DNA of 64,000 nt from a virus. The notes beneath the pieces are model-generated. The model ran no database searches. It was not told the origin of the DNA and worked only from the letters and a program-made list of their open reading frames with translations. Location of the stretch: the IMG/VR virus record IMGVR_UViG_3300045988_095964. One strand, written 5' to 3'. Numbering within the stretch: the first letter of the stretch is position 1; each line of letters begins with the position of its first letter. The position numbers and the translations under genes are program-made. Positions 1 through 64,000 of this stretch are shown one piece after another.

Positions 1-2
1 GT

Positions 3-296
3 TTCACTGAGGTGTTCTCTACGTGTGGTTTATCGCGGAGCGCCATCCGGTCTTTCCTCCCCGCGCTGGAGAAAATGAACGTGGTAAAACGGTACGGAAC
101 CAACCAAGGTATGCGTGTATTGTGGTGCTTGCGTGACGTGACACCTAACGACGTGGAATTTGACACGATGTGCCACGAGGTATACACAATGTATATCCGT
201 GACAATTTTAGCTGGAAATTGCCTACAAAACTAAGCGATTTCTCTGATGAAGAAATTAAAAACGAGGCTCTGCGACGGGGACTCCTTAACAATTAA
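3..296 (+). CDS. hypothetical protein, 5' end probably outside the window
   Basis: The frame is open from the window edge to TAA at 294-296. The track ORF begins only at a GTG at 12. No motif recognised. Confidence 0.35.
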   Translation, partial: FTEVFSTCGLSRSAIRSFLPALEKMNVVKRYGTNQGMRVLWCLRDVTPNDVEFDTMCHEVYTMYIRDNFSWKLPTKLSDFSDEEIKNEALRRGLLNN

Positions 297-300
297 AACT

Positions 301-675
301 ATGAGCAAAGTATCTATTTCTAAAGAATTCGGACTCAACCCCACGGTAGAAACCTGCTTTATCTGCGGGGAGTCCATAGGAGTTGCCCTTTTGGGGACTG
401 CCTACAAAGACAAAGATGGTAAAGTTGCCCAAGCTCCTCCGCAGGTATGCTGTGGTCACGCTTGTGACGGTTGTTCCAAGATCATCGCTGACGGCGGTAT
501 CTTTTTTATCGAGGTGCGCGACGGTGAAACAGGAGATAATCCTTATCGGACTGGTCGTGTCATTGCTATCAAAGAAGACGCGGTTAAGCGTGTGCTCAAA
601 CAGTACAACAAGGTAAACTACGTTGAGCAAACTGCATTCAACAAGTTGTTCCCTAAATACGAAAAGATCGACTGA
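301..675 (+). CDS. Cys-rich (zinc-ribbon-like) hypothetical protein
   Basis: ATG at 301 lies just after the upstream stop. Cys clusters 'CFICGES' and 'CCGHACDGCSK'. Confidence 0.5.
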   Translation: MSKVSISKEFGLNPTVETCFICGESIGVALLGTAYKDKDGKVAQAPPQVCCGHACDGCSKIIADGGIFFIEVRDGETGDNPYRTGRVIAIKEDAVKRVLKQYNKVNYVEQTAFNKLFPKYEKID

Positions 676-1079
676 TGAAGATTTCAAAACGTGAGCTAAT
701 GATTCTCACCGGCCAGCTTTGTCCCTACTGTAATGAGTGGACAGAGCTACGTGAATCCGGTGAAATTTACGACAAGGACTTCGGACTTCTGTACATGTGT
801 CCCAAATGCGGAGCATATGCAGGTGTTCATCGTGGAACTATCAACGGTAAAGGGAGTGTTGCCAACAAGGAACTTCGTGATGCCCGCAAACGAGCACACC
901 TTTATTTCGACGCTATTTGGCAAAAAGGACTTTCAAGCCGCACCCAAGCGTATAAATGGTTATCTTTGCAGTTGGAAATACCTGTCGAAATTACCCATAT
1001 TGGGATGTTTACTGTTGAACAGTGCGAAAAGGTAATCCGTATTTGTAAAGAAAGGTATGGTCAACTCATCCCGAAATAA
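675..1079 (+). CDS. zinc-finger protein (DUF3268-like)
   Basis: ATGA overlap with the upstream stop. Motifs 'CPYCNE' and 'CPKCGAYAGVH', then 'AHLYFDAIW...AYKWL'. The family name is from memory. Confidence 0.55.
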   Translation: MKISKRELMILTGQLCPYCNEWTELRESGEIYDKDFGLLYMCPKCGAYAGVHRGTINGKGSVANKELRDARKRAHLYFDAIWQKGLSSRTQAYKWLSLQLEIPVEITHIGMFTVEQCEKVIRICKERYGQLIPK

Positions 1080-1374
1080 ACATTCTCCGGAGGAGATACG
1101 GCGCATCGACATTATTGTTTGTTCGATGGAACAATACATGGACCTCTACAACTGCAATGAGGACCAGTATGAGAGAGACCTTTGCAGTGTTACTTTCGAC
1201 GAGGCGTACTCGTTTCTTATGGGAGCGTTTCGAAATCTCGAAGAAGTTAACGACCCTATTCCTGCGAGGAAAAACAGGATTGCTTCGATATATGTAGAAA
1301 AATTAAAATTTTGGATCGACTTCAAATGGAACTCCGTAGCTTCAATGTCGAGAGAATCTACTCTGATTGTGTAA
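1057..1374 (+). CDS. hypothetical protein
   Basis: 105-aa ORF that fills the gap. The start is uncertain (ATG 1057 or 1126). Confidence 0.35.
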   Translation: MVNSSRNKHSPEEIRRIDIIVCSMEQYMDLYNCNEDQYERDLCSVTFDEAYSFLMGAFRNLEEVNDPIPARKNRIASIYVEKLKFWIDFKWNSVASMSRESTLIV

Positions 1375-1646
1375 CGTGTGTGCTTGGAAATGACATAGGC
1401 ACGAAAAAGGCCATGCTCGATCTGCACGCTGACGATATACGGGATATGCTGTCCCAAATAGAGACTGAAACCATAGGGACCACTGTTTGCAATCTTTTCG
1501 GTTTGTGCCATATCCGGAAAGATGGTGAGCAGTGGACCCCTTATCTGCAAATAGTAAAGATGTTGATGCTTCTTGGGCGCCGCCTAAATCTCGTTGATTG
1601 GAAAGGGACGCTCGAACGAGAAACCACTATAATTTTCAAACTATGA
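1326..1646 (+). CDS. hypothetical protein
   Basis: First ATG of a frame open from 1251. It overlaps the upstream ORF by 49 nt. ATG 1413 is an alternative start. Confidence 0.35.
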   Translation: MELRSFNVERIYSDCVTCVLGNDIGTKKAMLDLHADDIRDMLSQIETETIGTTVCNLFGLCHIRKDGEQWTPYLQIVKMLMLLGRRLNLVDWKGTLERETTIIFKL

Positions 1647-2062
1647 AAGTAACCGAAAAAAAGATATTCGGTGACAAGCTCACCGTTACGACAAGTACTG
1701 GAAAGGTTGTCGGAATATTCACTGTCAAGAAAGTCTCTGACGGGGTTCTCACTGTGGAGACTAACGATACCACGTTTCGCATCCCGTTATTCGAGAAAGG
1801 GAAACGTATCTCACTGAATGAATACCGGAGTGCCCTGTTGCATGAGATTGAAACCCGTTACGGGACACTCGGTAAATTCGCCGTTTCCCCGGAGGGTCTG
1901 AAACTGCCTGCACGATACCGAAAGAATCTGCGTGCGTATATGACGAATAAGAACCGCGCGACAATGCCCGTTTTAACGCTGATCGCCCGTGCTTTGGGTC
2001 TTCCCAAACGACGAGCTTCTACCGCGTTTTCCCGTGCTTTTTTTATTGATCTGACCCGGTAA
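1643..2062 (+). CDS. hypothetical protein, possible C-terminal HTH
   Basis: ATGA overlap at 1643-1646. C-terminal 'MPVLTLIARALGLPKR'. A strong terminator follows. Confidence 0.5.
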   Translation: MKVTEKKIFGDKLTVTTSTGKVVGIFTVKKVSDGVLTVETNDTTFRIPLFEKGKRISLNEYRSALLHEIETRYGTLGKFAVSPEGLKLPARYRKNLRAYMTNKNRATMPVLTLIARALGLPKRRASTAFSRAFFIDLTR

Positions 2063-2087
2063 CCGTCCGACCGCATAAAGTCGATAA

Positions 2088-2127
2088 AACCGCCCGAAAA
2101 ATGCCCTTTTCGGTGCGGTTATTTTTG
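2088..2127 (+). terminator. rho-independent terminator
   Basis: 13-bp stem (AACCGCCCGAAAA / TTTTCGGtGCGGTT, one bulge), loop ATGCCC, then ATTTTTGT. Confidence 0.8.
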
Positions 2128-2135
2128 TACCTGTT

Positions 2136-2166
2136 ATTGTCAAATACCAAAGAATCACTATATTTG
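2136..2166 (+). promoter_or_regulatory. Bacteroides-type promoter (-33 ATTG, -7 TATATTTG)
   Basis: TAnnTTTG at 2159-2166. ATTG lies 19 nt upstream. The motif is 22 nt before ATG 2189. Confidence 0.6.
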
Positions 2167-2188
2167 CGTATAACTTAAAAATCCCGGT

Positions 2189-3277
2189 ATGAAAAAGGAG
2201 AAACAGATTAAGGCGTATACCCGTCGCACCAAATCCGGTAAGATGGTTGCGGTTAAAGCGCATACCGCAAAATACGATGCCGCTGATATGGCAAAAGAAG
2301 CACTCAAAAAGAAAGGTGCTGGTGACGAGTTTGAACAACGGTACAGGTCTCGGCAGTTTAAGAGTTACGCCGAAGCCGAAAAATACAAGAAGCATCCGGA
2401 TTACGCCGGAATCGAGGTCGGCAGTAACGGATATGTTTCCGTGGTATTCCGTGACAACAAAAAGAAACCTGCGGGTGCTGGTTCTACTGGGAGAACCAAG
2501 AAAGAGACCGACCAAGACAAGGCGGCTAAATTAAAGGAGGTGGTTGCCAAACTTAAAAAAGCAAAGGCGTCTGATACCGCTAAAACTAAGCCTGCTTCAA
2601 AGACTGACAGTACTTCCAAGAAGCAACCTGTCGGTGGTGGGTCTACCGGGCGTATGAAAAAAGATACCACGATTAAGAAAACTGCCCCCACAAAATCTAC
2701 TGATTCCGCAAGTGTATCATCGGCAGATTTTAAGGCTTGGTATCACGATCCGCATTCTGCCACTGGAAAGAAAGTTGCCACTCAATTACGAAAGCAACTG
2801 GGTATCTCTCAGTATAACCGGCTGAATAAGCAGGCTGACGAAAGCTACTCTACCCGTGGGCATTTAGCCATGTACAAGGCCCTCAGTGGTACACCTGCGA
2901 AAACTCCTGCCGGGTCAGGTAGTACGGGGCGTACCAAAAAGACATCCGGAGATTCGGAGAAACTCACCAAATTCAAAGAAGTGGTTTCTAAGCTCAAAAA
3001 GGCAAAGGAGGCTGACATGACCAAGAAGAAACCCGTAGGAGCTGGTAGTACTGGGAGGGTTAAGAAGACTCCGAAAGTAAATGGGGTTCGGGAATATGAC
3101 AGAGGTCCCGGTTTCAAGCGTTCAGGCACTCAAATTGAGTTTGTGAACGGAGAACTCGGTAGTGCAGAAGATTACAGTAAGGCAATTCGTGTCAAAAATC
3201 CAGACAAGGTCCTCAAAAAAGCTATTTCCGAATTTCGGAAAGACATGAGAGCTAAATATGGTTCTCGATGGGAGTAG
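2189..3277 (+). CDS. Lys-rich repeat protein with basic N-terminal hairpin-like motif
   Basis: N-terminus 'KQIKAYTRRTKSGKMVAVKAHTAKYD'. Four copies of 'P[AV]G[AGS]GSTGR[TMV]KK'. Two copies of 'K(E/F)..VV.KLKKAK'. Confidence 0.7.
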   Translation: MKKEKQIKAYTRRTKSGKMVAVKAHTAKYDAADMAKEALKKKGAGDEFEQRYRSRQFKSYAEAEKYKKHPDYAGIEVGSNGYVSVVFRDNKKKPAGAGSTGRTKKETDQDKAAKLKEVVAKLKKAKASDTAKTKPASKTDSTSKKQPVGGGSTGRMKKDTTIKKTAPTKSTDSASVSSADFKAWYHDPHSATGKKVATQLRKQLGISQYNRLNKQADESYSTRGHLAMYKALSGTPAKTPAGSGSTGRTKKTSGDSEKLTKFKEVVSKLKKAKEADMTKKKPVGAGSTGRVKKTPKVNGVREYDRGPGFKRSGTQIEFVNGELGSAEDYSKAIRVKNPDKVLKKAISEFRKDMRAKYGSRWE

Positions 3278-3279
3278 AA

Positions 3280-3311
3280 TTTGCTCGTTAAAATAAATTC
3301 GGTTATATTTG
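3280..3311 (+). promoter_or_regulatory. Bacteroides-type promoter (-33 TTTG, -7 TATATTTG)
   Basis: TTTG at 3280-3283, a 20-nt spacer, then TATATTTG at 3304-3311. Confidence 0.65.
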
Positions 3312-3349
3312 CGGTAGCATCAGCAACGATGCTACCCTTTTTTGTACCT

Positions 3350-3571
3350 ATGCAGATTGTTTCGTCGAATATTCGGACGGCTGACTATGACCGGCGTACA
3401 CGAACGTTAAGCATGACGTTCATAAATCGACCGAACTGGCATTATGAATTTTTCAACGTGCCTATCCGTATATGGACGAACTTTCTGAGAGCTGAAAGTA
3501 AGGGGCAATATTTTTCGACCTATATCCGCGACGGGTATCAATATCGTAGAAGTTTCAGAAGAAAATCGTAG
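3350..3571 (+). CDS. KTSC-domain protein
   Basis: 'SSNIRTADYDRRTRTLSMTF...YEFFNVPIRIWTNFLRAESKGQYFSTYIR' matches the KTSC pattern. The start was chosen downstream of the promoter. Confidence 0.65.
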   Translation: MQIVSSNIRTADYDRRTRTLSMTFINRPNWHYEFFNVPIRIWTNFLRAESKGQYFSTYIRDGYQYRRSFRRKS

Positions 3572-3576
3572 AAGTA

Positions 3577-4116
3577 ATGGCAACTATCACACGGGTATTT
3601 GAGTTTGACGCCGCACACCGGGTAATGAATGAGCGCGTAAAGTGTTTCAACCTACACGGGCATCGTTTTCGGTTGGAGGTAACCTTTGACATTTCCCAAG
3701 AGTATTGGGGTCTTGGTTACCCTATCGACTTTAAGGAACTCAAACGAATCTTCGGCGGATTCATCGACCAATTTTTAGACCACGCCTGTATTCTTAATCC
3801 TCAGGATGACGAGATCATCAACATGTGCGACAAAAATAACTGGCGCATGTGGGTAATGGGTTTCTGCCTGCGGGATATTGACAAGAATCCCTCTGCTGAA
3901 AATCTGGCTGACGAATTATTCGTTTCATTCAAAGAACTGGCGACATTATGTCCCGAAAAGTTTACCATTAACTCGGTTCGGCTGTATGAGACGCCGAATT
4001 GTTGGGTTGATGTCAATTCGTCCGAGACCGAATTAACCGAAGCATTCCGACACTCTCTTACCAAGTGGAGGGAATCTATGGGTAACTTCGAATATGACGC
4101 GAGAAAATGCCAGTAA
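3577..4116 (+). CDS. queD: 6-carboxy-5,6,7,8-tetrahydropterin synthase
   Basis: 'FEFDAAHRV', 'CFNLHGHRFRLEV', 'IDFKELK', 'FLDHACILN' and 'NPSAENLA...LYETP' align with E. coli QueD motifs. Confidence 0.85.
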   Translation: MATITRVFEFDAAHRVMNERVKCFNLHGHRFRLEVTFDISQEYWGLGYPIDFKELKRIFGGFIDQFLDHACILNPQDDEIINMCDKNNWRMWVMGFCLRDIDKNPSAENLADELFVSFKELATLCPEKFTINSVRLYETPNCWVDVNSSETELTEAFRHSLTKWRESMGNFEYDARKCQ

Positions 4117-5756
4117 GAAAATCCATAAAGGAGGAAGGCTTCGTATTTGAAACCAAAGGAAAGAGTGCCGAAAGTATCGACACCTCAAGCGTTGAGGGTA
4201 AGACGGTCTCTTTCGACGCGCATTTCATTACGAACCGTATCATGGAGTTCGGTAAGATTCTTACCGGCATACCTCTGTATGAATATCAGGAAGCCATTGC
4301 GTATCGGATCATTTACTCGGTAATCACTTTCGAGGGTAGCGTTCTAACCGTCCTGCTGTCCCGTCAGTCGGGTAAGTCCGAGACAATGGCTTTTGTCATT
4401 GATACCCTAACCGTCCTGCTTCCGGCGCTTGCTAAAGTACTGCCGGAACTGGAACAGTTCTCCACTGGTTTCCGTGTTGGACTGTTTGCGCCGCAATCGG
4501 ATCAGGTTGTAACGACTTATTCGCGTGCTATGACAAGACTTAATTCGGCCAATGCCGAGATGATTCTCTCTGACCCGGATATTTCGGTATCTATGGAAAG
4601 TAACGTGCGCTTGTCACTGAGTAACGGATCGTTCTTGGCCGGACAAGTCGCCAGTAAGCAATCCAAGATCGAATCCAAGACGTATGACCTTGTAATATGT
4701 GAGGAGGCACAGGATATTGACGACTTTATCGTTCAGAAGTCTATCGAGCCTATGCTTTCGGCTACCGGTGGTACACTGCTTAAAGTAGGAACTACCGGTA
4801 TGACCAAGAACCACTTTTGGTATGAGATTCAGGCGAACCGTAACCATGACCGCCGATTGAAAGACCCACGGTTACGGAATCACTTCGAGTACGCATATAA
4901 GGAGATCATCGCCGCCCGTCGTGAACAGTATGAAAAAGACGGTAAGAAATTCCACCTCAACTATGAAGCGGACGTGCTTCGTAAAAAGGAACGTTGGGGA
5001 GAAGATTCCCAAGCGTTCAAACTTGCGTATGCGTTACAGTGGGATTTGGAGAGCGGTATGCTTATTACCGATAAGGAGTTCAACAATCTGCTGAACCGGA
5101 AACTCGGTTATCAGGACCCCGATATTCGTGATTTTATCGTTGCCGGCCTCGATATTGGTAAGTCTCCTGCGGAGACGGTTCTTACGATTGGCCGTGTATG
5201 GTACGGGGATGACCCGTTCGAAAAACCCTATAAACAGATACTCGCATGGGTATGTTTAGGAGGTCTCGACTACGAAGCCCAACACCATGAAATTCTCAAC
5301 TATATTGTAGAATACAACATTTCTACTATATTTGCAGACTATACGGGTGTTGGTAAAGCTGTCGTTGACAGATTGATTTATGCCTGCGGCGAACATGTCA
5401 ATATCGAACCGTATACGTTTACGGCGCAGAGTAAATCTGACATGTGGTTTAATTTTATCTCGGACATTCAAACCAAGCGTATTATTGTGCCTGCGAACAA
5501 ACAAGTGCGAGGTACGATGGAGTTCCAAAAGTTCGAGGAGCAAATGAAGAACTGTCAGAAGTATTTCAACGGCCCGTACATGGTTTGTGAAAAATCGGAC
5601 GGCTACTTTGATGACATGGTAGACAGTTGTGCGTTGATGTGTTTGGCGGCTAACTCCGACCGGCAGGTTGACAATGAAATGGAAGTTACCGATAATCCGC
5701 TGTACGATGGAATTACTGCGACTATCGGCGCAATAAGGAGAAACTCTTACACTTAG
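4107..5756 (+). CDS. terL: terminase large subunit
   Basis: 549 aa. Walker A-like 'SRQSGKSE' and Walker B 'DLVICEEAQDI'. C-terminal nuclease-sized domain. Lies immediately upstream of the portal gene. Confidence 0.9.
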   Translation: MPVRKSIKEEGFVFETKGKSAESIDTSSVEGKTVSFDAHFITNRIMEFGKILTGIPLYEYQEAIAYRIIYSVITFEGSVLTVLLSRQSGKSETMAFVIDTLTVLLPALAKVLPELEQFSTGFRVGLFAPQSDQVVTTYSRAMTRLNSANAEMILSDPDISVSMESNVRLSLSNGSFLAGQVASKQSKIESKTYDLVICEEAQDIDDFIVQKSIEPMLSATGGTLLKVGTTGMTKNHFWYEIQANRNHDRRLKDPRLRNHFEYAYKEIIAARREQYEKDGKKFHLNYEADVLRKKERWGEDSQAFKLAYALQWDLESGMLITDKEFNNLLNRKLGYQDPDIRDFIVAGLDIGKSPAETVLTIGRVWYGDDPFEKPYKQILAWVCLGGLDYEAQHHEILNYIVEYNISTIFADYTGVGKAVVDRLIYACGEHVNIEPYTFTAQSKSDMWFNFISDIQTKRIIVPANKQVRGTMEFQKFEEQMKNCQKYFNGPYMVCEKSDGYFDDMVDSCALMCLAANSDRQVDNEMEVTDNPLYDGITATIGAIRRNSYT

Positions 5757-5760
5757 TGCT

Positions 5761-7347
5761 ATGGGTATAAACACAGGAGGAATGGACCCTACCGGTATGG
5801 GTAGTTACACGGGTTATCCGGGGTCGAAATATTGGAATGTTGACAGTCGCCCGCTATCGGAAGCTACCAGCGTTCTGCGTTCATTCGTTATTACGAATAT
5901 CGTTCAGGACAGTCAGTGGGAGATTGACCGAATGACGAGGTACTATCTGTTCTGGAAGTTCTACGATGGTCTCCATTGGAAAGACTTCAACGACGGAATG
6001 ATCTCGTTCAACTATGTTCGGGCATTTATCGACAAGGTTAATATGTTCTTGCTCGGTAACGAGGCTTTCTCGTTCCAAGTAAAGAGTTATTACTCGGACC
6101 AAATCGACGATGAAATCGAAAAGATTGCCGAGGAACTGATGATGTACCACTGGGGCAAATCCGATAAATCCCAGTTGGCTTACGAGATTCTGCAAATGGG
6201 AAGTATCACCGGCGACTGTTGGATCGGTGCTTCATGGCAAGGCGGTGAATACGAAAAGTACGTCAAAGTAAAGGTGTTCGATTCCCGGCAGTGTTTTCCC
6301 ATCTTCAAAAACGGCGACTTCAATACATTGGAGCGTTTCTTGGTTCGCCAACCTTTGGACTCCACTAAGGAGCAACCGTACAAACTGTACGTAATACAGT
6401 ACACCGATAAGAGTATTGAGACATGGTATCAAAAAGATGTCACGATTAACGATTCATCGGTGGCTAAGTACGAACACAAGAAATACCCCAATAAATATGG
6501 ATTTATTCCGGTCGTCCATATTAAGAATCGTCCGAATGCCGCCAAATTCTACGGAACTTCTGACGCGAGCGACATTCTTAAACTGAACAAGGTGTACAAC
6601 GAGATGAACCAGCAGATCAAGGCCGTCATCGACTATCACGTAACGCCGACCACGGTAATTACCGGCGCATCCGCTAAGTCGCTGAAAAAAGGTCTTGGTC
6701 AAATTTGGTCTGGCTTACCTGCTGAGGCTAACGTGTTCAATCTTGGTCTGGACGTAGACCTTTCTGCCGCTCTTGAATTTATCAAGGACCTTAAAACGGC
6801 GATGCACGAATTATCCGACGTGCCGGAAAATGCCCTCGGTAAAATTCAGGCCATCAGCAATACTTCCGCCGCCGCGTTGCAGATCACCTATCACCCGTTA
6901 CTGCAACAGGCCAACATTAAGGCTATGACATATGGTGAGGGTATTACCGAGATGAACTCTATGATTCTCCGTATTCTGGAAATCGAGGACCCGAAAAACG
7001 AACGCCTTAAAAAACTGCGTAAGTTGGCTCCCCGGTTCCGTTCGGAGATGCGCATTGTTCCCGTCTTTGCTTATGGTTTCCCGAAAGACCGCATGGATGA
7101 ACTCAATCGTGCCGAAATCGAGCTTCGTCTCAAACTCGGTTCCCGTAAAGAGATCATGGAGCGTATGGGTAAACAGAACATCGACGCGCTTATGGAACAG
7201 ATTGATGATGATACGCTTCACCAAGCGTTACTTCAAGCAAAACTTCAAGAGGCTCTCAGTGGAGTTCCTCCCGAACCGGGTATCAATCCGGATGATGATT
7301 CCGGTGCTATCGAGGAACCCGAATTGAATCCTAATCCTGCCGAATAA
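5761..7347 (+). CDS. portal protein
   Basis: 528 aa, directly after terL. Acidic C-terminal tail. Assigned by position and size. Confidence 0.8.
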   Translation: MGINTGGMDPTGMGSYTGYPGSKYWNVDSRPLSEATSVLRSFVITNIVQDSQWEIDRMTRYYLFWKFYDGLHWKDFNDGMISFNYVRAFIDKVNMFLLGNEAFSFQVKSYYSDQIDDEIEKIAEELMMYHWGKSDKSQLAYEILQMGSITGDCWIGASWQGGEYEKYVKVKVFDSRQCFPIFKNGDFNTLERFLVRQPLDSTKEQPYKLYVIQYTDKSIETWYQKDVTINDSSVAKYEHKKYPNKYGFIPVVHIKNRPNAAKFYGTSDASDILKLNKVYNEMNQQIKAVIDYHVTPTTVITGASAKSLKKGLGQIWSGLPAEANVFNLGLDVDLSAALEFIKDLKTAMHELSDVPENALGKIQAISNTSAAALQITYHPLLQQANIKAMTYGEGITEMNSMILRILEIEDPKNERLKKLRKLAPRFRSEMRIVPVFAYGFPKDRMDELNRAEIELRLKLGSRKEIMERMGKQNIDALMEQIDDDTLHQALLQAKLQEALSGVPPEPGINPDDDSGAIEEPELNPNPAE

Positions 7348-7436
7348 GCTGAAATTTTGATTTTTCAGAAAAACTGCTTACTTTTGGACAGGCTATCAGT
7401 ATAAATTCTTTTTCGTCTAACTAAAACTTTCGTATT

Positions 7437-7634
7437 ATGGCAGGGTTACAAACTCTCGACAAATCGAATCCGGAGGCACTGCACGACATCGGGCAGACCA
7501 AACAGCCTCTCGTCGGCCCCAAGTTCGTCAATCCGGGTACTCCCGAATCGGCGCTTGTAAGCCGTGAGCAAATGACGCAGGCTACCGTAAAAGGTAACGG
7601 CGCAGAGGTGCTCAAAAACAACCTCATTAAGTAA
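7437..7634 (+). CDS. hypothetical small protein
   Basis: 65-aa ORF between the portal and scaffold genes. Confidence 0.4.
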   Translation: MAGLQTLDKSNPEALHDIGQTKQPLVGPKFVNPGTPESALVSREQMTQATVKGNGAEVLKNNLIK

Positions 7635-7676
7635 CATCAGAAAACTGTATTACTCCAAAATCGTAGAAATCACCGT

Positions 7677-8423
7677 ATGAATCCGCAAGAAAGAACAACC
7701 GTAGCAATTCCGGAGAGTATCGAACTGAATGGCCAAACTTATGTGGTTAAAGATACTCCCGAACTGATGGCGTTCAGAGTCGCCGTCGCTCAAGCCGAGA
7801 AATCAAAACTGCACTCGACTTTTGAGACCCTGCGTAACCAGATCGAAACTCTTAAAGCCGCAAATGTCGTTCAGTCGTCCGCTCCCTTCGATCTGAACGC
7901 CCTGTTGTCGGCTATGGAGCAGAAATTCGTTACGCGGGACGACCTCAAAGAGACGATTGGTGAAGTTATCCAACCCGTTCTCTCGGCTACCGAGCAACAG
8001 CGCGTCAACGACCTCAATCAGTACCGGGAGCGTCTCATCCGTGACAACGAGGCAACGTGTATTCCCGAACTTGTCAAGGGTAACAGCAAGGAGGAACTCG
8101 AAAAGTCTCTCAGAGACAGTATCGAGCTTCGTGCCAAGTACAATTCTCCGGTGATGATTCCGGGTGCCCAGCCTACCAAGGTTACGGACCCGCTCATCGC
8201 TAAGAAGATGGCCGAAATGGCCGGTGCCGTAGATTCGACGCCTGCTCCCGCGCCTGTACCGGCAACACCTGCTACGCCCGCATCGGCAATGCCGGAAGTT
8301 CCGTCTCGTGCCGTCCCGGAAGTTTCACAAGGTCCCAATTTCAAGCAGATGACTATGGACGAGTTCCAGCAGAAACGCGAACAACTCCTGCACCAGTTGG
8401 AAGCTGAATTCGGGAATAAGTAG
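7677..8423 (+). CDS. scaffolding protein
   Basis: Predicted coiled-coil, Ala/Pro-rich tract 'TPAPAPVPATPATPA'. Lies immediately upstream of the capsid gene. Confidence 0.6.
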   Translation: MNPQERTTVAIPESIELNGQTYVVKDTPELMAFRVAVAQAEKSKLHSTFETLRNQIETLKAANVVQSSAPFDLNALLSAMEQKFVTRDDLKETIGEVIQPVLSATEQQRVNDLNQYRERLIRDNEATCIPELVKGNSKEELEKSLRDSIELRAKYNSPVMIPGAQPTKVTDPLIAKKMAEMAGAVDSTPAPAPVPATPATPASAMPEVPSRAVPEVSQGPNFKQMTMDEFQQKREQLLHQLEAEFGNK

Positions 8424-8448
8424 TAAAAACGTCTAAACCTTATTAAAA

Positions 8449-9447
8449 ATGTTATCTTTTATTATCGCTATCGTAGCGTTCTCGCTCATCGCTCTGACGG
8501 GTTTTGCTTTCGGTGAAACGACCTCAGCCGGTGCTACTACGGGTGGCTATGTCGCCATTCCGGAAGCAGTGCGTGATTTCTATTCGCGCGAGGTTCTGTT
8601 TCAGGCTCAGCCCCGTCTCCGCTTCCTGCAATTCGCCAAGGTCAAACGTGACCTGCAAGCAATCCGCGGCAAATCCATCGTTTTCGTTAAGTACGGCAAT
8701 CTGAAAGGCGGCGGTTCTCTCGAAGAGACCGATGTTCTCACGCCGGAAGCTATGTCTACGTCCGAGATTGTGGTCCCGGTTAAAGAACAGGGCAACTCGA
8801 CGCAGGTGACCGAATACCTGCTCCGCACCTCTTTACTGGATGTACTCGGCGACGCTTCGAAATTACTTGCCAATAACATGGCTATCGTCCTCGACGGACA
8901 GTTCCGTGACACCGTGCTCAAGACTACCAACGTCGTATACGGCAATGGTAAGAAGTCGCTCGCTACGGTTACGGCTACGGACTATTTCAACACCACTACG
9001 GTTAAGGATGCTGTCGAGACGCTCGCTACGAACAACGCTCCCCGGATCAACGGCGACTATTACGTTTGTATCGCCCACCCGCACCAGCTTCGCACGATGC
9101 GTGACGACCCGAATTGGATCAACGCCAATACTTATATGGGCCGCCGCCAGCTTTACATCGGTGAGGTCGGTATGTACGAAGGTACGATTTTCGTGGAAAC
9201 GACGCAGATGCCCGTACTGGATGCCGCCGGTATTCAGGAAAAGTATGGTAGCGGCGCTACGATTACGACTGGCTACGAGGCCGTGTTCTTCGGTGAAAAT
9301 GCCTACGCTTGGGCTATCGCTCTCGACGTTGAGCTTCGTGACGACGGTGTCGTGGAGCTTGGTCGTAAGCATACGCTGGGCTGGTATGGTATTTGGGGAA
9401 CCGGTATCATCGAGGAGAAAAACATCGTCAAGGCTCTCACCGCGTAA
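8449..9447 (+). CDS. major capsid protein (N4-gp56-like, HK97 fold)
   Basis: 'FYSREVLFQAQPRLRFLQFAKV...GKSIVFVKYGNL' and 'NNAPRINGDYYVCIAHPHQLRTM'. Position after the scaffold gene. Confidence 0.85.
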   Translation: MLSFIIAIVAFSLIALTGFAFGETTSAGATTGGYVAIPEAVRDFYSREVLFQAQPRLRFLQFAKVKRDLQAIRGKSIVFVKYGNLKGGGSLEETDVLTPEAMSTSEIVVPVKEQGNSTQVTEYLLRTSLLDVLGDASKLLANNMAIVLDGQFRDTVLKTTNVVYGNGKKSLATVTATDYFNTTTVKDAVETLATNNAPRINGDYYVCIAHPHQLRTMRDDPNWINANTYMGRRQLYIGEVGMYEGTIFVETTQMPVLDAAGIQEKYGSGATITTGYEAVFFGENAYAWAIALDVELRDDGVVELGRKHTLGWYGIWGTGIIEEKNIVKALTA

Positions 9448-9486
9448 GCGGTGGGGGTCTTCCCTTAACCTTTCAAATCTTATATC

Positions 9487-9762
9487 ATGGCAAAAAGAAT
9501 CGCATCCGAAGTTGAGGAGCAGGAGGGTGTCATCATCCCTGCTGAAACTCCCGTAGAAAAAGAAGAAATCCAAAAAGAGGAGAAAGCCGCTCCTGCCGCG
9601 CAGGTCAAAGCCGCGGTAAAGAAGGTCCGCATCCACTGCATCGAGGAGGTGGACTGTATCATCGCCGGGGTTGCCTACAACTTCCCCAAAGGAAAAGAAG
9701 TCGATGTGCCCGCTGACGTTGCGGCAATTCTGAACAACAGTCAGAGGGCATACAGAATGTAA
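9487..9762 (+). CDS. hypothetical head-associated protein
   Basis: 91 aa after the capsid gene. Glu/Lys-rich N-terminus. Confidence 0.5.
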   Translation: MAKRIASEVEEQEGVIIPAETPVEKEEIQKEEKAAPAAQVKAAVKKVRIHCIEEVDCIIAGVAYNFPKGKEVDVPADVAAILNNSQRAYRM

Positions 9763-9767
9763 AATCT

Positions 9768-10901
9768 ATGCCTACCACTAAGGTAACTTTGAACGAAATT
9801 ATGACAGCGGTTCGGGAGTTAACTTTCGACCGCTTCATAATTCCCGCTTTCGCTATTAAGGCGCAAGAAGGGTATGTCATTGACATTGTGCCCCCGGCGG
9901 TAAATCCGAACCGGGTGACGCGCGTTATAGATGGTGGCGACGCCGGTTCCGACTATACCGAAGGTGAACCCATTCCGGGAGACGTAATAATTGACGGAGG
10001 TGACGCGGCATCTGTATACGCAGACAGTGACTATGATTCGGGGGTCGATATGCTCCCCGGTACATCAGACCCTACGGTGCTTACGAGAGTGACTGCTGAC
10101 GGCGCATTGGCTGTTGAAGCCGGTGGCTATCTCGAAATCCGCAAAAAAGACAGTACCATCAAAGGCGAACGTTTCTATTTCACGGAGTACATTACTCTGA
10201 ATGATCTGATGGACGCCTTTATCGAACGAGGAGTTGTAGTGGCGTACACGCCATATTTCAAAGGTGACGAGCCGTCCATTTCGTTAGTCAAAGTTTCCGG
10301 TCGTAGCTTAGATACGGACCTTACGGTATTCCGTAGGTATTTCTTTTCCGACATCGAGATAAAAGAGATGATCCGTTGGTACTATTTCCGTGTTCTCGAC
10401 ATTAAGAACGTGGAGCTTACCGACGAGACCATAGGTAAACTTATCCGCCCCTCTGAACGCCACATGGCAATTTGGGTATCATATTTTCTCGTCGATAAAC
10501 GACGGGTGTATGAGAACGCCGCAAGTGCAATCGGCCAGTCTTTTACTGATGGCTCTGACTATACTGGCTCTGCTACAAACGGCACTCCCTTATCGACCAC
10601 GGTTCAGATCGGCTCAGTATTCTCAATTACGGAAGACGCTACGCAAGGGTATTTCTATGAAGATTTCAATCGGGTCGGTTCCGACAATGTTTGGGGCGAC
10701 CGTTATTCGTTTTGGTATCGGCTTATGCTGTACCTGCGGAGTTTACTGGAAGATACTTTCGGCGATTACTCACTGCGTAAGGACAACGTTATTCCGGGCT
10801 ATATTCAGCTTACGCGCGAATTGGATTTCAGAGCATACTACGACAGCTATCCATTCAGCCTTTCCCCGCTGTCAAGAGGTATACTCTCAAGAGTTCCGTA
10901 G
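9768..10901 (+). CDS. hypothetical structural protein
   Basis: 377 aa within the head-tail block. Duplicated 'IDGGDA[GA]S.Y' segment. Confidence 0.55.
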   Translation: MPTTKVTLNEIMTAVRELTFDRFIIPAFAIKAQEGYVIDIVPPAVNPNRVTRVIDGGDAGSDYTEGEPIPGDVIIDGGDAASVYADSDYDSGVDMLPGTSDPTVLTRVTADGALAVEAGGYLEIRKKDSTIKGERFYFTEYITLNDLMDAFIERGVVVAYTPYFKGDEPSISLVKVSGRSLDTDLTVFRRYFFSDIEIKEMIRWYYFRVLDIKNVELTDETIGKLIRPSERHMAIWVSYFLVDKRRVYENAASAIGQSFTDGSDYTGSATNGTPLSTTVQIGSVFSITEDATQGYFYEDFNRVGSDNVWGDRYSFWYRLMLYLRSLLEDTFGDYSLRKDNVIPGYIQLTRELDFRAYYDSYPFSLSPLSRGILSRVP

Positions 10902-10904
10902 GAT

Positions 10905-11336
10905 ATGCTTCTTACCAAAGGTAAATTCCAACAATACCGGGCTATATTTTATAACAAATTGAAGCAGACCCCGTATAAGATTTCACTCGAAATCGTTACG
11001 GTAGAGGACCCGACCTCGGAAGGGTTTTCAATCGAAGAATTTGTCGGTAGCTCTCCAAGAAGTTCCCGGTTTTACGAGTTTCAGGCCCTTTATGAGCGTG
11101 AAATTCCGTTGCGTACCCGTGAAAAATACGGGCTTCCCAAAGAAGTAAACGGGATTGTGTATCTGTCGCCGCTCCAGCTTGTCCCTGTACTGGGAACGTT
11201 TAAGTTGGACTGGAACAAGACCAAAGTACACTTTGCCGGACATACGCAAGTTGTTGAGAAGATCGAATATTTGGAGCCATTGTATGACAGTTGCGTAGGT
11301 ATTCAGATTTTTGTCAAAGACGACCTCAAAGCATAA
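10905..11336 (+). CDS. hypothetical structural protein
   Basis: 143 aa. TAATG junction with the next gene. Confidence 0.5.
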   Translation: MLLTKGKFQQYRAIFYNKLKQTPYKISLEIVTVEDPTSEGFSIEEFVGSSPRSSRFYEFQALYEREIPLRTREKYGLPKEVNGIVYLSPLQLVPVLGTFKLDWNKTKVHFAGHTQVVEKIEYLEPLYDSCVGIQIFVKDDLKA

Positions 11337-11641
11337 TGACAACAGTAAAAACGCACAAGCGAAAGGGGCGTAATAAGGTGTCCGTTGTACGGAAGCATGA
11401 CCGAAAGGATAAAGTTTCCGCTCTGCGTGGCGCCAAGGACTTTTCTGAAAAACAGCGTGACAAACTCTCGTCGAAAGGGGAGGCTCTCCCCGACGGTTCT
11501 TATCCGATTGCAAGTAAGCGTGATTTGGCCAATGCTATTTCGTCGTATGGCCGCGCTAAGAATCCCGAAATAGTCAAACGCTGGATTGTAAAACGTGCGA
11601 AAGCCCTCGGTGCGAGTGAGATGATCCCTAAAAACTGGTAG
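11336..11641 (+). CDS. basic-hairpin-motif protein
   Basis: N-terminus 'VKTHKRKGRNKVSVVRKHDRK'. C-terminus 'LPDGSYPI...DLANAISSYGRAKNPEIVKRWIVKRAKALG'. Confidence 0.6.
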   Translation: MTTVKTHKRKGRNKVSVVRKHDRKDKVSALRGAKDFSEKQRDKLSSKGEALPDGSYPIASKRDLANAISSYGRAKNPEIVKRWIVKRAKALGASEMIPKNW

Positions 11642-11645
11642 CCCC

Positions 11646-11858
11646 ATGAAAAAGAAATCTCCAGCCACCGCAAACAGTGTTATTCCGCGTTACCCCGAAT
11701 TACAGCGAGTGATTGTACGGGAACGAACTCCAGCAACTCCTATTCGTGAGGAGAACGAGGTTCTCGCCGCGTATCAACAAGTAGGGAACATTCCCGACCG
11801 TAGCACCAGTAACCAATTTGGCGCTCCGCAGGGTTTCTACCCGAATAACGAATGCTAA
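11646..11858 (+). CDS. hypothetical protein
   Basis: 70-aa ORF that fills the gap. Confidence 0.4.
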   Translation: MKKKSPATANSVIPRYPELQRVIVRERTPATPIREENEVLAAYQQVGNIPDRSTSNQFGAPQGFYPNNEC

Positions 11859-11860
11859 AC

Positions 11861-12019
11861 ATGAAAGACGGAAACGGTAAAGCAAAAATCTGCCCCAAAA
11901 CGGGGCAACCCGAAATGGTAAAGTGGGGAATCGGTGACGGTACGCCGCCATTGACTACGGACCCGGAAAATCCCATCAAGCCGTTCGCCACGTATGTCGA
12001 GGAAGATGACCGGCGATGA
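11861..12019 (+). CDS. hypothetical small protein (52 aa, below track cutoff)
   Basis: ATG at 11861. ATGA overlap with the next gene at 12016-12019. Confidence 0.3.
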   Translation: MKDGNGKAKICPKTGQPEMVKWGIGDGTPPLTTDPENPIKPFATYVEEDDRR

Positions 12020-12510
12020 AGATTCCTGCGTTCCCTGCTGTTAGGCTGGCTTCTATGGTTCCTCGAAATATGCGGAAAGTTCCCAAGTCATATTTGAAGA
12101 ATCCGAAGTTCAAAAAGCCGAAAGTCTCCGCATTCAAAAAGGATATGGAGAATCTCGGTGCTGAAATTGCAGAGGAGTTTAAGGAAACGGTCATTCGCAA
12201 CATCAAGACAAACGCCTATGGGTTTCATCTGTCAGAGTCCACTTTAAGACAGAAGTCGGGGGAAACCCCGCTTATTGACAGTGGCGTGATGCTGGATGCC
12301 ATCTATCGGGAGGGTACTTTTGTTTCGGTGGAAGACACTCCGCGCACGGATAGTCCTCTTACCAATTTGGAGCTCGCCAAAGTACACGAATACGGTACAA
12401 AGGATAAACATATTCCTGCGCGTCCAGTATGGCGAAACACTTTCCGGGACTACAAACCAAAGGCCAAAAAACGAATTCAGAAATTCTTTAAGACGAACGG
12501 TAATGGGTAA
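12016..12510 (+). CDS. head-tail joining protein (HK97 gp10-like)
   Basis: 'PLIDSGVMLDAI' and 'HIPARPVW' resemble gp10-family motifs. Confidence 0.5.
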   Translation: MKIPAFPAVRLASMVPRNMRKVPKSYLKNPKFKKPKVSAFKKDMENLGAEIAEEFKETVIRNIKTNAYGFHLSESTLRQKSGETPLIDSGVMLDAIYREGTFVSVEDTPRTDSPLTNLELAKVHEYGTKDKHIPARPVWRNTFRDYKPKAKKRIQKFFKTNGNG

Positions 12511-13012
12511 CGTATCGGTCAAGTCCTACAAACGCAGGAGCACGAAGGGTAAAGTTTATACCGTTCGTGCGTATTCACGTGGTGGGGGTAAGAAACCAAA
12601 CATGGGAAATATGGAGATCAGTCGCGGTGCTGAAAAAGTTTCCGACGCCGAGATTCAGAAGTACTACGACAAACAACAAGAAGAAATGAAGGAGTTTGTC
12701 CGAAAACTTCAAGGGGTTGCCAAAGAGTACGGTGTCAAAGGTGGTACTGAGGCTCTCCTGCAAACTCCTGCCGCCCGTAAGAATCCCATTGCCGCGGCTA
12801 AACAGTCTGCACGCATAGAGACTGACCGGATTATGAAAGAGGTCAATCCTACGCTTCATACGGAGGCTCCTGCCCGACGTGCACCGCGTGGCGGTCTGTT
12901 ATCCCGGTTGAAATCCATGTACACGGAGGAACTCGCTAAGGCGTCCAAGAAATATGGAACTTACGACGAGTTTTTTGGTGCTCGCAAGTCTCTCAAAAAG
13001 AAACGAAAGTGA
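12503..13012 (+). CDS. basic-hairpin-motif protein
   Basis: ATG at 12503. N-terminus 'VSVKSYKRRSTKGKVYTVRAYSRGGGKK'. Confidence 0.55.
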   Translation: MGNVSVKSYKRRSTKGKVYTVRAYSRGGGKKPNMGNMEISRGAEKVSDAEIQKYYDKQQEEMKEFVRKLQGVAKEYGVKGGTEALLQTPAARKNPIAAAKQSARIETDRIMKEVNPTLHTEAPARRAPRGGLLSRLKSMYTEELAKASKKYGTYDEFFGARKSLKKKRK

Positions 13013-13314
13013 TGGAAACTCTTTTGGCAAAACTGCTCGACATTTTCTCGGTGGGGTACATGTTCTGCGTTATCGCGGCATCTTACTTTACTATCAAAGT
13101 AGTGGATCATCTGAATGGTCCCCGGAAGGTTCCTACGTGGGTGAAACGTGCTGTAACGTTCATCTGCGGAGCTTTGTTTTTTTGGGTATTCCGTGAGTTT
13201 ACGGAGGAAACGTTCGAGAGCCTTATCACATCGTTTTTCGCGGCGTTGTTCGTGTATGACGGTGCTATAAAGTGGATTCTGAAAAAACTGAACGCCGATT
13301 ACAAGAAATGCTGA
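13009..13314 (+). CDS. holin-like membrane protein
   Basis: 101 aa with about three hydrophobic segments and a charged C-terminus 'KKLNADYKKC'. Confidence 0.45.
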   Translation: MMETLLAKLLDIFSVGYMFCVIAASYFTIKVVDHLNGPRKVPTWVKRAVTFICGALFFWVFREFTEETFESLITSFFAALFVYDGAIKWILKKLNADYKKC

Positions 13315-13910
13315 CCTCGATCTCTCAGGTAAACGAGGAGTTCTTCAAACTGTTCTCCGGAATCAAAATCAAAGACCACACAACTGGCTCTGAGATTTCT
13401 GTCCGGTCCCGGTTTGCCCGCAAGTCTGCGCAAGACTACGTTGAGGAACAGGAGAACCAAGTATACCCATGTATCGCCATTCAAGACTACCAACCCACAC
13501 TTGCTGAGGATTGGTGGATTGATTTCAAGGAGTACGCCGGAGGATTGTCTACTGACAACCTTACTGCATACTTGTACAGGCGTCCTATTTGGATGGATTT
13601 TCGGTATGACGTAAGCATTGCTACGAAAGATTACTTTCAGAGCCAGTCATTGAAGAATCTGTTTCTGTCTCGGTTTATTGCTCAGCCAAAATTTATCTTT
13701 AACAAGACGGTTATTGACGGTGACGAGGTGGGTGATGTGGTTCCTTACACGATTCGGACCACGGATGTCCCCCGTACTGACGGAGTACTGGAGGTCAACT
13801 ACGAATTTACTCTGCGTGCTTGGCTTTACGTGGTAGAACCTCGTGAGGTCGATGTAGTACAACAGATTGTCACCGATCTTATCCAAGTGGATGTCGAACC
13901 TATCGGTTAA
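13308..13910 (+). CDS. hypothetical tail protein (possibly terminator/DUF4255-like)
   Basis: 200 aa upstream of the sheath region. The pattern similarity is weak. Confidence 0.4.
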   Translation: MLTSISQVNEEFFKLFSGIKIKDHTTGSEISVRSRFARKSAQDYVEEQENQVYPCIAIQDYQPTLAEDWWIDFKEYAGGLSTDNLTAYLYRRPIWMDFRYDVSIATKDYFQSQSLKNLFLSRFIAQPKFIFNKTVIDGDEVGDVVPYTIRTTDVPRTDGVLEVNYEFTLRAWLYVVEPREVDVVQQIVTDLIQVDVEPIG

Positions 13911-13924
13911 ATTTGACTGGGTGA

Positions 13925-13957
13925 TTTGGTGATACGAGAATATTTTTATTATCTTTG
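13925..13957 (+). promoter_or_regulatory. Bacteroides-type promoter (-33 TTTG, -7 TATCTTTG)
   Basis: TTTG at 13925-13928, a 21-nt spacer, then TATCTTTG at 13950-13957. Confidence 0.5.
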
Positions 13958-13973
13958 AGAAAAATTAAGTGCT

Positions 13974-14147
13974 ATGGCTAAGACTATGGAGGAAAACATT
14001 GTAAAGACCAAAACACTGCGTAACGCCAGTGGCTACCGTATGGAACTTTACCTCAACGGAAAGTTGGTGGTACTGCTTCCCGGTAAAAGCGTTAAAGTCT
14101 CTGCTGAGACTGAGGTTCCCGTGATGAAAGGTCTTATCGTGAAGTAA
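13974..14147 (+). CDS. hypothetical small protein (57 aa, below track cutoff)
   Basis: ATG at 13974 after the promoter. TAATG junction at 14145-14149. Confidence 0.4.
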   Translation: MAKTMEENIVKTKTLRNASGYRMELYLNGKLVVLLPGKSVKVSAETEVPVMKGLIVK

Positions 14148-14509
14148 TGACCTCGGAGAAGCTGAAACTCATTTGCAACCGTTCCGACCCGCAGGACAAC
14201 AAGTTGCTACTGCTCGCCGAATTATTCGACGAGCGTTGCGAGTTATTGGAGCAAAATCAGGAGCGGATGAACAACAGCTTAACTGAGACCAACACCAAAC
14301 TCGACGAGATACTGGAAAAAATGCGTGCTCTTACGGTCGCCGAGGAAAGTTGCCCGGTCCGTAGAAGCAAAGACTCTTTCAATCTGCTTGTGTTCTTTTT
14401 GGAACATCCGCGGATTACACTCGTGACGATTCTCGGAGCATCGTTTATCCTCTCCGGCTTAGTCAGTCACGATTTTTGGGCTACATTACGAGGATTATTC
14501 GGAGTATGA
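14147..14509 (+). CDS. C-terminally membrane-anchored coiled-coil protein (lysis cassette)
   Basis: Hydrophobic 'ITLVTILGASFILSGLV' near the C-terminus. ATGA coupling to the amidase gene. Confidence 0.5.
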   Translation: MTSEKLKLICNRSDPQDNKLLLLAELFDERCELLEQNQERMNNSLTETNTKLDEILEKMRALTVAEESCPVRRSKDSFNLLVFFLEHPRITLVTILGASFILSGLVSHDFWATLRGLFGV

Positions 14510-15111
14510 AAAGTATCTGCATAGTACTGGACCCTGCCCACGGTAAAGAGGTTGCAGGTAAAAGTTCTCCCGACAAGACGCATCGGGAGTACCTTTGGAG
14601 CCGTGAACGTTGCCGGAATATCGCAATTAAACTGCGTGCCATCGGTTACGAGGTGTATTTCACCAACACCACGGACTATGAGATCGGTCTTTCCAAACGT
14701 CAGAGAAATGCGCTGAACGTCAAGACCGACAAAAAGAAACTGCTTCTTTCACTGCACAATGATGCAGTAGGTACTGGTACATCGTGGAACAACGCCCGCG
14801 GTTACTCGGTATGGACTACGAAAGGAGTAACCAAGTCGGATGAATGCGCTGACATTATCATCGACCAGCTTCGGGAAGACTTCCCGGACATTAAGTTCAG
14901 ACAATACTCGCCGAAAAAGTTGGACCGCGACTTCGAGGCGAATTTTACCGTTCTTATGGGGAGCGGTTATATGGCGGTATTAATTGAGTGGCTGTTTCAA
15001 GACAACAAAGAGGATGTAGTTGAATTGCAGGACGACCAAATCAATCGGGCGTATGAAGATTCAATAGTAAAAGCAATCGAGAAAATAAACGACCATTTCG
15101 ACAATGACTAA
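14506..15111 (+). CDS. N-acetylmuramoyl-L-alanine amidase (endolysin)
   Basis: 'VLDPAHGKEVAGK', 'LLLSLHNDA' and 'ARGYSVW' fit the Amidase_3 pattern. Confidence 0.85.
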   Translation: MKSICIVLDPAHGKEVAGKSSPDKTHREYLWSRERCRNIAIKLRAIGYEVYFTNTTDYEIGLSKRQRNALNVKTDKKKLLLSLHNDAVGTGTSWNNARGYSVWTTKGVTKSDECADIIIDQLREDFPDIKFRQYSPKKLDRDFEANFTVLMGSGYMAVLIEWLFQDNKEDVVELQDDQINRAYEDSIVKAIEKINDHFDND

Positions 15112-15523
15112 TTATAAGAAAATAGTGGTGTTCCTTTTTCTCGGAATCGTTCTCGCTCTCTCAGCCCTTTGTGTCTATTACGCACAAAGGTGTTCCTATT
15201 TGGAGGCTACTCACGACGCTCAAAAGTACAAAGACAGAATCACTGAATTGCAGGATTCTATCAATAAGCTGGTGGTCGTTGTGGATAATGCCAAACAGGT
15301 TGCTCAGTCATTGGAGCGCGATAAGGACGAATTACGTAAGCAGGTACAACAAATACTCAGCGATTATGACAAAGGTAATTCTGCTATTTTGGATGGTGGC
15401 ATTGACGATAACATCCGCATCCTCTCAGAATTTCTATCCGAGGAAATTGATACTGAACCAAACGGACACGGTTATCGTGATAACCCCGGTACAGCTTCAA
15501 AAAATAAATCTCGGCCTGAATAA
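15104..15523 (+). CDS. i-spanin-like protein (N-terminal TM plus coiled coil)
   Basis: 'IVVFLFLGIVLALSALCVYY', then heptad-rich sequence. Confidence 0.5.
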   Translation: MTNYKKIVVFLFLGIVLALSALCVYYAQRCSYLEATHDAQKYKDRITELQDSINKLVVVVDNAKQVAQSLERDKDELRKQVQQILSDYDKGNSAILDGGIDDNIRILSEFLSEEIDTEPNGHGYRDNPGTASKNKSRPE

Positions 15524-15524
15524 G

Positions 15525-15785
15525 ATGCGTAGCTATGAGAAAATCAATCTCAACTACGCAAAACAGTTACTTATAGCGGATTCGCTGAACAAGGTTCTTT
15601 ACAACACTGTTGAGGCGCAGGAATCGGTCATTAAACTTAAAAGTGACCAGTTCGAGGCTTCACAGGACGCGATAAACGCGCTGGAGGAATCCATGCGTGA
15701 ACAACAAAAACGAAACAGACGGACACTGTGGGGTGTCGGTGCGGGGTGTACCGCAATCGGTATTTTACTGGGTCTGATTTTATAG
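15525..15785 (+). CDS. C-terminally TM-anchored protein (lysis cassette)
   Basis: The ATG at 15525 gives 86 aa ending 'LWGVGAGCTAIGILLGLIL'. The same frame is open from 15171, with an alternative ATG at 15366. Confidence 0.45.
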   Translation: MRSYEKINLNYAKQLLIADSLNKVLYNTVEAQESVIKLKSDQFEASQDAINALEESMREQQKRNRRTLWGVGAGCTAIGILLGLIL

Positions 15786-15814
15786 GGAGCGATTAACTTT
15801 TAATTTCAATAACA

Positions 15815-17515
15815 ATGGCAGATGTAGGTACTTCCGTAAAAGAGGGTGTCGCCAACGGCGGTTCCCCCTTTCAGGACCCCGCAAAAAGAAACATTGGTCT
15901 GCTCGGTATGTTTACCCGTGGCGCGTTACTGACGCCTATCCGGGTAGTCAATATGGAGGAGTTCAATGAGACTTTCGGAGGTCAAAATTCGAACTACTAT
16001 GGCCCGGCGGTAGTTAAGAATCTGTTTGACGAAGCCGGGGAAGCTCCCGCTACCTTGTACATTGCCCGCGTTGCCGCGAGTGATGCCAAAGCCGCCAAGG
16101 GGACTATCAACTCCACGGGTGAACACAAACCGGCTTTCGAACTCAACGCGACCGCCGCGTACAGAGGTGTTGAAGACCCCGGTTCGTGGGCTAACAACAA
16201 GGTAAAAGTAACCGTTTACCCGTACTCGGTTTCCGTCGAGGGTAACTACGTGGTTACTGTGGAATACGACGGCACCGTTGAGACGTATACTGCGCCGACG
16301 CTCGCCGAGATTCAAAAACAAATTCTCCAAGTCAGCAAGTTCGCCGTTATCGACGTTGTCTCTGAACCTACGGGTAACGCCCGCTATGGTCTGAAAGCGA
16401 TCGGTACGTTTACCGCAGATCAGGGTGCTACGACGCTGACGGGTAGTGCCGCACCTACGGGTGTCGCCGCTGGCGATACGCTGTATTCGGAGGCATACGA
16501 AAAGATCGGCGTCGTGAAATCCATCGAGGGTAACAATATCGCGCTGGAAGGTTTCGCACTGGTCGCCGTTACGGGACAGGTCAGCAAACTCGACACCACG
16601 GCTCCGTCCGCTACGCTGAGCGCCGGTTCCAACGGTGGGGAGGTAACCGAGGAGTACTTCGGTAATCAGTTCTCCTGCTTCGACGGTGTGGACGTTCAGA
16701 TCATTGCGCATACGGAGTTCCACTCGCTCAACGTCGAGAAGAAACTCAACGCATATCTCAACGATCAGAAAAGTCCCGTCGGCGTTATCACGTTCCCGAA
16801 CACGTTCTCGGAAGCACTCGCCGAGCTTTACTGCTCCGCACTGAAATCGAACGACAAGAGTTTCATGGCCGGTGCATACGCCGGCTGGGTAACGGTTCTG
16901 GACGCCGACGGTAACCGTATCGAGATTCCGAATATCGGAGCTATTCTCGGTGCAGGTTATCTGCGCACGCCGTATGTGAACGGCGACGGCATTCATATCC
17001 CGCCCGGCGGCATTGATTCGCTGTTTACGACGGTTCTGGACTGCTCGGTCAAGAATCTCACCCAGCCGCAGATCAACCGGCTGGTACAGCAGTTCTATTG
17101 CAACGTTCTGCAATACGTCGATGGTACGGGCTTCTACATCGGTAGCTCCCGCGCGTACTCGTCGAACAAGCTGTACCAAAGCATCCATGTCCGGTTACAG
17201 ACTTCGTACTACGTGCGCCTGCTTCGGGTACGGATGCGGTTCGCCGAACAGAAACCCAATACGCCCGATCTCAAACGGGAAATCCTCATCGAGTGTCGGC
17301 GTATCTTCAAGCCCGAATACGAGGTCGGTGCTCTGGAAAACAGTGTGTCGTTCGAAAAGGCTTATCAGGCCATCTGCGACAAGAGTAATAACCCTGCGTC
17401 GCAAGATCGTAAGATTGTCAACGTAACTATCATGTGGATTCCTACCGAGTGCACGGAAAGTATCGTTGTCAGCCTGCAACGTAACGACGGAATTTTAATT
17501 TTAGAGGAGGAGTAA
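15815..17515 (+). CDS. tail sheath protein
   Basis: 566 aa immediately upstream of a gp19-like tube gene. Confidence 0.85.
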   Translation: MADVGTSVKEGVANGGSPFQDPAKRNIGLLGMFTRGALLTPIRVVNMEEFNETFGGQNSNYYGPAVVKNLFDEAGEAPATLYIARVAASDAKAAKGTINSTGEHKPAFELNATAAYRGVEDPGSWANNKVKVTVYPYSVSVEGNYVVTVEYDGTVETYTAPTLAEIQKQILQVSKFAVIDVVSEPTGNARYGLKAIGTFTADQGATTLTGSAAPTGVAAGDTLYSEAYEKIGVVKSIEGNNIALEGFALVAVTGQVSKLDTTAPSATLSAGSNGGEVTEEYFGNQFSCFDGVDVQIIAHTEFHSLNVEKKLNAYLNDQKSPVGVITFPNTFSEALAELYCSALKSNDKSFMAGAYAGWVTVLDADGNRIEIPNIGAILGAGYLRTPYVNGDGIHIPPGGIDSLFTTVLDCSVKNLTQPQINRLVQQFYCNVLQYVDGTGFYIGSSRAYSSNKLYQSIHVRLQTSYYVRLLRVRMRFAEQKPNTPDLKREILIECRRIFKPEYEVGALENSVSFEKAYQAICDKSNNPASQDRKIVNVTIMWIPTECTESIVVSLQRNDGILILEEE

Positions 17516-17518
17516 AAC

Positions 17519-17980
17519 ATGGCAAGAATGCAAAAACCCCAAGATGCCCTCGTTGTTAACGGGTGGTATCTCAACCTGCCAGTACCGGGAATTCTCTCGG
17601 AGGGTCTTTTCGAGACGCTGGAGGGCATGGGAAAATCGTCCGGTAACGTCGAGATGGTCGATGCCGGAAGTAACCATGTCTACAACTTCACGGACCAGTT
17701 GACCCGTTACGACGAGATGACCCTAACGAGAACGTATCAGGGTAACGCCACTGACCGTGCTATGGAGGCGCTCGTCAGTACGATGATCGAAACCGGGCTT
17801 AAACTCCCGGCTACCGCTGTGAAGATGCACCACGGCCAAGAGGTGTTCGCCATCGTATTCGAGGGATTCCGTTTCACGGCAGTAAAAATGCCTACGCTGG
17901 ACGTCGCTGGTTCGGACAAGTTCACCGTCTCCTACACGGCGATGTGTGACGGTTGGGAGATTGTTCCCGTCGGCGCGTAA
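17519..17980 (+). CDS. tail tube protein (gp19/eCIS-type)
   Basis: 153 aa. 'WYLNLPVPG...FETLEGMGKSSGNVEMVDAGSN' fits the pattern. Position supports the call. Confidence 0.8.
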   Translation: MARMQKPQDALVVNGWYLNLPVPGILSEGLFETLEGMGKSSGNVEMVDAGSNHVYNFTDQLTRYDEMTLTRTYQGNATDRAMEALVSTMIETGLKLPATAVKMHHGQEVFAIVFEGFRFTAVKMPTLDVAGSDKFTVSYTAMCDGWEIVPVGA

Positions 17981-17992
17981 TTCTCTCTCGTT

Positions 17993-18337
17993 ATGAAAAT
18001 GGAAAAACAAGTAAAAGCACACACTCGCCGGACAAAGTCCGGTAAGAGTGTTGTGGTTAAGGCCCACTCTGCTAAATACGATTCTGGAGGTGGCCTCGCC
18101 AAGAAAAACATTACCTCTAAGAGAGGCTCTGGAAAAGAGTTGATGTCTAAGGCTATCTCTATGGCTTCTTTAGAACGTAAGGCTCAAAAAGCCGAACGTG
18201 ACTACTATGCCGGCAAGATAGATTCCAACACTTACGATAAGATACAGAAATCCGTAGATTCCGCTATCGGGTACCTGAGAAGTACCCCCAAAAAGACTTC
18301 TCGGAGTACTGTTAAAAAAGGTGCTGGTCGTAGGTAA
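17993..18337 (+). CDS. basic-hairpin-motif protein
   Basis: The N-terminus 'MKMEKQVKAHTRRTKSGKSVVVKAHSAKYD' shares about 24/30 residues with the 2189 ORF. Confidence 0.6.
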   Translation: MKMEKQVKAHTRRTKSGKSVVVKAHSAKYDSGGGLAKKNITSKRGSGKELMSKAISMASLERKAQKAERDYYAGKIDSNTYDKIQKSVDSAIGYLRSTPKKTSRSTVKKGAGRR

Positions 18338-18363
18338 ATATTTACTTAACACTATATAGAATT

Positions 18364-19248
18364 ATGGACAGTTTAATTTTTGACTTACCCATCGGTTTAC
18401 AGACCGCATCGGGTGACGCTATCAAAACCGTAGAATTACTCCGTACCAATGGTGTAGCAGAGAAAGTTTTCGTAACCAAACTCTCGGAACGTCCCTACAC
18501 GTGGCAGGGTAACGTTCTGTCGGTAGGTATCAAAAGTATCGGCGATATTGAAATCGGTGCGGAGGTGCGCCGCCAGTATCTCAAAGATAATGCGGTCACC
18601 ATCCCCACTGAGATCAAGAATCTTACGTTGGCGGATGTGAATACACTCCTGCTGGAGATTCACCGGCGTCTGTGGCAGAATTTCATTCCGCGTCAGGAAG
18701 TCGTCTGCAAGTATTGCGGCAAGCGGTTACGTGCGGACATCGACCTCGACCGTATCGACTTCTTCGAGGAGACCAAGGAGGCTATGGAGGAGTTACCCGA
18801 CTACACCAAGATCGTGGTCGATCTCTCTGACGGTTTCACGCCGCCCGCACTCGGTAAAGTCACCGAAAAACCGGAATATGCGTCGATTCTGTTAACGAAT
18901 TACAACCGCATGACGTTCCGCCCGCCCTTACTGCGTGACGCCATCAAAAACGAGCGATTCTTTACGGATTCGGTCGGTTTCTGGCGGCGTATCGCCAAGG
19001 ACTGCTTGGTGCAGATTGATTCGGTGGTTGACGGTAAGGTCGTCGATACGCTTCCCGTGGAGTTCCACACGTTCTACGGCATGAAACTCTACGACGAATA
19101 TCTGTGCGGACGGGACCTCAAAAAGATTCGTTCCGCCCTTACGGAATACCTGCCTACCCTCCCGTTCGCATACTATGACAGATGCGGATGTGACGAGCAA
19201 AGAGAGATACCTTACGCAATGGAGGCATCCTCTTTTTTCTCGGAATGA
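18364..19248 (+). CDS. hypothetical tail-assembly-region protein
   Basis: 294 aa between the tube and tape-measure genes. 'CKYCGKRL' motif. Confidence 0.5.
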   Translation: MDSLIFDLPIGLQTASGDAIKTVELLRTNGVAEKVFVTKLSERPYTWQGNVLSVGIKSIGDIEIGAEVRRQYLKDNAVTIPTEIKNLTLADVNTLLLEIHRRLWQNFIPRQEVVCKYCGKRLRADIDLDRIDFFEETKEAMEELPDYTKIVVDLSDGFTPPALGKVTEKPEYASILLTNYNRMTFRPPLLRDAIKNERFFTDSVGFWRRIAKDCLVQIDSVVDGKVVDTLPVEFHTFYGMKLYDEYLCGRDLKKIRSALTEYLPTLPFAYYDRCGCDEQREIPYAMEASSFFSE

Positions 19249-19523
19249 CGTTAAATACCGGGGAATTTAAGGCGATAATCAGAGAGTACCCGATGTTTAG
19301 TCTTTGGGCTATTCGGAACGGTACTCTCTTTCTTCCTAAAATCCCCGATGAAGATACCGATGACGAGGGGTATGATTTAGCGTCACAAATTTACATAATG
19401 ATGAAACGGCTTCGGCAACCATATTCCGAGTTACTTCTCATGGATTCGGAGGAACGCGAATGGTACTTTAACATGGAGTTGAAGCTGATTAACAAGGAGA
19501 GCGAGGAAAGTAAAAATGGCTAA
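19245..19523 (+). CDS. hypothetical tail-assembly-region protein
   Basis: 92 aa. ATGA overlap upstream and an 8-nt overlap with the tape measure gene. Confidence 0.5.
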   Translation: MTLNTGEFKAIIREYPMFSLWAIRNGTLFLPKIPDEDTDDEGYDLASQIYIMMKRLRQPYSELLLMDSEEREWYFNMELKLINKESEESKNG

Positions 19524-21468
19524 GTTACGAGGGGGAGACCCGCAATTCACATACGACTTCGGTTTGGCTGTTTCCACGCAGACGATTTCCCGGCTAACCC
19601 GGTTGACGGGAGCCACGTTATCGCTTGCTGGGGCTTACTATGCGTTGCAAAAGACTTCCTCCGAGTACATGGACACACTCAGGTCCAATTCGCTTCGATT
19701 CGGTGGTTATTTGAATACGATGCGGGCCATTTCTGAGGCACAAGATCGCATTATCAAAGGTGCTACTCGCTACTCGGTTAAGGACCAACTTAAAGGACTT
19801 AACGACCTTATGGCTGTCGGTCTGGACGCCCGTAAGGAATTCGACCTCGTTAACAAAAGTGCTCACGCTCTTGGCGTTGAGTTCAGCGATTTCGCTGGTG
19901 CTATTTCGAATGGTATTCGCGGGAATATGTCTGCGCTTGTACAAATGGGTCTCCTTACGGAACGATCTGTTCGGTACTTCGAGAAATATCCGGCGAATAC
20001 CATAATGCGCCAACAGGCCATCCTTAAATTCGTCAAAGAGCATAAGGGTCTGCAAAGTCTTATCAAAAACGACTTCAAGACTATCGCCGACGAAACCAGC
20101 CGTATAAGTACGATCTGGAAGGTATTCCTAAAATCCATCGTAGGTGATCCCCGTAATCCGGACAGTCTGTATGGTAGTGTAGTTAGGGCATTCGGTGGTA
20201 TCGCCGACGGCCTTAAAGGGTACATGGAGTACATCAAACGCGCCGGATATATGATCGGGCGTGTATTAGGATGGGTTGTACGCCAAGTAGGTAAGTTTGT
20301 TCAATGGCTTGGACGAACTACTGCACATGCTTTTAGAGGGGTAAAGGATGTTCTCGATAACTATAAGGATGCCACTGCTTCTATTATCGTATGGCTCGAA
20401 TTTTGGAAGCAACGCATCGTGAAATTCTTCCGTGAGTATCAGGAACCTATCAAGACAACTCTGAAACTCCTTATCGCGTATAAAGCGCTCAAAGCCGTAT
20501 TTGTCATCTCTAAGAAAGCTATTGCTTCTGCATGGGCATACAGTACAGCTCTTTCGGGAGGTTTACGTGCTCCTTTTATCCGAGGTAAATGGCGTACTGG
20601 TCGAATGATCGTGAACCGTCGCCAACAAGGTAGTCTTGTAAAACAGGGTATCGGTAGAGGTTCTTGGGGTCGTCGCTGGATGTATCTCAAGAATATGTTT
20701 ATGACCCCCTCATCGCAAACTAAGCTATCCGCATTAGGGGGAACTCTCACTCGATTTGGAAAATACGCCAAAGGGATTACAGGTCCCATCATCGCACTTA
20801 CAGGAGCACTTAAACTGCTGAGTATTGGTTTCGAATCGGCTGGTAAGGGAGGTATTCTCAAAGAGTTCCTAAAAGCTCCGTGGACCCTTATCAAAGATAC
20901 TTTCCTACTCATTAAGAACATTTTGTTCTCCGCAGTGAACATTGTGGGCACTCTTATAAAGGGTTTCATGTACTTCTGGAATGCTTCTTTGGATTCATTC
21001 GCTTCTTTTGTGCGTAAGCATCCCAAGATTGCTTCTTTCTTCGGATTTACCGCCGATAATATCGAGGGTAGTATGCTGAAACCTTTACGGTTTTTTGACA
21101 ACTTCCTCAAAGATTGGAATGAGGCTAACAAGGCTTGGTGGGACTGGAACTCTGATTTCAATTATACCCCAAGAGCTGAACAGGAAGCCAAGTACGAGCG
21201 TGAAAAATCCGAGTACTTCGGGAAGAAACAATCTGAGTGGGAAAATCGACGTGGGGTTCCAAACCTTGTGCAACTCCCAGTAGGTCCTCGTCCCGGAGAG
21301 GGAACGTATCTCACTATTAAAGAGGGCGCTGTGACGATTAATGTGGTCGGTAAGGAAGGTAGAGATGAAATGCTTGCCGAAGACATGGCTCAAACAATTA
21401 AGGGAATGCTCTCTGATTGGTACTACGAAATGGTGGATAAAGAGAAAGCAAGACGAGGTAAAGACTGA
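19516..21468 (+). CDS. tape measure protein
   Basis: 650 aa, helical with hydrophobic segments. Canonical position. Confidence 0.8.
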   Translation: MAKLRGGDPQFTYDFGLAVSTQTISRLTRLTGATLSLAGAYYALQKTSSEYMDTLRSNSLRFGGYLNTMRAISEAQDRIIKGATRYSVKDQLKGLNDLMAVGLDARKEFDLVNKSAHALGVEFSDFAGAISNGIRGNMSALVQMGLLTERSVRYFEKYPANTIMRQQAILKFVKEHKGLQSLIKNDFKTIADETSRISTIWKVFLKSIVGDPRNPDSLYGSVVRAFGGIADGLKGYMEYIKRAGYMIGRVLGWVVRQVGKFVQWLGRTTAHAFRGVKDVLDNYKDATASIIVWLEFWKQRIVKFFREYQEPIKTTLKLLIAYKALKAVFVISKKAIASAWAYSTALSGGLRAPFIRGKWRTGRMIVNRRQQGSLVKQGIGRGSWGRRWMYLKNMFMTPSSQTKLSALGGTLTRFGKYAKGITGPIIALTGALKLLSIGFESAGKGGILKEFLKAPWTLIKDTFLLIKNILFSAVNIVGTLIKGFMYFWNASLDSFASFVRKHPKIASFFGFTADNIEGSMLKPLRFFDNFLKDWNEANKAWWDWNSDFNYTPRAEQEAKYEREKSEYFGKKQSEWENRRGVPNLVQLPVGPRPGEGTYLTIKEGAVTINVVGKEGRDEMLAEDMAQTIKGMLSDWYYEMVDKEKARRGKD

Positions 21469-21470
21469 TT

Positions 21471-22310
21471 ATGGCACTTATCAATGACGCAATAGGAGGA
21501 TTACAACGCAGGTTCCGGTCGCTGTTCAATACGGCTACTGGTTCTGCCAGTGGTAGCTACTTCTCACGGACCAAGTGGAACCGTGGTTATATCGTGCGCA
21601 AGTCCGATTCACTCAAAGAGTTCACATTTGACAATGGGTACACGTTCCAGTTTAACCCGACCCAGTTGAGCGACATTAAGACATCCAACTGGGAAACTCG
21701 TGCCTACGCCGGACTATCTTTCAATGACTACGTTTGGAGTGGCGGTGGTGAGCGTATCGTGTCGTTCTCCCTGCAACTGGATGATACTCCGGGATCACAT
21801 GTCGATTATTTTCTTGCAGACGCTATTGCGGCGTCTATTAAAAATAAAGCGTTACCCGGTACGCCATCGACACGGGAGGAACAGTTTAACCAAAGGGTTA
21901 AAGACGCTCTCGGAACCACTTTCGGTGTGCCTACCCGAAATACCAAGATGGTTGACTTCGATTGGGATATGAATACCGCCAAGAGTGTCACCCGTGTTCA
22001 CGAACGGGGAGTGCTCGATGCCGTGGAGTACATTCAATCGTTTCTCTATCCGGAACCTGTCGATGGTGAAACTCCTAAATTCGCAGAGGGCGGAGTTATA
22101 CCTATTAACCAATTCCGGCCACCTGCAATAGCAGTATTCAGCTTCGGTCCTATATTTTTGGAGGGAGTGGTAAAGTCGGCGCCGGTCAATTATACCTTAT
22201 TCGACAAGGACTTAACCCCTATACGGGCTGAGGTCAATGTTGAGTTGGGCATTATGGAGTTTGAAACTCTCAAAAACCATTACTTATTGTCGGACCCTTT
22301 TGCTAAATAG
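21471..22310 (+). CDS. baseplate hub / tube-initiator-like protein
   Basis: 'FQFNPTQLSDIKTSNWE...GGGERIVSFSLQLDD' resembles the CIS tube-fold N-terminal pattern. Confidence 0.5.
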   Translation: MALINDAIGGLQRRFRSLFNTATGSASGSYFSRTKWNRGYIVRKSDSLKEFTFDNGYTFQFNPTQLSDIKTSNWETRAYAGLSFNDYVWSGGGERIVSFSLQLDDTPGSHVDYFLADAIAASIKNKALPGTPSTREEQFNQRVKDALGTTFGVPTRNTKMVDFDWDMNTAKSVTRVHERGVLDAVEYIQSFLYPEPVDGETPKFAEGGVIPINQFRPPAIAVFSFGPIFLEGVVKSAPVNYTLFDKDLTPIRAEVNVELGIMEFETLKNHYLLSDPFAK

Positions 22311-22312
22311 CC

Positions 22313-22606
22313 ATGATTAACAACGGATTCTACAATTACCACAATCTCAAAGAGGAGTACCTCGGAGGCAAAGTACAACACTACCCGATTAAGGATGCGT
22401 CGGTAACGTTGGAGTGGTACGAGTATGTCGTAAAGGCTGGTGAAACGTTGTATTCCATAGCCGCAAAAGTGTTCGGCAGTACCATGATGCAGAACTGGAC
22501 ATATATTGCCGACAATAATCCCCCGCGTAATCCGGATGATTGGCGCATGGGAGATGTTCTGCGGCTTCCAAAAGTTATTATTCGAGATACTATCGTAAAC
22601 CGATGA
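22313..22606 (+). CDS. LysM-domain tail protein (gpX-like)
   Basis: 'YVVKAGETLYSIAAKVFG...NW..IADNN...MGDVLRLP' fits the LysM pattern. Confidence 0.75.
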   Translation: MINNGFYNYHNLKEEYLGGKVQHYPIKDASVTLEWYEYVVKAGETLYSIAAKVFGSTMMQNWTYIADNNPPRNPDDWRMGDVLRLPKVIIRDTIVNR

Positions 22607-23967
22607 GCAGTAATCCTATACAACCTCAATTCAAACTGAGGCTTTATATGAAAGGAGAGGTTCCCGTTGATTCTGACACTTTCCGTCAGAGAGGGGGGAC
22701 CCTCTCCAACATAGGTACTTCCCGGTATGTGGACATCGAATACTATACGGCCTATCCGGTTGAGTACGAGGAGCAGGCAAGTTTACTTAACTTTTTGCGT
22801 TTTACCATAGATAAAAATGCCGACCTTATCATTCACCGGCTCTTTATCGGACAGTGGGTGATCCTTTTTGGTGGCTACTATACGCCGGATGGTTCCGGTA
22901 TGCGTAAAGTATGTGGAGCTACTATTACTCGAATAAAAACCCGATTTACTGATAACGGACGCATTTCCATCGACATTGAGGCCATGTCGTATGGATTTAA
23001 TCAGATGGGTAAAGACACTGGTTACAACTACGCCTATCCCGATACTGGTAAGAATGCCCGAAAGTTTTTACGTGGTCGGACGTCTATATCTTTGGCTGAC
23101 CTCGTTAAAGGTATTGTTGAGGAAGATGGTATGGTCATGGGTCAGTTCTCCCTCCCTAAAAGAGTGGCTAAAACCACGTTCGACCTCAAAAATATACGCA
23201 GGCAGGTCAACCAGTCTGACTGGGCATTCCTCAATAAGCTCGGTAACGATTATGGATGCTCTGTCTGGACTGAAACTGTTGACGGTAAGGAAACTTTCAA
23301 CTTCGTCGAGACCACCAAGCTAAAAGAAACTCTTAACACGGATATTCAGTTCTTGTACGTTCCTCAGAATAGTGGCATTCATAGTGCCGAACGTTCCGAG
23401 ATGCAGATGTTTGACGACCCTAACTGGAATCGTGTACGGTTGCTCCGGAATGTCAGTGTCGATGAAGATATTAATGCCGCTTATGCCGTTAAGCGATCTG
23501 CTATGTACTTCAATAAACAGACTGGTGAGTTTGAGGAGACTATTGCTGAGGTTACAGAGGTTGATGGTAAGAAAGTCATCACTATGTACCATTTTGACGA
23601 GGAACGGGTAAAATATATCGAAGAAACTGACCCTGACTTGGCTGATCGAATTCGCCGGCTTGGACCGTTCAACATTGAGTGGAGTAGTGGTAGGGAACCC
23701 GAAAGTCCTCAGTTTGCCCGTTACTATTATAAGGCGGTTACCAAACCTTATGATGAGAGTGTAGCTGTATTCGACAAGGCGTTTCTCGGTATCAAAATTA
23801 AGGCCCGGTGTAATCAGGACCTCGATATTCACTCTCAGAGAGTGTACAATGTCCGCGGTATTTTAAGGTACAGCTCTACCGAAAAAACCGAGGGTTACTT
23901 TTTGCGCGGTCTGACCCACATTTGGGACGCCGATGGTACATGGACCGACTTAGATATGATAAAGTAA
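22603..23967 (+). CDS. late-control-D-like tail/baseplate hub protein
   Basis: 454 aa. ATGA coupling. Position between the LysM and spike genes. Confidence 0.5.
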   Translation: MSSNPIQPQFKLRLYMKGEVPVDSDTFRQRGGTLSNIGTSRYVDIEYYTAYPVEYEEQASLLNFLRFTIDKNADLIIHRLFIGQWVILFGGYYTPDGSGMRKVCGATITRIKTRFTDNGRISIDIEAMSYGFNQMGKDTGYNYAYPDTGKNARKFLRGRTSISLADLVKGIVEEDGMVMGQFSLPKRVAKTTFDLKNIRRQVNQSDWAFLNKLGNDYGCSVWTETVDGKETFNFVETTKLKETLNTDIQFLYVPQNSGIHSAERSEMQMFDDPNWNRVRLLRNVSVDEDINAAYAVKRSAMYFNKQTGEFEETIAEVTEVDGKKVITMYHFDEERVKYIEETDPDLADRIRRLGPFNIEWSSGREPESPQFARYYYKAVTKPYDESVAVFDKAFLGIKIKARCNQDLDIHSQRVYNVRGILRYSSTEKTEGYFLRGLTHIWDADGTWTDLDMIK

Positions 23968-24389
23968 TGATAGAATTCGCTAAAATAGTCGGTGAACTGG
24001 ATGGTTCCTACCTCCGTGTGCAAATCCGTACCGGGGAGGAATTTCTTGCGCCTATGGCTGTTGTCGGTAATGGGGTTACCTTACCCTCTGCACAATGGGT
24101 GAGTGAGAACAAAGACAAGTTCATGGCGCTTGTTACTTACGAAAAAGATTTGTACCTTTCGCCTATAATTATAGGATTTTATCCACTTTCCGGAGCAAGT
24201 TCCGAGAGTTATGACACGGTTGAGCGGTTACTATCCGTCTGCATAGCCCTTGTAGAACAACTGCTCAAAGCAAAAGTTAACACGATGCTGGGTCCTCAGC
24301 CCTTCATGCCAGACACTATTCAAGTGTTCAATGATTTGAAGACCCAACTCGACGAGATAAAGAAACTTATTTTACCCGTAAAACTTTGA
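23967..24389 (+). CDS. baseplate spike (gpV-like)
   Basis: 140 aa. TAATG coupling. Assigned by position. Confidence 0.45.
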   Translation: MIEFAKIVGELDGSYLRVQIRTGEEFLAPMAVVGNGVTLPSAQWVSENKDKFMALVTYEKDLYLSPIIIGFYPLSGASSESYDTVERLLSVCIALVEQLLKAKVNTMLGPQPFMPDTIQVFNDLKTQLDEIKKLILPVKL

Positions 24390-24392
24390 GGT

Positions 24393-24668
24393 ATGGCGCT
24401 CAATAAACAACAGTTGTACTCGGACATCTATAACGGATTTGTAGCTATCTTCAACGAACGCGCCGAAGCCGCTACTAATGGTGACGAGAACGCCGACCCC
24501 AAAGAGATAATCAAACAGGTATGCGCAGATATGGCTACGTGTGTCTCTGACGCAGTCGAGATTTATGTGAAATCCGGCGACATCAAGATCAGTAGTGCCA
24601 ACATTAAGGTTACTGCTCCTAACGGAGCGTGTACGGTAACTCCGGCGACACCTGCAAAAGTGGAGTAG
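24393..24668 (+). CDS. hypothetical baseplate-region protein
   Basis: 91-aa ORF. Confidence 0.45.
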   Translation: MALNKQQLYSDIYNGFVAIFNERAEAATNGDENADPKEIIKQVCADMATCVSDAVEIYVKSGDIKISSANIKVTAPNGACTVTPATPAKVE

Positions 24669-24669
24669 T

Positions 24670-25035
24670 ATGCGTGGATTAACATGTAGATTCAAAATGG
24701 ACAACGGTAAACTCGCTTTATCGTCAGGTTCAACGAAAGCTCAGGATGACATTTGGTTTTACTGCGTTTTCGATAAGCTACGTGTGTATACGTCTGACTA
24801 CGGATTTAATTTCCGGGCATTGGAGCAACGGCCTACGTCGTTCTTCCTTATCAACCGGGCGCTTATAACCTCCACACTTAAAAACGGAATCGAGAAATAC
24901 ACGAATGACTTAAAGGTCAACAGTGTGGATGTAGGATATGACCCTGCCGACGACAACAAGCAGATTCGTTTGCTTATCGACTATTCCTCTGTGGAGGAAA
25001 ACAAAACCGAGGTAAAGGGTGTAACATTTGTATAA
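24670..25035 (+). CDS. baseplate wedge protein (gp25/gpW-like)
   Basis: 121 aa immediately upstream of the J-like gene. Confidence 0.5.
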   Translation: MRGLTCRFKMDNGKLALSSGSTKAQDDIWFYCVFDKLRVYTSDYGFNFRALEQRPTSFFLINRALITSTLKNGIEKYTNDLKVNSVDVGYDPADDNKQIRLLIDYSSVEENKTEVKGVTFV

Positions 25036-25036
25036 T

Positions 25037-26557
25037 ATGGCTGATACCAAAGAATCCCTCGTTGCGTATTTTTCCGGATTACCCCTTGGAACGCTCCAAA
25101 AGTTAAAGAGGTACTCCGAATTACTTATCATCCCGGAGGATGACCTGTTGACCAACGCAACCATGATACAGATGGTCGATAAGGCTCACTTATTGGCTGA
25201 TTCATTGTTTCCCGAATGGACTGACCGGAGTAAGTCTGATTTCGGTGAATTCTTGGTAGAGCTATTCGGGTTGTTCTCTGAAAAGGACTTTTGGTATATC
25301 AACGCCTTTGCCAACGAGAGCATTCTTCGAAAAGCCCGGTCATACAGTAACGTATTTTCTCAGGTTTCTGCGTTGGGGTATACTCCGGTACTCTGCAAGG
25401 GAAGTGTGGCTACGTTCAGTGTGTCTTTTGCCGCTGGAAATCCTGTCATTTACCAACGTGGCGATTTGACTATCTTAGTCGGCGACATACCTTTTACGAA
25501 CGATGAAGCATTCGAGGTTCCTGCGGATGCTACCACCACCACGTTACAACTGCACGCCGGAAAATTCAACGCTGAGGACATTACGTTCAACGGAAACAAT
25601 ATCTTTCTCCGGCAGAAGAACATCGACATAGACAGTATCTTTGTTCAGATCGACAATATCCAGTATACCCGTGTAGGGACGTTCGGTAATTCGGGTGCTG
25701 ACAGCACGCACTTTATGGTGCTTCCGGAGGAGGATGGTTCCGTTTCCATCTACTTCGGCCATGACGGTTTCGGAATTCAACCCGAACTCGGTAAGGGTAT
25801 TCATGTGGACTATCGTACTTGCGACGGTCCTAACCAAGACTTCGCCTTTCCTACCACTATGGAGGTTAAGTCCGGCGATGACCTTGCCGAAAGACCCGTA
25901 ACTGCGGTAACTGTTACGACTGCCGGGACCGGTGGTTCCTATGCTGAGAGCCTTACGTCTATCCGTGAAAAGGCTCCGTTGATGATCGGAACTCAAGGAG
26001 CCGCTGTTAACACGACCGTGACCAAGAAACTTTTGGACAGTCTTTCCTTTATAAAGAGGTCCTATGTCGAGGTCAGTGGTCAAACCCTCTCGTACAAGGC
26101 TATCCCACTGTCGGGTGGTGAGGATTTATCCTCCGATGAACAAGCGCAAGTCGCTGATTTTCTGAATCCTCGGTTAATGATGGGATATTCGGCGACGTAC
26201 ACTCCTAATAACTATGTTGATCTACTCAGAGTAGCTTCTACTCAAGGTGTCGCCACTGCCATTATCTTGGATATTGTGTATTTGCGCGGTTATAAGACCT
26301 CTGTTATCGAGGGTAACGTGAAACAGATTATCCAAGATGTCACCAATCCGTTGGTTAAGGCTGACTATGGTTCCGGCTTCGATCTTACGTCGGTGGACGT
26401 ACTTATCAGAAGTTCTGTTCCCGGTGTTCAGAGTGTAAGTTTCAAGGCTCTTGTCGGTAACGCCGAGGTTCCTATGCAGAGCTACGTCATGCCGGCAGGA
26501 AGTATTTTCAAGAAATTGTCCGAAAGCGTTATAACATGTAGGTTCAATGCGATTTAG
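25037..26557 (+). CDS. baseplate J-like protein
   Basis: 506 aa. Assigned by size and order (W-J-I). Confidence 0.65.
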   Translation: MADTKESLVAYFSGLPLGTLQKLKRYSELLIIPEDDLLTNATMIQMVDKAHLLADSLFPEWTDRSKSDFGEFLVELFGLFSEKDFWYINAFANESILRKARSYSNVFSQVSALGYTPVLCKGSVATFSVSFAAGNPVIYQRGDLTILVGDIPFTNDEAFEVPADATTTTLQLHAGKFNAEDITFNGNNIFLRQKNIDIDSIFVQIDNIQYTRVGTFGNSGADSTHFMVLPEEDGSVSIYFGHDGFGIQPELGKGIHVDYRTCDGPNQDFAFPTTMEVKSGDDLAERPVTAVTVTTAGTGGSYAESLTSIREKAPLMIGTQGAAVNTTVTKKLLDSLSFIKRSYVEVSGQTLSYKAIPLSGGEDLSSDEQAQVADFLNPRLMMGYSATYTPNNYVDLLRVASTQGVATAIILDIVYLRGYKTSVIEGNVKQIIQDVTNPLVKADYGSGFDLTSVDVLIRSSVPGVQSVSFKALVGNAEVPMQSYVMPAGSIFKKLSESVITCRFNAI

Positions 26558-27293
26558 TGACTTCATACCAACCGAGGTTAAGGAGCAGGAGTTAACTTAT
26601 AAGTTAATTTCTGTTCTCGACCGTTTGCAAGCGTACAAGGAATCCCTTGTATACGACGCTTTACGGACCACGAATAATGCGCTGATCGACAATAAAACGT
26701 GGCTTATTAAGAAATTGGGTGACTTCGGTTTCGAGAGAATACCTTACGAGCTACCTCTACTGGTGCTTCAACAGCTCTTACTCAATGTCAACAAACTCAA
26801 CTCATTACGAGGGAGTTATGTAGGTGTCGAGCTGTTTGTCAGTATAATCACTATGGGAGAGGTTACTATCGACACCTCCGGATGGGTGAAAAAATCCCAG
26901 CAGTTGACTCCCAATTCTTTGGAGCAAGGCTACATTGTGGACGATAATTCGAAACCCACGTTCTATATCGTAGACAATAACGACATTCTTAAACAGGAAA
27001 ACAAACTGACTATCTCGGTCAAGAGTCCTTATTACGGAGTCATGGACTTACAGATCGCCGCGTATGAGGGTGTAGTCAGTGAGTACGAGGGCAAAAAGGC
27101 CGGTTACCCGTATATAGTCAGTGACGAGGGCTGGGGAATTCCCGAAATCGGCGAATACCTTATCGGTGATGAAAACAACAAGGGTGCTATACTGGAGTAT
27201 ATCAACTTTTATTCGGAAGCTGAGATAACGTGGAATCTTTCCGGTAGACTCACTCCCTACTATCATAAACTGTTAAATCCCTATTTCGTATGA
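26547..27293 (+). CDS. baseplate protein (gpI-like)
   Basis: 248 aa. 'NSLRGSYVGVELFVSII' is weakly gpI-like. Confidence 0.45.
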   Translation: MRFSDFIPTEVKEQELTYKLISVLDRLQAYKESLVYDALRTTNNALIDNKTWLIKKLGDFGFERIPYELPLLVLQQLLLNVNKLNSLRGSYVGVELFVSIITMGEVTIDTSGWVKKSQQLTPNSLEQGYIVDDNSKPTFYIVDNNDILKQENKLTISVKSPYYGVMDLQIAAYEGVVSEYEGKKAGYPYIVSDEGWGIPEIGEYLIGDENNKGAILEYINFYSEAEITWNLSGRLTPYYHKLLNPYFV

Positions 27294-28384
27294 GCAATAT
27301 TAAAGACAAGCTGTTCAATGCGTCTCAGAAAATAATTCGTGCCGTGTTCCACGGTGCGCCGAATCTTTTTACCGCTCCGGATATTAACCGGCAATTAGCC
27401 GCATTCGACTATCGGTTCCAGCAAAAGGAGAAATATCTTCCGGTAGTAGCTAAAATGTCCTATCGTATTGCCTTTTCACTGGAAATAACGTACAGTTATA
27501 TAGAACTTGCGGGTACTGTCTTATATGATGGACCCTCTATAACTATCAAGCTTGAAACGAACGTTGAGGACGGTTGGTTCGGTGCAGGTATTTGGGTTAA
27601 AAAAGAGTTGGTTACCTATGATACTGATGGAGCCGATCACCTTATATCAGGAGCGGTTTTCAATGACGGAACCTCTCAAAGTGCCGCAGATCATTATGTG
27701 ATTAGTGACTGGGGATTCTGTTATGGCTCTTGGACAGCAACAGGTGAACCTGACGCCGTAGAATGGTTCGGTGTTCCCGAAGGTGCGGAAGTTGTCGCAG
27801 TACCTATTGTAAGTGTGGACCCCGAACAGGGTGGTTGGGAACGTGCGGACAATTTCTTACCTCCGGAGCTGCCTTTTATGGCTCAGATTCAAAGAAACAT
27901 CAATAAGGTGGCTGATACTGCTTTTGCGCAGTCGCGTTATTCGGTTGATGCGAACACAGGAGCAACCCCATATTCTGCAACTCTTAATGGGACACTTACT
28001 GTTACTAAGAACAGATTCGGAGTTACGTTTTTCTTTGACGGCACTTTTTGGTGGAAACCCAGTGGGACTATCTCCGGCGACTATACCGTCCTTTATCGCA
28101 TACTTCGGACTTCGGGAAGCCCACAATTTTCTGCGGAAGATTTTAACCAAATTAAGGAGATGGTATCAGCTACCTCTTTAACAGGTCGCGGCGTTACAGT
28201 TTGTGCTAAAACGTATATCTTAGAGGATGGTTCCAATAAGGATAAAGGGTATATTGAAGCGACTGTAATGGTGAATCAAGGTAATTTGGACTTGGTTGTC
28301 TACCGTGACGCAATCGGTACTGAGACTTTGGACCTCGGTAGAGCGGTCGGTATCTCCTTTCAAATAGTATTTTTAGGTAAATAA
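27290..28384 (+). CDS. distal baseplate / fibre-like protein
   Basis: 364 aa. Last gene of the late block. Confidence 0.45.
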   Translation: MSNIKDKLFNASQKIIRAVFHGAPNLFTAPDINRQLAAFDYRFQQKEKYLPVVAKMSYRIAFSLEITYSYIELAGTVLYDGPSITIKLETNVEDGWFGAGIWVKKELVTYDTDGADHLISGAVFNDGTSQSAADHYVISDWGFCYGSWTATGEPDAVEWFGVPEGAEVVAVPIVSVDPEQGGWERADNFLPPELPFMAQIQRNINKVADTAFAQSRYSVDANTGATPYSATLNGTLTVTKNRFGVTFFFDGTFWWKPSGTISGDYTVLYRILRTSGSPQFSAEDFNQIKEMVSATSLTGRGVTVCAKTYILEDGSNKDKGYIEATVMVNQGNLDLVVYRDAIGTETLDLGRAVGISFQIVFLGK

Positions 28385-28390
28385 TGATGC

Positions 28391-28436
28391 TAATTTAGGT
28401 GTTTGGAAGTTTAAAAATTTTTTCGTATATTTATCC
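28391..28436 (+). promoter_or_regulatory. conserved promoter cassette, copy 1
   Basis: 'TAATTTAGGTGTTTGG..N..TATATTTA'. TTTG at 28402-28405, a 20-nt spacer, then the -7 element at 28426-28433. Confidence 0.7.
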
Positions 28437-28534
28437 AAGTTGGTCCGGTAAACGATTAAGCCTCGATGCTTAGGTCGGACCATAAATATATAGTAATATA
28501 TAATAAAGGGTAAATTTGAATCCATCTGATATGG

Positions 28535-29245
28535 ATGGTCTCGGCAACACACGAAGCTATGAGTGAATATATTGGTTTGGAGTTTAGTGAACGCTTAACT
28601 CAATCGGAAGACAAATTCGCTTTATCAGGGTCTCCCTTTCATGGTGAACAAATGCTATCGGTTTCGGTCGAAACTCTTAACCGGCATTGGTACGGACATC
28701 TCGCTGGTTACGTTAACCGGCTTAACTCCCGGATTGACGAGGTGAATAAGTTGGGTGTTCGTGTGATAGAGGAATCTCTGATTTTTGCTGACTACACGTT
28801 GCAGAACTTAATGCAGTCGCGTGACGTGTGGGTACGCAATTACGCTTCGGGTGTGTATAATCATTTATTCTATTTCGAGGCACTCAATAAAGATTCTTTA
28901 TTACCGGATGAGTTCCGCGCTTTACTCGAAAAACATTTCGGCGACACCGAAAAAATGCAGGAAGCGTTTATGGCACAAGTCCGCATCAATATCGGTTCGG
29001 GCTATGTTTGGATGATGCACAATGATCAGCGTGGTGTACATTTTAAGTGGACCCCTAACCTGCTCAATCCTTTATGGGAGGACATCCCTCCTACGTGGAG
29101 AGGGAAACCACTGTGGTGTGTTGACCTGTGGGAACACGCATGGTATTTGGATCACCTTACGCTGGATTCTTACGTCAATAAAATTTGGGACACTGTTAAC
29201 TGGGAAGTAGTAACCGAACGCGCCAAGAAATATGGATTATTGTAG
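28535..29245 (+). CDS. Fe/Mn superoxide dismutase homologue
   Basis: 'NRHWYGHLAGYVNRLN', 'GVYNHLFYF', 'GSGYVWM' and 'DLWEHAWYLDH...VNWEVVTER'. The positions of all four metal ligands appear conserved. Confidence 0.75.
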   Translation: MVSATHEAMSEYIGLEFSERLTQSEDKFALSGSPFHGEQMLSVSVETLNRHWYGHLAGYVNRLNSRIDEVNKLGVRVIEESLIFADYTLQNLMQSRDVWVRNYASGVYNHLFYFEALNKDSLLPDEFRALLEKHFGDTEKMQEAFMAQVRINIGSGYVWMMHNDQRGVHFKWTPNLLNPLWEDIPPTWRGKPLWCVDLWEHAWYLDHLTLDSYVNKIWDTVNWEVVTERAKKYGLL

Positions 29246-30761
29246 CAATCTACTCGTTACCGAACATGAAATAGCCGAACATGACACAACCGTCGAAGAT
29301 ATACAGAAGACGCTTACGCTCCCGAATCCGGAGTACCAGAATATCCTCCGGTTCCGTAAAGGTCGCTTCTATAAGAAGGTAGACCCTACGATCTGTTATC
29401 TTCGCAAGTCCGGCGATAAATACATTTTACCCCGTTATTATTTCGGGTTGCCCGATACTGACCGCGGAATGATCTTAGGACGTAAGACCTCCTATGAGTT
29501 CCGCGGTAAACCGCGTAAATATCAACAGGAGTTTTTCGACAAGAATCCCGGTTTCTATAAGGATTCCGGTATTTTAATCGAGATGCCCTGTGGACATGGT
29601 AAGACATTCTCTGCTATTCTTCGTGCGCATACGTTAGGGAGACAGACGTTGGTTTTGGTCCCCACGTATTTCTTGGCGCGTCAATGGAACAAGGCTATCC
29701 AAGAAGTTACGGACGCCAGTATTGTTATTCTTACTTCGGATTCCAAGGAGTTGCCTTTTGACCGGGATTTTACTATCGTGGTCATGGATTTGTTCGCCGC
29801 CCGTGTGTTACCGGAGGAGTTCGTTCAGAATGTCGGGCATGTTATTTTGGATGAGGCGCATCGTGTCGGTGCTGACACCTACATGCCTATACTGGATGAA
29901 TTGCCCGCGTATTATCGCACGGCTCTTACTGCTACGTTTCGCCGCGGTGATGGCGTTCATCGAATATTGCGGTATCATTTTGGCGGACATATTCAGATGC
30001 GCTATCAGTTTGCCAAACCGCAGGTATACTCCGTTAATACGATGGTAGAGGTTAAGGGTGTTACTACGAAGAATCGTCCGCATACGGCAATACTGAAATA
30101 CTTGGAACGCCATAAAATTCCCTATGAGGAAACACGTTCGGCGATAAGTTTTGATCCGACCAAGTGTAAGGATGTCGAGGCAGATTTCGCTTCCGGATTA
30201 CTCAATAAAACCGAATACCGGGAACTGACCTCCACGGTTAGGCGTGCCACTGAGATGTCTTTTCCTACGCTGGAGAGTTTTCTCAGCGAACATTGCGGTC
30301 GCCGTAAAAGAGTTATCCGTATTATCCAAGAGGCGCTCAATGCCGGAAGAACCGTTCTATTTCTCTCCAAGCGCAAGGAGATACTCAAAGCGATGTACAA
30401 ATATTTCGCTTCGTATAAGCCCATGCTGGTTATCTCCGAGACCAATTCTTTTACTGACGAGGAAGTTCGGTACATGCAGGATGAATGTCCGTTGGTTCTC
30501 GGTGTTACTCAGCTTGCCAAAGAGGGCTTGGATATTCCCCGGCTCGACACCCTTATTGTTCATTTACCGTTGAAAGATACTGAACAGGCTATCGGTCGTA
30601 TCTCTCGGCAGTATGAGGGTAAAAAGTTTCCGGTCGCTATCTATTTGTTGGATCAGTGCGCTTTCGCCTACGGTGTATTTACCTCGGCGCAGAAAGTCAT
30701 CGCCATTAATGGGGAGTACGCCGGAAAGGTTTCTCTGCGAAATATTCAAAACATTTTTTAA
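29232..30761 (+). CDS. SF2 DEAD/DEAH-box helicase
   Basis: Motif I 'MPCGHGKTF', motif II 'VILDEAHRV', motif III 'LTATFRR' and motif VI-like 'QAIGRISR'. Confidence 0.8.
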   Translation: MDYCSNLLVTEHEIAEHDTTVEDIQKTLTLPNPEYQNILRFRKGRFYKKVDPTICYLRKSGDKYILPRYYFGLPDTDRGMILGRKTSYEFRGKPRKYQQEFFDKNPGFYKDSGILIEMPCGHGKTFSAILRAHTLGRQTLVLVPTYFLARQWNKAIQEVTDASIVILTSDSKELPFDRDFTIVVMDLFAARVLPEEFVQNVGHVILDEAHRVGADTYMPILDELPAYYRTALTATFRRGDGVHRILRYHFGGHIQMRYQFAKPQVYSVNTMVEVKGVTTKNRPHTAILKYLERHKIPYEETRSAISFDPTKCKDVEADFASGLLNKTEYRELTSTVRRATEMSFPTLESFLSEHCGRRKRVIRIIQEALNAGRTVLFLSKRKEILKAMYKYFASYKPMLVISETNSFTDEEVRYMQDECPLVLGVTQLAKEGLDIPRLDTLIVHLPLKDTEQAIGRISRQYEGKKFPVAIYLLDQCAFAYGVFTSAQKVIAINGEYAGKVSLRNIQNIF

Positions 30762-30762
30762 T

Positions 30763-30951
30763 ATGAGCAAAGATTTTCGTGTAGAATTTCGCACTGGTTT
30801 TTGGTGGCTTTTACTTATAATTGTCACCTTTTTGACCCTCGGTCCCCTCGCCGTGGTATTTCGGGTCATTTCTTTTACTTCGGGATGCGTGTTCGAACTA
30901 TTACTGGAGGGTATTCGTATGGCCGCATTCAGAACTGTCAAACAAAACTAA
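30763..30951 (+). CDS. small membrane protein
   Basis: 62 aa. 'FWWLLLIIVTFLTLGPLAVVF'. Confidence 0.45.
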   Translation: MSKDFRVEFRTGFWWLLLIIVTFLTLGPLAVVFRVISFTSGCVFELLLEGIRMAAFRTVKQN

Positions 30952-30955
30952 GAAT

Positions 30956-31180
30956 ATGTTACGTGAGATAAGCAAATTGATTATTTTTGTAGTCGCGTTC
31001 GCTATGCCGGTAACTGTTGCCCGGATGTTTGATTCACCCGGCTTTCTGTGGTTATACGGGGTTTCGGCAATGTTTGTACTGGCCTTGCATAATCATTATG
31101 AGACATTGGAGCGCATCGACATTTTCAGAGACAACTATAAAGACGATAATGATGAGAGAGATTCTTCCGCCGGGAACTAA
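30956..31180 (+). CDS. small membrane protein
   Basis: 74 aa with two hydrophobic segments. Confidence 0.45.
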   Translation: MLREISKLIIFVVAFAMPVTVARMFDSPGFLWLYGVSAMFVLALHNHYETLERIDIFRDNYKDDNDERDSSAGN

Positions 31181-31793
31181 ATTGCCCGCAACGCGCCGTG
31201 AGAGACGGTTGCTTCAACGCCGTGGCGTCCGTAAGGATGCTTGGGAAACCTATGTCGATAACCGAGGAGCCGAGTACGACTACAAATGGGTCGCCAAAGT
31301 AGCTTCGTTCTTCAATTTTGCGATGGGAGGTTTCCTCAGCGGATTCCCTATTCTCGTCAAGAAACTTCACTATCCCGCATGGGCGTGCTATCCGTTCTTT
31401 TTCGTGCGCCGGGATTTGCATGTGGCTGACCCGATTCCTATTCTCAACCATGAGCGAATCCATGTGGTTCAACAGAGGGAGATGCACACGTTTATCAGCC
31501 TGCCGCTTATCGCGCTTTCAGCGTTTACTACTCCGTGGTTGCTGGGGTTGGTTCCTTTTGTGCCGGCTATCGTATACGGTTTGGAGTTTCTGCGTGTGTG
31601 GATGCGTATGGCGCGACTGAAAGCTCTCGGTGAGTACGAGGGAAACCTCACGGCTCAGATCATACGTGCCAACACATGCTTCGAGGCCGAGGCTACGTCC
31701 CGCGCGACAAATGCAGACTATTTGTTACACCGGAAACTTTTCGCCGAAATCGCTTATACGGGATGGCGATTGTTCCGTAAATACGGACAGTAA
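31149..31793 (+). CDS. membrane protein with HExxH motif
   Basis: 'ILNHERIHVVQQ' (HExxH at 31449-31463), flanked by hydrophobic segments. Confidence 0.5.
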   Translation: MMREILPPGTKLPATRRERRLLQRRGVRKDAWETYVDNRGAEYDYKWVAKVASFFNFAMGGFLSGFPILVKKLHYPAWACYPFFFVRRDLHVADPIPILNHERIHVVQQREMHTFISLPLIALSAFTTPWLLGLVPFVPAIVYGLEFLRVWMRMARLKALGEYEGNLTAQIIRANTCFEAEATSRATNADYLLHRKLFAEIAYTGWRLFRKYGQ

Positions 31794-31978
31794 TGAGAAG
31801 ATTGTGCAACACTATCGCTTTTATCATCTTTTGGGTGGTAGGAGGTTTTATCGCATTCGGTGCTACGGGAGAAACATCTACCGGAATGTCCGTTTACCTC
31901 GGTGCTGTGGCGTTCGTTTGTTTTTGGCTTGGCGTTCTCTGTGCCTGCCAAGCAGTAACCAATAAAGATTTAATCTGA
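31793..31978 (+). CDS. small membrane protein
   Basis: 61 aa with two hydrophobic segments. TAATG coupling. Confidence 0.45.
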   Translation: MRRLCNTIAFIIFWVVGGFIAFGATGETSTGMSVYLGAVAFVCFWLGVLCACQAVTNKDLI

Positions 31979-32208
31979 TGAACTACGATTTTGACAAAAA
32001 CACGGAACGCTCGAAGTACGAGGAGCTGTACAAGAAATCTGTCGGGAGTGTTTTCTCGGTTGCCCCCGATGATTACGAGACGGTCATGGTGCGTATGCAG
32101 GAATACAAACCTGCCGGGAAACTGTTCATGGTCATGCCTGTGATGCCCGGAACGTCGCTGTTTACCGTTTATGGGTGCGATCACTGTGTGGTCACTCTTA
32201 ACAGCTAA
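31978..32208 (+). CDS. hypothetical protein
   Basis: 76 aa. ATGA-type coupling. Confidence 0.45.
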   Translation: MNYDFDKNTERSKYEELYKKSVGSVFSVAPDDYETVMVRMQEYKPAGKLFMVMPVMPGTSLFTVYGCDHCVVTLNS

Positions 32209-32220
32209 TGTAATCGGCTG

Positions 32221-32268
32221 AAAATTAGGTATTTGGAACTTTCAAAATTAATTCTTATATTTGTTTTA
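32221..32268 (+). promoter_or_regulatory. conserved promoter cassette, copy 2
   Basis: 'AAAATTAGGTATTTGGAACTTTCAAAATTAATTCTTATATTTG'. TTTG at 32232-32235, a 20-nt spacer, then TATATTTG at 32256-32263. Confidence 0.75.
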
Positions 32269-32324
32269 CACTGATACGAAAAAACAGTGGACACACCTTA
32301 TTCACAATATTAATACATTTAATT

Positions 32325-33248
32325 ATGGTAACTGGAAAAATCAATCCGACCGCTACTATTGTAGCACAGTACCCCGCTAACTGCGAGGTTGACGCAATTC
32401 AGCACGACGGCAAAATCTACCTGCCCGTTATGAACCTCGGCGAGTTTACTCCCACGTCCGGCGGTGGCAAGGACGCTCCCGCTGAAAAACCCGCCCCTGC
32501 GAAGAAACCTGTGCCGACGCCCGCTCCTGCAAAGGAGGCCGCTCCCGCCGAAACTGAAAAGGCGTACACCGAGGAGGAACTGATGGACATGGAGGTCAAG
32601 GAACTGCTCCGCATCTGCAAGGACCTCGGTATCGACCCGAACGCCACGGAGGGCAAGAATACGAACAAGAAGCTCCGCAACCTCATTCTCGACGTACAGG
32701 AAGGTGTCGCCGGGGAGGCCGCTCCTGCAAAGGAGGGTGACGATCTGCCGTTCAGTGAAAGCGATCCGCTCTACACCAAGGAAGTCGCAGAACTCTTGGA
32801 GGAGTTCGATTCCGGTTCGCTGAACGAGAAGAAAGTCATCGAGAAGATCGAAGCTCTCGCCGGGGAGAACGAGTACGACGAAAAGGCCGTCAAGGATGCG
32901 TTCCGCAAATTCGTGGACGACGATACGACTGACCTCATGGAGATCGCCCGTGAAATCGCCGCCGCACTGGCTCCCGTCGAGAAGAAATCCGCCGCTAAGA
33001 AGTCGTCGCGCCGTACCTCTACGAAAGAGGAGGAGCCTGCTTCGAAAGAACCCAAGGGCAAACTCGTTGAACCCGACGAACTGGAGGTCGGTGACCGCGT
33101 CGCCGTATGGTGGGACGACGACAATCAGGCATGGTTCACCGGTGAGGTTGCAAACATCCGCCGCGGTAAAGTGACCATCGCTTACGACGACGAGACCGAA
33201 GGTCCTATCGAGGACATCCACACCAAGATCAAACTGTTGGAGGAGTAG
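32325..33248 (+). CDS. acidic protein with SAP/HeH-like and Tudor/Agenet-like segments
   Basis: 'MEVKELLRICKDLGIDP' and C-terminal 'VGDRVAVWWDDDNQAWFTGEVANIRRGKVTIAYDD'. Pro/Ala/Lys linkers. Confidence 0.6.
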   Translation: MVTGKINPTATIVAQYPANCEVDAIQHDGKIYLPVMNLGEFTPTSGGGKDAPAEKPAPAKKPVPTPAPAKEAAPAETEKAYTEEELMDMEVKELLRICKDLGIDPNATEGKNTNKKLRNLILDVQEGVAGEAAPAKEGDDLPFSESDPLYTKEVAELLEEFDSGSLNEKKVIEKIEALAGENEYDEKAVKDAFRKFVDDDTTDLMEIAREIAAALAPVEKKSAAKKSSRRTSTKEEEPASKEPKGKLVEPDELEVGDRVAVWWDDDNQAWFTGEVANIRRGKVTIAYDDETEGPIEDIHTKIKLLEE

Positions 33249-33274
33249 TCCGCGACATCGCCAACAAATAACGA

Positions 33275-33312
33275 GGGGAACGGACTCTTAACGGAATCTG
33301 TTCCCCTTTTTT
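33275..33312 (+). terminator. rho-independent terminator
   Basis: GGGGAACGGA / TCTGTTCCCC stem (one G-U pair), 12-nt loop, then TTTTTT. Confidence 0.85.
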
Positions 33313-33332
33313 CGTATAAAACTAAAGTCGTT

Positions 33333-33770
33333 ATGCCTACCCCAAAATCATGTAACGAGGAAGCGCTTGCATTGCAGGCTCTCGAATTCGACAACAAAAA
33401 GAAGCAAATAGCCGGTCTCGAAAAAGAGGTTAAGGCTATCCGTGTTCCTCTGGAATCCGCTGTCGATACCTTGGGAAGTGTGACCCCTACCGGTAGTAAG
33501 GTGTTCGCGCTCCCCTATGCCGACAAGGAAATCCAGTTGCACAAGACCCTCCGTCTTACCTCGGTATTGGTTCCCGAAGCCGAGGACATTCTCCGCAAAA
33601 ATCATCTTACCGAATGTCTGGAAACGGTGACGATGGTACGCGAAGACGTCATCGAACGTCTCTATCAGACCGGTAAGATTCCGGTTGATCTGCTGAACAA
33701 GCTCTACGTTCAGAAAGAATCGTATGCGTTTTCCGTGAAAGTCAAGAAACGTTTCCATGAAACCGAGTAA
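33333..33770 (+). CDS. hypothetical protein
   Basis: 145-aa ORF. No motif assigned. Confidence 0.5.
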   Translation: MPTPKSCNEEALALQALEFDNKKKQIAGLEKEVKAIRVPLESAVDTLGSVTPTGSKVFALPYADKEIQLHKTLRLTSVLVPEAEDILRKNHLTECLETVTMVREDVIERLYQTGKIPVDLLNKLYVQKESYAFSVKVKKRFHETE

Positions 33771-34053
33771 GAAGGTGACCGTTGGCGGACAAGTTATCGA
33801 GGTTACCTCGGTATCGGGTTTTGCCTATATGGTCGGAAAATCGGTCTGCACGATCAAACGATACGAACGCCAAGAGATTCTTCCCGGTGCGGTTTTGTAC
33901 ATTGACGACGTGCGCTATTACCCGGTTAATTTCGTGCGTAAAATCGCCCCGCTGATCGCCAAAATACCGGGAAATGTCAAGTGTCCCGCTGAGTTGCGGG
34001 TTGAGTTAAATCGGTTATTCGCCGAAGAAAGGAGTAAATATGCCAGCAATTAA
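33757..34053 (+). CDS. MerR/excisionase-like HTH protein
   Basis: 'GFAYMVGKSVCTIKRYERQEILP'. Confidence 0.5.
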   Translation: MKPSKKVTVGGQVIEVTSVSGFAYMVGKSVCTIKRYERQEILPGAVLYIDDVRYYPVNFVRKIAPLIAKIPGNVKCPAELRVELNRLFAEERSKYASN

Positions 34054-34288
34054 AAAAACCACTGACCCTGTTATGGAATTACGTGATTCCGGATGCACGG
34101 TCTACTACGAGAAATCACTCACTAAAAATATGGGTAACTACGAGAGTGCGAAAGTCACGGTCGGGGTTACTCTCCCTATCTCACCTACCAAAGAGGAAAT
34201 CGTTCAGATTAAGACCACCATCGAACAGGCCGATGCCCTCGTGACCGAGGAGCTGGAGGTTCAACTGAAAGAACTCGACGGTAAGTAA
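34040..34288 (+). CDS. hypothetical protein
   Basis: 82-aa ORF. Confidence 0.5.
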   Translation: MPAIKKTTDPVMELRDSGCTVYYEKSLTKNMGNYESAKVTVGVTLPISPTKEEIVQIKTTIEQADALVTEELEVQLKELDGK

Positions 34289-35043
34289 TGAATGGGTTAA
34301 CGAGACTTCGCAAAGAGTATGCGGTGTGCGATACCGTCGAGTTCAAGCGTCTGCTTTATTTCGCGTTACTGTCGAATGTCGTTCCCTATAAAATGGAGGG
34401 GGATGACACCAAGTATGCGGTATTCGCACATTTGCAGGATGACCTCGCCGACTTTTTCGCTTCGTGGAGCGGTGACGAGATCGACAATGCGCTGGATGCT
34501 CTTTATGAGGAAGGTCTTATCTTCTTTGACGAGGAACGACATATTTATGTCGGTGAGATTCGTGGTATGCGGTTTTTTCCGTTCGACATTAAGAACTCAC
34601 TGGCTGATGCCGCTATCGCCAAGTTACGGGAAGCGATTAAGACTTTCGAAACTCCCCGTTCGGCATTGCGCCGCAGTCGCGGCAGGTATATCGCCGAGCA
34701 GATAAATACTTTCATTGACCGGGGTATCGACAAAATGACCCCCAGCGACTTTACCACGTTTTTCACATTTCTTTATGAGATGTTCACTGGCGGTGAATCG
34801 TATCTTTTTCGAAACAAGGTCGAGTATTATCAGACCAGTAACATGTTAAAGGCATACGATAAATTCACTACCTTTGCAATACTCGTGGAGGGTGTGCTTA
34901 ACTTCTCGGCGTATCGCCGTAAGGGTGTTCCTACGCTTACGACGGTGGCTGTCATTAAGGACGATATTTTCGGTGCACTCACAAAGGGGTCCGGTAGTAA
35001 GGATTACATGCGTGACGCCGAAACTGAAAGCGATGGATTCTGA
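34288..35043 (+). CDS. hypothetical replication-associated protein
   Basis: 251 aa immediately upstream of, and coupled to, the helicase loader gene. Confidence 0.45.
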   Translation: MNGLTRLRKEYAVCDTVEFKRLLYFALLSNVVPYKMEGDDTKYAVFAHLQDDLADFFASWSGDEIDNALDALYEEGLIFFDEERHIYVGEIRGMRFFPFDIKNSLADAAIAKLREAIKTFETPRSALRRSRGRYIAEQINTFIDRGIDKMTPSDFTTFFTFLYEMFTGGESYLFRNKVEYYQTSNMLKAYDKFTTFAILVEGVLNFSAYRRKGVPTLTTVAVIKDDIFGALTKGSGSKDYMRDAETESDGF

Positions 35044-35666
35044 TGGACAAGAAACGACAATATCTTTTGGACTGCGGTATCAAGTGCGCATGGCATGACA
35101 AAACCGTAGACGAATTTACCAATGATGCCGATGCGCTGGATGCAGTTGTTCGTTATATCGAGAGAGCTGATGAAATGATCCGTAAGGGTGTCGGTCTGTA
35201 CTTATGGGGAGCCAACGGTACAGGAAAGTCCCACCTTATGAATACGGCGTTCATTACTTTCATCGAGAGGAAATATCGGTGTCGGGTGTTTTCTATGGAT
35301 GACATCGTTAGTCACGTTACGGCGACATGGTATTCCGATGAACAGCGTGACGCTTTTCAGAACATGCTTTGCCGAGTGGATTTCTTGGGTATTGACGAGT
35401 TCGGTAAGAATGTCGATGCTGACGGGAATCCCTTACCGTTGCCGGATTTGGTGAAACGTGTGATCGAGAGTGTCCTGCGGTATCGTGTTCAGATGAACAA
35501 ACCTGTATGGATCACGTCCAACACCGACCCTAAGAACGTGCGAAAGGTGTTCTCCGAGGATGTCGGTTCCCTGCTCAATGAAGCGGTTATTTCGGTATTG
35601 GTTCGAGGTAACGATTACCGAAAAACCGTTATTCAGAAACGCTTAAAGAATTTGCTCTATGACTGA
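35043..35666 (+). CDS. DnaC/IstB-like AAA+ helicase loader
   Basis: Walker A 'GANGTGKSHL' and Walker B 'DFLGIDEFG'. Confidence 0.75.
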   Translation: MDKKRQYLLDCGIKCAWHDKTVDEFTNDADALDAVVRYIERADEMIRKGVGLYLWGANGTGKSHLMNTAFITFIERKYRCRVFSMDDIVSHVTATWYSDEQRDAFQNMLCRVDFLGIDEFGKNVDADGNPLPLPDLVKRVIESVLRYRVQMNKPVWITSNTDPKNVRKVFSEDVGSLLNEAVISVLVRGNDYRKTVIQKRLKNLLYD

Positions 35667-37971
35667 TGGTGAAAAGCTGTTGTTATCGGTGGTCAAGCGG
35701 GGGGATTTGAAAGTCCTCTCGCAGATCAACCGGAGGTGGTTGGATGGTTCCGAGGTGGTTCAACATCGGTTTATTCTCGACTACTATAAGGAGAGCGGTG
35801 AGTTCATCGGTGTTAAGGCGTACTGTGACAAATTCGACGTGGATATTTCCTCGGTTGATGCCCGACCTGCCTACTACCTGCAACAAGTCCGCAAACGGTT
35901 TATTTTCGCCCGTATTTCCGAAGAAGTGCCTAAAGTGGTCCGCGGTCTTAAAGCGGACCCTCTCGAAAAACTCCAAGACCTGCGCGAATTGGTTTCCTCC
36001 CTTACCAACGACGGGATGGAGACCAAGGATTCCCTGTACTCCGACGATACCGACAAACGTAAGCGAATGTATGAAGATCGTGTGCGCACAAAGGGTGTCA
36101 CGTATCTGAGTATGGGAGAACCCGATCTGGACAGTACTTTGTACGGTTATCGGGAGACCGACCTTATCACTATCGGTGGACGCGCTGGTTTAGGTAAATG
36201 TCTTGGTAAAGGCACTCCTATTCTTATGGCCGATCTTTCGGTTAAGAATGTCGAAGACATCGTGGTTGGTGATAAACTTATGGGTCCCGACGGAACTCCT
36301 CGAACAGTATTGTCCTTGGCGCGTGGTCGTGAACAGATGTATTGGGTTCGTCAAGTCAAAGGTATGGACTATCGTGTCAACAAAAGTCACATACTGTCTT
36401 TGGCTGTTCCCAAAGTTTACTCACGGCGAAGAACCGTAGACGGTAAACGTGTGTACTTGGGGAGAGAAACTTCGTGGGTTACTGAGAATGTCTCCATTAC
36501 CGAGTATTACAGGCGCTCCGCTAAATTTCGAAAAGAGGCTAAGGGGTACAAAGCTCCTCGTATGACCTTTTCTGAGAGTGAGGTACCCTTTGATCCCTAC
36601 TTTTTGGGTGTATGGCTTGGAGATGGTACCTCTCGTGAACTTACGGTGACCTCTTACGATTTACCAATTATAAGGTTCCTGCATAAGTACTCCATCTCTA
36701 TGGGAAAGTATTTGCAGAATGTCGATACTGGATTGTATCGGTTTAAGAATTGTAAAACGCTTGCTCGTAAGATGCGGGAGTTGAATCTTCTCAAAACAAG
36801 GGGTTCTTCGAATCCGGGATTCAAACATATCCCCAAGGAGTTTATCTTTACTTCTGTTGAGAATCGTCTCAGATTATTGGCCGGTCTTGTCGATACTGAC
36901 GGGTACACCACTGATAACTGTATCGAAATAACTCAAAAGAGTGACGCGCTCGCAGATGACATTATGCTGTTGTGTCGAACCTTGGGATTCTATGTCTCGC
37001 ATAATCTCAAGTACGTGGACGGAACTCCCTATCACCGAATGGTTATACAAGGTGACGGGGTTGAGGATATTCCGGTTCGTATTACCCGAAAGAAATGTAC
37101 TCCGCGTAAGCAGGTTAAAAATGTCTTGCACACTGGAATCGTGGTTGAGAAAGACGTGGTTGATGACTACTATGGGTTTACCATAGACGGGGATCATCTG
37201 TTCTGTCTCGCGGATTTTACGGTTACGCATAACACGTGGCTGATCGTTCACCTTGCGAGGAAGCTCAACGAGGTGGTGCTCAAATTACGCAGTGAGGGAA
37301 TGTCCGTCGGCGACATTCTTTTCGTATCGAATGAGATCGGGGAGGATGAACTGAAAGAACGTTTCGACTGTATTAATTTCCGCCTGCCTTATGAGCGGTT
37401 CCAAAAAGGTGAACTCACCGAAAGGGAGAAAAGTCGCTACTATCATGGTCTGGACGAACTCAAAGACGCTCCGTCGGCGCTTCGAATCATTTACAGTTGC
37501 GAAACTATCGACGAGCTGACTACCAATATCGGACTGTATAATCCGTGCGTGATATTCGTGGATGGTTCTTATCTTATGGAGCCGTCTATCCCGGAGGGTT
37601 GGGAGAAGATCACGCATATTACCCGAAATCTGAAACGATTGTCCAAGAACAACAAAGTGCCTATCATCAACACTACCCAGCTCCGCAGGGGTACTGGTAA
37701 GGGGGGATCGCGCGATGCGCTTTCCGGTCAGGATGACTTTGCTTATTCGGGTTCTTATGTGCAGGATTCCGATATTGCTATCCGTATGTTCCAAGATGCG
37801 GACATGAAATTTTACGATCAAATCGGTTGCGAGATCGTTAAGGGTCGTCGTGTCTCACCCGGAACACTGTTTTTGTTCCAAAATAATTTGGAGAAAATGG
37901 ATGTGTCCGTAAAACTTTCCCCTAAAGATGCTGAAACCGAACCTACCTCCACAAGACCGGAAGTCTTTTAA
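35659..37971 (+). CDS. dnaB: DnaB-family replicative helicase, interrupted by an intein
   Basis: The exteins give 'GGRAGLGK|T' (Walker A restored after splicing), 'IFVDGSYLM' and 'IINTTQLRRG'. Confidence 0.85.
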   Translation: MTDGEKLLLSVVKRGDLKVLSQINRRWLDGSEVVQHRFILDYYKESGEFIGVKAYCDKFDVDISSVDARPAYYLQQVRKRFIFARISEEVPKVVRGLKADPLEKLQDLRELVSSLTNDGMETKDSLYSDDTDKRKRMYEDRVRTKGVTYLSMGEPDLDSTLYGYRETDLITIGGRAGLGKCLGKGTPILMADLSVKNVEDIVVGDKLMGPDGTPRTVLSLARGREQMYWVRQVKGMDYRVNKSHILSLAVPKVYSRRRTVDGKRVYLGRETSWVTENVSITEYYRRSAKFRKEAKGYKAPRMTFSESEVPFDPYFLGVWLGDGTSRELTVTSYDLPIIRFLHKYSISMGKYLQNVDTGLYRFKNCKTLARKMRELNLLKTRGSSNPGFKHIPKEFIFTSVENRLRLLAGLVDTDGYTTDNCIEITQKSDALADDIMLLCRTLGFYVSHNLKYVDGTPYHRMVIQGDGVEDIPVRITRKKCTPRKQVKNVLHTGIVVEKDVVDDYYGFTIDGDHLFCLADFTVTHNTWLIVHLARKLNEVVLKLRSEGMSVGDILFVSNEIGEDELKERFDCINFRLPYERFQKGELTEREKSRYYHGLDELKDAPSALRIIYSCETIDELTTNIGLYNPCVIFVDGSYLMEPSIPEGWEKITHITRNLKRLSKNNKVPIINTTQLRRGTGKGGSRDALSGQDDFAYSGSYVQDSDIAIRMFQDADMKFYDQIGCEIVKGRRVSPGTLFLFQNNLEKMDVSVKLSPKDAETEPTSTRPEVF
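36199..37233 (+). mobile_element. intein (345 aa) with LAGLIDADG homing endonuclease, in the DnaB P-loop
   Basis: Starts 'CLGKGTPILM' and ends 'FTVTHN' with +1 Thr. LAGLIDADG motifs 'FLGVWLGDGT' and 'LLAGLVDTDGY'. Confidence 0.85.
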
Positions 37972-38323
37972 GTATGAGGCGGTCTGTGGTATCGGAGTTA
38001 TTTCTATACGTCGCCGGAAGTATACGGAGGTGTTTGTCGTGGGTCGCTTTACGCTGTTTGGGTGGAGCTTCCTCGTGCATCACGATATTAACAACCCAGA
38101 ATTTTATTCTGTCTCGGAGGTTAAGAGTGGTGCAAATCTACTTGGATATTGTTATCCTACTGTTGAAGAAGCACTGAAAGAGGCATACAAATTTATCGAG
38201 GCCAAGCGTTATTATTTCGCTACACGTGTCGGAGATTTTTGTGTCAAGCATCAGTGTAATTGGGAACGTATAAATAAGGGACTGTCATTAGGTCTCGATT
38301 GTCTGATATGGAAATTAAATTAA
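37928..38323 (+). CDS. hypothetical protein
   Basis: 131-aa ORF. The start is uncertain (44-nt overlap with dnaB). Confidence 0.4.
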   Translation: MLKPNLPPQDRKSFKYEAVCGIGVISIRRRKYTEVFVVGRFTLFGWSFLVHHDINNPEFYSVSEVKSGANLLGYCYPTVEEALKEAYKFIEAKRYYFATRVGDFCVKHQCNWERINKGLSLGLDCLIWKLN

Positions 38324-38670
38324 TCGACCAAAAAGGTGAATTTTTCACCTATCGTTTCTTAGGAAACAAGTGGCTTACCCAAAAGGTGGTCTACGACAAG
38401 GTATTTTGGTACGAGGGCTTTAAGTATTGTCTTGGCCAGCGTACCGACTTTCCTCAAATTCGGTGGGTGTTCGAGATGTCCTCCTGCGCCAGTTGTGCGC
38501 CGAAAGTTGTTGACGCTGGAAAAGTCAAATACACCGACGAGGGATTGGTCCAGCATTTTATCGACCGAAAAACGAAAGAGAATGCGAATATCGGTCGGCT
38601 CGTCGAAGAATTTCACGCAAAAATCCCCTTAATCGTACCGTTATGGAAAACAAGCATTCTTTTTCAGTAG
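38299..38670 (+). CDS. hypothetical protein
   Basis: 123-aa ORF. ATG 38308 is an alternative start. Confidence 0.45.
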   Translation: MSDMEIKLIDQKGEFFTYRFLGNKWLTQKVVYDKVFWYEGFKYCLGQRTDFPQIRWVFEMSSCASCAPKVVDAGKVKYTDEGLVQHFIDRKTKENANIGRLVEEFHAKIPLIVPLWKTSILFQ

Positions 38671-39032
38671 CCGAGATTCTCTTGGCTGTAACCCTCGTGG
38701 TTGGTGTTGTGCTTATTATTGCGTGGGTTACTGTACCGCTGTTTCGTGGAGACCGTATCGACTTATACCTGCGGGTATTCCTGCTCTTGTTTGCGGTACT
38801 GGTACTGGGTGTGTTACGCCTGTATAATGCAGTCGTGGCCAACACGCGGTATAATATTGCCTTAGTCAAGGTTCTTACTACCTTGCACAAGATGTTGCCC
38901 GGTATTCATTCCACGATGCAGAAGCAGGTGCTCACTACGAATAGTAACACCACGCGTATTAAGGCACTCTCGGAGAGTATTGAAAGTGCTCGTGAGGTTC
39001 TCGACGAAATAACCAAGAAAACCAAAAAGTAG
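38643..39032 (+). CDS. membrane protein
   Basis: Two hydrophobic segments: 'ILLAVTLVVGVVLIIAWVTV' and 'VFLLLFAVLVLGVL'. Confidence 0.5.
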   Translation: MENKHSFSVAEILLAVTLVVGVVLIIAWVTVPLFRGDRIDLYLRVFLLLFAVLVLGVLRLYNAVVANTRYNIALVKVLTTLHKMLPGIHSTMQKQVLTTNSNTTRIKALSESIESAREVLDEITKKTKK

Positions 39033-39034
39033 TC

Positions 39035-40903
39035 ATGGACCTCTTGGATGTTCTCAAAGATTTCGAACCTACACGTATGGCCAACGGTCAGATACGGTGT
39101 ATGTGTCCGTTTCGAGAGAACCATACTGACGGCAGTGGTCGGATGTCATTTTTCCTTAATCCCGAAATCGGAGCCTATCATTGTTTCGCCGGGGAAACTC
39201 GTGTTCCTACCAGTGAAGGTACCTTTTCGATAAAAGATTTATCCGGGAGAACCGTTAAGGTTCTTACTTCGAATGGTACTTTTGTGGATGCCTCTTTTAA
39301 GGAATATGGGAAACAACTTCTTTGGGAGATACATCTTACAAAGGATGGTCTTTCCAAGATTATTCGTGCCACAAGCGGTCATAGATGGTTTGTTAAAGGT
39401 GTAAAGTCAACTTTAACAACTTCAGAACTTAAAGTGGGTCATTATTTACAGTCCGTAGATTTTGCCCATGTTCAAGAGACCGAGCAGTCTTACGCTGGTA
39501 TCAGGCATGGAATTGTCTTTGGGGATGGAACTACTGATCGAAGTCGAAAGCGTATTAAAACTTTGGTTAATCTTCATGGACACAAGATGGAGTTGGCTTC
39601 TTACTTTAGTGCCACTGAGAATCGTGGTGTTAAAGTAAGAGGTACTGGTGAACGGTACATCCGTATTTATGATGTACGTGGCGGAGGTTCTTTCAAAGAG
39701 TTGCCTTTGTTATCCGCTGATCTTTCATATCTTCGTGGGTTTTTGGCTGGATACATCGCCACGGATGGTTGTATAACTGAGAAAGGAATACTGATACTTA
39801 ATTCCAGTCGTGCCGAAGACTTGGAGTTTTGTAGGCAAGCCTTTTTTAAGCTGGGTGTTTCAACAAGTTCGATACAAAGTCAATTCCGGAAGGGGTACTC
39901 TAAAGACGGTTCTCTTGTTCATAAGATGACTATTAATACTAAGAATCTCGACGCTTCTTTTTTCCTCCGGTCAGACCAAAGAGAACGGTTTATGTCCTTT
40001 CACAAGAAGTACACTCGAAATCGCTATCGGGTAACAGGCGTTATTTTTACTGGGATTCTTTCGACGGTCTATTGTGCTGAGGTACCTATTTATCATTGTT
40101 TTGCTCTCGAAGACAACATCCTTACAGGTAATTGCTTTTCATGCGGGGCTAAGGGGAGTGCCATCCGGTTACTGACGCGGGAGTTGGGCGTCAATTACTT
40201 CGATGCGGTAGAGCTGGTCAATTTGTCCGGTATTCTCGAAAGTAAGAAAGCCAAGTCGGAATTCGACCTCGACATTGTGTGGAAGATGCAACCCCCGACG
40301 TATTTCCTTAGTCGTGGGTACAAGCCATCTACGTTGCGACACTTCAAACTCGGAGAAACACTCGATGGTTGGATGATTATTCCGTTTTACTGGGAGGATT
40401 CTCTGAAAGGGTATCAACGCCGTAAACAAATTCCGGACCGTATTGTGCAGAATAATCCCGGATTCAATAAAAAGGAGTATCTGTACAACTACGATACGAG
40501 CTTTGACTACGTGATAGTAGTCGAGGGGTATTCGGATGTCATGCGGTTGTATGAACACGGGTACAATGCTACCGCTGTTCTCGGTGCTGATCTCAGTTCG
40601 TGGCAGGTGGAGAAAATATCCAAGTTTTCAACGGTATTTCTGGCATTCGATAATGACGAAGCTGGTAGACGTGCTACTGAAATAGCCTATCGGTTGATAA
40701 GTCCGCATACGGATGTCCGGTTAATTCCGTACACAACCAAGGACCCCGGTGAATGCCGTCGCCGCGGTGTGTGGAAACGATGCTTCGAAGCCGCTACGGA
40801 TTATGCCGAGTACTCAACTTATATGGCCATGTACATTGATGGTTATATAGAGATGCGCGATAAAGTGTGGAGGGAATTAAAACGAAGAAACGATGCTGTT
40901 TAG
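39035..40903 (+). CDS. dnaG: DnaG-type primase, interrupted by an intein
   Basis: The CHC2 zinc finger 'CPFRENH...YH|CFSCGAKG' is restored after splicing. TOPRIM motifs 'VVVEGYSDV' and 'FDNDEAGRRA'. Confidence 0.85.
   Translation: MDLLDVLKDFEPTRMANGQIRCMCPFRENHTDGSGRMSFFLNPEIGAYHCFAGETRVPTSEGTFSIKDLSGRTVKVLTSNGTFVDASFKEYGKQLLWEIHLTKDGLSKIIRATSGHRWFVKGVKSTLTTSELKVGHYLQSVDFAHVQETEQSYAGIRHGIVFGDGTTDRSRKRIKTLVNLHGHKMELASYFSATENRGVKVRGTGERYIRIYDVRGGGSFKELPLLSADLSYLRGFLAGYIATDGCITEKGILILNSSRAEDLEFCRQAFFKLGVSTSSIQSQFRKGYSKDGSLVHKMTINTKNLDASFFLRSDQRERFMSFHKKYTRNRYRVTGVIFTGILSTVYCAEVPIYHCFALEDNILTGNCFSCGAKGSAIRLLTRELGVNYFDAVELVNLSGILESKKAKSEFDLDIVWKMQPPTYFLSRGYKPSTLRHFKLGETLDGWMIIPFYWEDSLKGYQRRKQIPDRIVQNNPGFNKKEYLYNYDTSFDYVIVVEGYSDVMRLYEHGYNATAVLGADLSSWQVEKISKFSTVFLAFDNDEAGRRATEIAYRLISPHTDVRLIPYTTKDPGECRRRGVWKRCFEAATDYAEYSTYMAMYIDGYIEMRDKVWRELKRRNDAV
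39182..40132 (+). mobile_element. intein (317 aa) with LAGLIDADG homing endonuclease, in the primase zinc finger
   Basis: Starts 'CFAGETRV'. Block G-like 'VYCAEVPIYHCFALEDNILTGN' with +1 Cys. LAGLIDADG motifs 'GIVFGDGT' and 'FLAGYIATDGC'. Confidence 0.8.
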
Positions 40904-41582
40904 ACGTTCTCAATCTAAGATTATTCTTAGTTCAGCGAGTGACCATCTGCGGATTTATCGGATTGACGGAGATGTAGACGTAAGTTATTTGGAGGAGTTC
41001 GGTCAAGAAATTAAGACTAATTTTCCTGCTATTAGGTATGTCGCTATCTTTGTTGCAGAACCTTTTGAGATAAAACACGGTACTATCGGACGGTATACTG
41101 TAAAGGATTATTATGCCGTTCATTTTGCTCGGATTCATAATGACACTACGGAGGAACAACTTTATGCTCTTACGTGTGATGCTTTTCCGGAGGAATACTT
41201 TCCCTCGCTGGACCCTCCGGCACCAAGTGAGATGACTGCCAAAGACCCTTCTATTGGGGTAACACCTCCGGTTATCGACGCAGGAAAATTCTTCGGCGAC
41301 ACGGAAGTTTATCCTCGTGTTGACATGGACTTTGGTCGTCTCGAACCCACTCCGTTAGTACTTAACATGGATGTCGAGTTACCTATGTTGGGTAGTATCT
41401 CTGACGAGGTTAGCCGTGATGTCGCCAAACGCTATATTTTGGATGCTGTTAAAGGTGAACTTGCTAAAAATTTCGATAAGTATTTTGAGGTCGAGTTCTT
41501 AACCGAAAAGAAGCGTCCGTGGTTACCTCCCAGTATTCGAGCACGGGCTTCTTTGAAGATAATTCCGAAAAAAGCACCCTAA
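40893..41582 (+). CDS. hypothetical protein
   Basis: 229-aa ORF. Confidence 0.5.
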   Translation: MLFRRSQSKIILSSASDHLRIYRIDGDVDVSYLEEFGQEIKTNFPAIRYVAIFVAEPFEIKHGTIGRYTVKDYYAVHFARIHNDTTEEQLYALTCDAFPEEYFPSLDPPAPSEMTAKDPSIGVTPPVIDAGKFFGDTEVYPRVDMDFGRLEPTPLVLNMDVELPMLGSISDEVSRDVAKRYILDAVKGELAKNFDKYFEVEFLTEKKRPWLPPSIRARASLKIIPKKAP

Positions 41583-41628
41583 AATTAGGTGTTTGGTTTT
41601 ATCAAAAATATTTTGTATATTTATACAT
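41581..41628 (+). promoter_or_regulatory. conserved promoter cassette, copy 3
   Basis: 'AAAATTAGGTGTTTGG..'. TTTG at 41592-41595, a 20-nt spacer, then TATATTTA at 41616-41623. Confidence 0.7.
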
Positions 41629-41697
41629 AATGGACTACGTGTCCGATGTAACTATATTAGTTAACCGGCAATACAATGCCAAAAATTTTTTAAGTCT

Positions 41698-42363
41698 ATG
41701 CCCACAAGAGGAGACGGTGCTCCGCGTAGGAGCCGGACGAGTGAGGAAAGTCCTCGCAAGTCGAGTGGTTGGGGTGCAGTTGCACGCCGCCAAGCAGAAA
41801 TCGCTGAGAAGAAAGATGCGATGGAAAACCAAGTGAGGGACTTCTACCTCAAAGACGGTGAATCTGCGATTATCCAGTTTTTGCAGGATGAACCCTACTG
41901 CTACGACGCCCACAGCGTTCGTGACAAGGGAGGTCGGTTCACGGTCGTGCCGTGTCAGTTGAACACCCAGCGTCGGTGCGTTCTTTGCGCACAGGGCGTT
42001 AAACAAACGTGGCGTGCCGCGTTCAAGGTTCTCGATTACCGCGGTACGTGGAACAAGGAGAAAGGAAAGTTCAATCATGACAAACCCGTGGAAAAACTCT
42101 GGAAGGTCGGTGCTACCATCGCCAACCAGCTCAAGGCCATTCGGGATCGTCGCGGTAAGGAGCTGACCGAAATGGTACTGGAAGTTACCCGTTCGGGTGC
42201 AAGTACCGACACGTCGTACAATTTCGAGCCTGCGTTCGACGAGGACGACAACAAGATGGTTCCGAAAAAGTGGAAAGAGGAAACTCCTATCGCTGAGGAA
42301 CTCTGTCAACCGCCTACGGAGGACGAAATCGACGAGCGTGGCTACTCCAGTTCTGACGATTAA
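41698..42363 (+). CDS. gp32-like single-stranded DNA-binding protein
   Basis: H-x13-C-x7-C-x2-C ('AHSVRDKGGRFTVVPCQLNTQRRCVLC') is comparable to the T4 gp32 zinc site. Acidic C-terminal tail 'EDEIDERGYSSSDD'. Confidence 0.6.
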   Translation: MPTRGDGAPRRSRTSEESPRKSSGWGAVARRQAEIAEKKDAMENQVRDFYLKDGESAIIQFLQDEPYCYDAHSVRDKGGRFTVVPCQLNTQRRCVLCAQGVKQTWRAAFKVLDYRGTWNKEKGKFNHDKPVEKLWKVGATIANQLKAIRDRRGKELTEMVLEVTRSGASTDTSYNFEPAFDEDDNKMVPKKWKEETPIAEELCQPPTEDEIDERGYSSSDD

Positions 42364-42368
42364 CGAAC

Positions 42369-42393
42369 GGGGAGCCAAGCGCTCCCCACTTTT
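42369..42393 (+). terminator. putative terminator hairpin
   Basis: GGGGAGC / GCTCCCC stem followed by ACTTTT. The U-tract is weak. Confidence 0.45.
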
Positions 42394-42405
42394 AACTTAG
42401 AAAGT

Positions 42406-44295
42406 ATGCGTTTATTACCTCTACCTAAAGGTTCCGGTTGGTTGATCGAAACCGTTGAAGACCTTCGTGAATATTTACACGGGTTGGAAGACGGTGGTTT
42501 GCTGACATGGGACTGGGAGACTACTGGTCTCGAATACGATTGTATTCCGCTGGGAATCGCTCTGCATCAAAGGGGCCATGATTCATGCTTCTGTCCGGTA
42601 GATTTCTTTTTCTCCACCGGCCTTTCCATAAAGGAGCTGGTCGGTATTTGCAATGAGGAGTTTCCCCGGTTTCGGATGATTGGTCATAATACCAAGTTTG
42701 ACAGCATGGTCAATAAAATGCAGGGAATCAAAGATGAGTGTTGCAAGATATTCGCCGACACTATTACGATGATTCACTTGTATGACCCGGAACTGGACAT
42801 GCAGTTGGAGAAACGAGTACTGGAAGATTTCGGTTACGCAAAACCTACTTTTGAGGAAAAGTGCAATGAGGCTTTCCCCCCTGCTAAAAAGGGACAGTGG
42901 AAATGGTCTCGTATCAACTGGTCTCAAGACGGTGATAAGTTACTGGAGCTTCTTGCCACGTATGCTTGCGAGGACGCCTACTGGGAAACCAAAGTATACC
43001 ACTATTACCGACCTAAGCTCGATGCTGATGCACTGTGGGTGCTGAACAATATCGAGATGCCATTGGTAAACATTCTCCGAGACATGAAAATACGGGGTGT
43101 CGTTATAGATGTTCCGTTCTTAAAGTCTATGGAGAAAGTGGTTGAACGGAAGATCAATGAGTTGACCGAGGCTATCTACGAAGAAGCTGGTTGCGTCTTT
43201 AACCTCAACTCTGCACCACAGAAGCAGAAGATTTTCTACGACGTTCTGAAATTGCCCGTACTGAAAACTACGAAGAAAGGTGGGCGCAGTACTGATTCCG
43301 ATACTATGGAGGAGTTGGCTGACCGCGGTTATAAAATCGCGGAGTACATGGTCGAATACTCCGAGGTTCAGAAAATTGATTCCGGTTATATCAAGTCTAT
43401 TCCGGAGTTGGTTGACAGGTACAATGTATTGCGTGGCGATCTTAATTCGAACGGTACGAAAACGGGTCGTTTCTCATCGCAGAACCCTAATCTGCAAAAC
43501 CAGCCGAACAATCACGATTTTCCTATTCGGCAAGCGTTCGTTCCGCGTCCGGGGTACGTTTTTCTCAATTATGACTACTCACAACTGGAACTGCGTGTGA
43601 TGGCTCACGTCAGTCAGGATAAACACTTCTTGGAAGTATTCCGTAATGGCGAAGACCCACACGGTGACGTTGCCAAACGATTGGACATTTCCCGTAAGGG
43701 TGCCAAAGTCGTTAATTTCGGTGTACTCTATGGTATGGGTCCTGCCAAGTTGGCTAAAACTATCAACGTTTCCGAAAGTGTAGCTAACCGCATCATTTCG
43801 GTTGACTACATGAAGACGTATAGTGGTTTCGCCGCATGGAAGACACGAACGGAGAACTTTGCCAAACGTAACGGGTATGTCAAAAATATCTTCGGACGTA
43901 TTCGCCGATTGCCCGAAGCTACCAAAAGCCCTTATGAGCGTAACAATGTCGCTTATTTCAAGGCACTGCGTCAGTCGGTAAATACGATTGTGCAGGGTAG
44001 CGGTGCTGACATGGTGAAGTTATCCATGATTAAAATGGCGAAACGTTTCAAGGAGGTTGGTATCGACGCGCATTTGGTTTTACAGGTGCATGACGAGGTG
44101 CTGGTTGAGGCTCGAATATCAGACATGATGCGTGCGCAGGAAATTATTATTGACAGTATGGAGAACGCCGTTAAATTGAGCGTGCCTATGCTGGTCGATG
44201 GTAAGATCATCACGAATTGGTCTGAGATGAAAGACGACGATCTGCCCAGCCTGCCTTATCGGTTCGACTACTCACTATTAAGCGGAATACTATGA
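42406..44295 (+). CDS. polA: family A DNA polymerase with 3'-5' exonuclease domain
   Basis: Exo I 'LLTWDWETTGL'. Motif A 'DYSQLELRVMAH', motif B 'RKGAKVVNFGVLYG' and motif C 'LQVHDEVL'. Confidence 0.9.
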   Translation: MRLLPLPKGSGWLIETVEDLREYLHGLEDGGLLTWDWETTGLEYDCIPLGIALHQRGHDSCFCPVDFFFSTGLSIKELVGICNEEFPRFRMIGHNTKFDSMVNKMQGIKDECCKIFADTITMIHLYDPELDMQLEKRVLEDFGYAKPTFEEKCNEAFPPAKKGQWKWSRINWSQDGDKLLELLATYACEDAYWETKVYHYYRPKLDADALWVLNNIEMPLVNILRDMKIRGVVIDVPFLKSMEKVVERKINELTEAIYEEAGCVFNLNSAPQKQKIFYDVLKLPVLKTTKKGGRSTDSDTMEELADRGYKIAEYMVEYSEVQKIDSGYIKSIPELVDRYNVLRGDLNSNGTKTGRFSSQNPNLQNQPNNHDFPIRQAFVPRPGYVFLNYDYSQLELRVMAHVSQDKHFLEVFRNGEDPHGDVAKRLDISRKGAKVVNFGVLYGMGPAKLAKTINVSESVANRIISVDYMKTYSGFAAWKTRTENFAKRNGYVKNIFGRIRRLPEATKSPYERNNVAYFKALRQSVNTIVQGSGADMVKLSMIKMAKRFKEVGIDAHLVLQVHDEVLVEARISDMMRAQEIIIDSMENAVKLSVPMLVDGKIITNWSEMKDDDLPSLPYRFDYSLLSGIL

Positions 44296-44495
44296 TGCTG
44301 GATGACTATTTCTATACCTCTCCGGATTATGATTCCGATGAAGACGTACCTATCGACGAAAGTATGGATGACGATGAAATTCTGGAACAGAAGTACCTCG
44401 AATATGCTGAGGATGAAATTCTGTTTCCGGACGTAACCGCTGATATGGTCGCCGAAGAAATTACTCGAACAATAACAGACATTATCAATGGCTAA
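44292..44495 (+). CDS. highly acidic small protein
   Basis: 67 aa. About one third of residues are D/E and only one K and one R are present. Confidence 0.45.
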   Translation: MMLDDYFYTSPDYDSDEDVPIDESMDDDEILEQKYLEYAEDEILFPDVTADMVAEEITRTITDIING

Positions 44496-45633
44496 AAAAG
44501 CAGAAAAATCAAGTCTCGCCGCTATGCTCGGTAAGTTTACCGATACGATGGGCGTCGGGATCATTCACACTGCGGATAAGTTGCCTAACTGTCGAAAGAT
44601 AAAATGCGTTGTTCCGATGTACAACTATGTAACTACCGGAGGATTCCCTATCGGTAGAATCATAGAGCACGTGGGACCTAACGGTTCGCTTAAAAGTTAC
44701 TGCGGGTACGATGCTATTGCAAAGTTCCAGCACTACGATTGGGCCAACCATGAGGAGAACGCTTTCACCTCTTTCACGTATGAGGGTGACGGTGAGATGA
44801 AAACTATTACGGGGTATACGCTCCGTAAAGGGTATCATCCCAAGAATCCGCCCGTTTATCGGTATGTGGCGCTGGTGGATGTCGAGGCTACCTACACTCC
44901 CGACTGGGGGGAACGGTTCGGTATCGACAACGAGGGTCTTATCATTATCAGACCTCCCTTGCTGACTAACATGGTGGACATCGTTCAGACGATGCTTTCC
45001 AACGAGCTTGTCAGCTTCGTTATGATTGACAGCTTGTCCGCGGTCGGTACTGATGACGAGATGGAGAACTCTATGGAGGCTAACCAAATGGCCTCCGGCG
45101 CACGGTTTTGGAGTAAGGCATTCCGCAAGTTTCTTGCCGCCATGAATGCCAACCCGAACAAGGAAGCCACGCTTCTCTACATTAACTCACTGTATCAGAA
45201 GACGGGAGTGGTCTATGGTGATCCGGAGGTTATCCGCAATGGCGACCAGTTGGCCCGTGCAAAAACGTTATCGGTTAAGTTCAAGGCACTCAAAGCAATT
45301 CAAGGTAAAACCGATGTCGGGGACATTGTTACCGGACAGAATATTGTGATCGAGTGCGTGAAAAACAAGGTCGGCGTCAATAAACGCAAGGGCAATTTCT
45401 ACTACGCCTTTGTGGATGATGGTGTCGTGCCTGCGTTCAAGACCGACGTTAACAGCCAACTTATTGACTTGGCCATGAAATTCGGTGTGGTCGAGCGTAA
45501 GGGCGCATGGTATATTTATGAAGATGTACGTGTGCAAGGTCTCGATAATTTTGTTGACGAGGTAGTCTCCAGCGGAGTTATCAAGGACATTGAGGCACAA
45601 CTCGACGAACAGCTATGCGACACCTCTCATTAG
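44488..45633 (+). CDS. RecA-family recombinase-like ATPase
   Basis: 'TGGFPIGRIIEHVGPNGSLKS' aligns to RecA '[20 protein letters not shown]'. Walker B-like 'SFVMIDSLSAV'. Confidence 0.7.
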   Translation: MAKKAEKSSLAAMLGKFTDTMGVGIIHTADKLPNCRKIKCVVPMYNYVTTGGFPIGRIIEHVGPNGSLKSYCGYDAIAKFQHYDWANHEENAFTSFTYEGDGEMKTITGYTLRKGYHPKNPPVYRYVALVDVEATYTPDWGERFGIDNEGLIIIRPPLLTNMVDIVQTMLSNELVSFVMIDSLSAVGTDDEMENSMEANQMASGARFWSKAFRKFLAAMNANPNKEATLLYINSLYQKTGVVYGDPEVIRNGDQLARAKTLSVKFKALKAIQGKTDVGDIVTGQNIVIECVKNKVGVNKRKGNFYYAFVDDGVVPAFKTDVNSQLIDLAMKFGVVERKGAWYIYEDVRVQGLDNFVDEVVSSGVIKDIEAQLDEQLCDTSH

Positions 45634-45839
45634 TGGATTCCGAAGATTTGCGCAAGTTGTGCTATCTTGCGCTGACCCACAAGAAACATGTTAAAGTCCC
45701 TCCCGGCGATAACTATTATGCGAACGCCGTAAGAACTTCTGAAAAACTCGTTAGGCGAGTGTGCAAGAACTGTAAGTTCGAAATAGAAGAAACCAAAGGT
45801 AAAATTCGAATAAAATCAAAAGAAAATGACACTGAATGA
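45615..45839 (+). CDS. hypothetical protein
   Basis: 74-aa ORF. Confidence 0.4.
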   Translation: MRHLSLVDSEDLRKLCYLALTHKKHVKVPPGDNYYANAVRTSEKLVRRVCKNCKFEIEETKGKIRIKSKENDTE

Positions 45840-46248
45840 ATACCGGGACGCCGCGCATCAGAATGCGGTTGACCACAAATTCCACGAAGACGAACTCCGA
45901 CTGGGCGACGCTGTAAAGAATGGTTCCACCGGAGAAACCGCTGAACAGCTTTACGAAACTCTCCGCCACGTCTTTTTCGCCAAGCAGATCGCTCTGTTGC
46001 AGAGTGAGGCCGGTGAAGCGTTGGAGGCTGATCGCAAGCATCGTCGGTGTACTGCCAATCTCGACGCCGTCAAGGACGAGTGGTCTTTCAAGCACTGGGT
46101 AAAAGACACGGTTGAGGATGAACTCGCCGACGTGTTTATCCGTCTTATGGACACGTGCGGTTGGCTGGGCATCGACATCGAGAAGCATGTCGAACTCAAG
46201 ATGAAGTACAACGCCAGTCGAGAGGCGCTTCACGGAAAAGCCTACTAA
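45826..46248 (+). CDS. MazG-like nucleotide pyrophosphohydrolase
   Basis: 'SEAGEALEA' and 'EDELADVFIRLMDTCGWLGIDIEKHVELKMKYN'. Confidence 0.75.
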   Translation: MTLNEYRDAAHQNAVDHKFHEDELRLGDAVKNGSTGETAEQLYETLRHVFFAKQIALLQSEAGEALEADRKHRRCTANLDAVKDEWSFKHWVKDTVEDELADVFIRLMDTCGWLGIDIEKHVELKMKYNASREALHGKAY

Positions 46249-46481
46249 TGTATCTCGATGGTACTTGCGTAACATTCGATGCGCAAAAATGCCAAGAACT
46301 TTTTCGCCATTCCCGTAAGATTTCTTGGGAGTGGTTGAGACGTAAAATAAAAAGAGAGTTGCCGGAGTTGTATTCGGCGCTCTCTTTGAATTATCCTACC
46401 TTGTACGAGGCTGAGACTCGTTCAACAAAGACTCATTATATTTTCGTGCAATCGGCGACCGAATATTTCATACACAAATAA
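46248..46481 (+). CDS. hypothetical protein
   Basis: TAATG coupling. 77 aa. Confidence 0.45.
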   Translation: MYLDGTCVTFDAQKCQELFRHSRKISWEWLRRKIKRELPELYSALSLNYPTLYEAETRSTKTHYIFVQSATEYFIHK

Positions 46482-46483
46482 TC

Positions 46484-46918
46484 ATGTTTACAGAAGCGTG
46501 CATTTGCAAGATTCCGGCCACACATAATGCTGACCGCGTTCGAAAGCTGTTATTTAATTACTTGCTTTCGCTGGGTTATGAGATAGAATCCGGTTACTCG
46601 GAGGGAAAACTTATTGCGGCTATGGAGAACAAACGTGGTCCGCAGGTTCAGTTTTTCGATGACAATTTACGTGAGGAACATCCCGAACTCTATGAAGATA
46701 CCGGTTATATCGACTGCGGTGAGAATGTTGCCTTGTTTAAGGCGATCGCTTCCATAGCAGACAATACAGACCGTAATCAATTCTTTACTGACGGACATGA
46801 CTGGATAGTGTGTCCGTTCGATAAATTTTCGGAATTCCCGAATACCGGAGGATTCCACAAGGCAACTGTAACCGAATTATTCAATAAAAGATGGCATCCT
46901 TGGGCTGTTATTGGGTGA
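46484..46918 (+). CDS. hypothetical protein
   Basis: 144-aa ORF. Confidence 0.5.
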   Translation: MFTEACICKIPATHNADRVRKLLFNYLLSLGYEIESGYSEGKLIAAMENKRGPQVQFFDDNLREEHPELYEDTGYIDCGENVALFKAIASIADNTDRNQFFTDGHDWIVCPFDKFSEFPNTGGFHKATVTELFNKRWHPWAVIG

Positions 46919-47082
46919 TAATCTTTATCGTGACCCTTTTTCTCTATGCTACCAGCAGTAGACTGACCTCGTTCCGCTGGATGACGTTCCGTTTCTACTG
47001 GATTCTCGTACTCTTTTTGTCAGTAGTAGCTACTCTTATGCTTTTTCTTGTATGGCTGATTTTTCCATCACTCAGCGCATAA
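46891..47082 (+). CDS. small membrane protein
   Basis: 63 aa, mostly hydrophobic. Confidence 0.35.
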   Translation: MASLGCYWVIIFIVTLFLYATSSRLTSFRWMTFRFYWILVLFLSVVATLMLFLVWLIFPSLSA

Positions 47083-47345
47083 ACGGACACCTCCAACGAT
47101 TGGAGGTTACGTTTTATACGAGAATAATGGTCGTTCGGCGACATTGTTTGATTCCGAATAATCGGGATGCTATTTCATTCGGGAAAGTCTCTGACAGAAG
47201 ATTTCGTATCGGTAAAGACTATTGCTGGTACACCGAACAACTTATCGTAAGCCACTACCGAGAACTTTTTATGGCAGTGTGGTATGCGTTTTTCCACTTT
47301 TTCAAAATCCGAAGATTCATTCAACAAAAATACTATGAAAAGTAA
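47052..47345 (+). CDS. hypothetical protein
   Basis: 97-aa ORF that fills the gap. Support is weak. Confidence 0.3.
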   Translation: MADFSITQRINGHLQRLEVTFYTRIMVVRRHCLIPNNRDAISFGKVSDRRFRIGKDYCWYTEQLIVSHYRELFMAVWYAFFHFFKIRRFIQQKYYEK

Positions 47346-47586
47346 ATTAGCCGAACGCTACTTGGAGACGGTGGCGTTTCCCGGTGACGCCGGGTATCAA
47401 CTGGTTAGCGTTGTGAACGCTCGTATTGCCTGCGAACGCGCCGAGAAAGAGATTGTTGAGGAAGTCGTCCCTACTATGGGTGAACTGGTCCGAATGCTCG
47501 ACGATCTTTCCAAGGTACTCCCGCTTATCAAACAGGAAGCGGTGTACAAACAGGCCAAGTATCTTTTGGACAAGTACCATGATTGA
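47335..47586 (+). CDS. hypothetical protein
   Basis: Internal ATG at 47335. 83 aa. Confidence 0.45.
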   Translation: MKSKLAERYLETVAFPGDAGYQLVSVVNARIACERAEKEIVEEVVPTMGELVRMLDDLSKVLPLIKQEAVYKQAKYLLDKYHD

Positions 47587-47977
47587 GCCTGCTTTCATCC
47601 CGTTCATCCGGACAACGCTTCCCCGGCGGATGGTGACGAACTCGTTTAAGGTTATAACCAATCCGTTACGGATAACTTTCCGTGGGGAGAGCTATCGGGA
47701 ACTTGTTTTCAAATTCGTTATGATTAACGGATATTGGAAAGGTCACATTGAGATGATGTCCTCGTCATGGGGTTACCAGTGCCCTATCTTTGACAGCACT
47801 CGTGACCTGCGGAAGTCCCTCTCCGAACTTTTGGAAGAATCCCTCGTGTATGCGCAGGAAATGATTGACAACCATAAACCGGATAAGTTTATCACCAAAG
47901 CGCATAAATCTATTCAGTCACTTATAGGATTACCCGATTCCGAGATTCTTAAACACGTAGACTATGAGTTATGGTAG
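47579..47977 (+). CDS. hypothetical protein
   Basis: ATG at 47579 overlaps the upstream stop. 132 aa. Confidence 0.5.
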   Translation: MIEPAFIPFIRTTLPRRMVTNSFKVITNPLRITFRGESYRELVFKFVMINGYWKGHIEMMSSSWGYQCPIFDSTRDLRKSLSELLEESLVYAQEMIDNHKPDKFITKAHKSIQSLIGLPDSEILKHVDYELW

Positions 47978-48332
47978 ATTGCCGAAATATGCACAAAAAC
48001 TCCTTAACGGTTCCCCTACTACTCGTTCGCGTTCGCAGAAACAGGAAAGTCGTATCGCTAAGGATTTACGTGGGCATACGACGATTAACTCCGGGGCAAC
48101 CTTTGGCCAAAATGACGTATTTACGGATTTCTGTGAAGTTGAGGCGAAGACAACTAATAAGGAATCTTTTTCGCTGAAACTCTCTGACTGGCGTAAGTTG
48201 CGAAAGAAATGCTCTACTACGAAAATCCCTATCTTTGTAGTGGATTTCGAGACGTCCAAAGACAGTCTCGCTGTACTTACCTATGACGATTTACTTTACC
48301 TTTTGGATAAGATAAATCGTGCAAAGCCCTAA
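47964..48332 (+). CDS. PD-(D/E)XK nuclease, Holliday-junction-resolvase-like
   Basis: 'QESRIAKDLRGHTTINSGATFGQNDVF...CEVEAKT' gives a D...ExK arrangement. Confidence 0.55.
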   Translation: MSYGRLPKYAQKLLNGSPTTRSRSQKQESRIAKDLRGHTTINSGATFGQNDVFTDFCEVEAKTTNKESFSLKLSDWRKLRKKCSTTKIPIFVVDFETSKDSLAVLTYDDLLYLLDKINRAKP

Positions 48333-48378
48333 AAATTAGGTATTTGGAACTTTCAAAATTAATTTTTATATTTGTATA
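48332..48378 (+). promoter_or_regulatory. conserved promoter cassette, copy 4
   Basis: Near-identical to copy 2. TTTG at 48343-48346, a 20-nt spacer, then TATATTTG at 48367-48374. Confidence 0.75.
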
Positions 48379-48413
48379 CGTTCAATAAATTTATAACTTA
48401 ATCCCACATTAAG

Positions 48414-49607
48414 ATGAAGTACTATTTTGTAAAAACCCTTGTAGACAAGGGACGCACTCGTGTTCGTGCATTATCCAAACAAACCCATGATGACGGAACC
48501 CCCGTTGACACTACGGTTAACGTTAAAGTAGACCGGGATATTCGTTCTGAATATCCTACGGGAACCATCTACGGAGTTACCTCGCTTATTCCCAAAGCGG
48601 GTTACCTCGATGTCGAGGACGGTAAGATGTACCCGATGAATGTTCCCCGGTTTATCAGCGACGATCACCGTCCTACTGAGGAGATGGTTGCCGCGTACCG
48701 TGACTTTATCGGGGTTATGGAGGAACCCGAAACGGTTGACAAAGATACCTCCGCCCGGAGTTACCTCGGTCGGTTGATGAAGAACGAACGGTTCAACCCT
48801 CCGACCATCAAAAACGACGGGTTCTTCACGGACAAGTCAAAATGGTACTTGCTTATCCGAAACATTCAGAATCAGGTTAACACCATGCTTCTCGGTCCTA
48901 CTGGAACAGGTAAAACCGAACTGGTAATGCTCGCATGTCAGAAACTCGGTGTGGAATGCTCCGTTTACGACATGGGGTCCATGTACGACCCGGTTTCCGG
49001 GCTTCTCGGTGTTCACCGATTGCAGGAGGGCGGCATATCGGTGTTCGATTATGCCAAATTCACGCAGGACATTCAGAAACCCGGTGTGGTGTTGCTCGAC
49101 GAGCTTTCCCGCGCCCCCGTAACAACTAATAACATTCTTTTCCCGTGCTTGGACTCGCGCCGTTCGTTGCCTGTCGAAATTGCCGGGGGTAAGGATATGC
49201 GTGCTATTCGCGTGCATCCGGAGTGCTGTTTCATTGCAACAGCGAATATCGGTGCTGAGTACACGGGTACCATGATTATGGACCGTGCACTGATGAACCG
49301 CTTTTTTGCGATGAAGCTCTCCTATTTGGCACAAACCGACGAGGTTCAGCTTCTCGTAAAACGATGCGACATTAAGCCCGACCATGCCCGCAAGATTTCT
49401 CTTGTGTGCTCGGAGATTCGCACCACGTTCGACAAGGGCGAACTCAGTCACGCCATGTCTACCCGTGAATCCCTTATGGCGGCTGAACTTATCCGGGATG
49501 GTTGGTCTCCCTTGGAGGCTATGGAGTTGTCGTTCCTGCCGCTGTACGAGGGAACTGATTCCGAGGGTGAACGCGGTATCGTTCGCAAACTTATAATGAG
49601 CCGGTAG
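48414..49607 (+). CDS. MoxR/CobS-like AAA+ ATPase
   Basis: Walker A 'LLGPTGTGKTEL' and Walker B 'VVLLDELSRAP'. Confidence 0.85.
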   Translation: MKYYFVKTLVDKGRTRVRALSKQTHDDGTPVDTTVNVKVDRDIRSEYPTGTIYGVTSLIPKAGYLDVEDGKMYPMNVPRFISDDHRPTEEMVAAYRDFIGVMEEPETVDKDTSARSYLGRLMKNERFNPPTIKNDGFFTDKSKWYLLIRNIQNQVNTMLLGPTGTGKTELVMLACQKLGVECSVYDMGSMYDPVSGLLGVHRLQEGGISVFDYAKFTQDIQKPGVVLLDELSRAPVTTNNILFPCLDSRRSLPVEIAGGKDMRAIRVHPECCFIATANIGAEYTGTMIMDRALMNRFFAMKLSYLAQTDEVQLLVKRCDIKPDHARKISLVCSEIRTTFDKGELSHAMSTRESLMAAELIRDGWSPLEAMELSFLPLYEGTDSEGERGIVRKLIMSR

Positions 49608-49608
49608 T

Positions 49609-51474
49609 ATGGAACGCCCGTTTATGACCCGTGCAGAGATCGAGGATTTGATGCGCGATTGGTTTGATCGTGACGGCGAAACGTTCATTCGGATCAGTGA
49701 CAAAGACCGTGTTGGTTGGGAGGACACTCTCGACGCCGGGGCCGACTACTCAACGTACATTCTGGAATCTCCTACGCAGGAGGATTTGATTCGCCGCGGT
49801 TATACGTTGGCTTCTGAAATGCTGACGGCTATGAACCTCCCCCGAAAGGTTCGCCTGCGTATTTCTCGTACTGGAGACAGTGCTACCGACTTAAAGACGG
49901 TTACTGTTTGTACCGAGTATTTCGATGACAAGACGCTGACCGTGGGTGCCAAACTCGATATTTTTATGGGACTTACCATTCACGAGGGATGTCACGTTCT
50001 CTATACCACTCCGACTAAACCCGAAGATTTCGGTGTCAACAAGCGGATCATCCATACCTTGTGGAACATCATAGAGGACGAACGTATCGAGGAGAAACTT
50101 GGTGAGACGAAACCCGGTTTCGCCCGGTTCTTGGAGAAGTCCCGGTACTACTATTTCGACCAGTACTATCTGGACGCTGGTATGATCGACGAAGTGGCCG
50201 AAAAGACTGATGCCGAGCAGTTGCTCAACCTTATTCTCAGAATTATCCGTTATCCGGTATATCTGAAAGAGGAAGACTTCGAACGGTTCGGTTTCTATCT
50301 GAAAAAGATTAAGGAGATACTCCTGCCGTTCCCCGATTCTACGAAAGCCGCTCTCGACGCCGCCAGACGCATTTACGAGGTTATCCGCGATTTCTACCGT
50401 GATAAAGAAACCGCTGACAGTAAAGAAGCCAGTTATGGGGAGGGTGATACTGATGCCGAAGGAATGGGTTCTTCTTGTGGTGACGAGGAACTCGACCGTA
50501 AGATTGCTTCTGATGCTTCTGAAATGCTGGAGGGTTTGTCCAAACTTACCGGCTCTGAAACCGCTGACAGTAAAGAAGCCAAAACTCTCGGCGATGACGA
50601 TATGGCCACAACGGTTAAGGACAAGGGAGGTTTGCTCGGTGAAATTTGTGAGGGTCTCGTCGAACTCGGTTCCGGCACCGATACCTATTTTACTCCGGCT
50701 CCGTCCGATGCGTCACGATACGAGAAATCTCACCAGCGGGTTCGTCGGTATGTTCCCGCTATCTCCAAAATTATTCGAGGACACTGCCGGGAGTACAAGT
50801 TAATCCATCGCAGTATGCGGAGTGGCGTTCTCGATACGAACAAACTTGCCGAGGCCATTCAAGGTGTAAGCACGGTCTACATTCGTGAGGGTGAAGTGAA
50901 AAGTGATCGCGTCGCCGTGTGTGTTCTGATCGACGAAAGTGGCTCCATGAGTGGTGAACGAATTGAGGCCGCACGGGACACTGCCGTTCTCCTTAACGAA
51001 GCGGTCGGTAGTATTCCGCAAGTAGAGCTGTTCATTTATGGTCATACGGGAGACATTCGTACCAGTCGGTCCACGGAATTACATGTTTACCGAGAGAAAG
51101 GCTACTCTCCGAAATATGCGCTCGGTTCCGTGAGAGCGTGCTGTGAGAACCGTGATGGTATTGCTATTTACGAAGTCGCTCAACGGGTACGCAAACAAAC
51201 CCAGCTTCCCGTGTTGTTCTTTATTCTTTCCGATGGTGCGCCGTGCGCGGGAAGCTATCACGGTGAATCCGCTATGAACCACGTTCGGGAGATGGTGAAC
51301 AAGGTAGAAGCGATGCAGTTTAACGTTGTGCAGGTGTGCATTAACCATAGTTATCCACCCGAAAGAATGTTTAAGCATTTCGTCATTCTCGAAGACCTTT
51401 CCACGTTAGCTATCTCACTGGGTCGCGTAATTAAAAAGGCGACCATGAAAAACACTGCAAGCAGAGTTATCTGA
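49609..51474 (+). CDS. vWA-domain protein (CobT-like) with N-terminal HExxH motif
   Basis: 'LTIHEGCHVLY' (49981-49995) and 'WNIIEDERIE'. MIDAS motif 'VLIDESGSMSG'. Confidence 0.8.
   Translation: MERPFMTRAEIEDLMRDWFDRDGETFIRISDKDRVGWEDTLDAGADYSTYILESPTQEDLIRRGYTLASEMLTAMNLPRKVRLRISRTGDSATDLKTVTVCTEYFDDKTLTVGAKLDIFMGLTIHEGCHVLYTTPTKPEDFGVNKRIIHTLWNIIEDERIEEKLGETKPGFARFLEKSRYYYFDQYYLDAGMIDEVAEKTDAEQLLNLILRIIRYPVYLKEEDFERFGFYLKKIKEILLPFPDSTKAALDAARRIYEVIRDFYRDKETADSKEASYGEGDTDAEGMGSSCGDEELDRKIASDASEMLEGLSKLTGSETADSKEAKTLGDDDMATTVKDKGGLLGEICEGLVELGSGTDTYFTPAPSDASRYEKSHQRVRRYVPAISKIIRGHCREYKLIHRSMRSGVLDTNKLAEAIQGVSTVYIREGEVKSDRVAVCVLIDESGSMSGERIEAARDTAVLLNEAVGSIPQVELFIYGHTGDIRTSRSTELHVYREKGYSPKYALGSVRACCENRDGIAIYEVAQRVRKQTQLPVLFFILSDGAPCAGSYHGESAMNHVREMVNKVEAMQFNVVQVCINHSYPPERMFKHFVILEDLSTLAISLGRVIKKATMKNTASRVI
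50407..50431 (+). repeat. 25-bp perfect direct repeat, copy 1 (copy 2 at 50557..50581)
   Basis: GAAACCGCTGACAGTAAAGAAGCCA occurs twice, 150 bp apart, encoding 'ETADSKEA' in the acidic linker. Confidence 0.9.
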
Positions 51475-51493
51475 AAATCCGAAAAATTATCCT

Positions 51494-51501
51494 TATATTT
51501 G
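51494..51501 (+). promoter_or_regulatory. -7 TATATTTG element upstream of the tRNA
   Basis: TAnnTTTG match. No clear -33 TTTG. Confidence 0.45.
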
Positions 51502-51518
51502 TTCCGAGGGTAAGGTGT

Positions 51519-51578
51519 GAGCATTTGCTCGTAGGGGTTGGGAGTACGGTTACTCGTGGGATTGTGACCCCCCCCCTA
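51519..51578 (+). other. structured leader between the promoter and the tRNA
   Basis: Hairpins GAGCA/TGCTC (51519-51530) and GAGTA-CGGT-TACTC (51542-51555). TAGGGG (51532-51537) is complementary to CCCCTA (51573-51578). C9 tract at 51568-51576. Confidence 0.4.
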
Positions 51579-51580
51579 TC

Positions 51581-51654
51581 GGTCCCGTAGCTCAGTTGGA
51601 TAGAGCATCAGATTTCTAATCTGAGGGTCGCGCGTTCGAACCGCGCCGGGATCA
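51581..51654 (+). tRNA. tRNA-Arg (anticodon UCU)
   Basis: Cloverleaf by hand. Acceptor GGTCCCG/CGGGATC, D arm GCTC..GAGC, anticodon stem TCAGA/TCTGA with loop TTTCTAA, and T arm GCGCG-TTCGAAC-CGCGC. No encoded CCA. Confidence 0.9.
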
Positions 51655-51671
51655 CAAATCTATAATAAGTA

Positions 51672-52532
51672 ATGGCAGAGCTTAAACGTACACGTAAAAC
51701 CAGTATTGCGCGGTTACTCCGGAAGGAGACCGACACCGAAATTCAGAAAGTAACAAAAGCTATCGACAAAGCTCTCGAAAAGGATGAAATATCCGTGGGA
51801 GCCTTTTCCGTTATCGGTATTCGCCGAGCGTGCAAGCGGATGCTCGATGCACTCGATGACTTTGACCGCAGGGATTTTTTCGGGGCATTCTTCGATCTGT
51901 ATAATTTGTGCATGGCTCCCGATATTCGGGCAAAGGGAGTATTCCATCCGAGCAGTCTCAAAAGTGCGTGCCCGCGGTCGTTGGTATATGACCTCCAAAA
52001 CGCCCCCCGTGACGCTTCGATTTCGCCCGTTTCCGGTGCGTTACAACGCACGTTTGATGTCGGTTCATGGTATCACCTATATATCCAAAATATTCTGTTA
52101 AATATCGGTTTTCTCGAACAGGCCGAAGTCCCGGTTATTTGCAAGGAACGTTTCATAAACGGTAAGGCCGACGGTGTATTCCGGTATGAAGTATTCGGTG
52201 AGAAAGTGGTACTCGAAATTAAGACCATGAATGACATGGTTTACCAGCGTGCCATTTTCAAACCGTTCGAGAAACATGAATTCCAAGCGTCGTTGTACGC
52301 CCGCGAATTGGGCGCGACGAAAATCTTGTACCTGTACATTAACAAGAATACCTCGGCGATGAAAGAATTCCTTATGCCGTTGAATATGCCGATGCTCGAA
52401 CAAGCCGATAAGATTATGAGCAGTACGATCAGTCATGTCGGAGCCGGTACGTTACCTAAACGTGCGTGTCCGGATGCTTTGTGTGAGAATGCTTTCGCCT
52501 GTCCGTATCGGACGCACTGTTTCAAAGAGTAA
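51672..52532 (+). CDS. Cas4/RecB-like PD-(D/E)XK exonuclease with Cys cluster
   Basis: 'ADGVF...VVLEIKT' gives D..ExK. N-terminal 'SACPRSLVY' plus C-terminal 'CPDALCENAFACPYRTHC' fits a Cas4-type Fe-S arrangement. Confidence 0.7.
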   Translation: MAELKRTRKTSIARLLRKETDTEIQKVTKAIDKALEKDEISVGAFSVIGIRRACKRMLDALDDFDRRDFFGAFFDLYNLCMAPDIRAKGVFHPSSLKSACPRSLVYDLQNAPRDASISPVSGALQRTFDVGSWYHLYIQNILLNIGFLEQAEVPVICKERFINGKADGVFRYEVFGEKVVLEIKTMNDMVYQRAIFKPFEKHEFQASLYARELGATKILYLYINKNTSAMKEFLMPLNMPMLEQADKIMSSTISHVGAGTLPKRACPDALCENAFACPYRTHCFKE

Positions 52533-52574
52533 AAATATCGAGATTTTATTAAATTCTCGACAAATTTAATCATC

Positions 52575-52838
52575 ATGGAAAAGATTAAACTTGTGGTCTA
52601 TAACGAGCACACGCTCGGTTATTGGGACCCCCGTAACCCGTCCGTTGTTGGAATCCTTAAAGCGTCGCCGTTACGTGGGGCTATTGGAGACCACCATAAA
52701 AACATTGAGGTGGTAACTGCCCGCAGTAATATCCGGTTGGCTTCCCTCTGTGATTTCAAAGCATACAACGTATCATTTGATGGGTACGACAACGGGAATT
52801 ATGAGTACAAAGAACTTTATCACGACATTAACCAATAA
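52575..52838 (+). CDS. hypothetical protein
   Basis: 87-aa ORF. Confidence 0.5.
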   Translation: MEKIKLVVYNEHTLGYWDPRNPSVVGILKASPLRGAIGDHHKNIEVVTARSNIRLASLCDFKAYNVSFDGYDNGNYEYKELYHDINQ

Positions 52839-52842
52839 AACT

Positions 52843-53292
52843 ATGAAAAGATTTATTCTTATCCTCGTTGCGCTTTTGGTAGTAGCTACCGGATTCGCAC
52901 AACCCAAGAAAGTCAATCTCGACATTAAGACATTGAAAGAACTTGTCGGTGTCGCTACCTATGAAAAGGTTGACAGTCTGCTCGGATTCCAAACTACCCT
53001 TGAAAGCGGTGAAAAAGTTTTTCAGGGTATCAACGAATACGAGAAAATGCTCTTAGCGTATCGTTGCCGATTCAACGAGAAAAACATCCTGCAAAGTGTA
53101 GAGTTTGTTTCCCGGTCATGTATGGGTTATGCAATCGACATGGCTGTCCATCGTATTAAACCCTATGCGTATGGAAAATATACAGGTGATTCACCCGATT
53201 TACGTCGGTACAGATGGGATGGTCGAGAAATTGTCATTGACTTTGACGCCCAAACTGTAATAGTATATAAGCCGAAGCCAAATGCCCGCTAA
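52843..53292 (+). CDS. predicted secreted protein
   Basis: Signal-peptide-like 'MKRFILILVALLVVATGFAQ'. Confidence 0.55.
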   Translation: MKRFILILVALLVVATGFAQPKKVNLDIKTLKELVGVATYEKVDSLLGFQTTLESGEKVFQGINEYEKMLLAYRCRFNEKNILQSVEFVSRSCMGYAIDMAVHRIKPYAYGKYTGDSPDLRRYRWDGREIVIDFDAQTVIVYKPKPNAR

Positions 53293-53731
53293 GAAGTTGG
53301 AGGGCGTCACTAACCCGCTCGACTTATTCCGAAAACAGTTTTCGGAAGTCGTTGCCCCTAAGGGTGGTTTGCCGACAATGCCTACACGGATTGCAGATAT
53401 TGCGTCTGATGAACTCGGTAACATGATTGCCCGCTACACTGCATGGCGGGAATTCACCGAAGATCGTCATTTGGAAGCCTGCGCAACATACGCTCAGATA
53501 AAGTCTGAATGCGACCTCGAAATGGACCGTGTTATGGTCGGTAACCGTAGAATGTCTGCCACGGAGAAAAAAGCCGCCGCACGTCTTAAACTCGATGAAA
53601 GTGGATTACTCCGTAAGTTGGAGGAAGCCGAAATATACCGCGATCTTCTTTCCGGTAAGCTCGATTCGTTCAGTAACGTGCTGGCGATGCTTAGTAGGGA
53701 GTTGACACGTCGCGGAGTATTTAACAGTTAA
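53282..53731 (+). CDS. hypothetical protein
   Basis: 149-aa ORF, helical. Confidence 0.5.
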   Translation: MPAKKLEGVTNPLDLFRKQFSEVVAPKGGLPTMPTRIADIASDELGNMIARYTAWREFTEDRHLEACATYAQIKSECDLEMDRVMVGNRRMSATEKKAAARLKLDESGLLRKLEEAEIYRDLLSGKLDSFSNVLAMLSRELTRRGVFNS

Positions 53732-53735
53732 TCCT

Positions 53736-54863
53736 ATGGGATCATTACAGTTTTCTATTGGTGAGGGATTCGGTGAACTCCTTACCTCAGTAGCCCGTGA
53801 AAAACTTACAGAGCAATGCGACCTCGACGGTGGGGTCGCATTACTTATACAGTCTTTGCCCGGTATGAACGAGGACCAAGCCCTCAGTATTATTTTTGGC
53901 GATATGGTGCTGACTGAGGATGTCGAGGAACAGACAGTGTCTCTGCGTCCTGCCAGTGAAGAATCGTCGGGATTTGACGTTGTGGCGTGGTTGGTATCTC
54001 GTAACTCTACTTTTATGAAAGATGCTGAGAGTTGGCTTGAAGTAACCGCCAACATGGGGCCTCTCAACGGTGTCCGGAAAGAAGTGGAGGTAAAATACGC
54101 TGACCTTATTAAGTATTACTGGGATGGGAGTGCAAAAGAATTGTTCGAGCATGACGCCGATCTGAACGGTTTGCGCTATCTTGTTACCGGGGTTCGAGGT
54201 TTCCTCGACAAGTATACAGAGTTTCTCACTTTGTATAACCGGATAGTTTCTAAGATTCCCGACAAATTTTCCGGTGGTAAGAAGCTCGAAGTTTGTGAAG
54301 AAGTCGTCGATCTGAACAAAAGTATCGGCGTACTGATGATGTCACAACATGACCGGGACACCTCCGATGCTTACCTTTCCTATTATGACGAGAGGTTAAA
54401 ACGGTATCTCGAAACAGAGAGAATCCTCTCGGATGAAACTTTTGACGTTAAACCCGTTGATATTACCGAGGGGTATGATGCCGGATGGCTTGCTCCGAAC
54501 GGTGATTATTACGGGTTGCGCGGGGAAGTGTCCAATATGTTACACGCACGTATTTCGGAAGCGTTGCAGAGTAAAGGAATTATTCCGACACCGCTTCCCG
54601 ACGACTGTACCTCTCCGGACCGGTGGTTGGAGACCAATGGTTGGGTTAAGATTCACAACGATTGGATTCTATTCGATGGTTACGATCCTTTCGGTGTCCG
54701 CGGTAAGGAAGTACCTCTTACGGAGAAACAACGAGAGAGTATCTACCGGTATGGTCAGGTATGCTGGAGGGGAATGCTCACATTCGGATTTTCTCGAAAA
54801 CAAATCTCGGCGGCACGCTTCGAAATGACCGAGCCGTTAATGCTCAAAAAACTGTTCGAATGA
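53736..54863 (+). CDS. hypothetical protein
   Basis: 375-aa ORF. Confidence 0.55.
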   Translation: MGSLQFSIGEGFGELLTSVAREKLTEQCDLDGGVALLIQSLPGMNEDQALSIIFGDMVLTEDVEEQTVSLRPASEESSGFDVVAWLVSRNSTFMKDAESWLEVTANMGPLNGVRKEVEVKYADLIKYYWDGSAKELFEHDADLNGLRYLVTGVRGFLDKYTEFLTLYNRIVSKIPDKFSGGKKLEVCEEVVDLNKSIGVLMMSQHDRDTSDAYLSYYDERLKRYLETERILSDETFDVKPVDITEGYDAGWLAPNGDYYGLRGEVSNMLHARISEALQSKGIIPTPLPDDCTSPDRWLETNGWVKIHNDWILFDGYDPFGVRGKEVPLTEKQRESIYRYGQVCWRGMLTFGFSRKQISAARFEMTEPLMLKKLFE

Positions 54864-54964
54864 AAAATAATGTAGATAAGGGTTTGATCGCCGACTTTGT
54901 TGTCCTCGGTCTTGGTTTGGTAGCTCTTGCCGTTTTGCTGGGCGTTGTCCTTGCATTTATGTAG
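54860..54964 (+). CDS. small TM peptide (34 aa, below track cutoff)
   Basis: ATGA overlap. 'LIADFVVLGLGLVALAVLLGVVLAFM'. Confidence 0.3.
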   Translation: MKNNVDKGLIADFVVLGLGLVALAVLLGVVLAFM

Positions 54965-54979
54965 AAATTTGTATCTTTG
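54950..54979 (+). promoter_or_regulatory. Bacteroides-type promoter (-7 TATCTTTG)
   Basis: TATCTTTG at 54972-54979. Weak -33 CTTG lies 18 nt upstream. Confidence 0.45.
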
Positions 54980-55002
54980 CGGTAGACACAAATAATTGAA
55001 TC

Positions 55003-56028
55003 ATGCCGCACAAGAAAATTTCTACGGGGCTATTGAAGCGCAAACGTGTTTCCAAAGAACTGGTTCGACGAAACAATGTCGTTGTTACCAAGCCAACCTC
55101 CAAAACTTGCTGGGTTCCTATACCTAATTATGAGGGTATCTATGAAATCTCTGATAGTGGAAAGATACGTTCTGTGGAAAGAGATGTTGAGTACACTACT
55201 GGAAAAACTTGTCATTTACGTAGCCAATTATTAAGACCATCTATTGATAAAGATGGTTATTTAATAACACATCTTTATCGTGGGAATAAGACTGAAACTT
55301 ACAAGGTTCATCGTTTAGTAGCAACAGCCTTTATCCCTAATCCTAATGGGTACCCCGATGTAAATCATAAAGACGAGGATAAATCGAATAACGTAGTGTC
55401 TAATTTAGAGTGGTGTACTCGAAGATACAATGTTACTTATGGTAGTCGAGCCGACAAAGCGTCTGAAAAATTAACCAGATTTTTATATCAACGTTTTTCT
55501 TTGTCCGGAGAGTACATAGATACTCTTTCCCACAAAGAGCTTAAAAGTATGGGGTTCAATTTGGGTACTATATGGAGGTGTTCTATTGGTAAAGCAAATG
55601 TGTCCTCTGGGTTTCGATGGCATCGTATTCCTGTTGAGGATGCTCCTAAATTTAGGAATCCTCGTATTCGTAACGATGGCTCTGTGATTAATAGAGCAAC
55701 ATCTTCCGGAACGTGGAAAAGTTTCGAGCGAGTAGTCGCTAAATTTTTCGGGACCAAACGTGTTCCGTTATCCGGTAGTAACAGTGGACATAATACCAAT
55801 AGCGATTCCCTGCATCCTACATTGTATATTGAGTGTAAGGTTCGTCAGAAGTCCGCTGTATGGTCGTTGTTCAAAGATACCGAAGTAAAGGCCAAGTTCG
55901 AAAAGAAGATTCCGGTTGTCGCCATCAAACAAAAAGGCGAACAAGGCTACCTACTGGTTATCCGACCCGAAGATTTGGGTAAAATTCATACGATACAACA
56001 ATCTGTAACAGAAGCCGATGGGGTATAA
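55003..56028 (+). CDS. HNH homing endonuclease (NUMOD4 + HNH + NUMOD1-like) fused to a PD-(D/E)XK domain
   Basis: 'IPNYEGIYEISDSGKIRS', 'HRLVATAFIPNPNGYPDVNHKDEDKSNNVVSNLEW' and 'GFRWHRI'. The C-terminal 'SFERVVAKFFGTKRVPLSGSNSG..SDS..YIECK' is paralogous to the 47964 ORF. Confidence 0.85.
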   Translation: MPHKKISTGLLKRKRVSKELVRRNNVVVTKPTSKTCWVPIPNYEGIYEISDSGKIRSVERDVEYTTGKTCHLRSQLLRPSIDKDGYLITHLYRGNKTETYKVHRLVATAFIPNPNGYPDVNHKDEDKSNNVVSNLEWCTRRYNVTYGSRADKASEKLTRFLYQRFSLSGEYIDTLSHKELKSMGFNLGTIWRCSIGKANVSSGFRWHRIPVEDAPKFRNPRIRNDGSVINRATSSGTWKSFERVVAKFFGTKRVPLSGSNSGHNTNSDSLHPTLYIECKVRQKSAVWSLFKDTEVKAKFEKKIPVVAIKQKGEQGYLLVIRPEDLGKIHTIQQSVTEADGV

Positions 56029-56064
56029 CTCCGTGAGTGTCGGAGAAAATAACCTTTCCGATCT

Positions 56065-56095
56065 CTTGGAGTATTCGAGAAATTACCTATTTTTG
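56065..56095 (+). promoter_or_regulatory. Bacteroides-type promoter (-7 TATTTTTG)
   Basis: CTTG at 56065-56068, a 19-nt spacer, then TATTTTTG at 56088-56095. Confidence 0.45.
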
Positions 56096-56159
56096 TAGAG
56101 TTCAAAGTTACTTGGTAGTAGCGCAGGTTAACTGGTCGAAAACCTTTATCGGAGTATCT

Positions 56160-56444
56160 ATGGAAATTAACACGGAATCAAACACTGTAACTTTAAGGTG
56201 CAAATCATCGACCGACGCGAACAAACTTGCTGGAAGTATTCATTCTGCATTTCAGAATGACCCTGCCAAAAAGATACTGATTCGTGTTATCGGTGCAGGC
56301 GCACTCAACCAAGCGACGAAAGCCTGTATTTTGGCAAACAAGTTCTTTGCAAAGAAAGGAATCATCCTCGCTCTGCAACCCTCGTTCCAAACTATCGGCG
56401 AAATCACTGCGATTGAGCTAAAGGTTCTGTTTCTCAAAAATTAG
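56160..56444 (+). CDS. SpoVS-like (Alba-superfamily) protein
   Basis: 'LIRVIGAGALNQATKACILANKFFAKKG...ITAIELKV' matches the SpoVS signature 'IGAGA.NQA.KA.AIA'. Confidence 0.75.
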   Translation: MEINTESNTVTLRCKSSTDANKLAGSIHSAFQNDPAKKILIRVIGAGALNQATKACILANKFFAKKGIILALQPSFQTIGEITAIELKVLFLKN

Positions 56445-56452
56445 TCCTGCTT

Positions 56453-56483
56453 TTTGGAGATTCAGAATTTTTATCTACATTTG
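56453..56483 (+). promoter_or_regulatory. Bacteroides-type promoter (-33 TTTG, -7 TACATTTG)
   Basis: TTTG at 56453-56456, a 19-nt spacer, then TACATTTG at 56476-56483. Confidence 0.6.
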
Positions 56484-56556
56484 CAGTACCAGCGGTTTTA
56501 ACGGCTAATCGCTTTTTTATAAAAGAATACCTGCCGGACTTAAAAAACTTACCACT

Positions 56557-56682
56557 ATGGCAAGAACCGCAAGAACCGCCGCTACCGGAAGGGGCCGTGG
56601 TCGTGCCGCCGCCGCTCCCGCGCGTGGTGGTCGTAGAAGTGGAGGCCGTGGCCGTGCCGCCGCTACCGCTTCGAAGTCGTAA
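56557..56682 (+). CDS. Arg/Gly/Ala-rich 41-aa basic micro-protein
   Basis: 'MARTARTAATGRGRGRAAAAPARGGRRSGGRGRAAATASKS'. Bracketed by its own promoter and terminator. Locally GC-rich. Confidence 0.5.
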   Translation: MARTARTAATGRGRGRAAAAPARGGRRSGGRGRAAATASKS

Positions 56683-56701
56683 TCAAACCTGCGACGATTT
56701 T

Positions 56702-56737
56702 GAGGACCTACCGATTCGTTGGCAGGTCCTCTCTTTT
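56702..56737 (+). terminator. rho-independent terminator
   Basis: GAGGACCTACC / GGCAGGTCCTC stem (one mismatch), 8-nt loop, then TCTTTT. Confidence 0.65.
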
Positions 56738-56750
56738 AATAGGCATAAGT

Positions 56751-57479
56751 ATGGAAAAGAAGATTTTATTGTTTTCAGGTGGTTTTGATTCCATGTTGCA
56801 GGAGTGGTTGATTCGTCCGGATTTGCTCCTGTACGTAGATATGAAAACCTCCTACGCCGAACGCGAGATCGAAGCTCTCAAACGTTTACCTCCTTATTAC
56901 GTAGATCGGTTAAAGGTGATCGAGTTCCCTCTTGGTGAATACGAACGGGAGAACAAATACCTGCCCTACCGGAATCTTATTTTGGGGACGCTTGCCATGC
57001 AGTATGGGCAACACGTTTATTTCGGTTTCAACGAAGCTGACAACGCTCCCGATAAGGACGACGTATTTATTCGCAGACTGACTACTTTGTTCCGGCATCT
57101 GAACAAACACTGCATCGGCGACATGGGGTGGGAGAACACGCATTTCAGTTTCTCGGCGCCGTACAAACACCTAACCAAAACCGAGATGGTGGCGGAGTGT
57201 CTGAAACAAGGTATGCCCGTTGACTGGATTCAGAAAATCCGGTCCTGCTATGATTCTGCAAGTGAGATCGGTTGCGGTGTTTGCCGTCCGTGTCTTAACC
57301 GAGGGATCGCGTTAATCAATAACGGGATTTACGAACCGGAGTTGTTCGATACGCCTATCGACGAGGTTCGGTTGTGGAATCTTATGAAAGAAACCGCTTC
57401 CTACGACGGTGGCGATTATTCTGCGAAATACTATGCCGACATTAAAAAGGCGCACCGATTATTACGACAAAGAGGTTAA
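56751..57479 (+). CDS. queC: 7-cyano-7-deazaguanine synthase-like PP-loop ATPase
   Basis: 'KILLFSGGFDS', 'LPYRNLIL', 'FSAPY..LTKTEM' and 'SCYDSASEIGCGVCRPCLNR'. Confidence 0.8.
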   Translation: MEKKILLFSGGFDSMLQEWLIRPDLLLYVDMKTSYAEREIEALKRLPPYYVDRLKVIEFPLGEYERENKYLPYRNLILGTLAMQYGQHVYFGFNEADNAPDKDDVFIRRLTTLFRHLNKHCIGDMGWENTHFSFSAPYKHLTKTEMVAECLKQGMPVDWIQKIRSCYDSASEIGCGVCRPCLNRGIALINNGIYEPELFDTPIDEVRLWNLMKETASYDGGDYSAKYYADIKKAHRLLRQRG

Positions 57480-58371
57480 TCGAGCGGTTCTTTTTTTCTC
57501 CGCTTCCTCTACCGGCGACACTGAACAGTTGTTAGAGTTCGGTATTCGAGAGATTCTTGTGTCTTACTTCTATATGCGCAAGAGTTTACCGTATTACGAT
57601 GGAGTACTCGACAAACTGCACAAGGAGAAAGGTCTTTTTATGACGGACTCCGGGGCGTTCTCTTTTATGGCGTCCGGTGTCATCAAAGATGAGATGTATA
57701 CTGAAAAGTATTGGTTGCCTTACTTGGAGGAGTACGTTGACTGGCTGTGGAAGCATAAGGATAAAATCTTTGTCGCCGCGAATCTCGATCTGGACAAAAT
57801 TGTGGGTCGTGAAGTGGTCGATAAATGGAACCGAAAGTATTTCGAACCTCTCGAAAAGGCTGGTTTGCAGATCGTTTATGTGGCGCACGAAAACGACACT
57901 GACGATAAGCACGCTATAAAACATTTTGGACAGTACTGTAAACGATATAAGTATGTCGGGATTAACCAGTCTCAGAAAGAGTACGCTTCACATTTTTATC
58001 AAATGGCCAAGCATCATAATGTCCGTGTACACGGTTTTGCTTGGACTGAGATGAATATTGTAAAGCACTACCCATTCTTTTCTCTGGACTCTACGACGTG
58101 GCTTGGAGGTGTTCGGTATGGAACCACTTATGACTACGACGGTAAGAATTTTCGCACCATCGACTACAAGCATAAGTACATAAGAAAATCCCGGCGTTTG
58201 AAATATCGAAAAATTGGCGTATCTTTGGATGACGTTCTTGGTGAAGAAAAACGAAAACCGATTAACCGCATGAACTTGCTCGGTTGGATGGGCTTCCGTA
58301 AAGAGTTTCTCCGCATGGCGAATCTTAAACTCCACAACAGAACTGTTGCACACTATACACGAAAACCATGA
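57433..58371 (+). CDS. dpdA: DpdA-like DNA-guanine transglycosylase (TGT superfamily)
   Basis: 'REILVSYFY' and 'LFMTDSGAFSF'. Lies between queC and queE. The start is uncertain (GTG 57409 or ATG 57433). Confidence 0.6.
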   Translation: MPTLKRRTDYYDKEVNRAVLFFSASSTGDTEQLLEFGIREILVSYFYMRKSLPYYDGVLDKLHKEKGLFMTDSGAFSFMASGVIKDEMYTEKYWLPYLEEYVDWLWKHKDKIFVAANLDLDKIVGREVVDKWNRKYFEPLEKAGLQIVYVAHENDTDDKHAIKHFGQYCKRYKYVGINQSQKEYASHFYQMAKHHNVRVHGFAWTEMNIVKHYPFFSLDSTTWLGGVRYGTTYDYDGKNFRTIDYKHKYIRKSRRLKYRKIGVSLDDVLGEEKRKPINRMNLLGWMGFRKEFLRMANLKLHNRTVAHYTRKP

Positions 58372-59120
58372 GCGAAGACGTAACAAAAAAGCGTATTGCC
58401 GAAATTCGTGAGGCCGGTGAAGACTTTGACAAACTCAGAAAATGTCTTTGTCCGTTCTTTCAGAAAGGTGATTGCCCCGACTGTATCAGTTGCTTATGCG
58501 AGGATGACGATGTTCTCGAATGTAAGAAGTACTTTTTGGAACACATCAAAATCCATCCTATGGATGTTTGGTCTCCGGAGTTTGACGTCGTTAAGGTTCA
58601 ATCCCGTGAGAAAGTTTCCATTAACGAGACCATCGGTATCGGAATTAACTGTGACACTTGTTACATGTATGACAAGTGCCCTTTATACAAGATGGGGTAT
58701 GCTTGCGGGATCGACTGGGGTGACGGAAGACCCTCCACTCCCGAAGCATACTACGAGTTCTTGGTAAACACTCAGTATGAGCGTGTTAAGCGTGCATCGG
58801 TGTTTGAGAAAATCGACGGAGGTGTTCCCGACGCTAACCTTTCCGGTGAAATGGATCGGTTGTCCGGTTATATTCTCAGTCGGTTGGATTTGAACCGGGA
58901 ACGTCTGTCGGTGAATATCGAAGCTACTGGTTCGGCTTCCGGTAGTAGTGGCGGTGGTGGTATACTGGCCAAGTTATTCGGTGGCGGTGTGAGTGCTCCC
59001 GCAACGAAAGAGATTCCTGCCGAAACCGAAACCCGTAAGGATTTGATTACTGAGGCCGAAGTAGTAACTGAACCTGTAAAGGTTCCAAGACGACGAAGAA
59101 ATGTCGGTGACAGTGAGTAA
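58368..59120 (+). CDS. Cys-rich hypothetical protein in the deazaguanine operon
   Basis: ATGA coupling to dpdA. Cys clusters 'CLCPFFQKGDCPDCISCLCEDDDVLEC' and 'CDTCYMYDKCPLYKMGYAC'. Confidence 0.55.
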   Translation: MSEDVTKKRIAEIREAGEDFDKLRKCLCPFFQKGDCPDCISCLCEDDDVLECKKYFLEHIKIHPMDVWSPEFDVVKVQSREKVSINETIGIGINCDTCYMYDKCPLYKMGYACGIDWGDGRPSTPEAYYEFLVNTQYERVKRASVFEKIDGGVPDANLSGEMDRLSGYILSRLDLNRERLSVNIEATGSASGSSGGGGILAKLFGGGVSAPATKEIPAETETRKDLITEAEVVTEPVKVPRRRRNVGDSE

Positions 59121-59421
59121 ACATTTGCGAAAGGGTAAGAACAAGGTTTCTGCCGTGCGCCGTCACTACCGGAAAGGTAGTACCCATAAGACGGTTAAAG
59201 GCCGAAAGTACGTTTTCGTTGATGGCTTCTGGAAACACGACGATTACCCGAATGCTCCCAAAGCAGGTTGGTCTTATGAGCATCTTGTAAGGGAGCGTGC
59301 AAAATTACTCAATGACCTGCAAGACGGTCTTGAGAATCGTGATATTTTACCCCCGCGCAAATATGGGTTACTATCACGACGTATTCGTAAGATAAACCGA
59401 ATACTTAAAAATAAAAAGTAA
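59101..59421 (+). CDS. basic-hairpin-motif protein
   Basis: N-terminus 'VSKHLRKGKNKVSAVRRHYRKGS'. Confidence 0.5.
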   Translation: MSVTVSKHLRKGKNKVSAVRRHYRKGSTHKTVKGRKYVFVDGFWKHDDYPNAPKAGWSYEHLVRERAKLLNDLQDGLENRDILPPRKYGLLSRRIRKINRILKNKK

Positions 59422-59870
59422 TGGATGCGTTATTGAAATCATTAGTAGGTGCTCACATCGAGTATCGGAGCAGGACATCCGGTGAGGATTCCGCTTCGTG
59501 GGAGCGCGTACTCCGTAGCGAACGTAAGAAAATACAGGAGACCATCGAGATCGCCGAGCAATCCAGCACCACAGCTAAAATCATGCTGTACGTGGAGATG
59601 CTTAACTACTACCGGAATCAACCGTTCTACATGATGATCCGGAGCAGTATCGTACTGGGTCGAGTTAGGCCGCAGGTAATAAAATTACTATCGCGCCTTA
59701 ACTCTACGGAAAGGTGTTTCATGTTATCCGAAGCATTGAACAAGGGTCCCAAAGACCCCGACCGAAAGACATACGTAGCTACTGCTTCGTTTATGCTCCG
59801 GACTTACGAGAGACACCTGCCCGCATTACGGAAATTTCTGACCTCGGAAGAACTTTTAACTTGTGTGTAG
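59421..59870 (+). CDS. hypothetical helical protein in the deazaguanine operon
   Basis: TAATG coupling. 149 aa. Confidence 0.5.
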   Translation: MDALLKSLVGAHIEYRSRTSGEDSASWERVLRSERKKIQETIEIAEQSSTTAKIMLYVEMLNYYRNQPFYMMIRSSIVLGRVRPQVIKLLSRLNSTERCFMLSEALNKGPKDPDRKTYVATASFMLRTYERHLPALRKFLTSEELLTCV

Positions 59871-59871
59871 T

Positions 59872-60570
59872 ATGTACAGAGTCAACACCATTTACCCCGC
59901 ATTTATGGGGGAACAAAACAAATTCGGCATTGGCCGTAGATGTGTGTTCGTTCGTTTCAGTGGATGTAATATCCGCTGTTACGAAAAAACTATGGGCATC
60001 ACTTGTGACACTCCCGAAGCCTTGTGCGGAAAGAGTGGTGTTGGTATGAGTACTGCCGAGATCGTCGATACACTTCGGGAATATAACATTCGGACTATCT
60101 GCCTAACTGGTGGGGAGCCGCTTATGCAAAATCCCGTTGAACTACTGGAGGAGCTTAGTCGAGAAGGTTACAGTGTGGTTGTAGAGACCAACGGAACCAT
60201 CTCGGTGGCTCCTTTTGTGCATATACGCAATGTCAGCTTCGTTGTTGACTACAAGGCGCCGAGTGCCGGGGTAAGGTCTTTCGAGTTGGACAACTTTAAG
60301 TATCTGCGTCGGGACGATTACCTCAAATTCGTCATTTACGACGACGAAGATTACGAGGATATGAAGCGTATCTGCGATATGATGAAAGGAAAAGTAAATC
60401 TTGTTGCCGGCTTATTTTGGGGAGCGAAAATAGGCTACGTCGAACTCACTAACCGTATCTTGCGCGACAGATTACCGCTGAACCTCAATATGCAGGTTCA
60501 CAAGATGATGGTACTCTATGACGAGTACCCGGAGGCAGTCAGAACATTGAATGTCCCCAAAGAGTTGTAA
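59872..60570 (+). CDS. queE: 7-carboxy-7-deazaguanine synthase (radical SAM)
   Basis: 'RRCVFVRFSGCNIRCY', 'CDTPEA' and 'CLTGGEPL'. Confidence 0.85.
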   Translation: MYRVNTIYPAFMGEQNKFGIGRRCVFVRFSGCNIRCYEKTMGITCDTPEALCGKSGVGMSTAEIVDTLREYNIRTICLTGGEPLMQNPVELLEELSREGYSVVVETNGTISVAPFVHIRNVSFVVDYKAPSAGVRSFELDNFKYLRRDDYLKFVIYDDEDYEDMKRICDMMKGKVNLVAGLFWGAKIGYVELTNRILRDRLPLNLNMQVHKMMVLYDEYPEAVRTLNVPKEL

Positions 60571-60593
60571 CGTGTAACTTAATCAGATTTACG

Positions 60594-61214
60594 ATGAAGA
60601 AGAACGCATTGATTCTTAGCGAATCGGACAAGACCACGATGTATTTGGTGGGTTGCGACGAAGGTGATGTCACCAACTACGCAAATATGATGGGGGCCAA
60701 ACCGGGCAGTCTCTATCTCGACAAACTCAACAAGAGCTTCTCGCACAAAGTCGCCGACGAGGGCAAGGCTTCCGACTGGGTACACCTTATCGGGTCCGCT
60801 CCTACGATGCCTGCGGTGTTTGCCATGACCGGCAACACGATGTACCTCGGAAAGCAGGCCGCTGATCTGCAATCTCACATTAAGATCGGCACCGACAACA
60901 AGGTTACGGGCAATCTCAAATTTGTCCGGAAGTTCGTAGAGTTCAACACCGCGGTCAAAGAGGAGCAGTCCGGACATTACCTGTTTCTGTACCTCCCGCT
61001 TGCCCGTGACTTCGAGGTTCTGAAAACTCAGACGGTCGAAGTTCAGGTCGATTCCAAAACGGCCAAGACGTTTCCGCCCGAAGGATATGGTCTGCCGCTT
61101 ATCGTCCGCATTACGGAGAATACGCAGTCGATCAAACTGACGGTAAAAACCGGATCAGCTACTACGACCCGAACGCTCGATGTATCGGGTTTGAAACTGC
61201 AAAAGAAGCTGTAA
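60594..61214 (+). CDS. hypothetical (probably structural) protein
   Basis: 206-aa ORF at the head of the fibre cluster. Confidence 0.45.
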   Translation: MKKNALILSESDKTTMYLVGCDEGDVTNYANMMGAKPGSLYLDKLNKSFSHKVADEGKASDWVHLIGSAPTMPAVFAMTGNTMYLGKQAADLQSHIKIGTDNKVTGNLKFVRKFVEFNTAVKEEQSGHYLFLYLPLARDFEVLKTQTVEVQVDSKTAKTFPPEGYGLPLIVRITENTQSIKLTVKTGSATTTRTLDVSGLKLQKKL

Positions 61215-61217
61215 CGT

Positions 61218-61613
61218 ATGGCCTCGCTTATTCAGTTACGCGGAGATACTGCCGAGAACTGGGACTTATACGATCCCGTTCTTCGAGAGAAGGAACCTAT
61301 CATTGTTTACGATCTTGACGAGGTAACCATTCTCGGTTTCAAAATCGGAAACGGTGTAGATTCCTATTCCAAATTACCCTTACTTGAAGTGGGTGGCGGC
61401 AGTGCAAAGGGTGCTGTACGCTTTGACGAGGACCAACAGTTAAGTGAGGACGAACAAAAGACTGCCCGCGGTAATATTTCCGCTTTGGGTAGTGAACAGG
61501 CAGTAGTGTCACAAACGGTACGAGGTATCGAAATAGTGACCCAAGAGGCTCCTATGAAACAAGACGACATAATTTATATCGAGGTACTTCCGGTGGAAGA
61601 AAATGCAGGTTAA
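61218..61613 (+). CDS. tail-fibre protein with Mtd/HylP-like N-terminal motif
   Basis: 'IQLRGDTAENWDLYDPVLREKEPI...KIGNGVDSYSKLP'. Confidence 0.6.
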   Translation: MASLIQLRGDTAENWDLYDPVLREKEPIIVYDLDEVTILGFKIGNGVDSYSKLPLLEVGGGSAKGAVRFDEDQQLSEDEQKTARGNISALGSEQAVVSQTVRGIEIVTQEAPMKQDDIIYIEVLPVEENAG

Positions 61614-61616
61614 TCC

Positions 61617-61904
61617 ATGCCCACCTTAGACCAAATATTGCAGGCTATCGCCTATGATGCGGCCATTCTTGTAGATGGTACGGTGAATAAGATTTCCCGT
61701 GTTATCTACAATGGCCGTATTATTTGGCCCGTACAGAATACCGGCGAATCCATAAAACGAGTAATTTTTAATGGTAGGATTCTTTGGGAGGTCAAAGAAA
61801 TTCCTTATCTTTCGCTGGAAAAAGAGTACGTATGGCTCGACGAGTACAATGACTGGTTTAACACCAATCAGGTACTTACAAATACTTCATTTTACATTAA
61901 CTAA
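61617..61904 (+). CDS. hypothetical protein with internal duplication
   Basis: 'ISRVIYNGRIIWPV' and 'IKRVIFNGRILWEV'. Confidence 0.5.
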   Translation: MPTLDQILQAIAYDAAILVDGTVNKISRVIYNGRIIWPVQNTGESIKRVIFNGRILWEVKEIPYLSLEKEYVWLDEYNDWFNTNQVLTNTSFYIN

Positions 61905-61916
61905 AACTTTTAACAC

Positions 61917-62543
61917 ATGGCAGACGTAACAAAAGGTTATGTAGTCGTTTCTCCGGGTTCCGGTTCGGGAAATACTACGTTATCCGTAAAAGCCAAGACG
62001 CCCAATTAGGGCAACCGTGTTGCGCAGAATCAACAGTTTTCGGTTCCTGCTCCGGGTGTCACTCCCGACAAAACGTTCACTGCGATTCTGAAAGCCGCCG
62101 CAGAATTCGTAACTTTCGATGACGGTGGCGAAATGGCCGTCAGTAAATCCGGAGGTCAGATTATCATTACCGGTAAGTCCAACTCCGACAAGCTGACGTT
62201 TTCGAAAGGAGCCGGTGAGATCATTCCTGCCGACATTTCCAAGGTCACCTATCAGGCTAACGGAGCTACCGCTACGTCGGGTACTGCCATTGCTGGCGAC
62301 CCCGGTGCTACGGCTAAATTCGATTTTGCCCTTACGCTGACTGCGGACGAAAACGAAACTATCACCGAACGCACGCAACAGATCATCGTCAACACTACGG
62401 GTAACAAGACCGCGACGATTTCGCTGAAACAGGCCGCCGGCGACGCTTACTTAACCCTCAGTGCAACTACTGTTGAGGTTGAACAGGATGGCTCCGCTTC
62501 GACCATTCAGGTTAACACCAACACCACGTTTACCGTGAAGTAA
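61917..62543 (+). CDS. two-domain BACON/Ig-like protein interrupted by an in-frame TAG (62007..62009)
   Basis: ATG 61917 is in frame with track ORF 62133..62543. The single TAG is the only stop. The motif 'TPN*GNR' parallels 'DPNYTGKQR' in the next ORF. Confidence 0.5.
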
Positions 62544-62554
62544 CACACAATCAC

Positions 62555-62563
62555 GGGGGGGGG
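62555..62563 (+). repeat. G9 homopolymer
   Basis: Nine consecutive G in the 60-nt spacer between the two BACON-like ORFs. Confidence 0.95.
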
Positions 62564-62603
62564 AGATCAAATGCCGCTCGTGGTACTAATTCCCTATTAA
62601 GTT

Positions 62604-62906
62604 ATGGCTGTTAAAACAGTTACTATCCCGTGGGGAGATGGGACAACAGATAAGATATATCTGACGTGGAATGATGCCAGTCTGCCGGGTGTCATTCCCG
62701 TAGATATTGCATCTGACCCAAACTATACAGGAAAACAACGAGAATACCTCTCCACTTTTATCGGGAGAGGTCCCGTTGGTGGACAAAATGTTACCAAAAC
62801 TTGCACGATTATCCAAACTACGGACAACCTTGTTATTGCCGTTTACGATTCGAACAAGACCGTAGCTATGCACTCGAATGTAAAAGCAGGTTATCCGAAA
62901 AAGTAG
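62604..62906 (+). CDS. BACON/Ig-like single-domain protein
   Basis: 'DIASDPNYTGKQREYLSTF...CTIIQ'. Confidence 0.5.
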   Translation: MAVKTVTIPWGDGTTDKIYLTWNDASLPGVIPVDIASDPNYTGKQREYLSTFIGRGPVGGQNVTKTCTIIQTTDNLVIAVYDSNKTVAMHSNVKAGYPKK

Positions 62907-62973
62907 ACATTTTTCTACTCTGTTGAAGACATAATGAGTGGGCTTACCACTAAAAACTATAAAATTTAAGAAT

Positions 62974-63264
62974 ATGCCAAGTTTTGTAGACATAGCGACA
63001 CTGACCAAGTTGTCGTCGCTTACGGGAAACGAAGAGTTTCAAGTGTCTGCCACCCAGAAGGTGACGGCGCAACAAATAGCAGAGTTGTCGCTTTCTCAGC
63101 AACTCAGCAGTTTCTCAACTCTCAAACAGGGAGCACCGACTATAACTGCGAACATGGCGTTACTCAACGCCATACAAGTACTTTACAAGTTGAGTGCAAA
63201 TGGTAAGGTGATGTCAATTTCCAACGGAACTGATAAGTTTGGGGACCGTTACTTACTCAGGTAG
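62974..63264 (+). CDS. tail-fibre N-terminal segment (possibly the 5' part of a frameshifted gene)
   Basis: ATG at 62974. Ends in TAG-TAA at 63262-63267. The downstream frame is open from 63212. Confidence 0.45.
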   Translation: MPSFVDIATLTKLSSLTGNEEFQVSATQKVTAQQIAELSLSQQLSSFSTLKQGAPTITANMALLNAIQVLYKLSANGKVMSISNGTDKFGDRYLLR

Positions 63265-64000
63265 TAATGCGGTTGGAATATTGTTTGACGTAAAAGCGTC
63301 CAAATATTATACTCGATCGGGAGCAACGACACCAAATTCGTATACTGATGCGCAATGGATTACTTGGCTTCAAGCCGGAAACGTTTACGAAATGGGCGGC
63401 AGCACAGGTGTTGCCGATCCGATTCAGATTCACGACTTTGCCGAGGTCAGTGCTATCGACAACTGGCCGACGCCTAAAGACGGTCTGATTATTCCGTTTG
63501 TTACGGATTCAGGCGTTCTGAATAAACCGGGGAACGAATCCGAGTACGTGGGCATCATCATCATCTGCGAAGTAGATACCCAAAATACGGGCCACGCCGA
63601 AGTAATTGCTTACGGAAGTGGAACTGGTGCGTGCTATGTAGGATTACTGGATTATGCTTCGGTGAGCATTGAGTGGAGAGTTAATAAACTTTCGGTTGCC
63701 AGCAGAAAGCTCAGTGCATTTACTGAATCGGCTATCTTCGAGTACATCTATCAGGGTGATGATGGTGACGTATTCCCGTTTACTACGATTAATGCTACCA
63801 AGAGTACTGCTAACCAATTTCCGGCCAATGGTCTCTTTACTGGAATTATTTCCAAGGGGTCAAATGAAGGTGACTACTTTAACATTTTAGCTTTCAGGAA
63901 TGGCTCCAATGAAGTCTATGTTGGTTCGTGCATTGGTAGCACTACCCAATGGACCCTCGTAGGTGGTGGTAGTGGTGGTGCATCTTCGGGTGGAATAGCT
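63239..64000 (+). CDS. tail-fibre distal segment, 3' end outside the window, start unresolved
   Basis: Hand translation shows +2-frame codons with no stop from 63212 to 64000 (263 codons). The first ATG comes only at 63392. A TTG at 63239 is a possible start. Confidence 0.5.
   Translation, partial: MGTVTYSGSNAVGILFDVKASKYYTRSGATTPNSYTDAQWITWLQAGNVYEMGGSTGVADPIQIHDFAEVSAIDNWPTPKDGLIIPFVTDSGVLNKPGNESEYVGIIIICEVDTQNTGHAEVIAYGSGTGACYVGLLDYASVSIEWRVNKLSVASRKLSAFTESAIFEYIYQGDDGDVFPFTTINATKSTANQFPANGLFTGIISKGSNEGDYFNILAFRNGSNEVYVGSCIGSTTQWTLVGGGSGGASSGGIA

What the first reader, a model, noticed from the sequence alone, without database searches (positions are those of the whole stretch)
2189..59421. 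Five dispersed ORFs share a basic N-terminal motif (V-K-x-H/Y-x-R-R/K-x-K-x-G-K-x-x-x-V-K/R-x-H/Y)
Seen at the extreme N-termini of five ORFs:
- 2189: 'KQIKAYTRRTKSGKMVAVKAHTAKYD'
- 17993: 'KQVKAHTRRTKSGKSVVVKAHSAKYD'
- 12503: 'VSVKSYKRRSTKGKVYTVRAYSRGG'
- 11336: 'VKTHKRKGRNKVSVVRKHDRK'
- 59101: 'VSKHLRKGKNKVSAVRRHYRK'

The first two share about 24 of 30 residues, yet their DNA differs at many synonymous positions. The peptide, not the DNA, is therefore conserved. Downstream sequences are unrelated.

Three members sit in the head/tail morphogenesis block, one lies upstream of the terminase and one is inside the deazaguanine operon.

Inference: a portable basic beta-hairpin-like module. It could be a DNA-binding arm of packaged internal proteins, or a capsid-targeting signal. 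I cannot assign it to a named family.
Basis: partly seen in the sequence, partly recalled or inferred. Interest (0 to 1): 0.7.

Follow-up and report, generated by a model that had tools for sequence, protein, structure and literature searches.

The report
Portable basic beta-ribbon tag on phage proteins
Five otherwise unrelated small, very basic proteins of this gut (Bacteroides-type) phage start with the same ~25-residue basic beta-ribbon, an uncatalogued module also found between the domains of giant injected "polyvalent" phage proteins and in secreted bacterial proteins, so it is probably a general attachment handle (most likely for DNA) whose function is still untested.

Summary
All five ORFs (starts 2189, 11336, 12503, 17993, 59101) begin with V-K-x-[HY]-x-R-[RK]-x(3-4)-K-x-[VI]-x-V-[KR]-x-[HY]. 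No other copy occurs in the six frames. A profile built only from sequences outside the window ranks the five as the top five of 1767 segments. Composition-preserving shuffles do not reproduce the scores.

The motif is a portable module. In 45 related phage loci it heads at least 8 unrelated C-terminal families. It is always on the coding strand and 2-7 residues after the start. Some carrier genes are presence/absence cassettes. One C-terminal domain also exists alone, without the motif.

A profile search of 1.84 billion proteins finds 677 clusters. These include polyvalent proteins (InPase, ART, ParB-SNF2, RadC) with 2-5 internal copies, and Sec-exported bacterial proteins. Pfam, NCBIfam, PHROGs and PDB have no model for it.

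AlphaFold predicts a confident two-stranded beta-ribbon. All five carriers have pI 10.1-10.8. One is syntenic with the DpdA DNA-modification genes.

The best reading is a generic polyanion (DNA) handle on accessory or cargo proteins. A T4-like capsid-targeting signal remains a serious rival. Function is inferred, not shown.

The parts
2189..3277 (+). p2189, 362 aa, pI 10.1. Motif at nt 2207-2275 (IKAYTRRTKSGKMVAVKAHTAKY), then a helix, then helical segments separated by disordered Lys-rich linkers. It belongs to the large 'AKYD-type' class with hypervariable C-termini.
2468..3058 (+). Four copies of a second linear motif, P[AV]GxGSTGR flanked by KK, inside p2189 at nt 2468-2494, 2627-2653, 2906-2932 and 3032-3058. 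All lie in linkers that AlphaFold predicts as disordered.
11336..11641 (+). p11336, 101 aa, pI 10.7. Motif at nt 11345-11410 (VKTHKRKGRNKVSVVRKHDRKD). The C-terminal 'LPDGSYPI...GRAKN...KRAKALG' domain also exists as stand-alone 69-71 aa proteins.
12503..13012 (+). p12503, 169 aa, pI 10.2. Motif at nt 12518-12586 (VKSYKRRSTKGKVYTVRAYSRGG). It starts inside the end of the Neck1/tail-completion-like gene 12016-12510.
17993..18337 (+). p17993, 114 aa, pI 10.5. Motif at nt 18011-18079 (VKAHTRRTKSGKSVVVKAHSAKY). It lies between the gene after the sheath gene and the baseplate-hub-like gene.
17981..18346 (.). 366-bp presence/absence cassette holding p17993. It is absent from locus L013, whose flanks are 98.8-98.9% identical.
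59101..59421 (+). p59101, 106 aa, pI 10.8. Motif at nt 59113-59178 (VSKHLRKGKNKVSAVRRHYRKG), followed by further beta strands and a helical hairpin. Its start overlaps the DpdA-C-like gene 58368-59120. It is a conserved member of the QueC-DpdA-...-QueE cluster.

Best explanation
The motif is a real, autonomous module of about 25 residues. It is a strongly basic, amphipathic two-stranded beta-ribbon with consensus V-K-x-[HY]-x-R-[RK]-T-K-S-G-K-x-[VI]-x-V-[KR]-x-[HY]-x-[RA]-K.

In this Bacteroides-type myovirus it has been grafted onto the N-terminus of at least five small accessory proteins. These proteins are uniformly basic and otherwise unrelated.

The most likely mode of action (inferred, not shown) is a sequence-independent clamp for a polyanion, most probably double-stranded DNA. 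One face of the ribbon carries K, H/Y, R, K/R and H/Y. The other face carries V, V, V/I and small residues.

The tag would tether whatever is attached to it to the phage genome. For the members in the structural gene block, and for the polyvalent proteins that carry 2-5 copies between their domains, this would keep cargo with the DNA that is packaged and injected. For the member inside the deazaguanine cluster, it would bring a helical partner domain to the DNA on which DpdA acts.

Shown: the module exists, is portable, is predicted as a ribbon, and sits on basic proteins in these contexts. Inferred: the ligand, and the packaging or injection consequence.
For: Module real and homologous across classes.

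Portable:
- At least 8 C-terminal classes carry it.
- The same slot holds the same N-terminus with a different tail.
- A tail domain exists alone without it.
- Carrier genes are gain/loss cassettes.

Predicted as a ribbon at high confidence in two unrelated carriers: p59101 overall pLDDT 90, p2189 residues 1-30 pLDDT 85-96.

All five carriers are among the most basic proteins of the genome, pI 10.1-10.8 against a median of 6.2. Their C-terminal parts are basic too.

p59101 is a conserved, start-overlapping member of the QueC-DpdA-QueE DNA-modification cluster, down to 55% identity.

The same module occurs in phage lineages with no detectable similarity to this one. It also occurs in 677 clusters overall. 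Among these, it sits between the domains of polyvalent proteins carrying InPase, ART-PolyVal, SAM lyase, LPD1-ParB-SNF2 and RadC. PMC5512222 argues that this protein class is packaged and injected with DNA. A partner common to such different systems is more likely a generic molecule than a lineage-specific capsid protein.
Against: There is no direct evidence of nucleic-acid binding.

No sequence match to any solved DNA-binding ribbon was found, and no structural match for the beta part.

The module also occurs after Sec signal peptides, and at the C-terminus of Excalibur/SH3b lipoproteins of bacteria.

Proteins bound to DNA are not known to pass the portal during packaging, so DNA binding alone does not explain encapsidation.

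No virion proteomics exists for any carrier. The cultured relative BS162P1 has only 'hypothetical protein' annotations and no paper in the library.
Confidence: 0.4

Rival explanations
1. Capsid-targeting signal in the manner of the T4 internal-protein CTS. The shared N-terminal ribbon docks on scaffold, portal or the inner capsid surface during procapsid assembly, so that diverse accessory proteins are encapsidated and later injected.
For: The motif is strictly N-terminal in this clade.

Carriers are small, basic, variable and dispensable, and most are encoded among head/neck/tail genes. [quoted passage not shown]

The 61 'AKYD-type' proteins share about 50 N-terminal residues followed by hypervariable tails, as in trafficking-domain/cargo architectures.

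The motif is present in polyvalent proteins thought to be packaged.
Against: The same motif, nearly unchanged, occurs in phages with no detectable similarity to this one and in exported cellular proteins. That is hard to reconcile with a lineage-specific capsid partner.

It also occurs internally, 2-5 times per protein.

One member sits in a DNA-modification operon rather than in the structural block.

There is no resemblance to the T4 CTS, and no conserved protease site follows the motif.
Confidence: 0.25
2. Envelope-directed cationic hairpin. The ribbon binds anionic cell-envelope polymers or membranes (LPS, capsule, wall polymers). It anchors exported bacterial proteins to the surface, and in phages it helps injected or virion proteins engage or cross the envelope.
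For: Bacterial versions are Sec-exported or lipoproteins. They are combined with the wall-binding SH3b domain or with the Excalibur domain. The ribbon has an amphipathic basic/aromatic face.
Against: p59101 belongs to a cytoplasmic DNA-modification cluster. Phage copies prefer His where bacterial copies prefer Tyr, which suggests the ligands may differ. There is no hydrophobic membrane-inserting segment.
Confidence: 0.1
3. Processing mark. The module flags the boundaries at which polyproteins are cut, so that each mature fragment starts with it. The single-domain window proteins are the 'already cut' form.
For: In polyvalent proteins the copies sit at domain boundaries, with a conserved upstream hydrophobic-x-K-[SA]. 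N-terminal copies in such proteins keep that upstream piece, for example MILIKAHVKQH. PMC5512222 predicts proteolytic processing of polyvalent proteins.
Against: 25-30 conserved residues predicted as a stable ribbon is far more than a cleavage site needs. No protease co-occurs detectably. The tandem copies in small secreted proteins and the C-terminal copies do not fit.
Confidence: 0.08
4. Structural beta-augmentation or oligomerisation element. The hydrophobic face pairs with another ribbon or with a strand of a virion protein, and the carriers are minor decoration, cement or neck proteins. A special case is that p2189 is the undetected small terminase, with the ribbon as its DNA-recognition arm.
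For: One face of the ribbon is V/V/V-I. The genes lie next to the head and neck genes. No TerS was found upstream of TerL.
Against: Carriers are gained and lost between 99%-identical phages and have hypervariable or disordered tails. That is unlike stoichiometric structural proteins or a terminase subunit. The AKYD-type occurs as tandem paralogues in two relatives, BS162P1 and L042.
Confidence: 0.07
5. Chance resemblance of Lys/Arg-rich N-termini.
For: Leave-group-out HMMs within the window alone fail to link the two pairs.
Against: and the 677 clusters with E<=1e-3 in 1.84e9 proteins.
Confidence: 0.01

Closest known systems
Capsid targeting sequence (CTS) of phage T4 internal proteins IPI/IPII/IPIII and Alt
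   Same: A short shared N-terminal peptide sits on several otherwise unrelated, small, mostly basic, dispensable and rapidly diversifying phage proteins (PMC3012670).
   Different: From my own knowledge, the T4 CTS is about 10 residues, not basic, and is removed by the gp21 prohead protease at a Leu/Ile-x-Glu site. Here the tag is a 25-residue basic beta-ribbon. No conserved cleavage site follows it. It also occurs internally, C-terminally and in cellular exported proteins. Encapsidation is untested.
Polyvalent proteins of phages and conjugative elements (Iyer, Burroughs, Anand, de Souza, Aravind 2017; PMC5512222)
   Same: The best-scoring matches to the motif profile are such proteins. They carry InPase, ART-PolyVal, SAM lyase, LPD1, ParB, SNF2 and RadC domains, with 2-5 copies of the motif between the domains.
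   Different: The window proteins are small and have no recognisable enzymatic domain. Text searches of the paper for hairpin, linker, basic, cleavage site and LPD found no description of this short motif among its 131 domains.
Basic two-stranded beta-ribbon nucleic-acid binders (HU/IHF arms, beta-hairpin extensions of ribosomal proteins, BIV Tat ARM)
   Same: Predicted shape and chemistry match: a long twisted antiparallel ribbon with a Lys/Arg/aromatic face.
   Different: There is no sequence relationship, and binding is untested. The resemblance is recalled from general knowledge, not measured.
MuF-type N-terminal packaging domain fused to polymorphic toxin domains in temperate phages (Jamet et al. 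2017, from my own knowledge)
   Same: The architecture has a conserved N-terminal 'delivery' part and a hypervariable C-terminal cargo, as in the 61 AKYD-type proteins.
   Different: MuF is a globular domain of about 100+ residues with a Pfam model. The window proteins match no such model.
KxYKxGKxW N-terminal signal motif of Gram-positive serine-rich glycoproteins
   Same: A superficially similar K-x-Y-K...G-K string at an N-terminus.
   Different: The spacing differs, and no hydrophobic signal-peptide core follows it. NCBIfam, which holds that model, gives no hit. Rejected.

Membership tests
T4-type capsid targeting sequence | Shared peptide at the extreme N-terminus of several unrelated phage proteins | tested here: met
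   Five ORFs in the window carry it. In relatives it lies 2-7 residues after Met in 123 ORFs.
T4-type capsid targeting sequence | Followed by a prohead-protease site and removed on maturation | tested here: inconclusive
   No conserved site follows the motif in the position-wise profile. No prohead protease was identified. Removal needs proteomics.
T4-type capsid targeting sequence | Carriers are present inside virions and the tag is sufficient for encapsidation | not testable with these tools
   No virion proteome exists for the window phage or for BS162P1.
Polyvalent proteins (PMC5512222) | Two or more domains of disparate biochemical activity in one polypeptide | tested here: not met
   No Pfam domain was found in any of the five, nor, apart from two isolated matches in single members (Na_Ca_ex_C, OmpA), in the 81 single-copy relatives.
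Polyvalent proteins (PMC5512222) | Shares modules with polyvalent proteins | tested here: met
   The motif occurs 2-5 times in the InPase/ART/ParB-SNF2/RadC proteins P0047, P0049 and P0052.
Any curated protein family (Pfam-A, NCBIfam, PHROGs) | Match of the motif region to a curated model | tested here: not met
   Searches give no model covering the motif. The only hit is a weak one to phrog_16160 for the C-terminal domain of p11336.
Solved DNA-binding beta-ribbon proteins (HU/IHF and others) | Sequence or fold similarity to a solved structure | tested here: not met
   The profile against PDB sequences gives 0 hits at E<=10. Foldseek against PDB and BFVD gives nothing for the beta part.
Solved DNA-binding beta-ribbon proteins (HU/IHF and others) | Binds nucleic acid | not testable with these tools
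   Needs EMSA, or AF3 with DNA.
Small terminase subunit (for p2189 only) | Gene next to TerL; N-terminal DNA-binding part plus an oligomerisation core; single conserved copy | tested here: inconclusive
   It lies upstream of TerL, and no other TerS was found. However, its length is hypervariable (83-631 aa), it occurs as tandem paralogues, and its linkers are disordered.

The most novel reading that the evidence does not exclude
The ribbon is a universal 'ride-along' tag. It is used by many unrelated phage lineages and mobile elements, from small single-cargo proteins to 2000-residue polyvalent proteins. By clamping each cargo unit onto the element's own DNA, it loads effector or anti-defence cargo so that the cargo enters the next host together with the genome. 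If so, it would be a transferable tag for putting arbitrary proteins into phage particles.
Probability: 0.2. Interest if true: 0.8.

Novelty: new variant of a known kind. Interest (0 to 1): 0.6.

Why it matters
How phages choose which non-structural proteins to carry into the next cell is understood for very few models (T4 CTS, P1 Dar, N4 vRNAP). For polyvalent proteins it has only been predicted.

This motif is short, recognisable and widespread: 677 clusters at 50% identity. It links three groups:
- small basic accessory proteins of abundant human-gut Bacteroides phages;
- polyvalent proteins;
- exported bacterial proteins.

That gives a concrete handle for testing. A peptide-sized module can be checked for DNA binding and for sufficiency in encapsidation. 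A cultured carrier phage is available (BS162P1 on Bacteroides salyersiae).

The motif also allows about 700 protein clusters now labelled 'hypothetical' to be grouped. It flags hot spots where cargo cassettes are exchanged between near-identical phages.

Tried and rejected
- Within-window leave-group-out HMMs could not link the two pairs. This was solved only by bringing in relatives.
With a 44-aa alignment it returned only 45-77 aa proteins, apparently because of a length effect. The exhaustive representative search was needed.
- Pfam, PHROGs and NCBIfam gave no family for the motif on the five proteins and on outside carriers.
- PDB sequence searches with the profile and with p11336 and p59101 gave nothing, or a spurious designed-repeat hit.
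- Foldseek of the p59101 model against PDB and BFVD matched only the generic helical hairpin at E around 1.
- Literature searches found nothing specific. I tried BS162P1 and six motif strings, and I read PMC5512222 for any mention of the motif.
- tblastn of the polyvalent-type consensus against 50,697 phage records gave only BS162P1 and E~0.2 hits in cluster-K mycobacteriophages, which I do not trust.
- Contexts of the polyvalent proteins P0047 and P0050 lie on contigs too short to define the phage type.
- The KxYKxGKxW signal motif was considered and rejected on spacing, the lack of a hydrophobic core and no NCBIfam hit.
- A codon-level or mRNA explanation for the conservation was rejected, because 13 of 20 differing codons are synonymous and the motif also occurs internally.
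- A resemblance of the second motif (KKPAGAGSTGR) to the bL27 N-terminal tail is from memory only and was not pursued.

Full report
OBSERVATION

Each lies at the N-terminus of a + strand ORF:
- 2189-3277 (362 aa)
- 11336-11641 (101 aa)
- 12503-13012 (169 aa; the ATG at 12503 is the sensible start, not the upstream 12296)
- 17993-18337 (114 aa)
- 59101-59421 (106 aa)

A regex for the pattern finds only these five sites in all six reading frames. Over the first 31 codons, 2189 and 17993 share 24 residues at only 73% nucleotide identity. There are 13 synonymous and 7 non-synonymous codon differences.

IS IT MORE THAN CHANCE?

From the window alone this could not be shown. HMMs trained on one pair do not retrieve the other. 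Outside sequences settle it.

The only similar record in the phage collection, MT835482.1 from a human faecal sample, has five motif ORFs of its own, one at a new position. I then fetched 43 viral-contig loci, using the 377-aa protein 9768-10901 as bait. They carry 2-4 motif ORFs per 20 kb, all on the coding strand and all 2-7 residues after a Met. They include bridging sequences such as MQVKSYKRRTKSGKVITVKGHTRKD.

The non-circular tests are these:
- An HMM built from non-window N-termini, excluding the 11336/59101 class, ranks the five window ORFs as the top five of 1767 six-frame segments. E-values are 1.4e-15, 4.8e-15, 1e-12, 2.8e-4 and 6.8e-3, and the next hit is 0.73.
- A profile-profile comparison of the two classes gives 92% probability, P 5.7e-7.
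- HMMs from two carrier families that do not occur in the window still find 2189, 17993 and 12503 at E 1e-5 to 5e-7.
- Shuffling each N-terminus 2000 times with its composition kept reaches the observed score 0, 0, 0, 0 and 1 times.
- In 983 kb of window plus loci there are 149 hits on the coding strand and none on the other.

CONTEXT

PHROG matches place the genes as follows:
- QueD-like gene: 3577-4116
- TerL: 4107-5756
- Portal: 5761-7347
- Major head protein: 8449-9447
- Neck1/tail-completion protein: 12016-12510
- Sheath-like protein: 15815-17515
- Weak baseplate-hub hit: 18364-19248
- QueC-like gene: 56751-57479
- DpdA-like protein split over 57433-58371 and 58368-59120
- QueE-like gene: 59872-60570

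So three carriers lie in the head-neck-tail block, one lies upstream of TerL, and one lies inside the deazaguanine DNA-modification cluster, as stated.

A cultured relative exists. It is Bacteroides phage BS162P1 (OP172706.1, host B. salyersiae), with five motif ORFs, all annotated as hypothetical. The paper library holds nothing on it.

WHAT THE MODULE IS

Portability is clear:
- After removing the first 35 residues, the motif ORFs of the window and loci fall into at least 8 unrelated classes.
- At the syntenic slot of p11336, another phage has a 73-aa protein with the same N-terminus but a Cys-rich tail.
- The C-terminal 'LPDGS[YF]PI...GRAKN...KRAKALG' domain of p11336 exists as stand-alone 69-71 aa proteins without the motif. 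It also forms the C-terminus of a 473-aa protein with two motif copies.
- p17993 is a 366-bp cassette (17981-18346) that is absent from a phage whose flanks are about 99% identical.
- The slot downstream of the 377-aa protein is likewise exchanged between near-identical phages.

A 33-position profile was run against 1.84 billion representative proteins. It finds 677 clusters at E<=1e-3 and 25 at E<=1e-10. Of the best 141:
- 90 have one N-terminal copy. They are 56-631 aa long with hypervariable tails, and 61 of them share about 50 N-terminal residues: the ribbon plus a helix AKYDAAEKAKEAAKKKGAGxELE.
- 48 have 2-5 copies.

The multi-copy set contains polyvalent proteins in the sense of PMC5512222. 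Examples are InPase + ART-PolyVal + SAM lyase, LPD1 + ParB + SNF2 helicase, and InPase + RadC. The motif sits between their domains, typically as hydrophobic-x-K-[SA]-x-VKAHxRRTKSGKVVxVKEHxDxRxKK.

A third population is cellular:
- Small proteins with a Sec-type signal peptide and 2-3 tandem VKGYTRKTKSGKVVTVKGYTRK units. One lies on a chromosomal contig next to dnaN and an ECF sigma factor, and others are in Armatimonadota genomes.
- Bacteroidota lipoprotein-like proteins with Excalibur or SH3b domains that end in ...STYVKGHYRKTKSGKTVYVKPHTRKRN.

No model for the motif exists in Pfam-A, NCBIfam or PHROGs. No PDB chain matches the profile. Text searches of the polyvalent-protein paper and of the library for motif strings found no description.

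STRUCTURE

Two AlphaFold models were made:
- p59101, with 65 homologues, has mean pLDDT 90.3. Its motif forms strands 2-5/8-12 and 15-19/22-25, which is a long two-stranded ribbon with the turn at K13-N14. Three further strands and a helical hairpin follow.
- p2189, with 80 relatives, has residues 1-30 at pLDDT 85-96, with strands 3-7/10-13 and 19-22/25-29 and the turn at TKSGK. A helix follows, then helical pieces separated by disordered linkers.

From the alternation of conserved positions, one face of the ribbon carries K, H/Y, R, K/R and H/Y. The other face carries V, V, V/I and small residues. This is an inference from the sequence. Foldseek finds no solved or predicted structure that matches the beta part.

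HOW IT MOST LIKELY WORKS

Several facts bear on this:
- All five carriers are among the most basic proteins of the genome (pI 10.1-10.8 against a median of 6.2), and their tails are basic too.
- p59101 belongs to a family of 67 clusters that all keep the motif.
- Even at 55% identity, p59101 keeps its place between the DpdA-like genes and QueE, with its start overlapping the upstream gene. This fits a DNA-directed role.
- The motif is almost unchanged in phage lineages with no detectable similarity to this one, in polyvalent proteins, and in cellular exported proteins. That argues for a generic ligand rather than a lineage-specific capsid partner.

I therefore favour a sequence-independent polyanion clamp, most probably for DNA. 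It would tether accessory or cargo proteins to the genome (confidence 0.4).

This reading is not shown. The exported bacterial versions cannot be binding cytoplasmic DNA. DNA binding by itself also does not explain how a protein gets into a procapsid.

The main rival (0.25) is a capsid-targeting signal of the T4 kind. It fits several points very well: the strict N-terminal position in this clade, the small basic dispensable carriers, and the conserved-head/variable-tail architecture. PMC3012670 describes the T4 internal proteins as a highly diverse set with only a conserved CTS. The two readings are not mutually exclusive.

The minor rivals are an envelope-polyanion binder, a processing mark at polyprotein boundaries, and a beta-augmentation or oligomerisation element. 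The last includes the possibility that p2189 is the undetected small terminase. Chance is excluded.

COMPARISON AND NOVELTY

The module works like a CTS or a trafficking domain in its distribution, and like HU/IHF-type ribbons in its predicted chemistry. It is a member of neither, because the sequence-level tests fail. The window proteins are also not polyvalent proteins themselves, since they have no second domain. I rate it a new variant of a known kind: an undescribed, widespread portable module whose class (short basic attachment or targeting tags on phage accessory proteins) is known.

OTHER OBSERVATIONS

p2189 carries four copies of a second linear motif, P[AV]GxGSTGR flanked by Lys pairs, in its disordered linkers. 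Related forms (RPVGSGTNGPxPKKK) occur in 19 of 269 motif proteins. That is 31 instances against 0.11 expected from shuffling. They include 45-58 aa proteins that consist of nothing but the ribbon and this motif. Its role is unknown; it could be a binding peptide or a cleavage site.

VERDICT

The 'portable beta-hairpin' description is supported. The function is unresolved between DNA/polyanion handle and capsid targeting. Interest is 0.6.

Noticed in passing
window 2468-2494, 2627-2653, 2906-2932, 3032-3058 (inside p2189): A second conserved linear motif, KK-P-[AV]-G-x-G-S-T-G-R-x-KK, occurs four times in disordered linkers. Related forms (RPVGSGTNGPxPKKK) occur in 19 of 269 ribbon-bearing proteins, 31 instances against 0.11 expected by shuffling. 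They include 45-58 aa proteins made only of the ribbon plus this motif (P0017, P0021, P0025). Its function is unknown. It loosely recalls the bL27 N-terminal tail, but that is from memory and untested.
   Followed up: partly
window 17981-18346: The whole p17993 gene is a 366-bp indel relative to IMGVR_UViG_3300045988_080609 (L013), whose flanks are 98.8-98.9% identical. It is therefore a dispensable cassette between the gene downstream of the sheath and the baseplate-hub-like gene.
   Followed up: yes
L014 10970-11622 vs L023; L039 10975-11545 vs L040 (slot equivalent to window ~10905-11336): The region just downstream of the 377-aa protein homologue is a replacement hot spot. A ribbon-bearing gene is present in one phage and replaced by about 180-200 bp of other sequence in a 95-99% identical one.
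   Followed up: partly
L046 (OP172706.1) 19594-19995: GenBank CDS BS162P1_00030 starts at the ATG at 19645, which cuts the motif in half. A GTG at 19594 gives V/M-EEVQIKPYKRRGKNGSMVSVSGYTRRVGRKG, so the start is probably mis-called. L035 has the same Met-less form.
   Followed up: partly
window 57433-58371 and 58368-59120: The DpdA/tRNA-guanine-transglycosylase-like protein (phrog_887) is encoded as two overlapping ORFs covering the N- and C-terminal parts of the profile. The same split (328 aa + 248 aa) is seen in L051/L052. The QueD-like gene sits apart, next to TerL (3577-4116).
   Followed up: no
window 11423-11638 (C-terminal domain of p11336): A small domain, 'ALPDGS[YF]PI..DL.NAI.SYGRAK....VK.WI.KRAKALGA..LP..W', exists as free-standing 69-71 aa proteins, as the tail of p11336-type proteins, and at the C-terminus of a 473-aa protein with two ribbons (P0066). 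It has no Pfam model, only a weak hit to phrog_16160.
   Followed up: partly
L056, L063 (Armatimonadota); L057, L059, L062, L064-L066 (Bacteroidota); L058 (proteobacterial MAG): The same ribbon occurs in cellular genomes in three forms. It is tandem after a signal peptide. It is at the extreme C-terminus of Excalibur- or SH3b-containing lipoprotein-like proteins. It is internal in 961-1764 aa proteins. Bacterial copies favour Tyr where phage copies favour His.
   Followed up: partly
window 9768-10901: A conserved 377-aa protein lies directly after the major head protein gene region and has no PHROG, Pfam or NCBIfam match. It worked well as bait for the whole phage clade (52-100% identity in 43 loci).
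   Followed up: no
window 1-4107: No small terminase subunit was recognised upstream of TerL. The candidates by position and charge are 1643-2062 (139 aa, pI 10.6), 3329-3571 (80 aa, pI 10.9) and p2189 itself.
   Followed up: partly
window 55003-56028: A 341-aa ORF combines an HNH endonuclease (residues ~30-215) with a weak RusA-like resolvase match (residues 240-318).
   Followed up: no
L054 4473-6095 and C-termini of P0050, P0053, P0062, P0064: In an unrelated phage lineage, the gene after a 5-ribbon polyvalent protein again starts with a divergent ribbon (MRVLIKSKLSKAAVHVKDSYRHLKSGAMVHVAAYSKE). Several ribbon-rich proteins end in a conserved YKLSEY[DE]L.EYG[LF] tail of unknown meaning.
   Followed up: no

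Follow-up and report, generated by a model that had tools for sequence, protein, structure and literature searches.

The window analysed here, a stretch of 64,000 nucleotides of viral DNA (IMG/VR record IMGVR_UViG_3300045988_095964), carries a compact cluster of six open reading frames (ORFs), all on the plus strand between positions 56751 and 60570: a queC-like gene (56751-57479), dpdA (57433-58371), ORF3 (58368-59120), ORF4 (59101-59421), ORF5 (59421-59870) and queE (59872-60570). A preliminary description of this DNA had listed the same six ORFs, and its coordinates, its quoted peptide motifs and its account of the gene junctions all agree with the sequence. The genes queC and dpdA overlap by 47 nt, dpdA and ORF3 meet in an ATGA (58368-58371), ORF3 and ORF4 overlap by 20 nt (59101-59120), the TAATG at 59419-59423 is a 1-nt overlap, and a 1-nt gap (59870/59872) precedes queE. 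These overlaps suggest translational coupling of the six ORFs. Each ORF has homologues, similarly ordered, in dozens of related phage contigs, and the ORFs are thus genes and not chance reading frames; the order queC-dpdA-ORF3-(ORF4)-ORF5-queE is kept in about 50 loci.

The cluster is directly preceded by a SpoVS-like gene (56037-56444, plus strand; Pfam SpoVS, 2.4e-13), present 5' of queC in all loci of the clade. Nine nucleotides past its stop codon lies a motif (56453-56483, plus strand) of the pattern TTTG-N19-TAnnTTTG, which we take to be the Bacteroides-type promoter consensus of Bayley et al. 2000. The window contains eight matches to this pattern (1.06 expected; none of 100 shuffles reached eight), seven of them on the coding strand. 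Most related loci carry the motif at the same place, 6-18 nt past the SpoVS stop. The transcription unit therefore probably starts at this motif, upstream of queC, and probably takes in a small conserved ORF (56557-56682, plus strand) coding for 41 amino acids, strongly basic (pI 12) and rich in Arg, Gly and Ala. ORFs of 31-58 amino acids with like composition occupy the same position in at least 20 related loci, including all major subclades, their sequence being variable. A stem-loop at 56702-56731 (-20.2 kcal/mol, z = -2.77 by RNA folding) is followed by a T-rich run (the whole at 56702-56739, plus strand, ending 11 nt 5' of the queC start codon) and could act as a partial terminator or RNA-stability element. 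A second promoter-like motif (58197-58227, plus strand), inside dpdA and 141 nt 5' of ORF3, is kept only in the two closest subclades; it may be an internal promoter or a chance match.

QueC, QueE and QueD are divergent yet recognisable. The QueC-like protein matches Pfam QueC (1.9e-15; 57 bits, where the cut-off is 22) and phrog_1550 (2.2e-19), and falls below the NCBIfam equivalog cut-off (34.6 bits versus 150). Its sequence alone found no solved QueC structure in the PDB; a clade profile, which also included two canonical-type QueCs, matched the solved QueCs 2PG3 (5.5e-31) and 3BL5 (3.7e-28). With its invariant SGGxDS and C-x8-C-x2-C-x2-C zinc motifs, the protein is predicted to be a divergent PP-loop 7-cyano-7-deazaguanine synthase. 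Three very different QueC-like lineages replace one another within the clade. The queE product matches TIGR04349 (1.2e-36) and TIGR03963 (8.6e-33), both under the cut-offs, as well as phrog_2076 (1.2e-26) and the solved QueE 4NJG (9e-7). It is a putative QueE-like radical-SAM 7-carboxy-7-deazaguanine synthase, with a non-canonical CX3CX8C cysteine spacing kept across the clade. The gene queD (3577-4116, plus strand), unlinked to the core cluster and already recognised in the preliminary description, codes for a predicted 6-carboxytetrahydropterin synthase with a CxxxHGH motif (Pfam PTPS, 1.1e-26; TIGR03367, 1.5e-17, below the NCBIfam equivalog cut-off). It adjoins a large ORF (4107-5756) called the terminase in that description; a Pfam scan of the ORF group holding the latter returned no terminase family.

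Membership of the dpdA product in the TGT/DpdA superfamily, proposed earlier from a short motif, was upheld by profile-profile comparison: hhalign against 9g-type and other phage DpdAs gave a probability of 99.7% (E 3.4e-25), with the motifs DSGAFS, HGF and (F/W)xSxDS(S/T)xW in register, and phrog_887 was matched at 6.8e-35. The histidine corresponding to His196 of 9g DpdA (PMC6884629) is retained, and D72-S-G, D119, H200 and D219-S220 are conserved. The AlphaFold2 (AF2) model is a confident TIM-barrel (pLDDT 91.7, pTM 0.89). Its nearest relatives among 32 Foldseek matches in BFVD (E<=1e-3) are models of phage DpdAs; about eight of the 32 carry the name queuine tRNA-ribosyltransferase or TGT, and the others are mostly unnamed or uncharacterized viral proteins. 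The catalytic barrel, 312 amino acids with one cysteine, lacks the CXCX2CX22H zinc site of TGT and bacterial DpdA and has no Pfam TGT match and no TGT among its PDB matches; neither sequence nor Foldseek searches linked it directly to solved TGT or bacterial DpdA. We predict it to be a TIM-barrel transglycosylase acting on guanine in DNA, of the 9g/DpdA1-like type.

The proposal that this phage carries 7-deazaguanines in its virion DNA is supported by every family test run. The genes folE and queF and a Gat-QueC fusion had been reported as absent from the window, and the 81 remaining candidate ORFs, scanned against Pfam (E<=1e-3), likewise gave none of them. At the level of the whole genome, folE is an exception: a near-identical contig (98-99% identity with the window ends) encodes a GTP cyclohydrolase I (FolE Pfam, 1.5e-57) about 9.7 kb beyond the end of the window. 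Neither the window nor most of the remaining genome of that contig, seen to all but about 2 kb, yielded a QueF, ArcS, GATase or methyltransferase domain, and the sole tRNA is a tRNA-Arg(TCT), which is no queuosine substrate. The preliminary description had concluded that the final base cannot be named; with folE added, the rule that relates gene content to the base (Hutinet et al. 2019, PMC6884629) tentatively predicts dPreQ0.

The two small genes in front of queE may bear on this choice of base. ORF4 (106 amino acids, strongly basic, pI 10.8) occurs in some subclades and is missing from many others in which the remaining genes are all kept; it is a dispensable accessory within the clade. ORF5 (149 amino acids) is present in nearly all clade loci with 26-47% identity, its position being kept and its sequence evolving fast. 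Among 1.84 billion proteins it forms 39 representative clusters, none with members above 160 amino acids and none with fusions, and is a clade-restricted orphan. Neither protein has a Pfam or PHROG family. The same system could yield another final base: dADG, if QueC halts at the amide, inserted CDG, or a derivative made by ORF3, ORF4 or ORF5, be it known (dG+, the dPreQ1 family) or a new 7-deazaguanine. Since QueC is so far from canonical by score and PDB search, and its three lineages swap within the clade, the final product might be ADG or some other derivative. In nearly all members ORF5 sits between dpdA and queE, and in other systems new derivatives came via small clade-specific genes beside the cluster (Hutinet et al. 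2023). However, QueC retains its PP-loop and Zn-Cys4 site, ORF4, which is dispensable, and ORF5 lack enzyme-like family matches, ORF5 has no obvious invariant catalytic constellation beyond E14, E59, R81 and R98, and, as with QueF, ArcS, GATase and methyltransferase domains, no formyltransferase domain turned up in the window or most of the remaining genome. Taken together, these options appear rather unlikely, and dPreQ0 is retained as the tentative product.

Of the three ORFs first described as unknown, ORF3 alone can be assigned: it is homologous to the module at the C-terminus of long DpdAs. It matches the C-terminal part of phrog_887 (positions 364-494, 3.8e-14), and its residues ~95-235 correspond to a Cys4/helical module fused C-terminally to the DpdA catalytic domain in Bacillus phage BCD7 (gp021, 757 amino acids), Streptomyces phage BRock (gp36, 500 amino acids) and 34 IMG/VR loci. 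This module consists of a Cys4 site, a helical hairpin and G-[MIL]-[IL]-x-[RK]-[LI]-F-G; the shared motifs are CxxC-x5-CP-x7/8-C, Q..RV..E..GGYxDPNLSxExDRL and G(M/I/L)(I/L)x(R/K)(L/I)FG. No characterisation of it was found in the literature searched. ORF3 has an additional N-terminal Cys4 helical domain, and eight cysteines are invariant across 34 homologues; the AF2 model (pLDDT 69.6) had no Foldseek match in the PDB. Given this fusion in other phages, DpdA is split here, with ORF3 as a probable partner subunit, presumably non-catalytic, that would bind metal (Zn or Fe-S) and aid DNA or partner binding. Alternatively, ORF3, ORF4 and ORF5 might be unrelated passengers of a DpdA working alone, as is the case for the validated short DpdAs of 9g and CAjan, which have neither module nor adjacent homologue; the dispensability of ORF4 fits this. 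We regard it as unlikely, because 36 independent cases, some of them in phages without nearby que genes, have the module covalently joined to DpdA, ORF3 of the gut clade always adjoins dpdA or lies one gene off (L057), and its motifs are strongly conserved.

It is highly improbable that the genes act on tRNA queuosine or the host preQ0/queuine pool and leave phage DNA unmodified, a role suggested by public pipeline labels ("queuine tRNA-ribosyltransferase", "queuosine biosynthesis") and by some phages that carry Q-precursor genes alone, as the transglycosylase sides with phage DpdA and not TGT in the hhalign (99.7%), Pfam and PDB comparisons, queF, queA and queG are absent from the window and most of the remaining genome, the tRNA is no Q substrate, and genetics in CAjan and 9g showed that the DpdA family puts the base in DNA (PMC6884629).

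We therefore read the locus, with a probability of roughly 75%, as the central part of a phage system that modifies DNA with a 7-deazaguanine, with a split DpdA and dPreQ0 as product: the system itself is known, the abundant phage clade is new, and the enzyme architecture is a variant. The probable promoter at 56453-56483 would drive the genes, with translation from a single compact mRNA. FolE (seen in the near-identical contig), QueD, QueE and the divergent QueC would convert GTP to preQ0, and DpdA would then put preQ0 in place of guanine once the double-stranded phage DNA has been replicated. Judging from TGT and bacterial DpdA, the general acid/base would be D72 and the covalent nucleophile D219; ORF3 would complement the catalytic barrel as a separate subunit. 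With dPreQ0 at a fraction of G positions, the genome would be shielded from host restriction.

The closest known enzyme set is the FolE-QueD-QueE-QueC-DpdA of the dPreQ0 phages CAjan (Escherichia) and Rosebush (Mycobacterium) (PMC6884629), likewise without amidotransferase or QueF and with a His-containing DpdA1-like DpdA bearing the same DSG, HGF and xDSxxW motifs. The present clade differs in its separate Cys-rich module protein beside DpdA, unlinked queD and folE, far more divergent QueC and QueE, the extra conserved ORF5 and RG-rich ORF, and the Bacteroides-type host. The catalytic domain of BCD7 DpdA is 32% identical to ours (E 1e-30), and BCD7 likewise has RusA-like, SpoVS and small G/R-rich genes in the neighbourhood. 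SpoVS and the G/R-rich genes (gp023 and gp024, phrog_32714), the latter analogous to the 41-amino-acid ORF, lie in its que/dpdA cluster; there, the module is part of one polypeptide. Enterobacteria phage 9g and Nonagvirus, which make dG+ via Gat-QueC and DpdA, share the DpdA family and preQ0 pathway genes; QueC here lacks the glutamine-amidotransferase domain, and archaeosine is thus not predicted. The bacterial Dpd system (DpdA/DpdB/DpdC) inserts preQ0 for G in DNA by a TIM-barrel transglycosylase with two catalytic aspartates (PMC10164549), features also predicted here. It serves host defence, whereas a counter-defence role is predicted for the phage, and neither a DpdB ATPase nor a DpdC turned up here. 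DpdA3 phages with 7-deazaguanine DNA, Cellulophaga phiST and Flavobacterium vB_FspM_immuto_2-6A, also infect Bacteroidota, and full G replacement is reported for DpdA3 (PMC10516641); the latter is not implied here, and our DpdA, although weakly matched in structure by phiST M4SLA5 (E 1.9e-4), is far nearer the DpdA1-like/BCD7 group.

The phage is of a common human-gut, Bacteroides type, and its host is probably Bacteroides. In the cultured relative BS162P1, the whole cluster is annotated as "hypothetical". In 8 of the 51 loci of the clade, DpdA is interrupted by an intein (PF14890, 2.6e-23; LAGLIDADG_3, 7.2e-9), which sits between S220 and T221, directly after the predicted nucleophile D219.

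The gene cluster comprises six open reading frames on the + strand, on which all window genes lie: a queC-like gene (56751-57479), dpdA (57433-58371), ORF3 (58368-59120), ORF4 (59101-59421), ORF5 (59421-59870) and queE (59872-60570). Translation reproduced the ORFs and the junctions of the preliminary description (overlaps of 47 nt and 20 nt on either side of an ATGA, then TAATG and a gap of 1 nt). Since related contigs carry homologues of all six with their order unchanged, the ORFs are real genes. Homologues of queC begin with MEKK(I/V)LLFSGG, which places the queC start at 56751 and not at an upstream TTG. The overall observation of a que-dpdA operon was borne out, and its interpretation as a pathway for 7-deazaguanine DNA modification is supported by family assignments, DpdA homology and gene order. 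Modification of phage DNA by 7-deazaguanines is a known kind of system; here it occurs in a new and abundant clade, and it differs by the split DpdA, the conserved and uncharacterised partner genes and the divergent Que enzymes. Chemistry, identity of the base and roles of the partner proteins are predictions from sequence.

The ORF beginning at 57433 belongs to the TGT/DpdA superfamily, as had been suggested. It matches phrog_887 (6.8e-35), and hhalign comparison of the clade alignment with DpdAs of Nonagvirus ChristophMerian, Vid5, Cracklewink and phiFN37 gave 99.7% (E 3.4e-25, 181 columns), with the motifs DSGAFS, VHGF and P(F/W)xSxDS(S/T)xW aligned. About 100 phage records were matched by tblastn, many of them labelled DpdA or queuine tRNA-ribosyltransferase/TGT; the nearest relative outside the clade is the DpdA of Bacillus phage BCD7 (32% identity, 1e-30). 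The AF2 model (pLDDT 91.7, pTM 0.89) shows the alternating strands and helices of a (beta/alpha)8 TIM barrel. Foldseek comparison of this model with BFVD returned 32 matches at E<=1e-3, including phage DpdA models; about eight are named queuine tRNA-ribosyltransferase/TGT, and most of the rest are viral proteins without a name or characterization. In the PDB, Foldseek found only generic TIM barrels (E ~2e-3), with TGT and bDpdA, the bacterial form of the enzyme, absent from the best 50 matches. Phmmer and profile searches of PDB sequences gave noise only, and the protein has no match in Pfam (TGT included) or NCBIfam. DpdAs of the 9g type also have no Pfam TGT match, so the missing match is uninformative for the window protein and the link between DpdA and TGT rests on literature. 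The predicted activity of the window enzyme is exchange of guanine for preQ0 on DNA.

Residues D72 (in DSG), D119, H200 and D219 (in DS) are invariant in 42 clade DpdAs, and hhalign pairs D72 and D219 with residues D72 and D215, which are invariant in the DpdA1 set. In bDpdA, D95 serves as general acid/base, D130 in base recognition and D256 as nucleophile (PMC10164549); by analogy, D72 and D219 would form the catalytic pair of the window DpdA. His196 of 9g DpdA sets DpdA1 apart from DpdA2, which lacks it (PMC6884629). H200, within VHGFAWT, aligns with this residue (VHGFGIT in 9g), and the window protein is therefore DpdA1-like. Unlike TGT and bDpdA, it lacks the structural zinc site CXCX2CX22H, containing one cysteine in its 312 amino acids, and the DpdA1 sequences of phages examined likewise lack this motif. 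Two Cys4 sets are carried by the separate ORF3 protein rather than by the catalytic ORF.

In 8 of 51 clade loci, dpdA is interrupted by a 424-aa class 1 intein with a LAGLIDADG endonuclease, located between S220 and T221, directly after the predicted nucleophile D219. It lies within 4073-6271 of locus L001 (MT835482.1) and occurs also in L015, L017, L018, L020, L021, L030 and L054. Its domains are PF14890 (2.6e-23) and LAGLIDADG_3 (7.2e-9), and the L001 junctions, FFSSDS/SVGYD and VVVHN/TTWLGG, display the class 1 features Ser1, C-terminal His-Asn and Thr+1. The position beside the predicted nucleophile is consistent with functional constraint on that site. The intein is absent from the window and near-identical phages, and a literature search found no report of one in DpdA or TGT.

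Three ORFs of unknown nature had been noted between dpdA and queE. This description stands for ORF4 and ORF5, which have no Pfam or PHROG family, and falls for ORF3: judged from its alignments, DpdA is split in this clade and ORF3 is its detached C-terminal module. Within a single PHROG, phrog_887, positions 5-228 match DpdA and 364-494 match ORF3. Residues ~95-235 of ORF3 align with the C-termini of the long DpdAs gp36 of Streptomyces phage BRock (500 aa) and BCD7 gp021 (757 aa), and with those of single DpdA polypeptides of 475-718 aa from 34 IMG/VR loci. The module is marked by four signatures: C-x2-C-(F/Y)-x4-K-C-P-x7/8-C; a helical hairpin Q..RV..E..GGYxDPNLSxE(I/M)DRL; a short peptide G-(M/I/L)-(I/L)-x-(R/K)-(L/I)-F-G in a stretch that is otherwise poorly conserved and of low confidence; and an acidic tail (I/V)DAE(V/I)V. 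In the gut clade it is always a separate gene directly 3' of dpdA (from a 17-nt overlap to a 49-nt gap), while in L057, a more distant relative, it lies one gene away. Where it stands alone, the module is preceded by an extra N-terminal domain that contains four further invariant cysteines (C28, C39, C42 and C52), modelled as a three-helix unit with pLDDT ~90; the central Cys4 region is of low confidence. A PDB sequence search with ORF3 and a Foldseek search with its model found no match or structural neighbour.

Forms of the module fused to DpdA occur mostly without que genes nearby, which links it with the transglycosylase step and not with synthesis of the base. The validated short DpdAs lack the module and have no homologue of it in an adjacent gene, and none of the small ORFs 3' of the dpdA genes of Cracklewink, phiFN37, Vid5 and BRock is ORF3-like. 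The module is thus accessory and not universal. The split enzyme exposes this conserved, uncharacterised part of DpdA as a separable protein, whose role becomes directly testable.

ORF4 (pI 10.8) is found in some subclades only. Nearly all subclades have ORF5, with identities of 26-47%; among 1.84 billion proteins it forms 39 representative clusters, none longer than 160 aa and none fused, and a word-indexed search returned 4 proteins and an exhaustive HMMER search clade members only. Between a SpoVS-like gene and queC lies a 41-aa Arg/Gly/Ala-rich ORF of pI 12 (RG ORF, 56557-56682, + strand), which has no PHROG family. Counterparts of 31-58 aa and like composition occupy the same position in at least 20 related loci, including all major subclades; they are protamine-like and vary in repeat number. 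Two analogous G/R-rich small genes (phrog_32714) are present in the que/dpdA cluster of BCD7. It is conceivable, though we consider it unlikely, that the clade DpdA works only as a multi-subunit machine, in which ORF3 is an obligate partner. The eight cysteines of ORF3 might then hold an Fe-S cluster, its short G-to-F-G peptide might dock on a replication or clamp-like factor, and the protein would target the transglycosylase to DNA. The clade-specific ORF5, and possibly the protamine-like RG peptide, would either complete the complex or turn preQ0, once inserted, into a so far undescribed derivative of 7-deazaguanine.

Among the enzymes predicted to make the base, the product of the first gene was rightly described as a QueC-like PP-loop protein. 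It exceeds the Pfam QueC cut-off (1.9e-15, 57.4 bits against 22), matches phrog_1550, and carries an invariant LLFSGGFDS (PP-loop SGGxDS) together with C166, C175, C178 and C181 of the zinc motif C-x8-C-x2-C-x2-C. As a single sequence it found no match among solved QueC structures; a clade profile including two canonical-type QueCs matches 2PG3 (5.5e-31) and 3BL5 (3.7e-28). It scores 34.6 bits against the NCBIfam equivalog, far below the cut-off of 150, and isofunctionality is therefore not assured. The best NCBIfam families of QueE are all QueE (TIGR04349, 1.2e-36; TIGR03963, 8.6e-33), each under its own cut-off; the protein matches the solved QueE 4NJG with 9e-7 and scores 27.8 against Pfam Radical_SAM, whose cut-off is 29.5. 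The cysteine spacing is CX3CX8C in all clade members, in place of CX3CX2C, the canonical radical-SAM form, or CX14CX2C; BCD7 has CX3CX2C. The distant queD gene (3577-4116, + strand) was confirmed by Pfam PTPS (1.1e-26, 93.6 bits, cut-off 22.4) and by KCFNLHGH, an instance of the CxxxHGH motif, and scores 63.7 against TIGR03367 (cut-off 89.25).

Neither FolE, QueF, ArcS nor an amidotransferase was found in the window. The earlier statement that no folE, queF or Gat-QueC fusion is visible in the window thus holds; for folE it does not extend to the genome as a whole, to judge by a near-identical contig. Exact 50-mers of the window ends are absent from IMG/VR, and the rest of the genome was reached by protein-query walking along IMG/VR contigs. 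The walk led to IMGVR_UViG_3300045988_085590, a sister contig, and indicates a genome of ~89 kb, like that of Bacteroides phage BS162P1. A single-protein IMG/VR scan with FolE missed this contig; local tblastn found there a GTP cyclohydrolase I (13946-14614 of its locus L154; Pfam GTP_cyclohydroI, 1.5e-57). This folE lies ~9.7 kb past the window end, in a contig 98-99% identical to the window ends and not in the window's own molecule. The remaining ~23 kb of the sister genome, a 2-kb gap excepted, showed no other domain of the deazaguanine pathway. BS162P1 (88.9 kb) also encodes FolE; MT835482.1 has no folE, its record being probably incomplete (72.7 kb versus ~89 kb). According to the gene-content rule of Hutinet et al. 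2019 (PMC6884629), FolE, QueD, QueE and QueC, together with DpdA, yield dPreQ0. With folE taken from the sister contig, dPreQ0 is the base predicted for the window phage. The lone tRNA gene of the window, tRNA-Arg(TCT) (51581-51655, + strand), is not a queuosine-modified species, and an Rfam search of the window found no riboswitch, such as preQ1. In the more distant relative L057 (IMGVR_UViG_3300001336_000024, 941-8088), a canonical QueC and three ORFs of 213-288 aa are followed by dpdA, queD, the ORF3-like gene and queE; this makes it a candidate locus for further derivatisation of the deazaguanine.

Transcription of the cluster probably starts from a Bacteroides-type promoter motif, TTTG-N19-TAnnTTTG, at 56453-56483 (+ strand), 9 nt past the stop of the SpoVS-like gene, a position kept in most related loci. 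Between the RG ORF and queC is a hairpin with a stable fold (56702-56731) and a T-run behind it, and a second promoter-type motif lies inside dpdA (58197-58227, + strand), 141 nt 5' of ORF3. Motifs of this type have 8 matches in the window against 1.06 expected from shuffles (about eight-fold for TTTG-N18-22-TAnnTTTG), at 3280, 7356, 13925, 30943 (- strand), 32232, 48343, 56453 and 58197; seven of them are on the coding strand and most are intergenic. Two of these sites, 32232 and 48343, share almost the same 32-mer. This enrichment supports a host from Bacteroidota. Scans of the window for sigma-70 promoters and terminators gave no excess over shuffles; the sigma-70 consensus is inapplicable to Bacteroides.

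Among cultured phages the nearest relative is BS162P1, which was isolated on B. salyersiae from sewage; it has 62% DpdA identity and the same gene order, and all its cluster genes are annotated as "hypothetical". MT835482, a relative from the phage database, comes from human faeces. Homologues number in the hundreds in metagenomic assemblies, on contigs of 80-90 kb, and the public-assembly index lists a single ORF3 allele in 451 of its blocks. The clade appears to infect human-gut Bacteroides. Most demonstrations of DNA modification by 7-deazaguanines come from phages whose hosts are Proteobacteria, Actinobacteria, Firmicutes, marine Bacteroidota or archaea; human-gut Bacteroides would be a new host group if this reading of the host holds. 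Literature searches combining Bacteroides or gut phage, BS162P1 and Flandersviridae with deazaguanine, queuosine or DpdA found no relevant paper. Such modification, if present, would have consequences for common gut phages: for their sensitivity to restriction and CRISPR, for their behaviour in sequencing and cloning, and for the prediction of their host range.

Other genes were noted in the window and the sister contig. A MoxR-type AAA+ ATPase (AAA_5, CbbQ_C; 48414-49607) and a CobT-like VWA protein (49609-51474), both on the + strand, are kept 5' of the cluster in relatives. An Fe/Mn superoxide dismutase (28535-29245, + strand; Sod_Fe_C 4.8e-20, Sod_Fe_N 1.7e-6) is unusual for a phage of an anaerobe. 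On the sister contig (loci L154 and L098) are genes for a protein with a Tad2-like Thoeris anti-defence domain (2e-15) and for ferritin-like, DUF3109 and HD-domain proteins, which add to the counter-defence and auxiliary functions.

Homing elements abound in this genome. The RusA-like resolvase gene (55003-56028, + strand) contains an in-frame insertion of ~185 aa with an HNH homing-endonuclease module (NUMOD4 and HNH_3), flanked by a duplicated peptide of ~16 aa. The gene is uninterrupted (140 aa) in the near-identical loci L012 and L013 and carries the insertion in L014, BS162P1 and L045, so that the insertion is a mobile element, polymorphic among these phages and lodged within coding DNA. 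Homing elements are also present in the DnaB-like helicase (35659-37971, + strand), with an intein matching Hom_end_hint (1.2e-23), LAGLIDADG_3 and Hom_end, and in the primase (39035-40903, + strand; Toprim and CHC2 zinc finger), with LAGLIDADG_3 at residues 232-305.

Follow-up and report, generated by a model that had tools for sequence, protein, structure and literature searches.

The best explanation for three adjacent open reading frames lying between dpdA and queE in a phage genome, and one that we consider probable, is that the phage's DpdA is a gene in pieces, with the first of the three (ORF A) supplying a subunit that would act in trans and the other two (ORFs B and C) being lineage-specific accessories, none of them tailoring the modified base. 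Among phages, 7-deazaguanine modification of DNA has DpdA as its signature enzyme. Judged by its sequence, ORF A is no new enzyme but the C-terminal half of this phage's DpdA, detached from the rest. The DNA analysed is a viral stretch of 64,000 nucleotides (IMG/VR record IMGVR_UViG_3300045988_095964), referred to throughout as the window.

Locus layout and the two halves of DpdA

The genes form a tightly coupled array in the order QueC, DpdA, A, B, C, QueE, all on the + strand. The features discussed here are listed below.

3577..4116, + strand: QueD (PTPS); Pfam PTPS E=1.1e-26
56700..57479, + strand: QueC-like gene; Pfam QueC E=2.5e-15, PHROG 1550 E=8.5e-20, NCBIfam QueC/QatC-like
57433..58371, + strand: DpdA-N, assigned as the catalytic TIM-barrel half of DpdA, 312 aa; PHROG 887 E=7.4e-35
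58368..59120, + strand: ORF A (DpdA-C), assigned as the detached C-terminal half of DpdA, 250 aa, pI 5.0; PHROG 887 E=3.8e-14
58368..58622, + strand: N-domain of ORF A, aa 1-85, three-helix bundle (AF2 model)
58629..58997, + strand: C-module of ORF A, aa 88-210 (alignments, AF2 model)
58989..59117, + strand: tail of ORF A, variable acidic linker ending in the basic patch KVPRRRRN (pLDDT 54-69)
59101..59421, + strand: ORF B, 106 aa, very basic, pI 10.8
59421..59870, + strand: ORF C, 149 aa, lineage-specific, fast-evolving
59872..60570, + strand: QueE, radical SAM 7-carboxy-7-deazaguanine synthase; PHROG 2076 E=1.2e-26, NCBIfam TIGR04349 E=1.2e-36

A preliminary description of this DNA had placed ORFs A, B and C at these positions, wedged between dpdA and queE, and both the coordinates and the setting hold: a DpdA-type barrel lies upstream and QueE downstream (PHROG 887, PHROG 2076 and NCBIfam matches). 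The true start of the QueC-like gene is likely the ATG at 56751 (MEKKILLFSGGFDS), and GTG codons offer alternative starts for DpdA-N (57409) and QueE (59863). DpdA-N and ORF A share an ATGA overlap, ORFs A and B overlap by 20 nt, ORFs B and C meet at TAATG, and a 1-nt gap separates ORF C from QueE; a scan of the operon for sigma-70 promoters and terminators gave a site count not above that of shuffled sequence. QueD lies apart from the QueC-QueE cluster, its 3' end overlapping the start of TerL (4107-5756), and the portal and TerL genes were identified by the same family search. As QueD, QueE, QueC and DpdA are present, and no QueF, ArcS or Gat-QueC was found in the scanned parts of the window, the gene set predicts dPreQ0 as the product. 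Homologues or loci numbered 200+ for ORF A, 67 for ORF B and 58 for ORF C (the last by profile), and the syntenic positions of all three are unchanged among phages even at protein identities of 21-65%; these numbers, together with the kept synteny, place the three ORFs beyond chance.

DpdA-N matches positions 5-228 of the 509 in PHROG 887 by profile search and, with tblastn, the DpdAs of BCD7, 9g, CAjan-like phages and mycobacteriophages. Its DSG, HGF and S-x-DS-TT-W motifs align with the DpdA of Enterobacteria phage 9g, and because these motifs are kept we assign it as a complete DpdA1-type catalytic TIM barrel. The 9g enzyme (DpdA1, 317 aa) inserts preQ0 into DNA and is active alone (PMC6884629). 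It belongs to the same length class as DpdA-N, and DSG, HGF and DS-x-x-W motifs are common to both, but it comes without a C-terminal module, fused or adjacent, whereas the window has ORF A. Exchange of guanine for a preQ0-type base on DNA is the predicted activity of the DpdA of the window. In TGT and bacterial DpdA (bDpdA), a structural zinc site, CxCx2Cx22H, pins Ins8 to helix alpha-8 (PMC10164549); in bDpdA this site sits inside the barrel, whereas it is absent from DpdA-N, which has a single Cys.

ORF A contains no barrel. Residues 93-227 match positions 364-494 of 509 in PHROG 887, i.e., the C-terminal third of DpdA-N's own profile, from which we take ORF A to be a split-off part of DpdA; since the upstream dpdA ORF encodes the catalytic barrel only, DpdA would be a gene in pieces. 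The preliminary description had found no known Que or Dpd protein to which ORF A could be assigned, a status that these matches overturn, as does an alignment of the ORF A family with long DpdAs (hhalign 99.9%, E=4.7e-31). With tblastn, aa 95-186 were placed within the 501-aa DpdA of Streptomyces phages, and the DpdA C-terminal module spans ORF A residues ~88-210. The 757-aa DpdA of Bacillus phage BCD7 consists of the barrel, then a K/E-rich linker, then an ORF A-type module. Both that protein (BCD7 gp021) and Streptomyces phage GiJojo gp181 (501 aa), long DpdAs of PHROG 887, have the same DpdA1-like TIM barrel as the window, but each of the two is one polypeptide with a low-complexity linker where the window has two genes. 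Other searches with ORF A were less informative: there was no match in Pfam, NCBIfam or PADLOC, its family profile found nothing among PDB sequences, and structure prediction with Foldseek, the check proposed for it, returned only generic helical hairpins from the PDB (best E=1.2). Foldseek of the same model against BFVD returned its own family and long DpdA-like proteins. In the literature searched we found nothing on a conserved C-terminal module of DpdA or on a split DpdA.

The genomic context of ORF A homologues was surveyed in IMG/VR loci retrieved with alignment A2, the broader alignment A3 being without a conserved stretch for searching; the readable contexts leave out the short standalone C-modules P0312, P0296 and P0268, whose contigs measure 1-1.6 kb. 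Wherever the context could be read, the module was fused to a DpdA barrel or had one encoded beside it. Upstream of the standalone homologues, a DpdA barrel gene is present in 45/45 loci, directly so in 44, and at the remaining locus (L058) a QueD gene stands between the two. Among 35 other loci, the module is in frame within a protein whose N-terminus matches the barrel in 33, and the remaining two encode proteins of 484-488 aa, the same size as the barrel-module fusions. A link to the Dpd pathway had been proposed for all three ORFs through guilt by association; the census of co-occurrence with dpdA upholds it for ORF A, which is strictly tied to dpdA, while for ORFs B and C the association is one of synteny within one lineage.

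ORFs B and C

ORF B is made up of an N-terminal beta-meander followed by a basic helical hairpin (AF2 model with pLDDT 89 and pTM 0.73). The meander carries the motif V-K-x-H-x-R-K-G-K-N-K-x-S-V-V-R-K-H-x-R at nt 59113-59172, and, as had been observed earlier and was borne out here, four other ORFs in the window have this basic motif at their N-termini, too. These start at 2189, 11336, 12503 (an internal Met of ORF 12296-13012) and 17993, three of them in the 11-18 kb region after the terminase/portal genes and one upstream of TerL. ORF B is thus one of a phage-internal set of five proteins with a common N-terminal beta-hairpin motif, and it is probably a small, highly basic nucleic-acid-binding protein. 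Its homologues are 55-77% identical and all 100-120 aa in length. No enzyme family was matched in Pfam, PHROG, NCBIfam, PADLOC or PDB sequences, and Foldseek of the model found no PDB analogue, only L29-like hairpins (best E=0.84). ORF B is present in 17/45 loci and ~5/14 related lineages; elsewhere its slot holds a methyltransferase-like gene, a Zn-ribbon and MazG-like pair, or other small ORFs, and ORF B is therefore an optional accessory insert in a variable slot.

With ORF C, a word-based search returned 4 close homologues only, and a profile recovered all 58 loci, in which ORF C always lies between ORF A/B and QueE. It has no Pfam, PHROG, NCBIfam, PADLOC or PDB match and no detectable homologues outside its lineage. 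These results point to an accessory protein that is non-enzymatic and specific to the lineage, and that may partner the ORF A tail; a single contig (L101) has lost the tail and ORF C together.

It is possible, although we lean against it, that ORFs B and C are unrelated to DNA modification and are morons, anti-defence proteins or virion-internal proteins residing in a recombination-prone slot between dpdA-C and queE. The mixed content of this slot in relatives would fit such a reading, as would the sharing of the ORF B motif with four very basic proteins encoded elsewhere in the window and the dispensability of B and C, each in some relative. Against this, ORF B homologues were found only in the dpdA-C/queE slot in every context read, ORF C is kept in 13/14 related lineages, and both ORFs are translationally coupled to the flanking pathway genes. 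We continue to favour a role for B and C as lineage-specific accessories beside a DpdA in pieces.

The C-terminal module, its cysteines and its relatives

The features that the preliminary description had quoted for ORF A are all present, namely both cysteine strings, the Gly/Ser stretch, the basic tail and a count of 11 Cys (positions 26, 28, 36, 39, 42, 44, 52, 95, 98, 104 and 113). Eight of the eleven are conserved across 23-63 aligned homologues (C28, C39, C42, C52; C95, C98, C104, C113), with the spacings C-x10-C-x2-C-x9-C and C-x2-C-x5-C-x8-C. Ferredoxins and radical-SAM proteins have CxxCxxCxxxCP or CxxxCxxC as their hallmarks. The two clusters of ORF A have neither spacing and are predicted to be C4 knuckles with zinc-like spacing, which also differs from the CxCx2Cx22H of TGT and bDpdA. 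The N-terminal CxC was considered as a TGT zinc motif and ruled out because C26 is not conserved.

The N-domain, modelled with pLDDT 93-97 across aa 11-70, carries C28, C39, C42 and C52 (nt 58449-58523), all invariant or nearly so. Its HMM matched 76/149 representative clusters and 0/31 of those with at least 250 aa upstream of the C-module. This extra N-terminal C4 helical domain, seen in split forms but lacking from every long fused DpdA, therefore goes with the split, and we propose that it is a docking or assembly domain. The C-module begins with the knuckle C95-x2-C98-x5-C104(P)-x8-C113 (nt 58650-58706), continues with a helical hairpin at aa 125-175 (nt 58740-58892) that has an invariant Q136, R139 and DGG loop, and includes a Gly-flanked hydrophobic motif, GGGGILAKLFGGG, at nt 58950-58988. 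GiJojo gp181 and BCD7 gp021 contain the same elements (the C-x2-C-x5-C-x8-C knuckle, the Q..R/DGG hairpin and the GGIL..LF motif), and in unsplit DpdAs the knuckle hangs on a long flexible linker. The tail is variable in alignment A2 and predicted to be disordered, disorder covering ~40% of ORF A in the AF2 model.

The knuckle-plus-hairpin module also forms the C-terminus of actinophage proteins whose genes lie directly upstream of TerL (116 records) and which are annotated as TerS (PHROG 6902 and 16015). Alignment of the ORF A module with these proteins gave hhalign values of 95.2% and 94.3% (E about 1e-8) over ~80 residues, against at most 1.4% for reversed and column-shuffled controls. Weak HMM matches were reciprocal (ORF A to PHROG 6902, E=0.039; Woes gp6 to PHROG 887, E=0.0057), and Foldseek of the ORF A model against BFVD matched the "TerS" of Gordonia phage Jumbo (E=0.057). 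Gordonia phage Woes gp6 and Rhodococcus phage Mbo2 gp1, from these two PHROGs, have the C-x2-C-x5-C-x8-C knuckle of ORF A and its following helices, but the DpdA barrel has no match in their N-terminal domains of ~280 aa, and the N-domains of the TerS-position proteins in general are not detectably DpdA-like. In the window, the position upstream of TerL is taken by QueD, and no TerS was recognised there.

On these grounds the module could be read as a TerS-type packaging, pac-recognition or TerL-docking module through which DpdA, with the module fused or in trans, is brought to DNA under packaging and modification is coupled to packaging, ORF A maybe being the missing TerS, which we regard as rather unlikely. 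The label TerS was given to the actinophage proteins positionally and transitively, several GenBank entries call them hypothetical, and they match no solved TerS structure; nor does ORF A, for whose model the match to Sf6 TerS is insignificant (E=4.5). While Woes gp6 and Mbo2 gp1 lie directly upstream of TerL, ORF A does not, starting at 58368 and thus ~54 kb downstream of TerL as measured within the window. The similarity spans ~80 residues only, and since the module is also fused to HNH nucleases, generic DNA binding explains it equally well. It is likewise improbable in our view that the module docks DpdA onto the packaging machinery or pac-proximal DNA, such that capsid-bound genomes are modified, with ORF A perhaps doubling as the missing TerS in this Bacteroides-phage lineage.

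Very unlikely, too, is the reading, raised in the preliminary description, under which A, B and C would be new enzymes for making or tailoring the modified base and ORF A would catalyse an Fe-S-dependent step. It draws on the tight operon coupling of the ORFs between dpdA and queE and on the eight conserved Cys of ORF A, C-P included, and novel enzymes, e.g., DpdL, DpdM and DpdN, are known to lie hidden in phage deazaguanine clusters (PMC10516641). However, ORF A corresponds to the non-catalytic end of DpdA itself, is disordered over much of its length as predicted, and has no Fer4, Radical_SAM or other enzyme match, its Cys spacing being unlike either Fe-S hallmark; the supposedly ferredoxin-like C-P cluster is the knuckle preceding the helical hairpin. 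ORF B is optional and, as a basic beta-meander and hairpin of 106 aa, has no pocket-like fold match, and B and C are confined to one lineage and absent from other DpdA-encoding lineages with the module. With no enzyme signal in A, B or C, none of them appears to be a base-tailoring enzyme, and the reading of DpdA in pieces with accessory neighbours stands as the better one.

Origin of the split and its consequences

The adjacent ORFs DpdA-N and ORF A jointly span what is a single uninterrupted protein in relatives, and some relatives have an endonuclease domain at the split point, as befits a gene in pieces. The split is at the linker and probably originated via insertion of a homing endonuclease, since an HNH domain persists in relatives, fused precisely where the split lies. 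In three independent contigs (L094, L113 and L114), DpdA-N is followed directly by a fusion of HNH and module; the HNH fusion P0276 had no IMG/VR match, and its context was taken from its encoding contig. No HNH catalytic motif was matched in ORF A, HNH being present only in longer relatives. Inteins are found within the knuckle motif (CDTC|CYM in P0287) and interrupting the active-site motif of the barrel (L017). The dpdA locus is a hotspot for HNH endonucleases and inteins.

Among relatives, the split junctions comprise overlaps of 4-38 nt and gaps of 2-49 nt in both alternative frames, and the split also occurs in an isolate genome, that of Bacteroides phage BS162P1. Given such variation in frame and spacing, neither sequencing error nor a conserved frameshift site accounts for it. 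The ATGA overlap does set ORF A in the -1 frame of DpdA-N, but that a single long dpdA was broken by a sequencing or assembly frameshift, or is read by programmed frameshifting, is vanishingly improbable, because the split recurs with varied junctions in 45 independent loci and an isolate, one with an intervening QueD gene, no canonical slippery heptamer is present at the junction, and standalone forms have an extra N-terminal domain absent from 31/31 fused forms tested.

A precedent is provided by NrdA of Aeromonas phage Aeh1, which is split by mobE and whose pieces assemble through mobile-element-derived tails (PMC3045599). As with NrdA-a/NrdA-b, whose assembly depends on sequence gained where the gene was split, an essential phage enzyme would have been fragmented by a mobile endonuclease into separately expressed pieces; the enzyme differs, however, and in the lineage of the window the endonuclease has disappeared, although relatives retain it as a fusion at this junction. 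In the dpd system of Salmonella Montevideo, bacterial DpdA depends on DpdB, a DNA-binding protein encoded separately (PMC10164549). The arrangement in the window may be alike in outline, with a transglycosylase barrel and a separately encoded DNA-binding partner, but DpdB is a ParB-like ATPase without sequence relation to ORF A.

We therefore picture, from sequence comparison and modelling, a module that is tethered to the barrel through a flexible linker in long phage DpdAs and is free-standing here. ORF A would be translated separately, coupled to DpdA-N via the ATGA overlap, and would most likely re-associate with the barrel, acting in trans as a non-catalytic subunit of DpdA for DNA binding, oligomerisation/assembly or targeting. 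This subunit would be metal-stabilised, probably by Zn, and would serve the exchange of guanine for a 7-deazaguanine (preQ0-type) base by DpdA. A role in DNA binding or assembly is suggested by the fusion partners of the module, i.e., the DpdA barrel, HNH nucleases and TerS-position proteins. As 9g-type DpdA works without the module, the module may contribute little or have a regulatory part.

Proteins of the ORF A type are left as hypothetical by annotation pipelines, e.g., in Bacteroides phage BS162P1; with ORF A identified as one half of DpdA, the gene inventory is corrected for a large group of gut Bacteroides-type phages. The 11-Cys protein accordingly does not merit pursuit as a new enzyme for Fe-S tailoring. 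The natural split provides a handle on the function of the module, because barrel and module can be expressed separately, and the link to TerS-position proteins, if functional, would suggest how the modification gets directed to phage DNA.

Gene order around dpdA and the predicted product

The preliminary description placed three tightly coupled ORFs between dpdA and queE. An ORF check of the window bears this out for the coordinates and strand (+) of all three, and the junctions are all close, i.e., ATGA between DpdA and ORF A, a 20-nt overlap between ORFs A and B, TAATG between ORFs B and C, and a 1-nt gap between ORF C and QueE.

Features of the deazaguanine pathway and the intervening ORFs (window positions)
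3577-4116, QueD
56700-57479, QueC
57409/57433-58371, DpdA-type gene, 5' of ORF A; PHROG 887 "queuine tRNA-ribosyltransferase", E=7.4e-35
58368-59120, + strand, ORF A, 250 aa
59101-59421, + strand, ORF B, 106 aa
59421-59870, + strand, ORF C, 149 aa
3' of ORF C, QueE; PHROG 2076, E=1.2e-26; NCBIfam QueE, E=1.2e-36

The pathway genes in the window are QueD, QueE, QueC and DpdA, and no QueF, ArcS or Gat-QueC was found among the window ORFs scanned, from which dPreQ0 is the predicted product. QueD lies ~53 kb from the other pathway genes within the window, overlapping the start of the large terminase gene (TerL; 4107-5756), where one would expect the small terminase (TerS) gene; the ORFs 5' of TerL in the window (at 247, 675, 1643, 2189 and 3329) include no recognisable TerS.

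Just 5' of the deazaguanine cluster, in the window (56160-56444, ORF from 56037) as in all related loci, is a SpoVS-like gene. Bacillus phage BCD7 (gp031) and the unrelated long-DpdA contigs L070, L088 and L089 have one close to their DpdA clusters too, an association which spans more lineages than ORFs B and C do. Between this gene and QueC is a tiny, strongly basic ORF (56557-56682; 41 aa, Ala/Gly/Arg-rich), and the corresponding position in L099, L101 and the cultured relative BS162P1 also holds an A/G/K/R-rich ORF of 31-41 aa. The gene at 55003-56028, for a homing endonuclease of NUMOD4/HNH_3 type whose C-terminal region is RusA-like, is polymorphic among near-identical contigs, being full length in the window and L016, with a best-matching ORF of just ~140 aa in L014 and L015.

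ORF A and the DpdA family

The dpdA ORF and ORF A match one 509-position profile, PHROG 887, at positions 5-228 and 364-494 (ORF A, E=3.8e-14), respectively. In profile-profile comparison the ORF A family matched eight long DpdAs with 99.9% probability (E=4.7e-31), ORF A columns 85-209 pairing with 388-510 of a 526-aa DpdA, and by tblastn residues 95-186 map within the 501-aa DpdA of Streptomyces phages, e.g., GiJojo gene 181, annotated "dpdA-like tRNA-guanine transglycosylase". The 757-aa DpdA of Bacillus phage BCD7 consists of the barrel, then a long K/E-rich linker, then CNTCYKAGECPEYKPDYAC ... DGGMADP ... GGILSRLF. The catalytic TIM-barrel half in the window (DpdA-N, 57433-58371) stops where the globular N-domain of long DpdAs ends and the linker starts. 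It looks like a complete barrel, and alignment with the DpdA of phage 9g shows that DSG, HGF and S-x-DS-TT-W are all kept. The 9g enzyme (317 aa) has no C-terminal module and is active on its own (PMC6884629), so the window's DpdA is split at a domain boundary. On these comparisons the catalytic part is a DpdA1-like DpdA, and ORF A, previously put forward as a candidate new pathway component, is the C-terminal module of the long-DpdA family and so not a new component. Literature searches found no publications on the C-module described below, split DpdAs or Bacteroides-phage DpdA.

The 11 Cys reported for ORF A are all present where described, and just eight are conserved in its family (23 close and 63 diverse homologues), in two sets, C28-x10-C39-x2-C42-x9-C52 and C95-x2-C98-x5-C104(P)-x8-C113. 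In the AF2 model (mean pLDDT 79.6) the first set is carried by a three-helix bundle (pLDDT 93-97 over aa 11-70) in the N-domain (aa 1-85) and the second by a knuckle, which together with a confident helical hairpin (aa 125-175; invariant Q136, R139 and DGG loop) is part of the C-module (aa 88-210). A short helix lies within the Gly-flanked GGGGILAKLFGGG, and the C-terminus is a disordered acidic linker with a basic patch at its end. An earlier ferredoxin-like, Fe-S reading was not upheld, as Pfam and NCBIfam searches found no ferredoxin-like or radical-SAM-like domain; a structural Zn is the probable metal. Bacterial DpdA and TGT have a structural Zn site (PMC10164549) that is absent here. The Foldseek check suggested for the predicted structure returned no analogue from the PDB (best E=1.2), nor did sequence profiles searched against the PDB.

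Searched exhaustively, 1.84 billion representative proteins yielded 442 ORF A relatives at E≤0.001, the best 149 clusters of which were classified by domain content.

Classes among the best 149 clusters of ORF A relatives
N-domain + C-module, <100 aa upstream (standalone proteins, about 235-300 aa): 75 clusters
N-domain + C-module, 174 aa upstream (P0268): 1 cluster
N-domain only: 1 cluster
C-module only, ≥250 aa upstream: 31 clusters; N-domain in 0/31; members examined are long DpdAs
C-module only, 100-250 aa upstream: 24 clusters; HNH endonuclease domain in several of those examined
C-module only, <100 aa upstream (short proteins or fragments): 17 clusters

The co-occurrence census with dpdA, also suggested beforehand, was run for ORF A on 80 IMG/VR loci (45 with a standalone homologue and 35 others) and upheld the association. 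A DpdA-N gene is upstream of the standalone homologue in 45/45 loci and immediately so in 44, the exception being L058, where a QueD gene intervenes. The module is fused in frame in 33 of the remaining 35 loci, within proteins (about 475-720 aa) that also match the DpdA barrel at their N-terminus; the last two encode 484-488-aa proteins, of the same size as fused forms. The DpdA-N/module junctions differ among relatives (overlaps of 4-38 nt, gaps of 2-49 nt, both alternative frames), and with such variation neither an error in sequencing nor a conserved site of frameshifting can explain the split.

The HNH-module fusion is encoded directly 3' of a DpdA-N gene (about 292-295 aa) in 3/3 contigs with readable context (L094, L113 and L114). 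Inteins are found as well. One of ~424 aa, of LAGLIDADG type, lies in frame between DS and TTW of the conserved active-site motif of the barrel in L017 (~6457-7728) and also in L019, L020, L022, L023, L031 and L055; it starts with Ser (SVGYDS...), ends in ...VVHN before T, and is missing from the siblings L018 and L021, which have ~99% identical flanks. The window itself has no intein at this site (~58090, between SLDS and TTWLGG). Two proteins of metagenomic origin carry inteins elsewhere, namely P0287, a long DpdA, within the module knuckle (between ...CDTC and CYMKDKCP...), and P0290, an HNH-plus-module fusion, within the HNH domain. Given the HNH fusions and the inteins in barrel, knuckle and HNH domain, the dpdA locus is an insertion hotspot of selfish elements. 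Its split follows the "genes in pieces" pattern of Aeh1 nrdA, which mobE has split and whose parts need sequences gained at the break in order to assemble (PMC3045599). By analogy, the N-domain of ORF A, specific to split forms, may serve for docking or assembly. Bacterial DpdA with its DNA-binding partner DpdB is a two-protein layout that works alike, yet the systems are not homologous.

L094 and L113 come from a different phage lineage, with bigger deazaguanine clusters beside the split DpdA. L094 (1-9080) encodes FolE, QueE, a Cys-rich 182-aa protein, a 529-aa protein, a GNAT acetyltransferase, two QueC-like genes and a 311-aa protein, and Gat-QueC is present in L113 (2-3949). The unassigned genes of these clusters are better tailoring-enzyme candidates than ORFs A-C.

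ORFs B and C in the slot before queE

ORF B has 67 homologues (55-77% identity, all 100-120 aa), and in the contexts examined is confined to the slot that follows ORF A and precedes ORF C/QueE; just 17/45 loci have it, or about 5 of 14 distinct lineages. Other cargo between ORF A and QueE includes a DNA-methyltransferase-like gene with the motif DPFGGVG (L031:8662-9399), a Zn-ribbon and a MazG-like pyrophosphatase (L027:3033-3531), and two 73-aa ORFs (L029:9598-10052); this stretch acts as a variable accessory slot. The ORF B protein (pI 10.8) gave a confident AF2 model (pLDDT 89, pTM 0.73), for which no PDB analogue was found, with seven short strands over aa 2-46, including V-K-x-H-x-R-K-G-K-N-K-x-S-V-V-R-K-H-x-R, then a basic helical hairpin. 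In our reading ORF B is no enzyme but an optional accessory protein that binds nucleic acid. A 505-nt contig encodes P0188, in which an NrdR zinc-ribbon N-terminus is joined to the ORF B core (VFVDGFWKHDD...), probably as an assembly artefact.

The basic N-terminal motif that the preliminary description saw in ORF B and four other ORFs is indeed shared by five very basic, otherwise unrelated proteins (2189-3277, 11336-11638, 12503-13012, 17993-18337 and 59101-59421), none of which matches Pfam or PHROG. It spans about 25 aa (V-K-x-H/Y-x-R-R/K-x-K-x-G-K-x-V-x-V-K/R-x-H-x-x-K/R), folds as a beta-meander in the model of ORF B and could be a virion-targeting or DNA-binding signal; three of the four other proteins are encoded at 11 to 18 kb, after the terminase and portal genes. 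The fourth (2189-3277), upstream of KTSC, QueD and TerL, is rich in Lys, Thr and Ser, has 362 aa with four "G(A/S)GSTGR(T/M/V)KK" repeats, and resembles a histone-like or internal protein.

ORF C evolves fast (21-47% identity between lineages), with just four close homologues by word-based search; a profile built from syntenic genes found it in 58 loci, each time ahead of QueE. It is missing in L058, L101 and every lineage with a fused or HNH-linked DpdA, and has no match in Pfam, PHROG, NCBIfam, PADLOC or PDB. L101 also lacks the ORF A tail past GGGILAQLFGGG, and this joint absence, a single case, hints that ORF C and the tail interact. ORF C is slightly more likely to partner or regulate the split DpdA in a non-enzymatic role than to be an unrelated moron.

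The C-module in actinophage proteins

ORF A matches PHROG 6902 weakly (E=0.039), its model matches the "TerS" of Gordonia phage Jumbo in Foldseek (E=0.057), and tblastn against actinophage "TerS" proteins gave E 0.3-0.8. These weak reciprocal matches led to actinophage proteins annotated "terminase small subunit", and 116 actinophage records carry C-module-like proteins, including the two below.

L102:2640-4037, Gordonia phage Woes gp6
L103:16-1383, Rhodococcus phage Mbo2 gp1

Wherever a listed record has a terminase gene overlapping the match, that gene is directly 3' of the actinophage protein. These TerS-position proteins, of about 450-545 aa and annotated as TerS or hypothetical, match no solved TerS, and their N-terminal domains (~280 aa) have no DpdA-barrel, Pfam or PDB match. 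They end in VLCDSCSLWRLCPSYRSGEVCGLP..., with the spacing C-x2-C-x5-C-x8-C as in ORF A, and a helix with a Q..R motif after the knuckle. In hhalign an eight-member profile of their C-termini matched the broad ORF A family alignment at 95.2% (E=2.8e-8) and the long DpdAs at 94.3% (E=9.5e-8), against ≤1.4% (E≥0.036) for the reversed ORF A family alignment and 20 column-shuffled versions, and 0.2% and 0.7% (E 0.36 and 0.076) for the ORF B and ORF C families.

Found on the DpdA barrel, on HNH nucleases beside DpdA and on TerS-position proteins, the C-module is a mobile unit of three kinds of DNA-handling protein. The simplest common denominator for its shared role is DNA binding or oligomerisation on DNA, and a link to packaging is possible.
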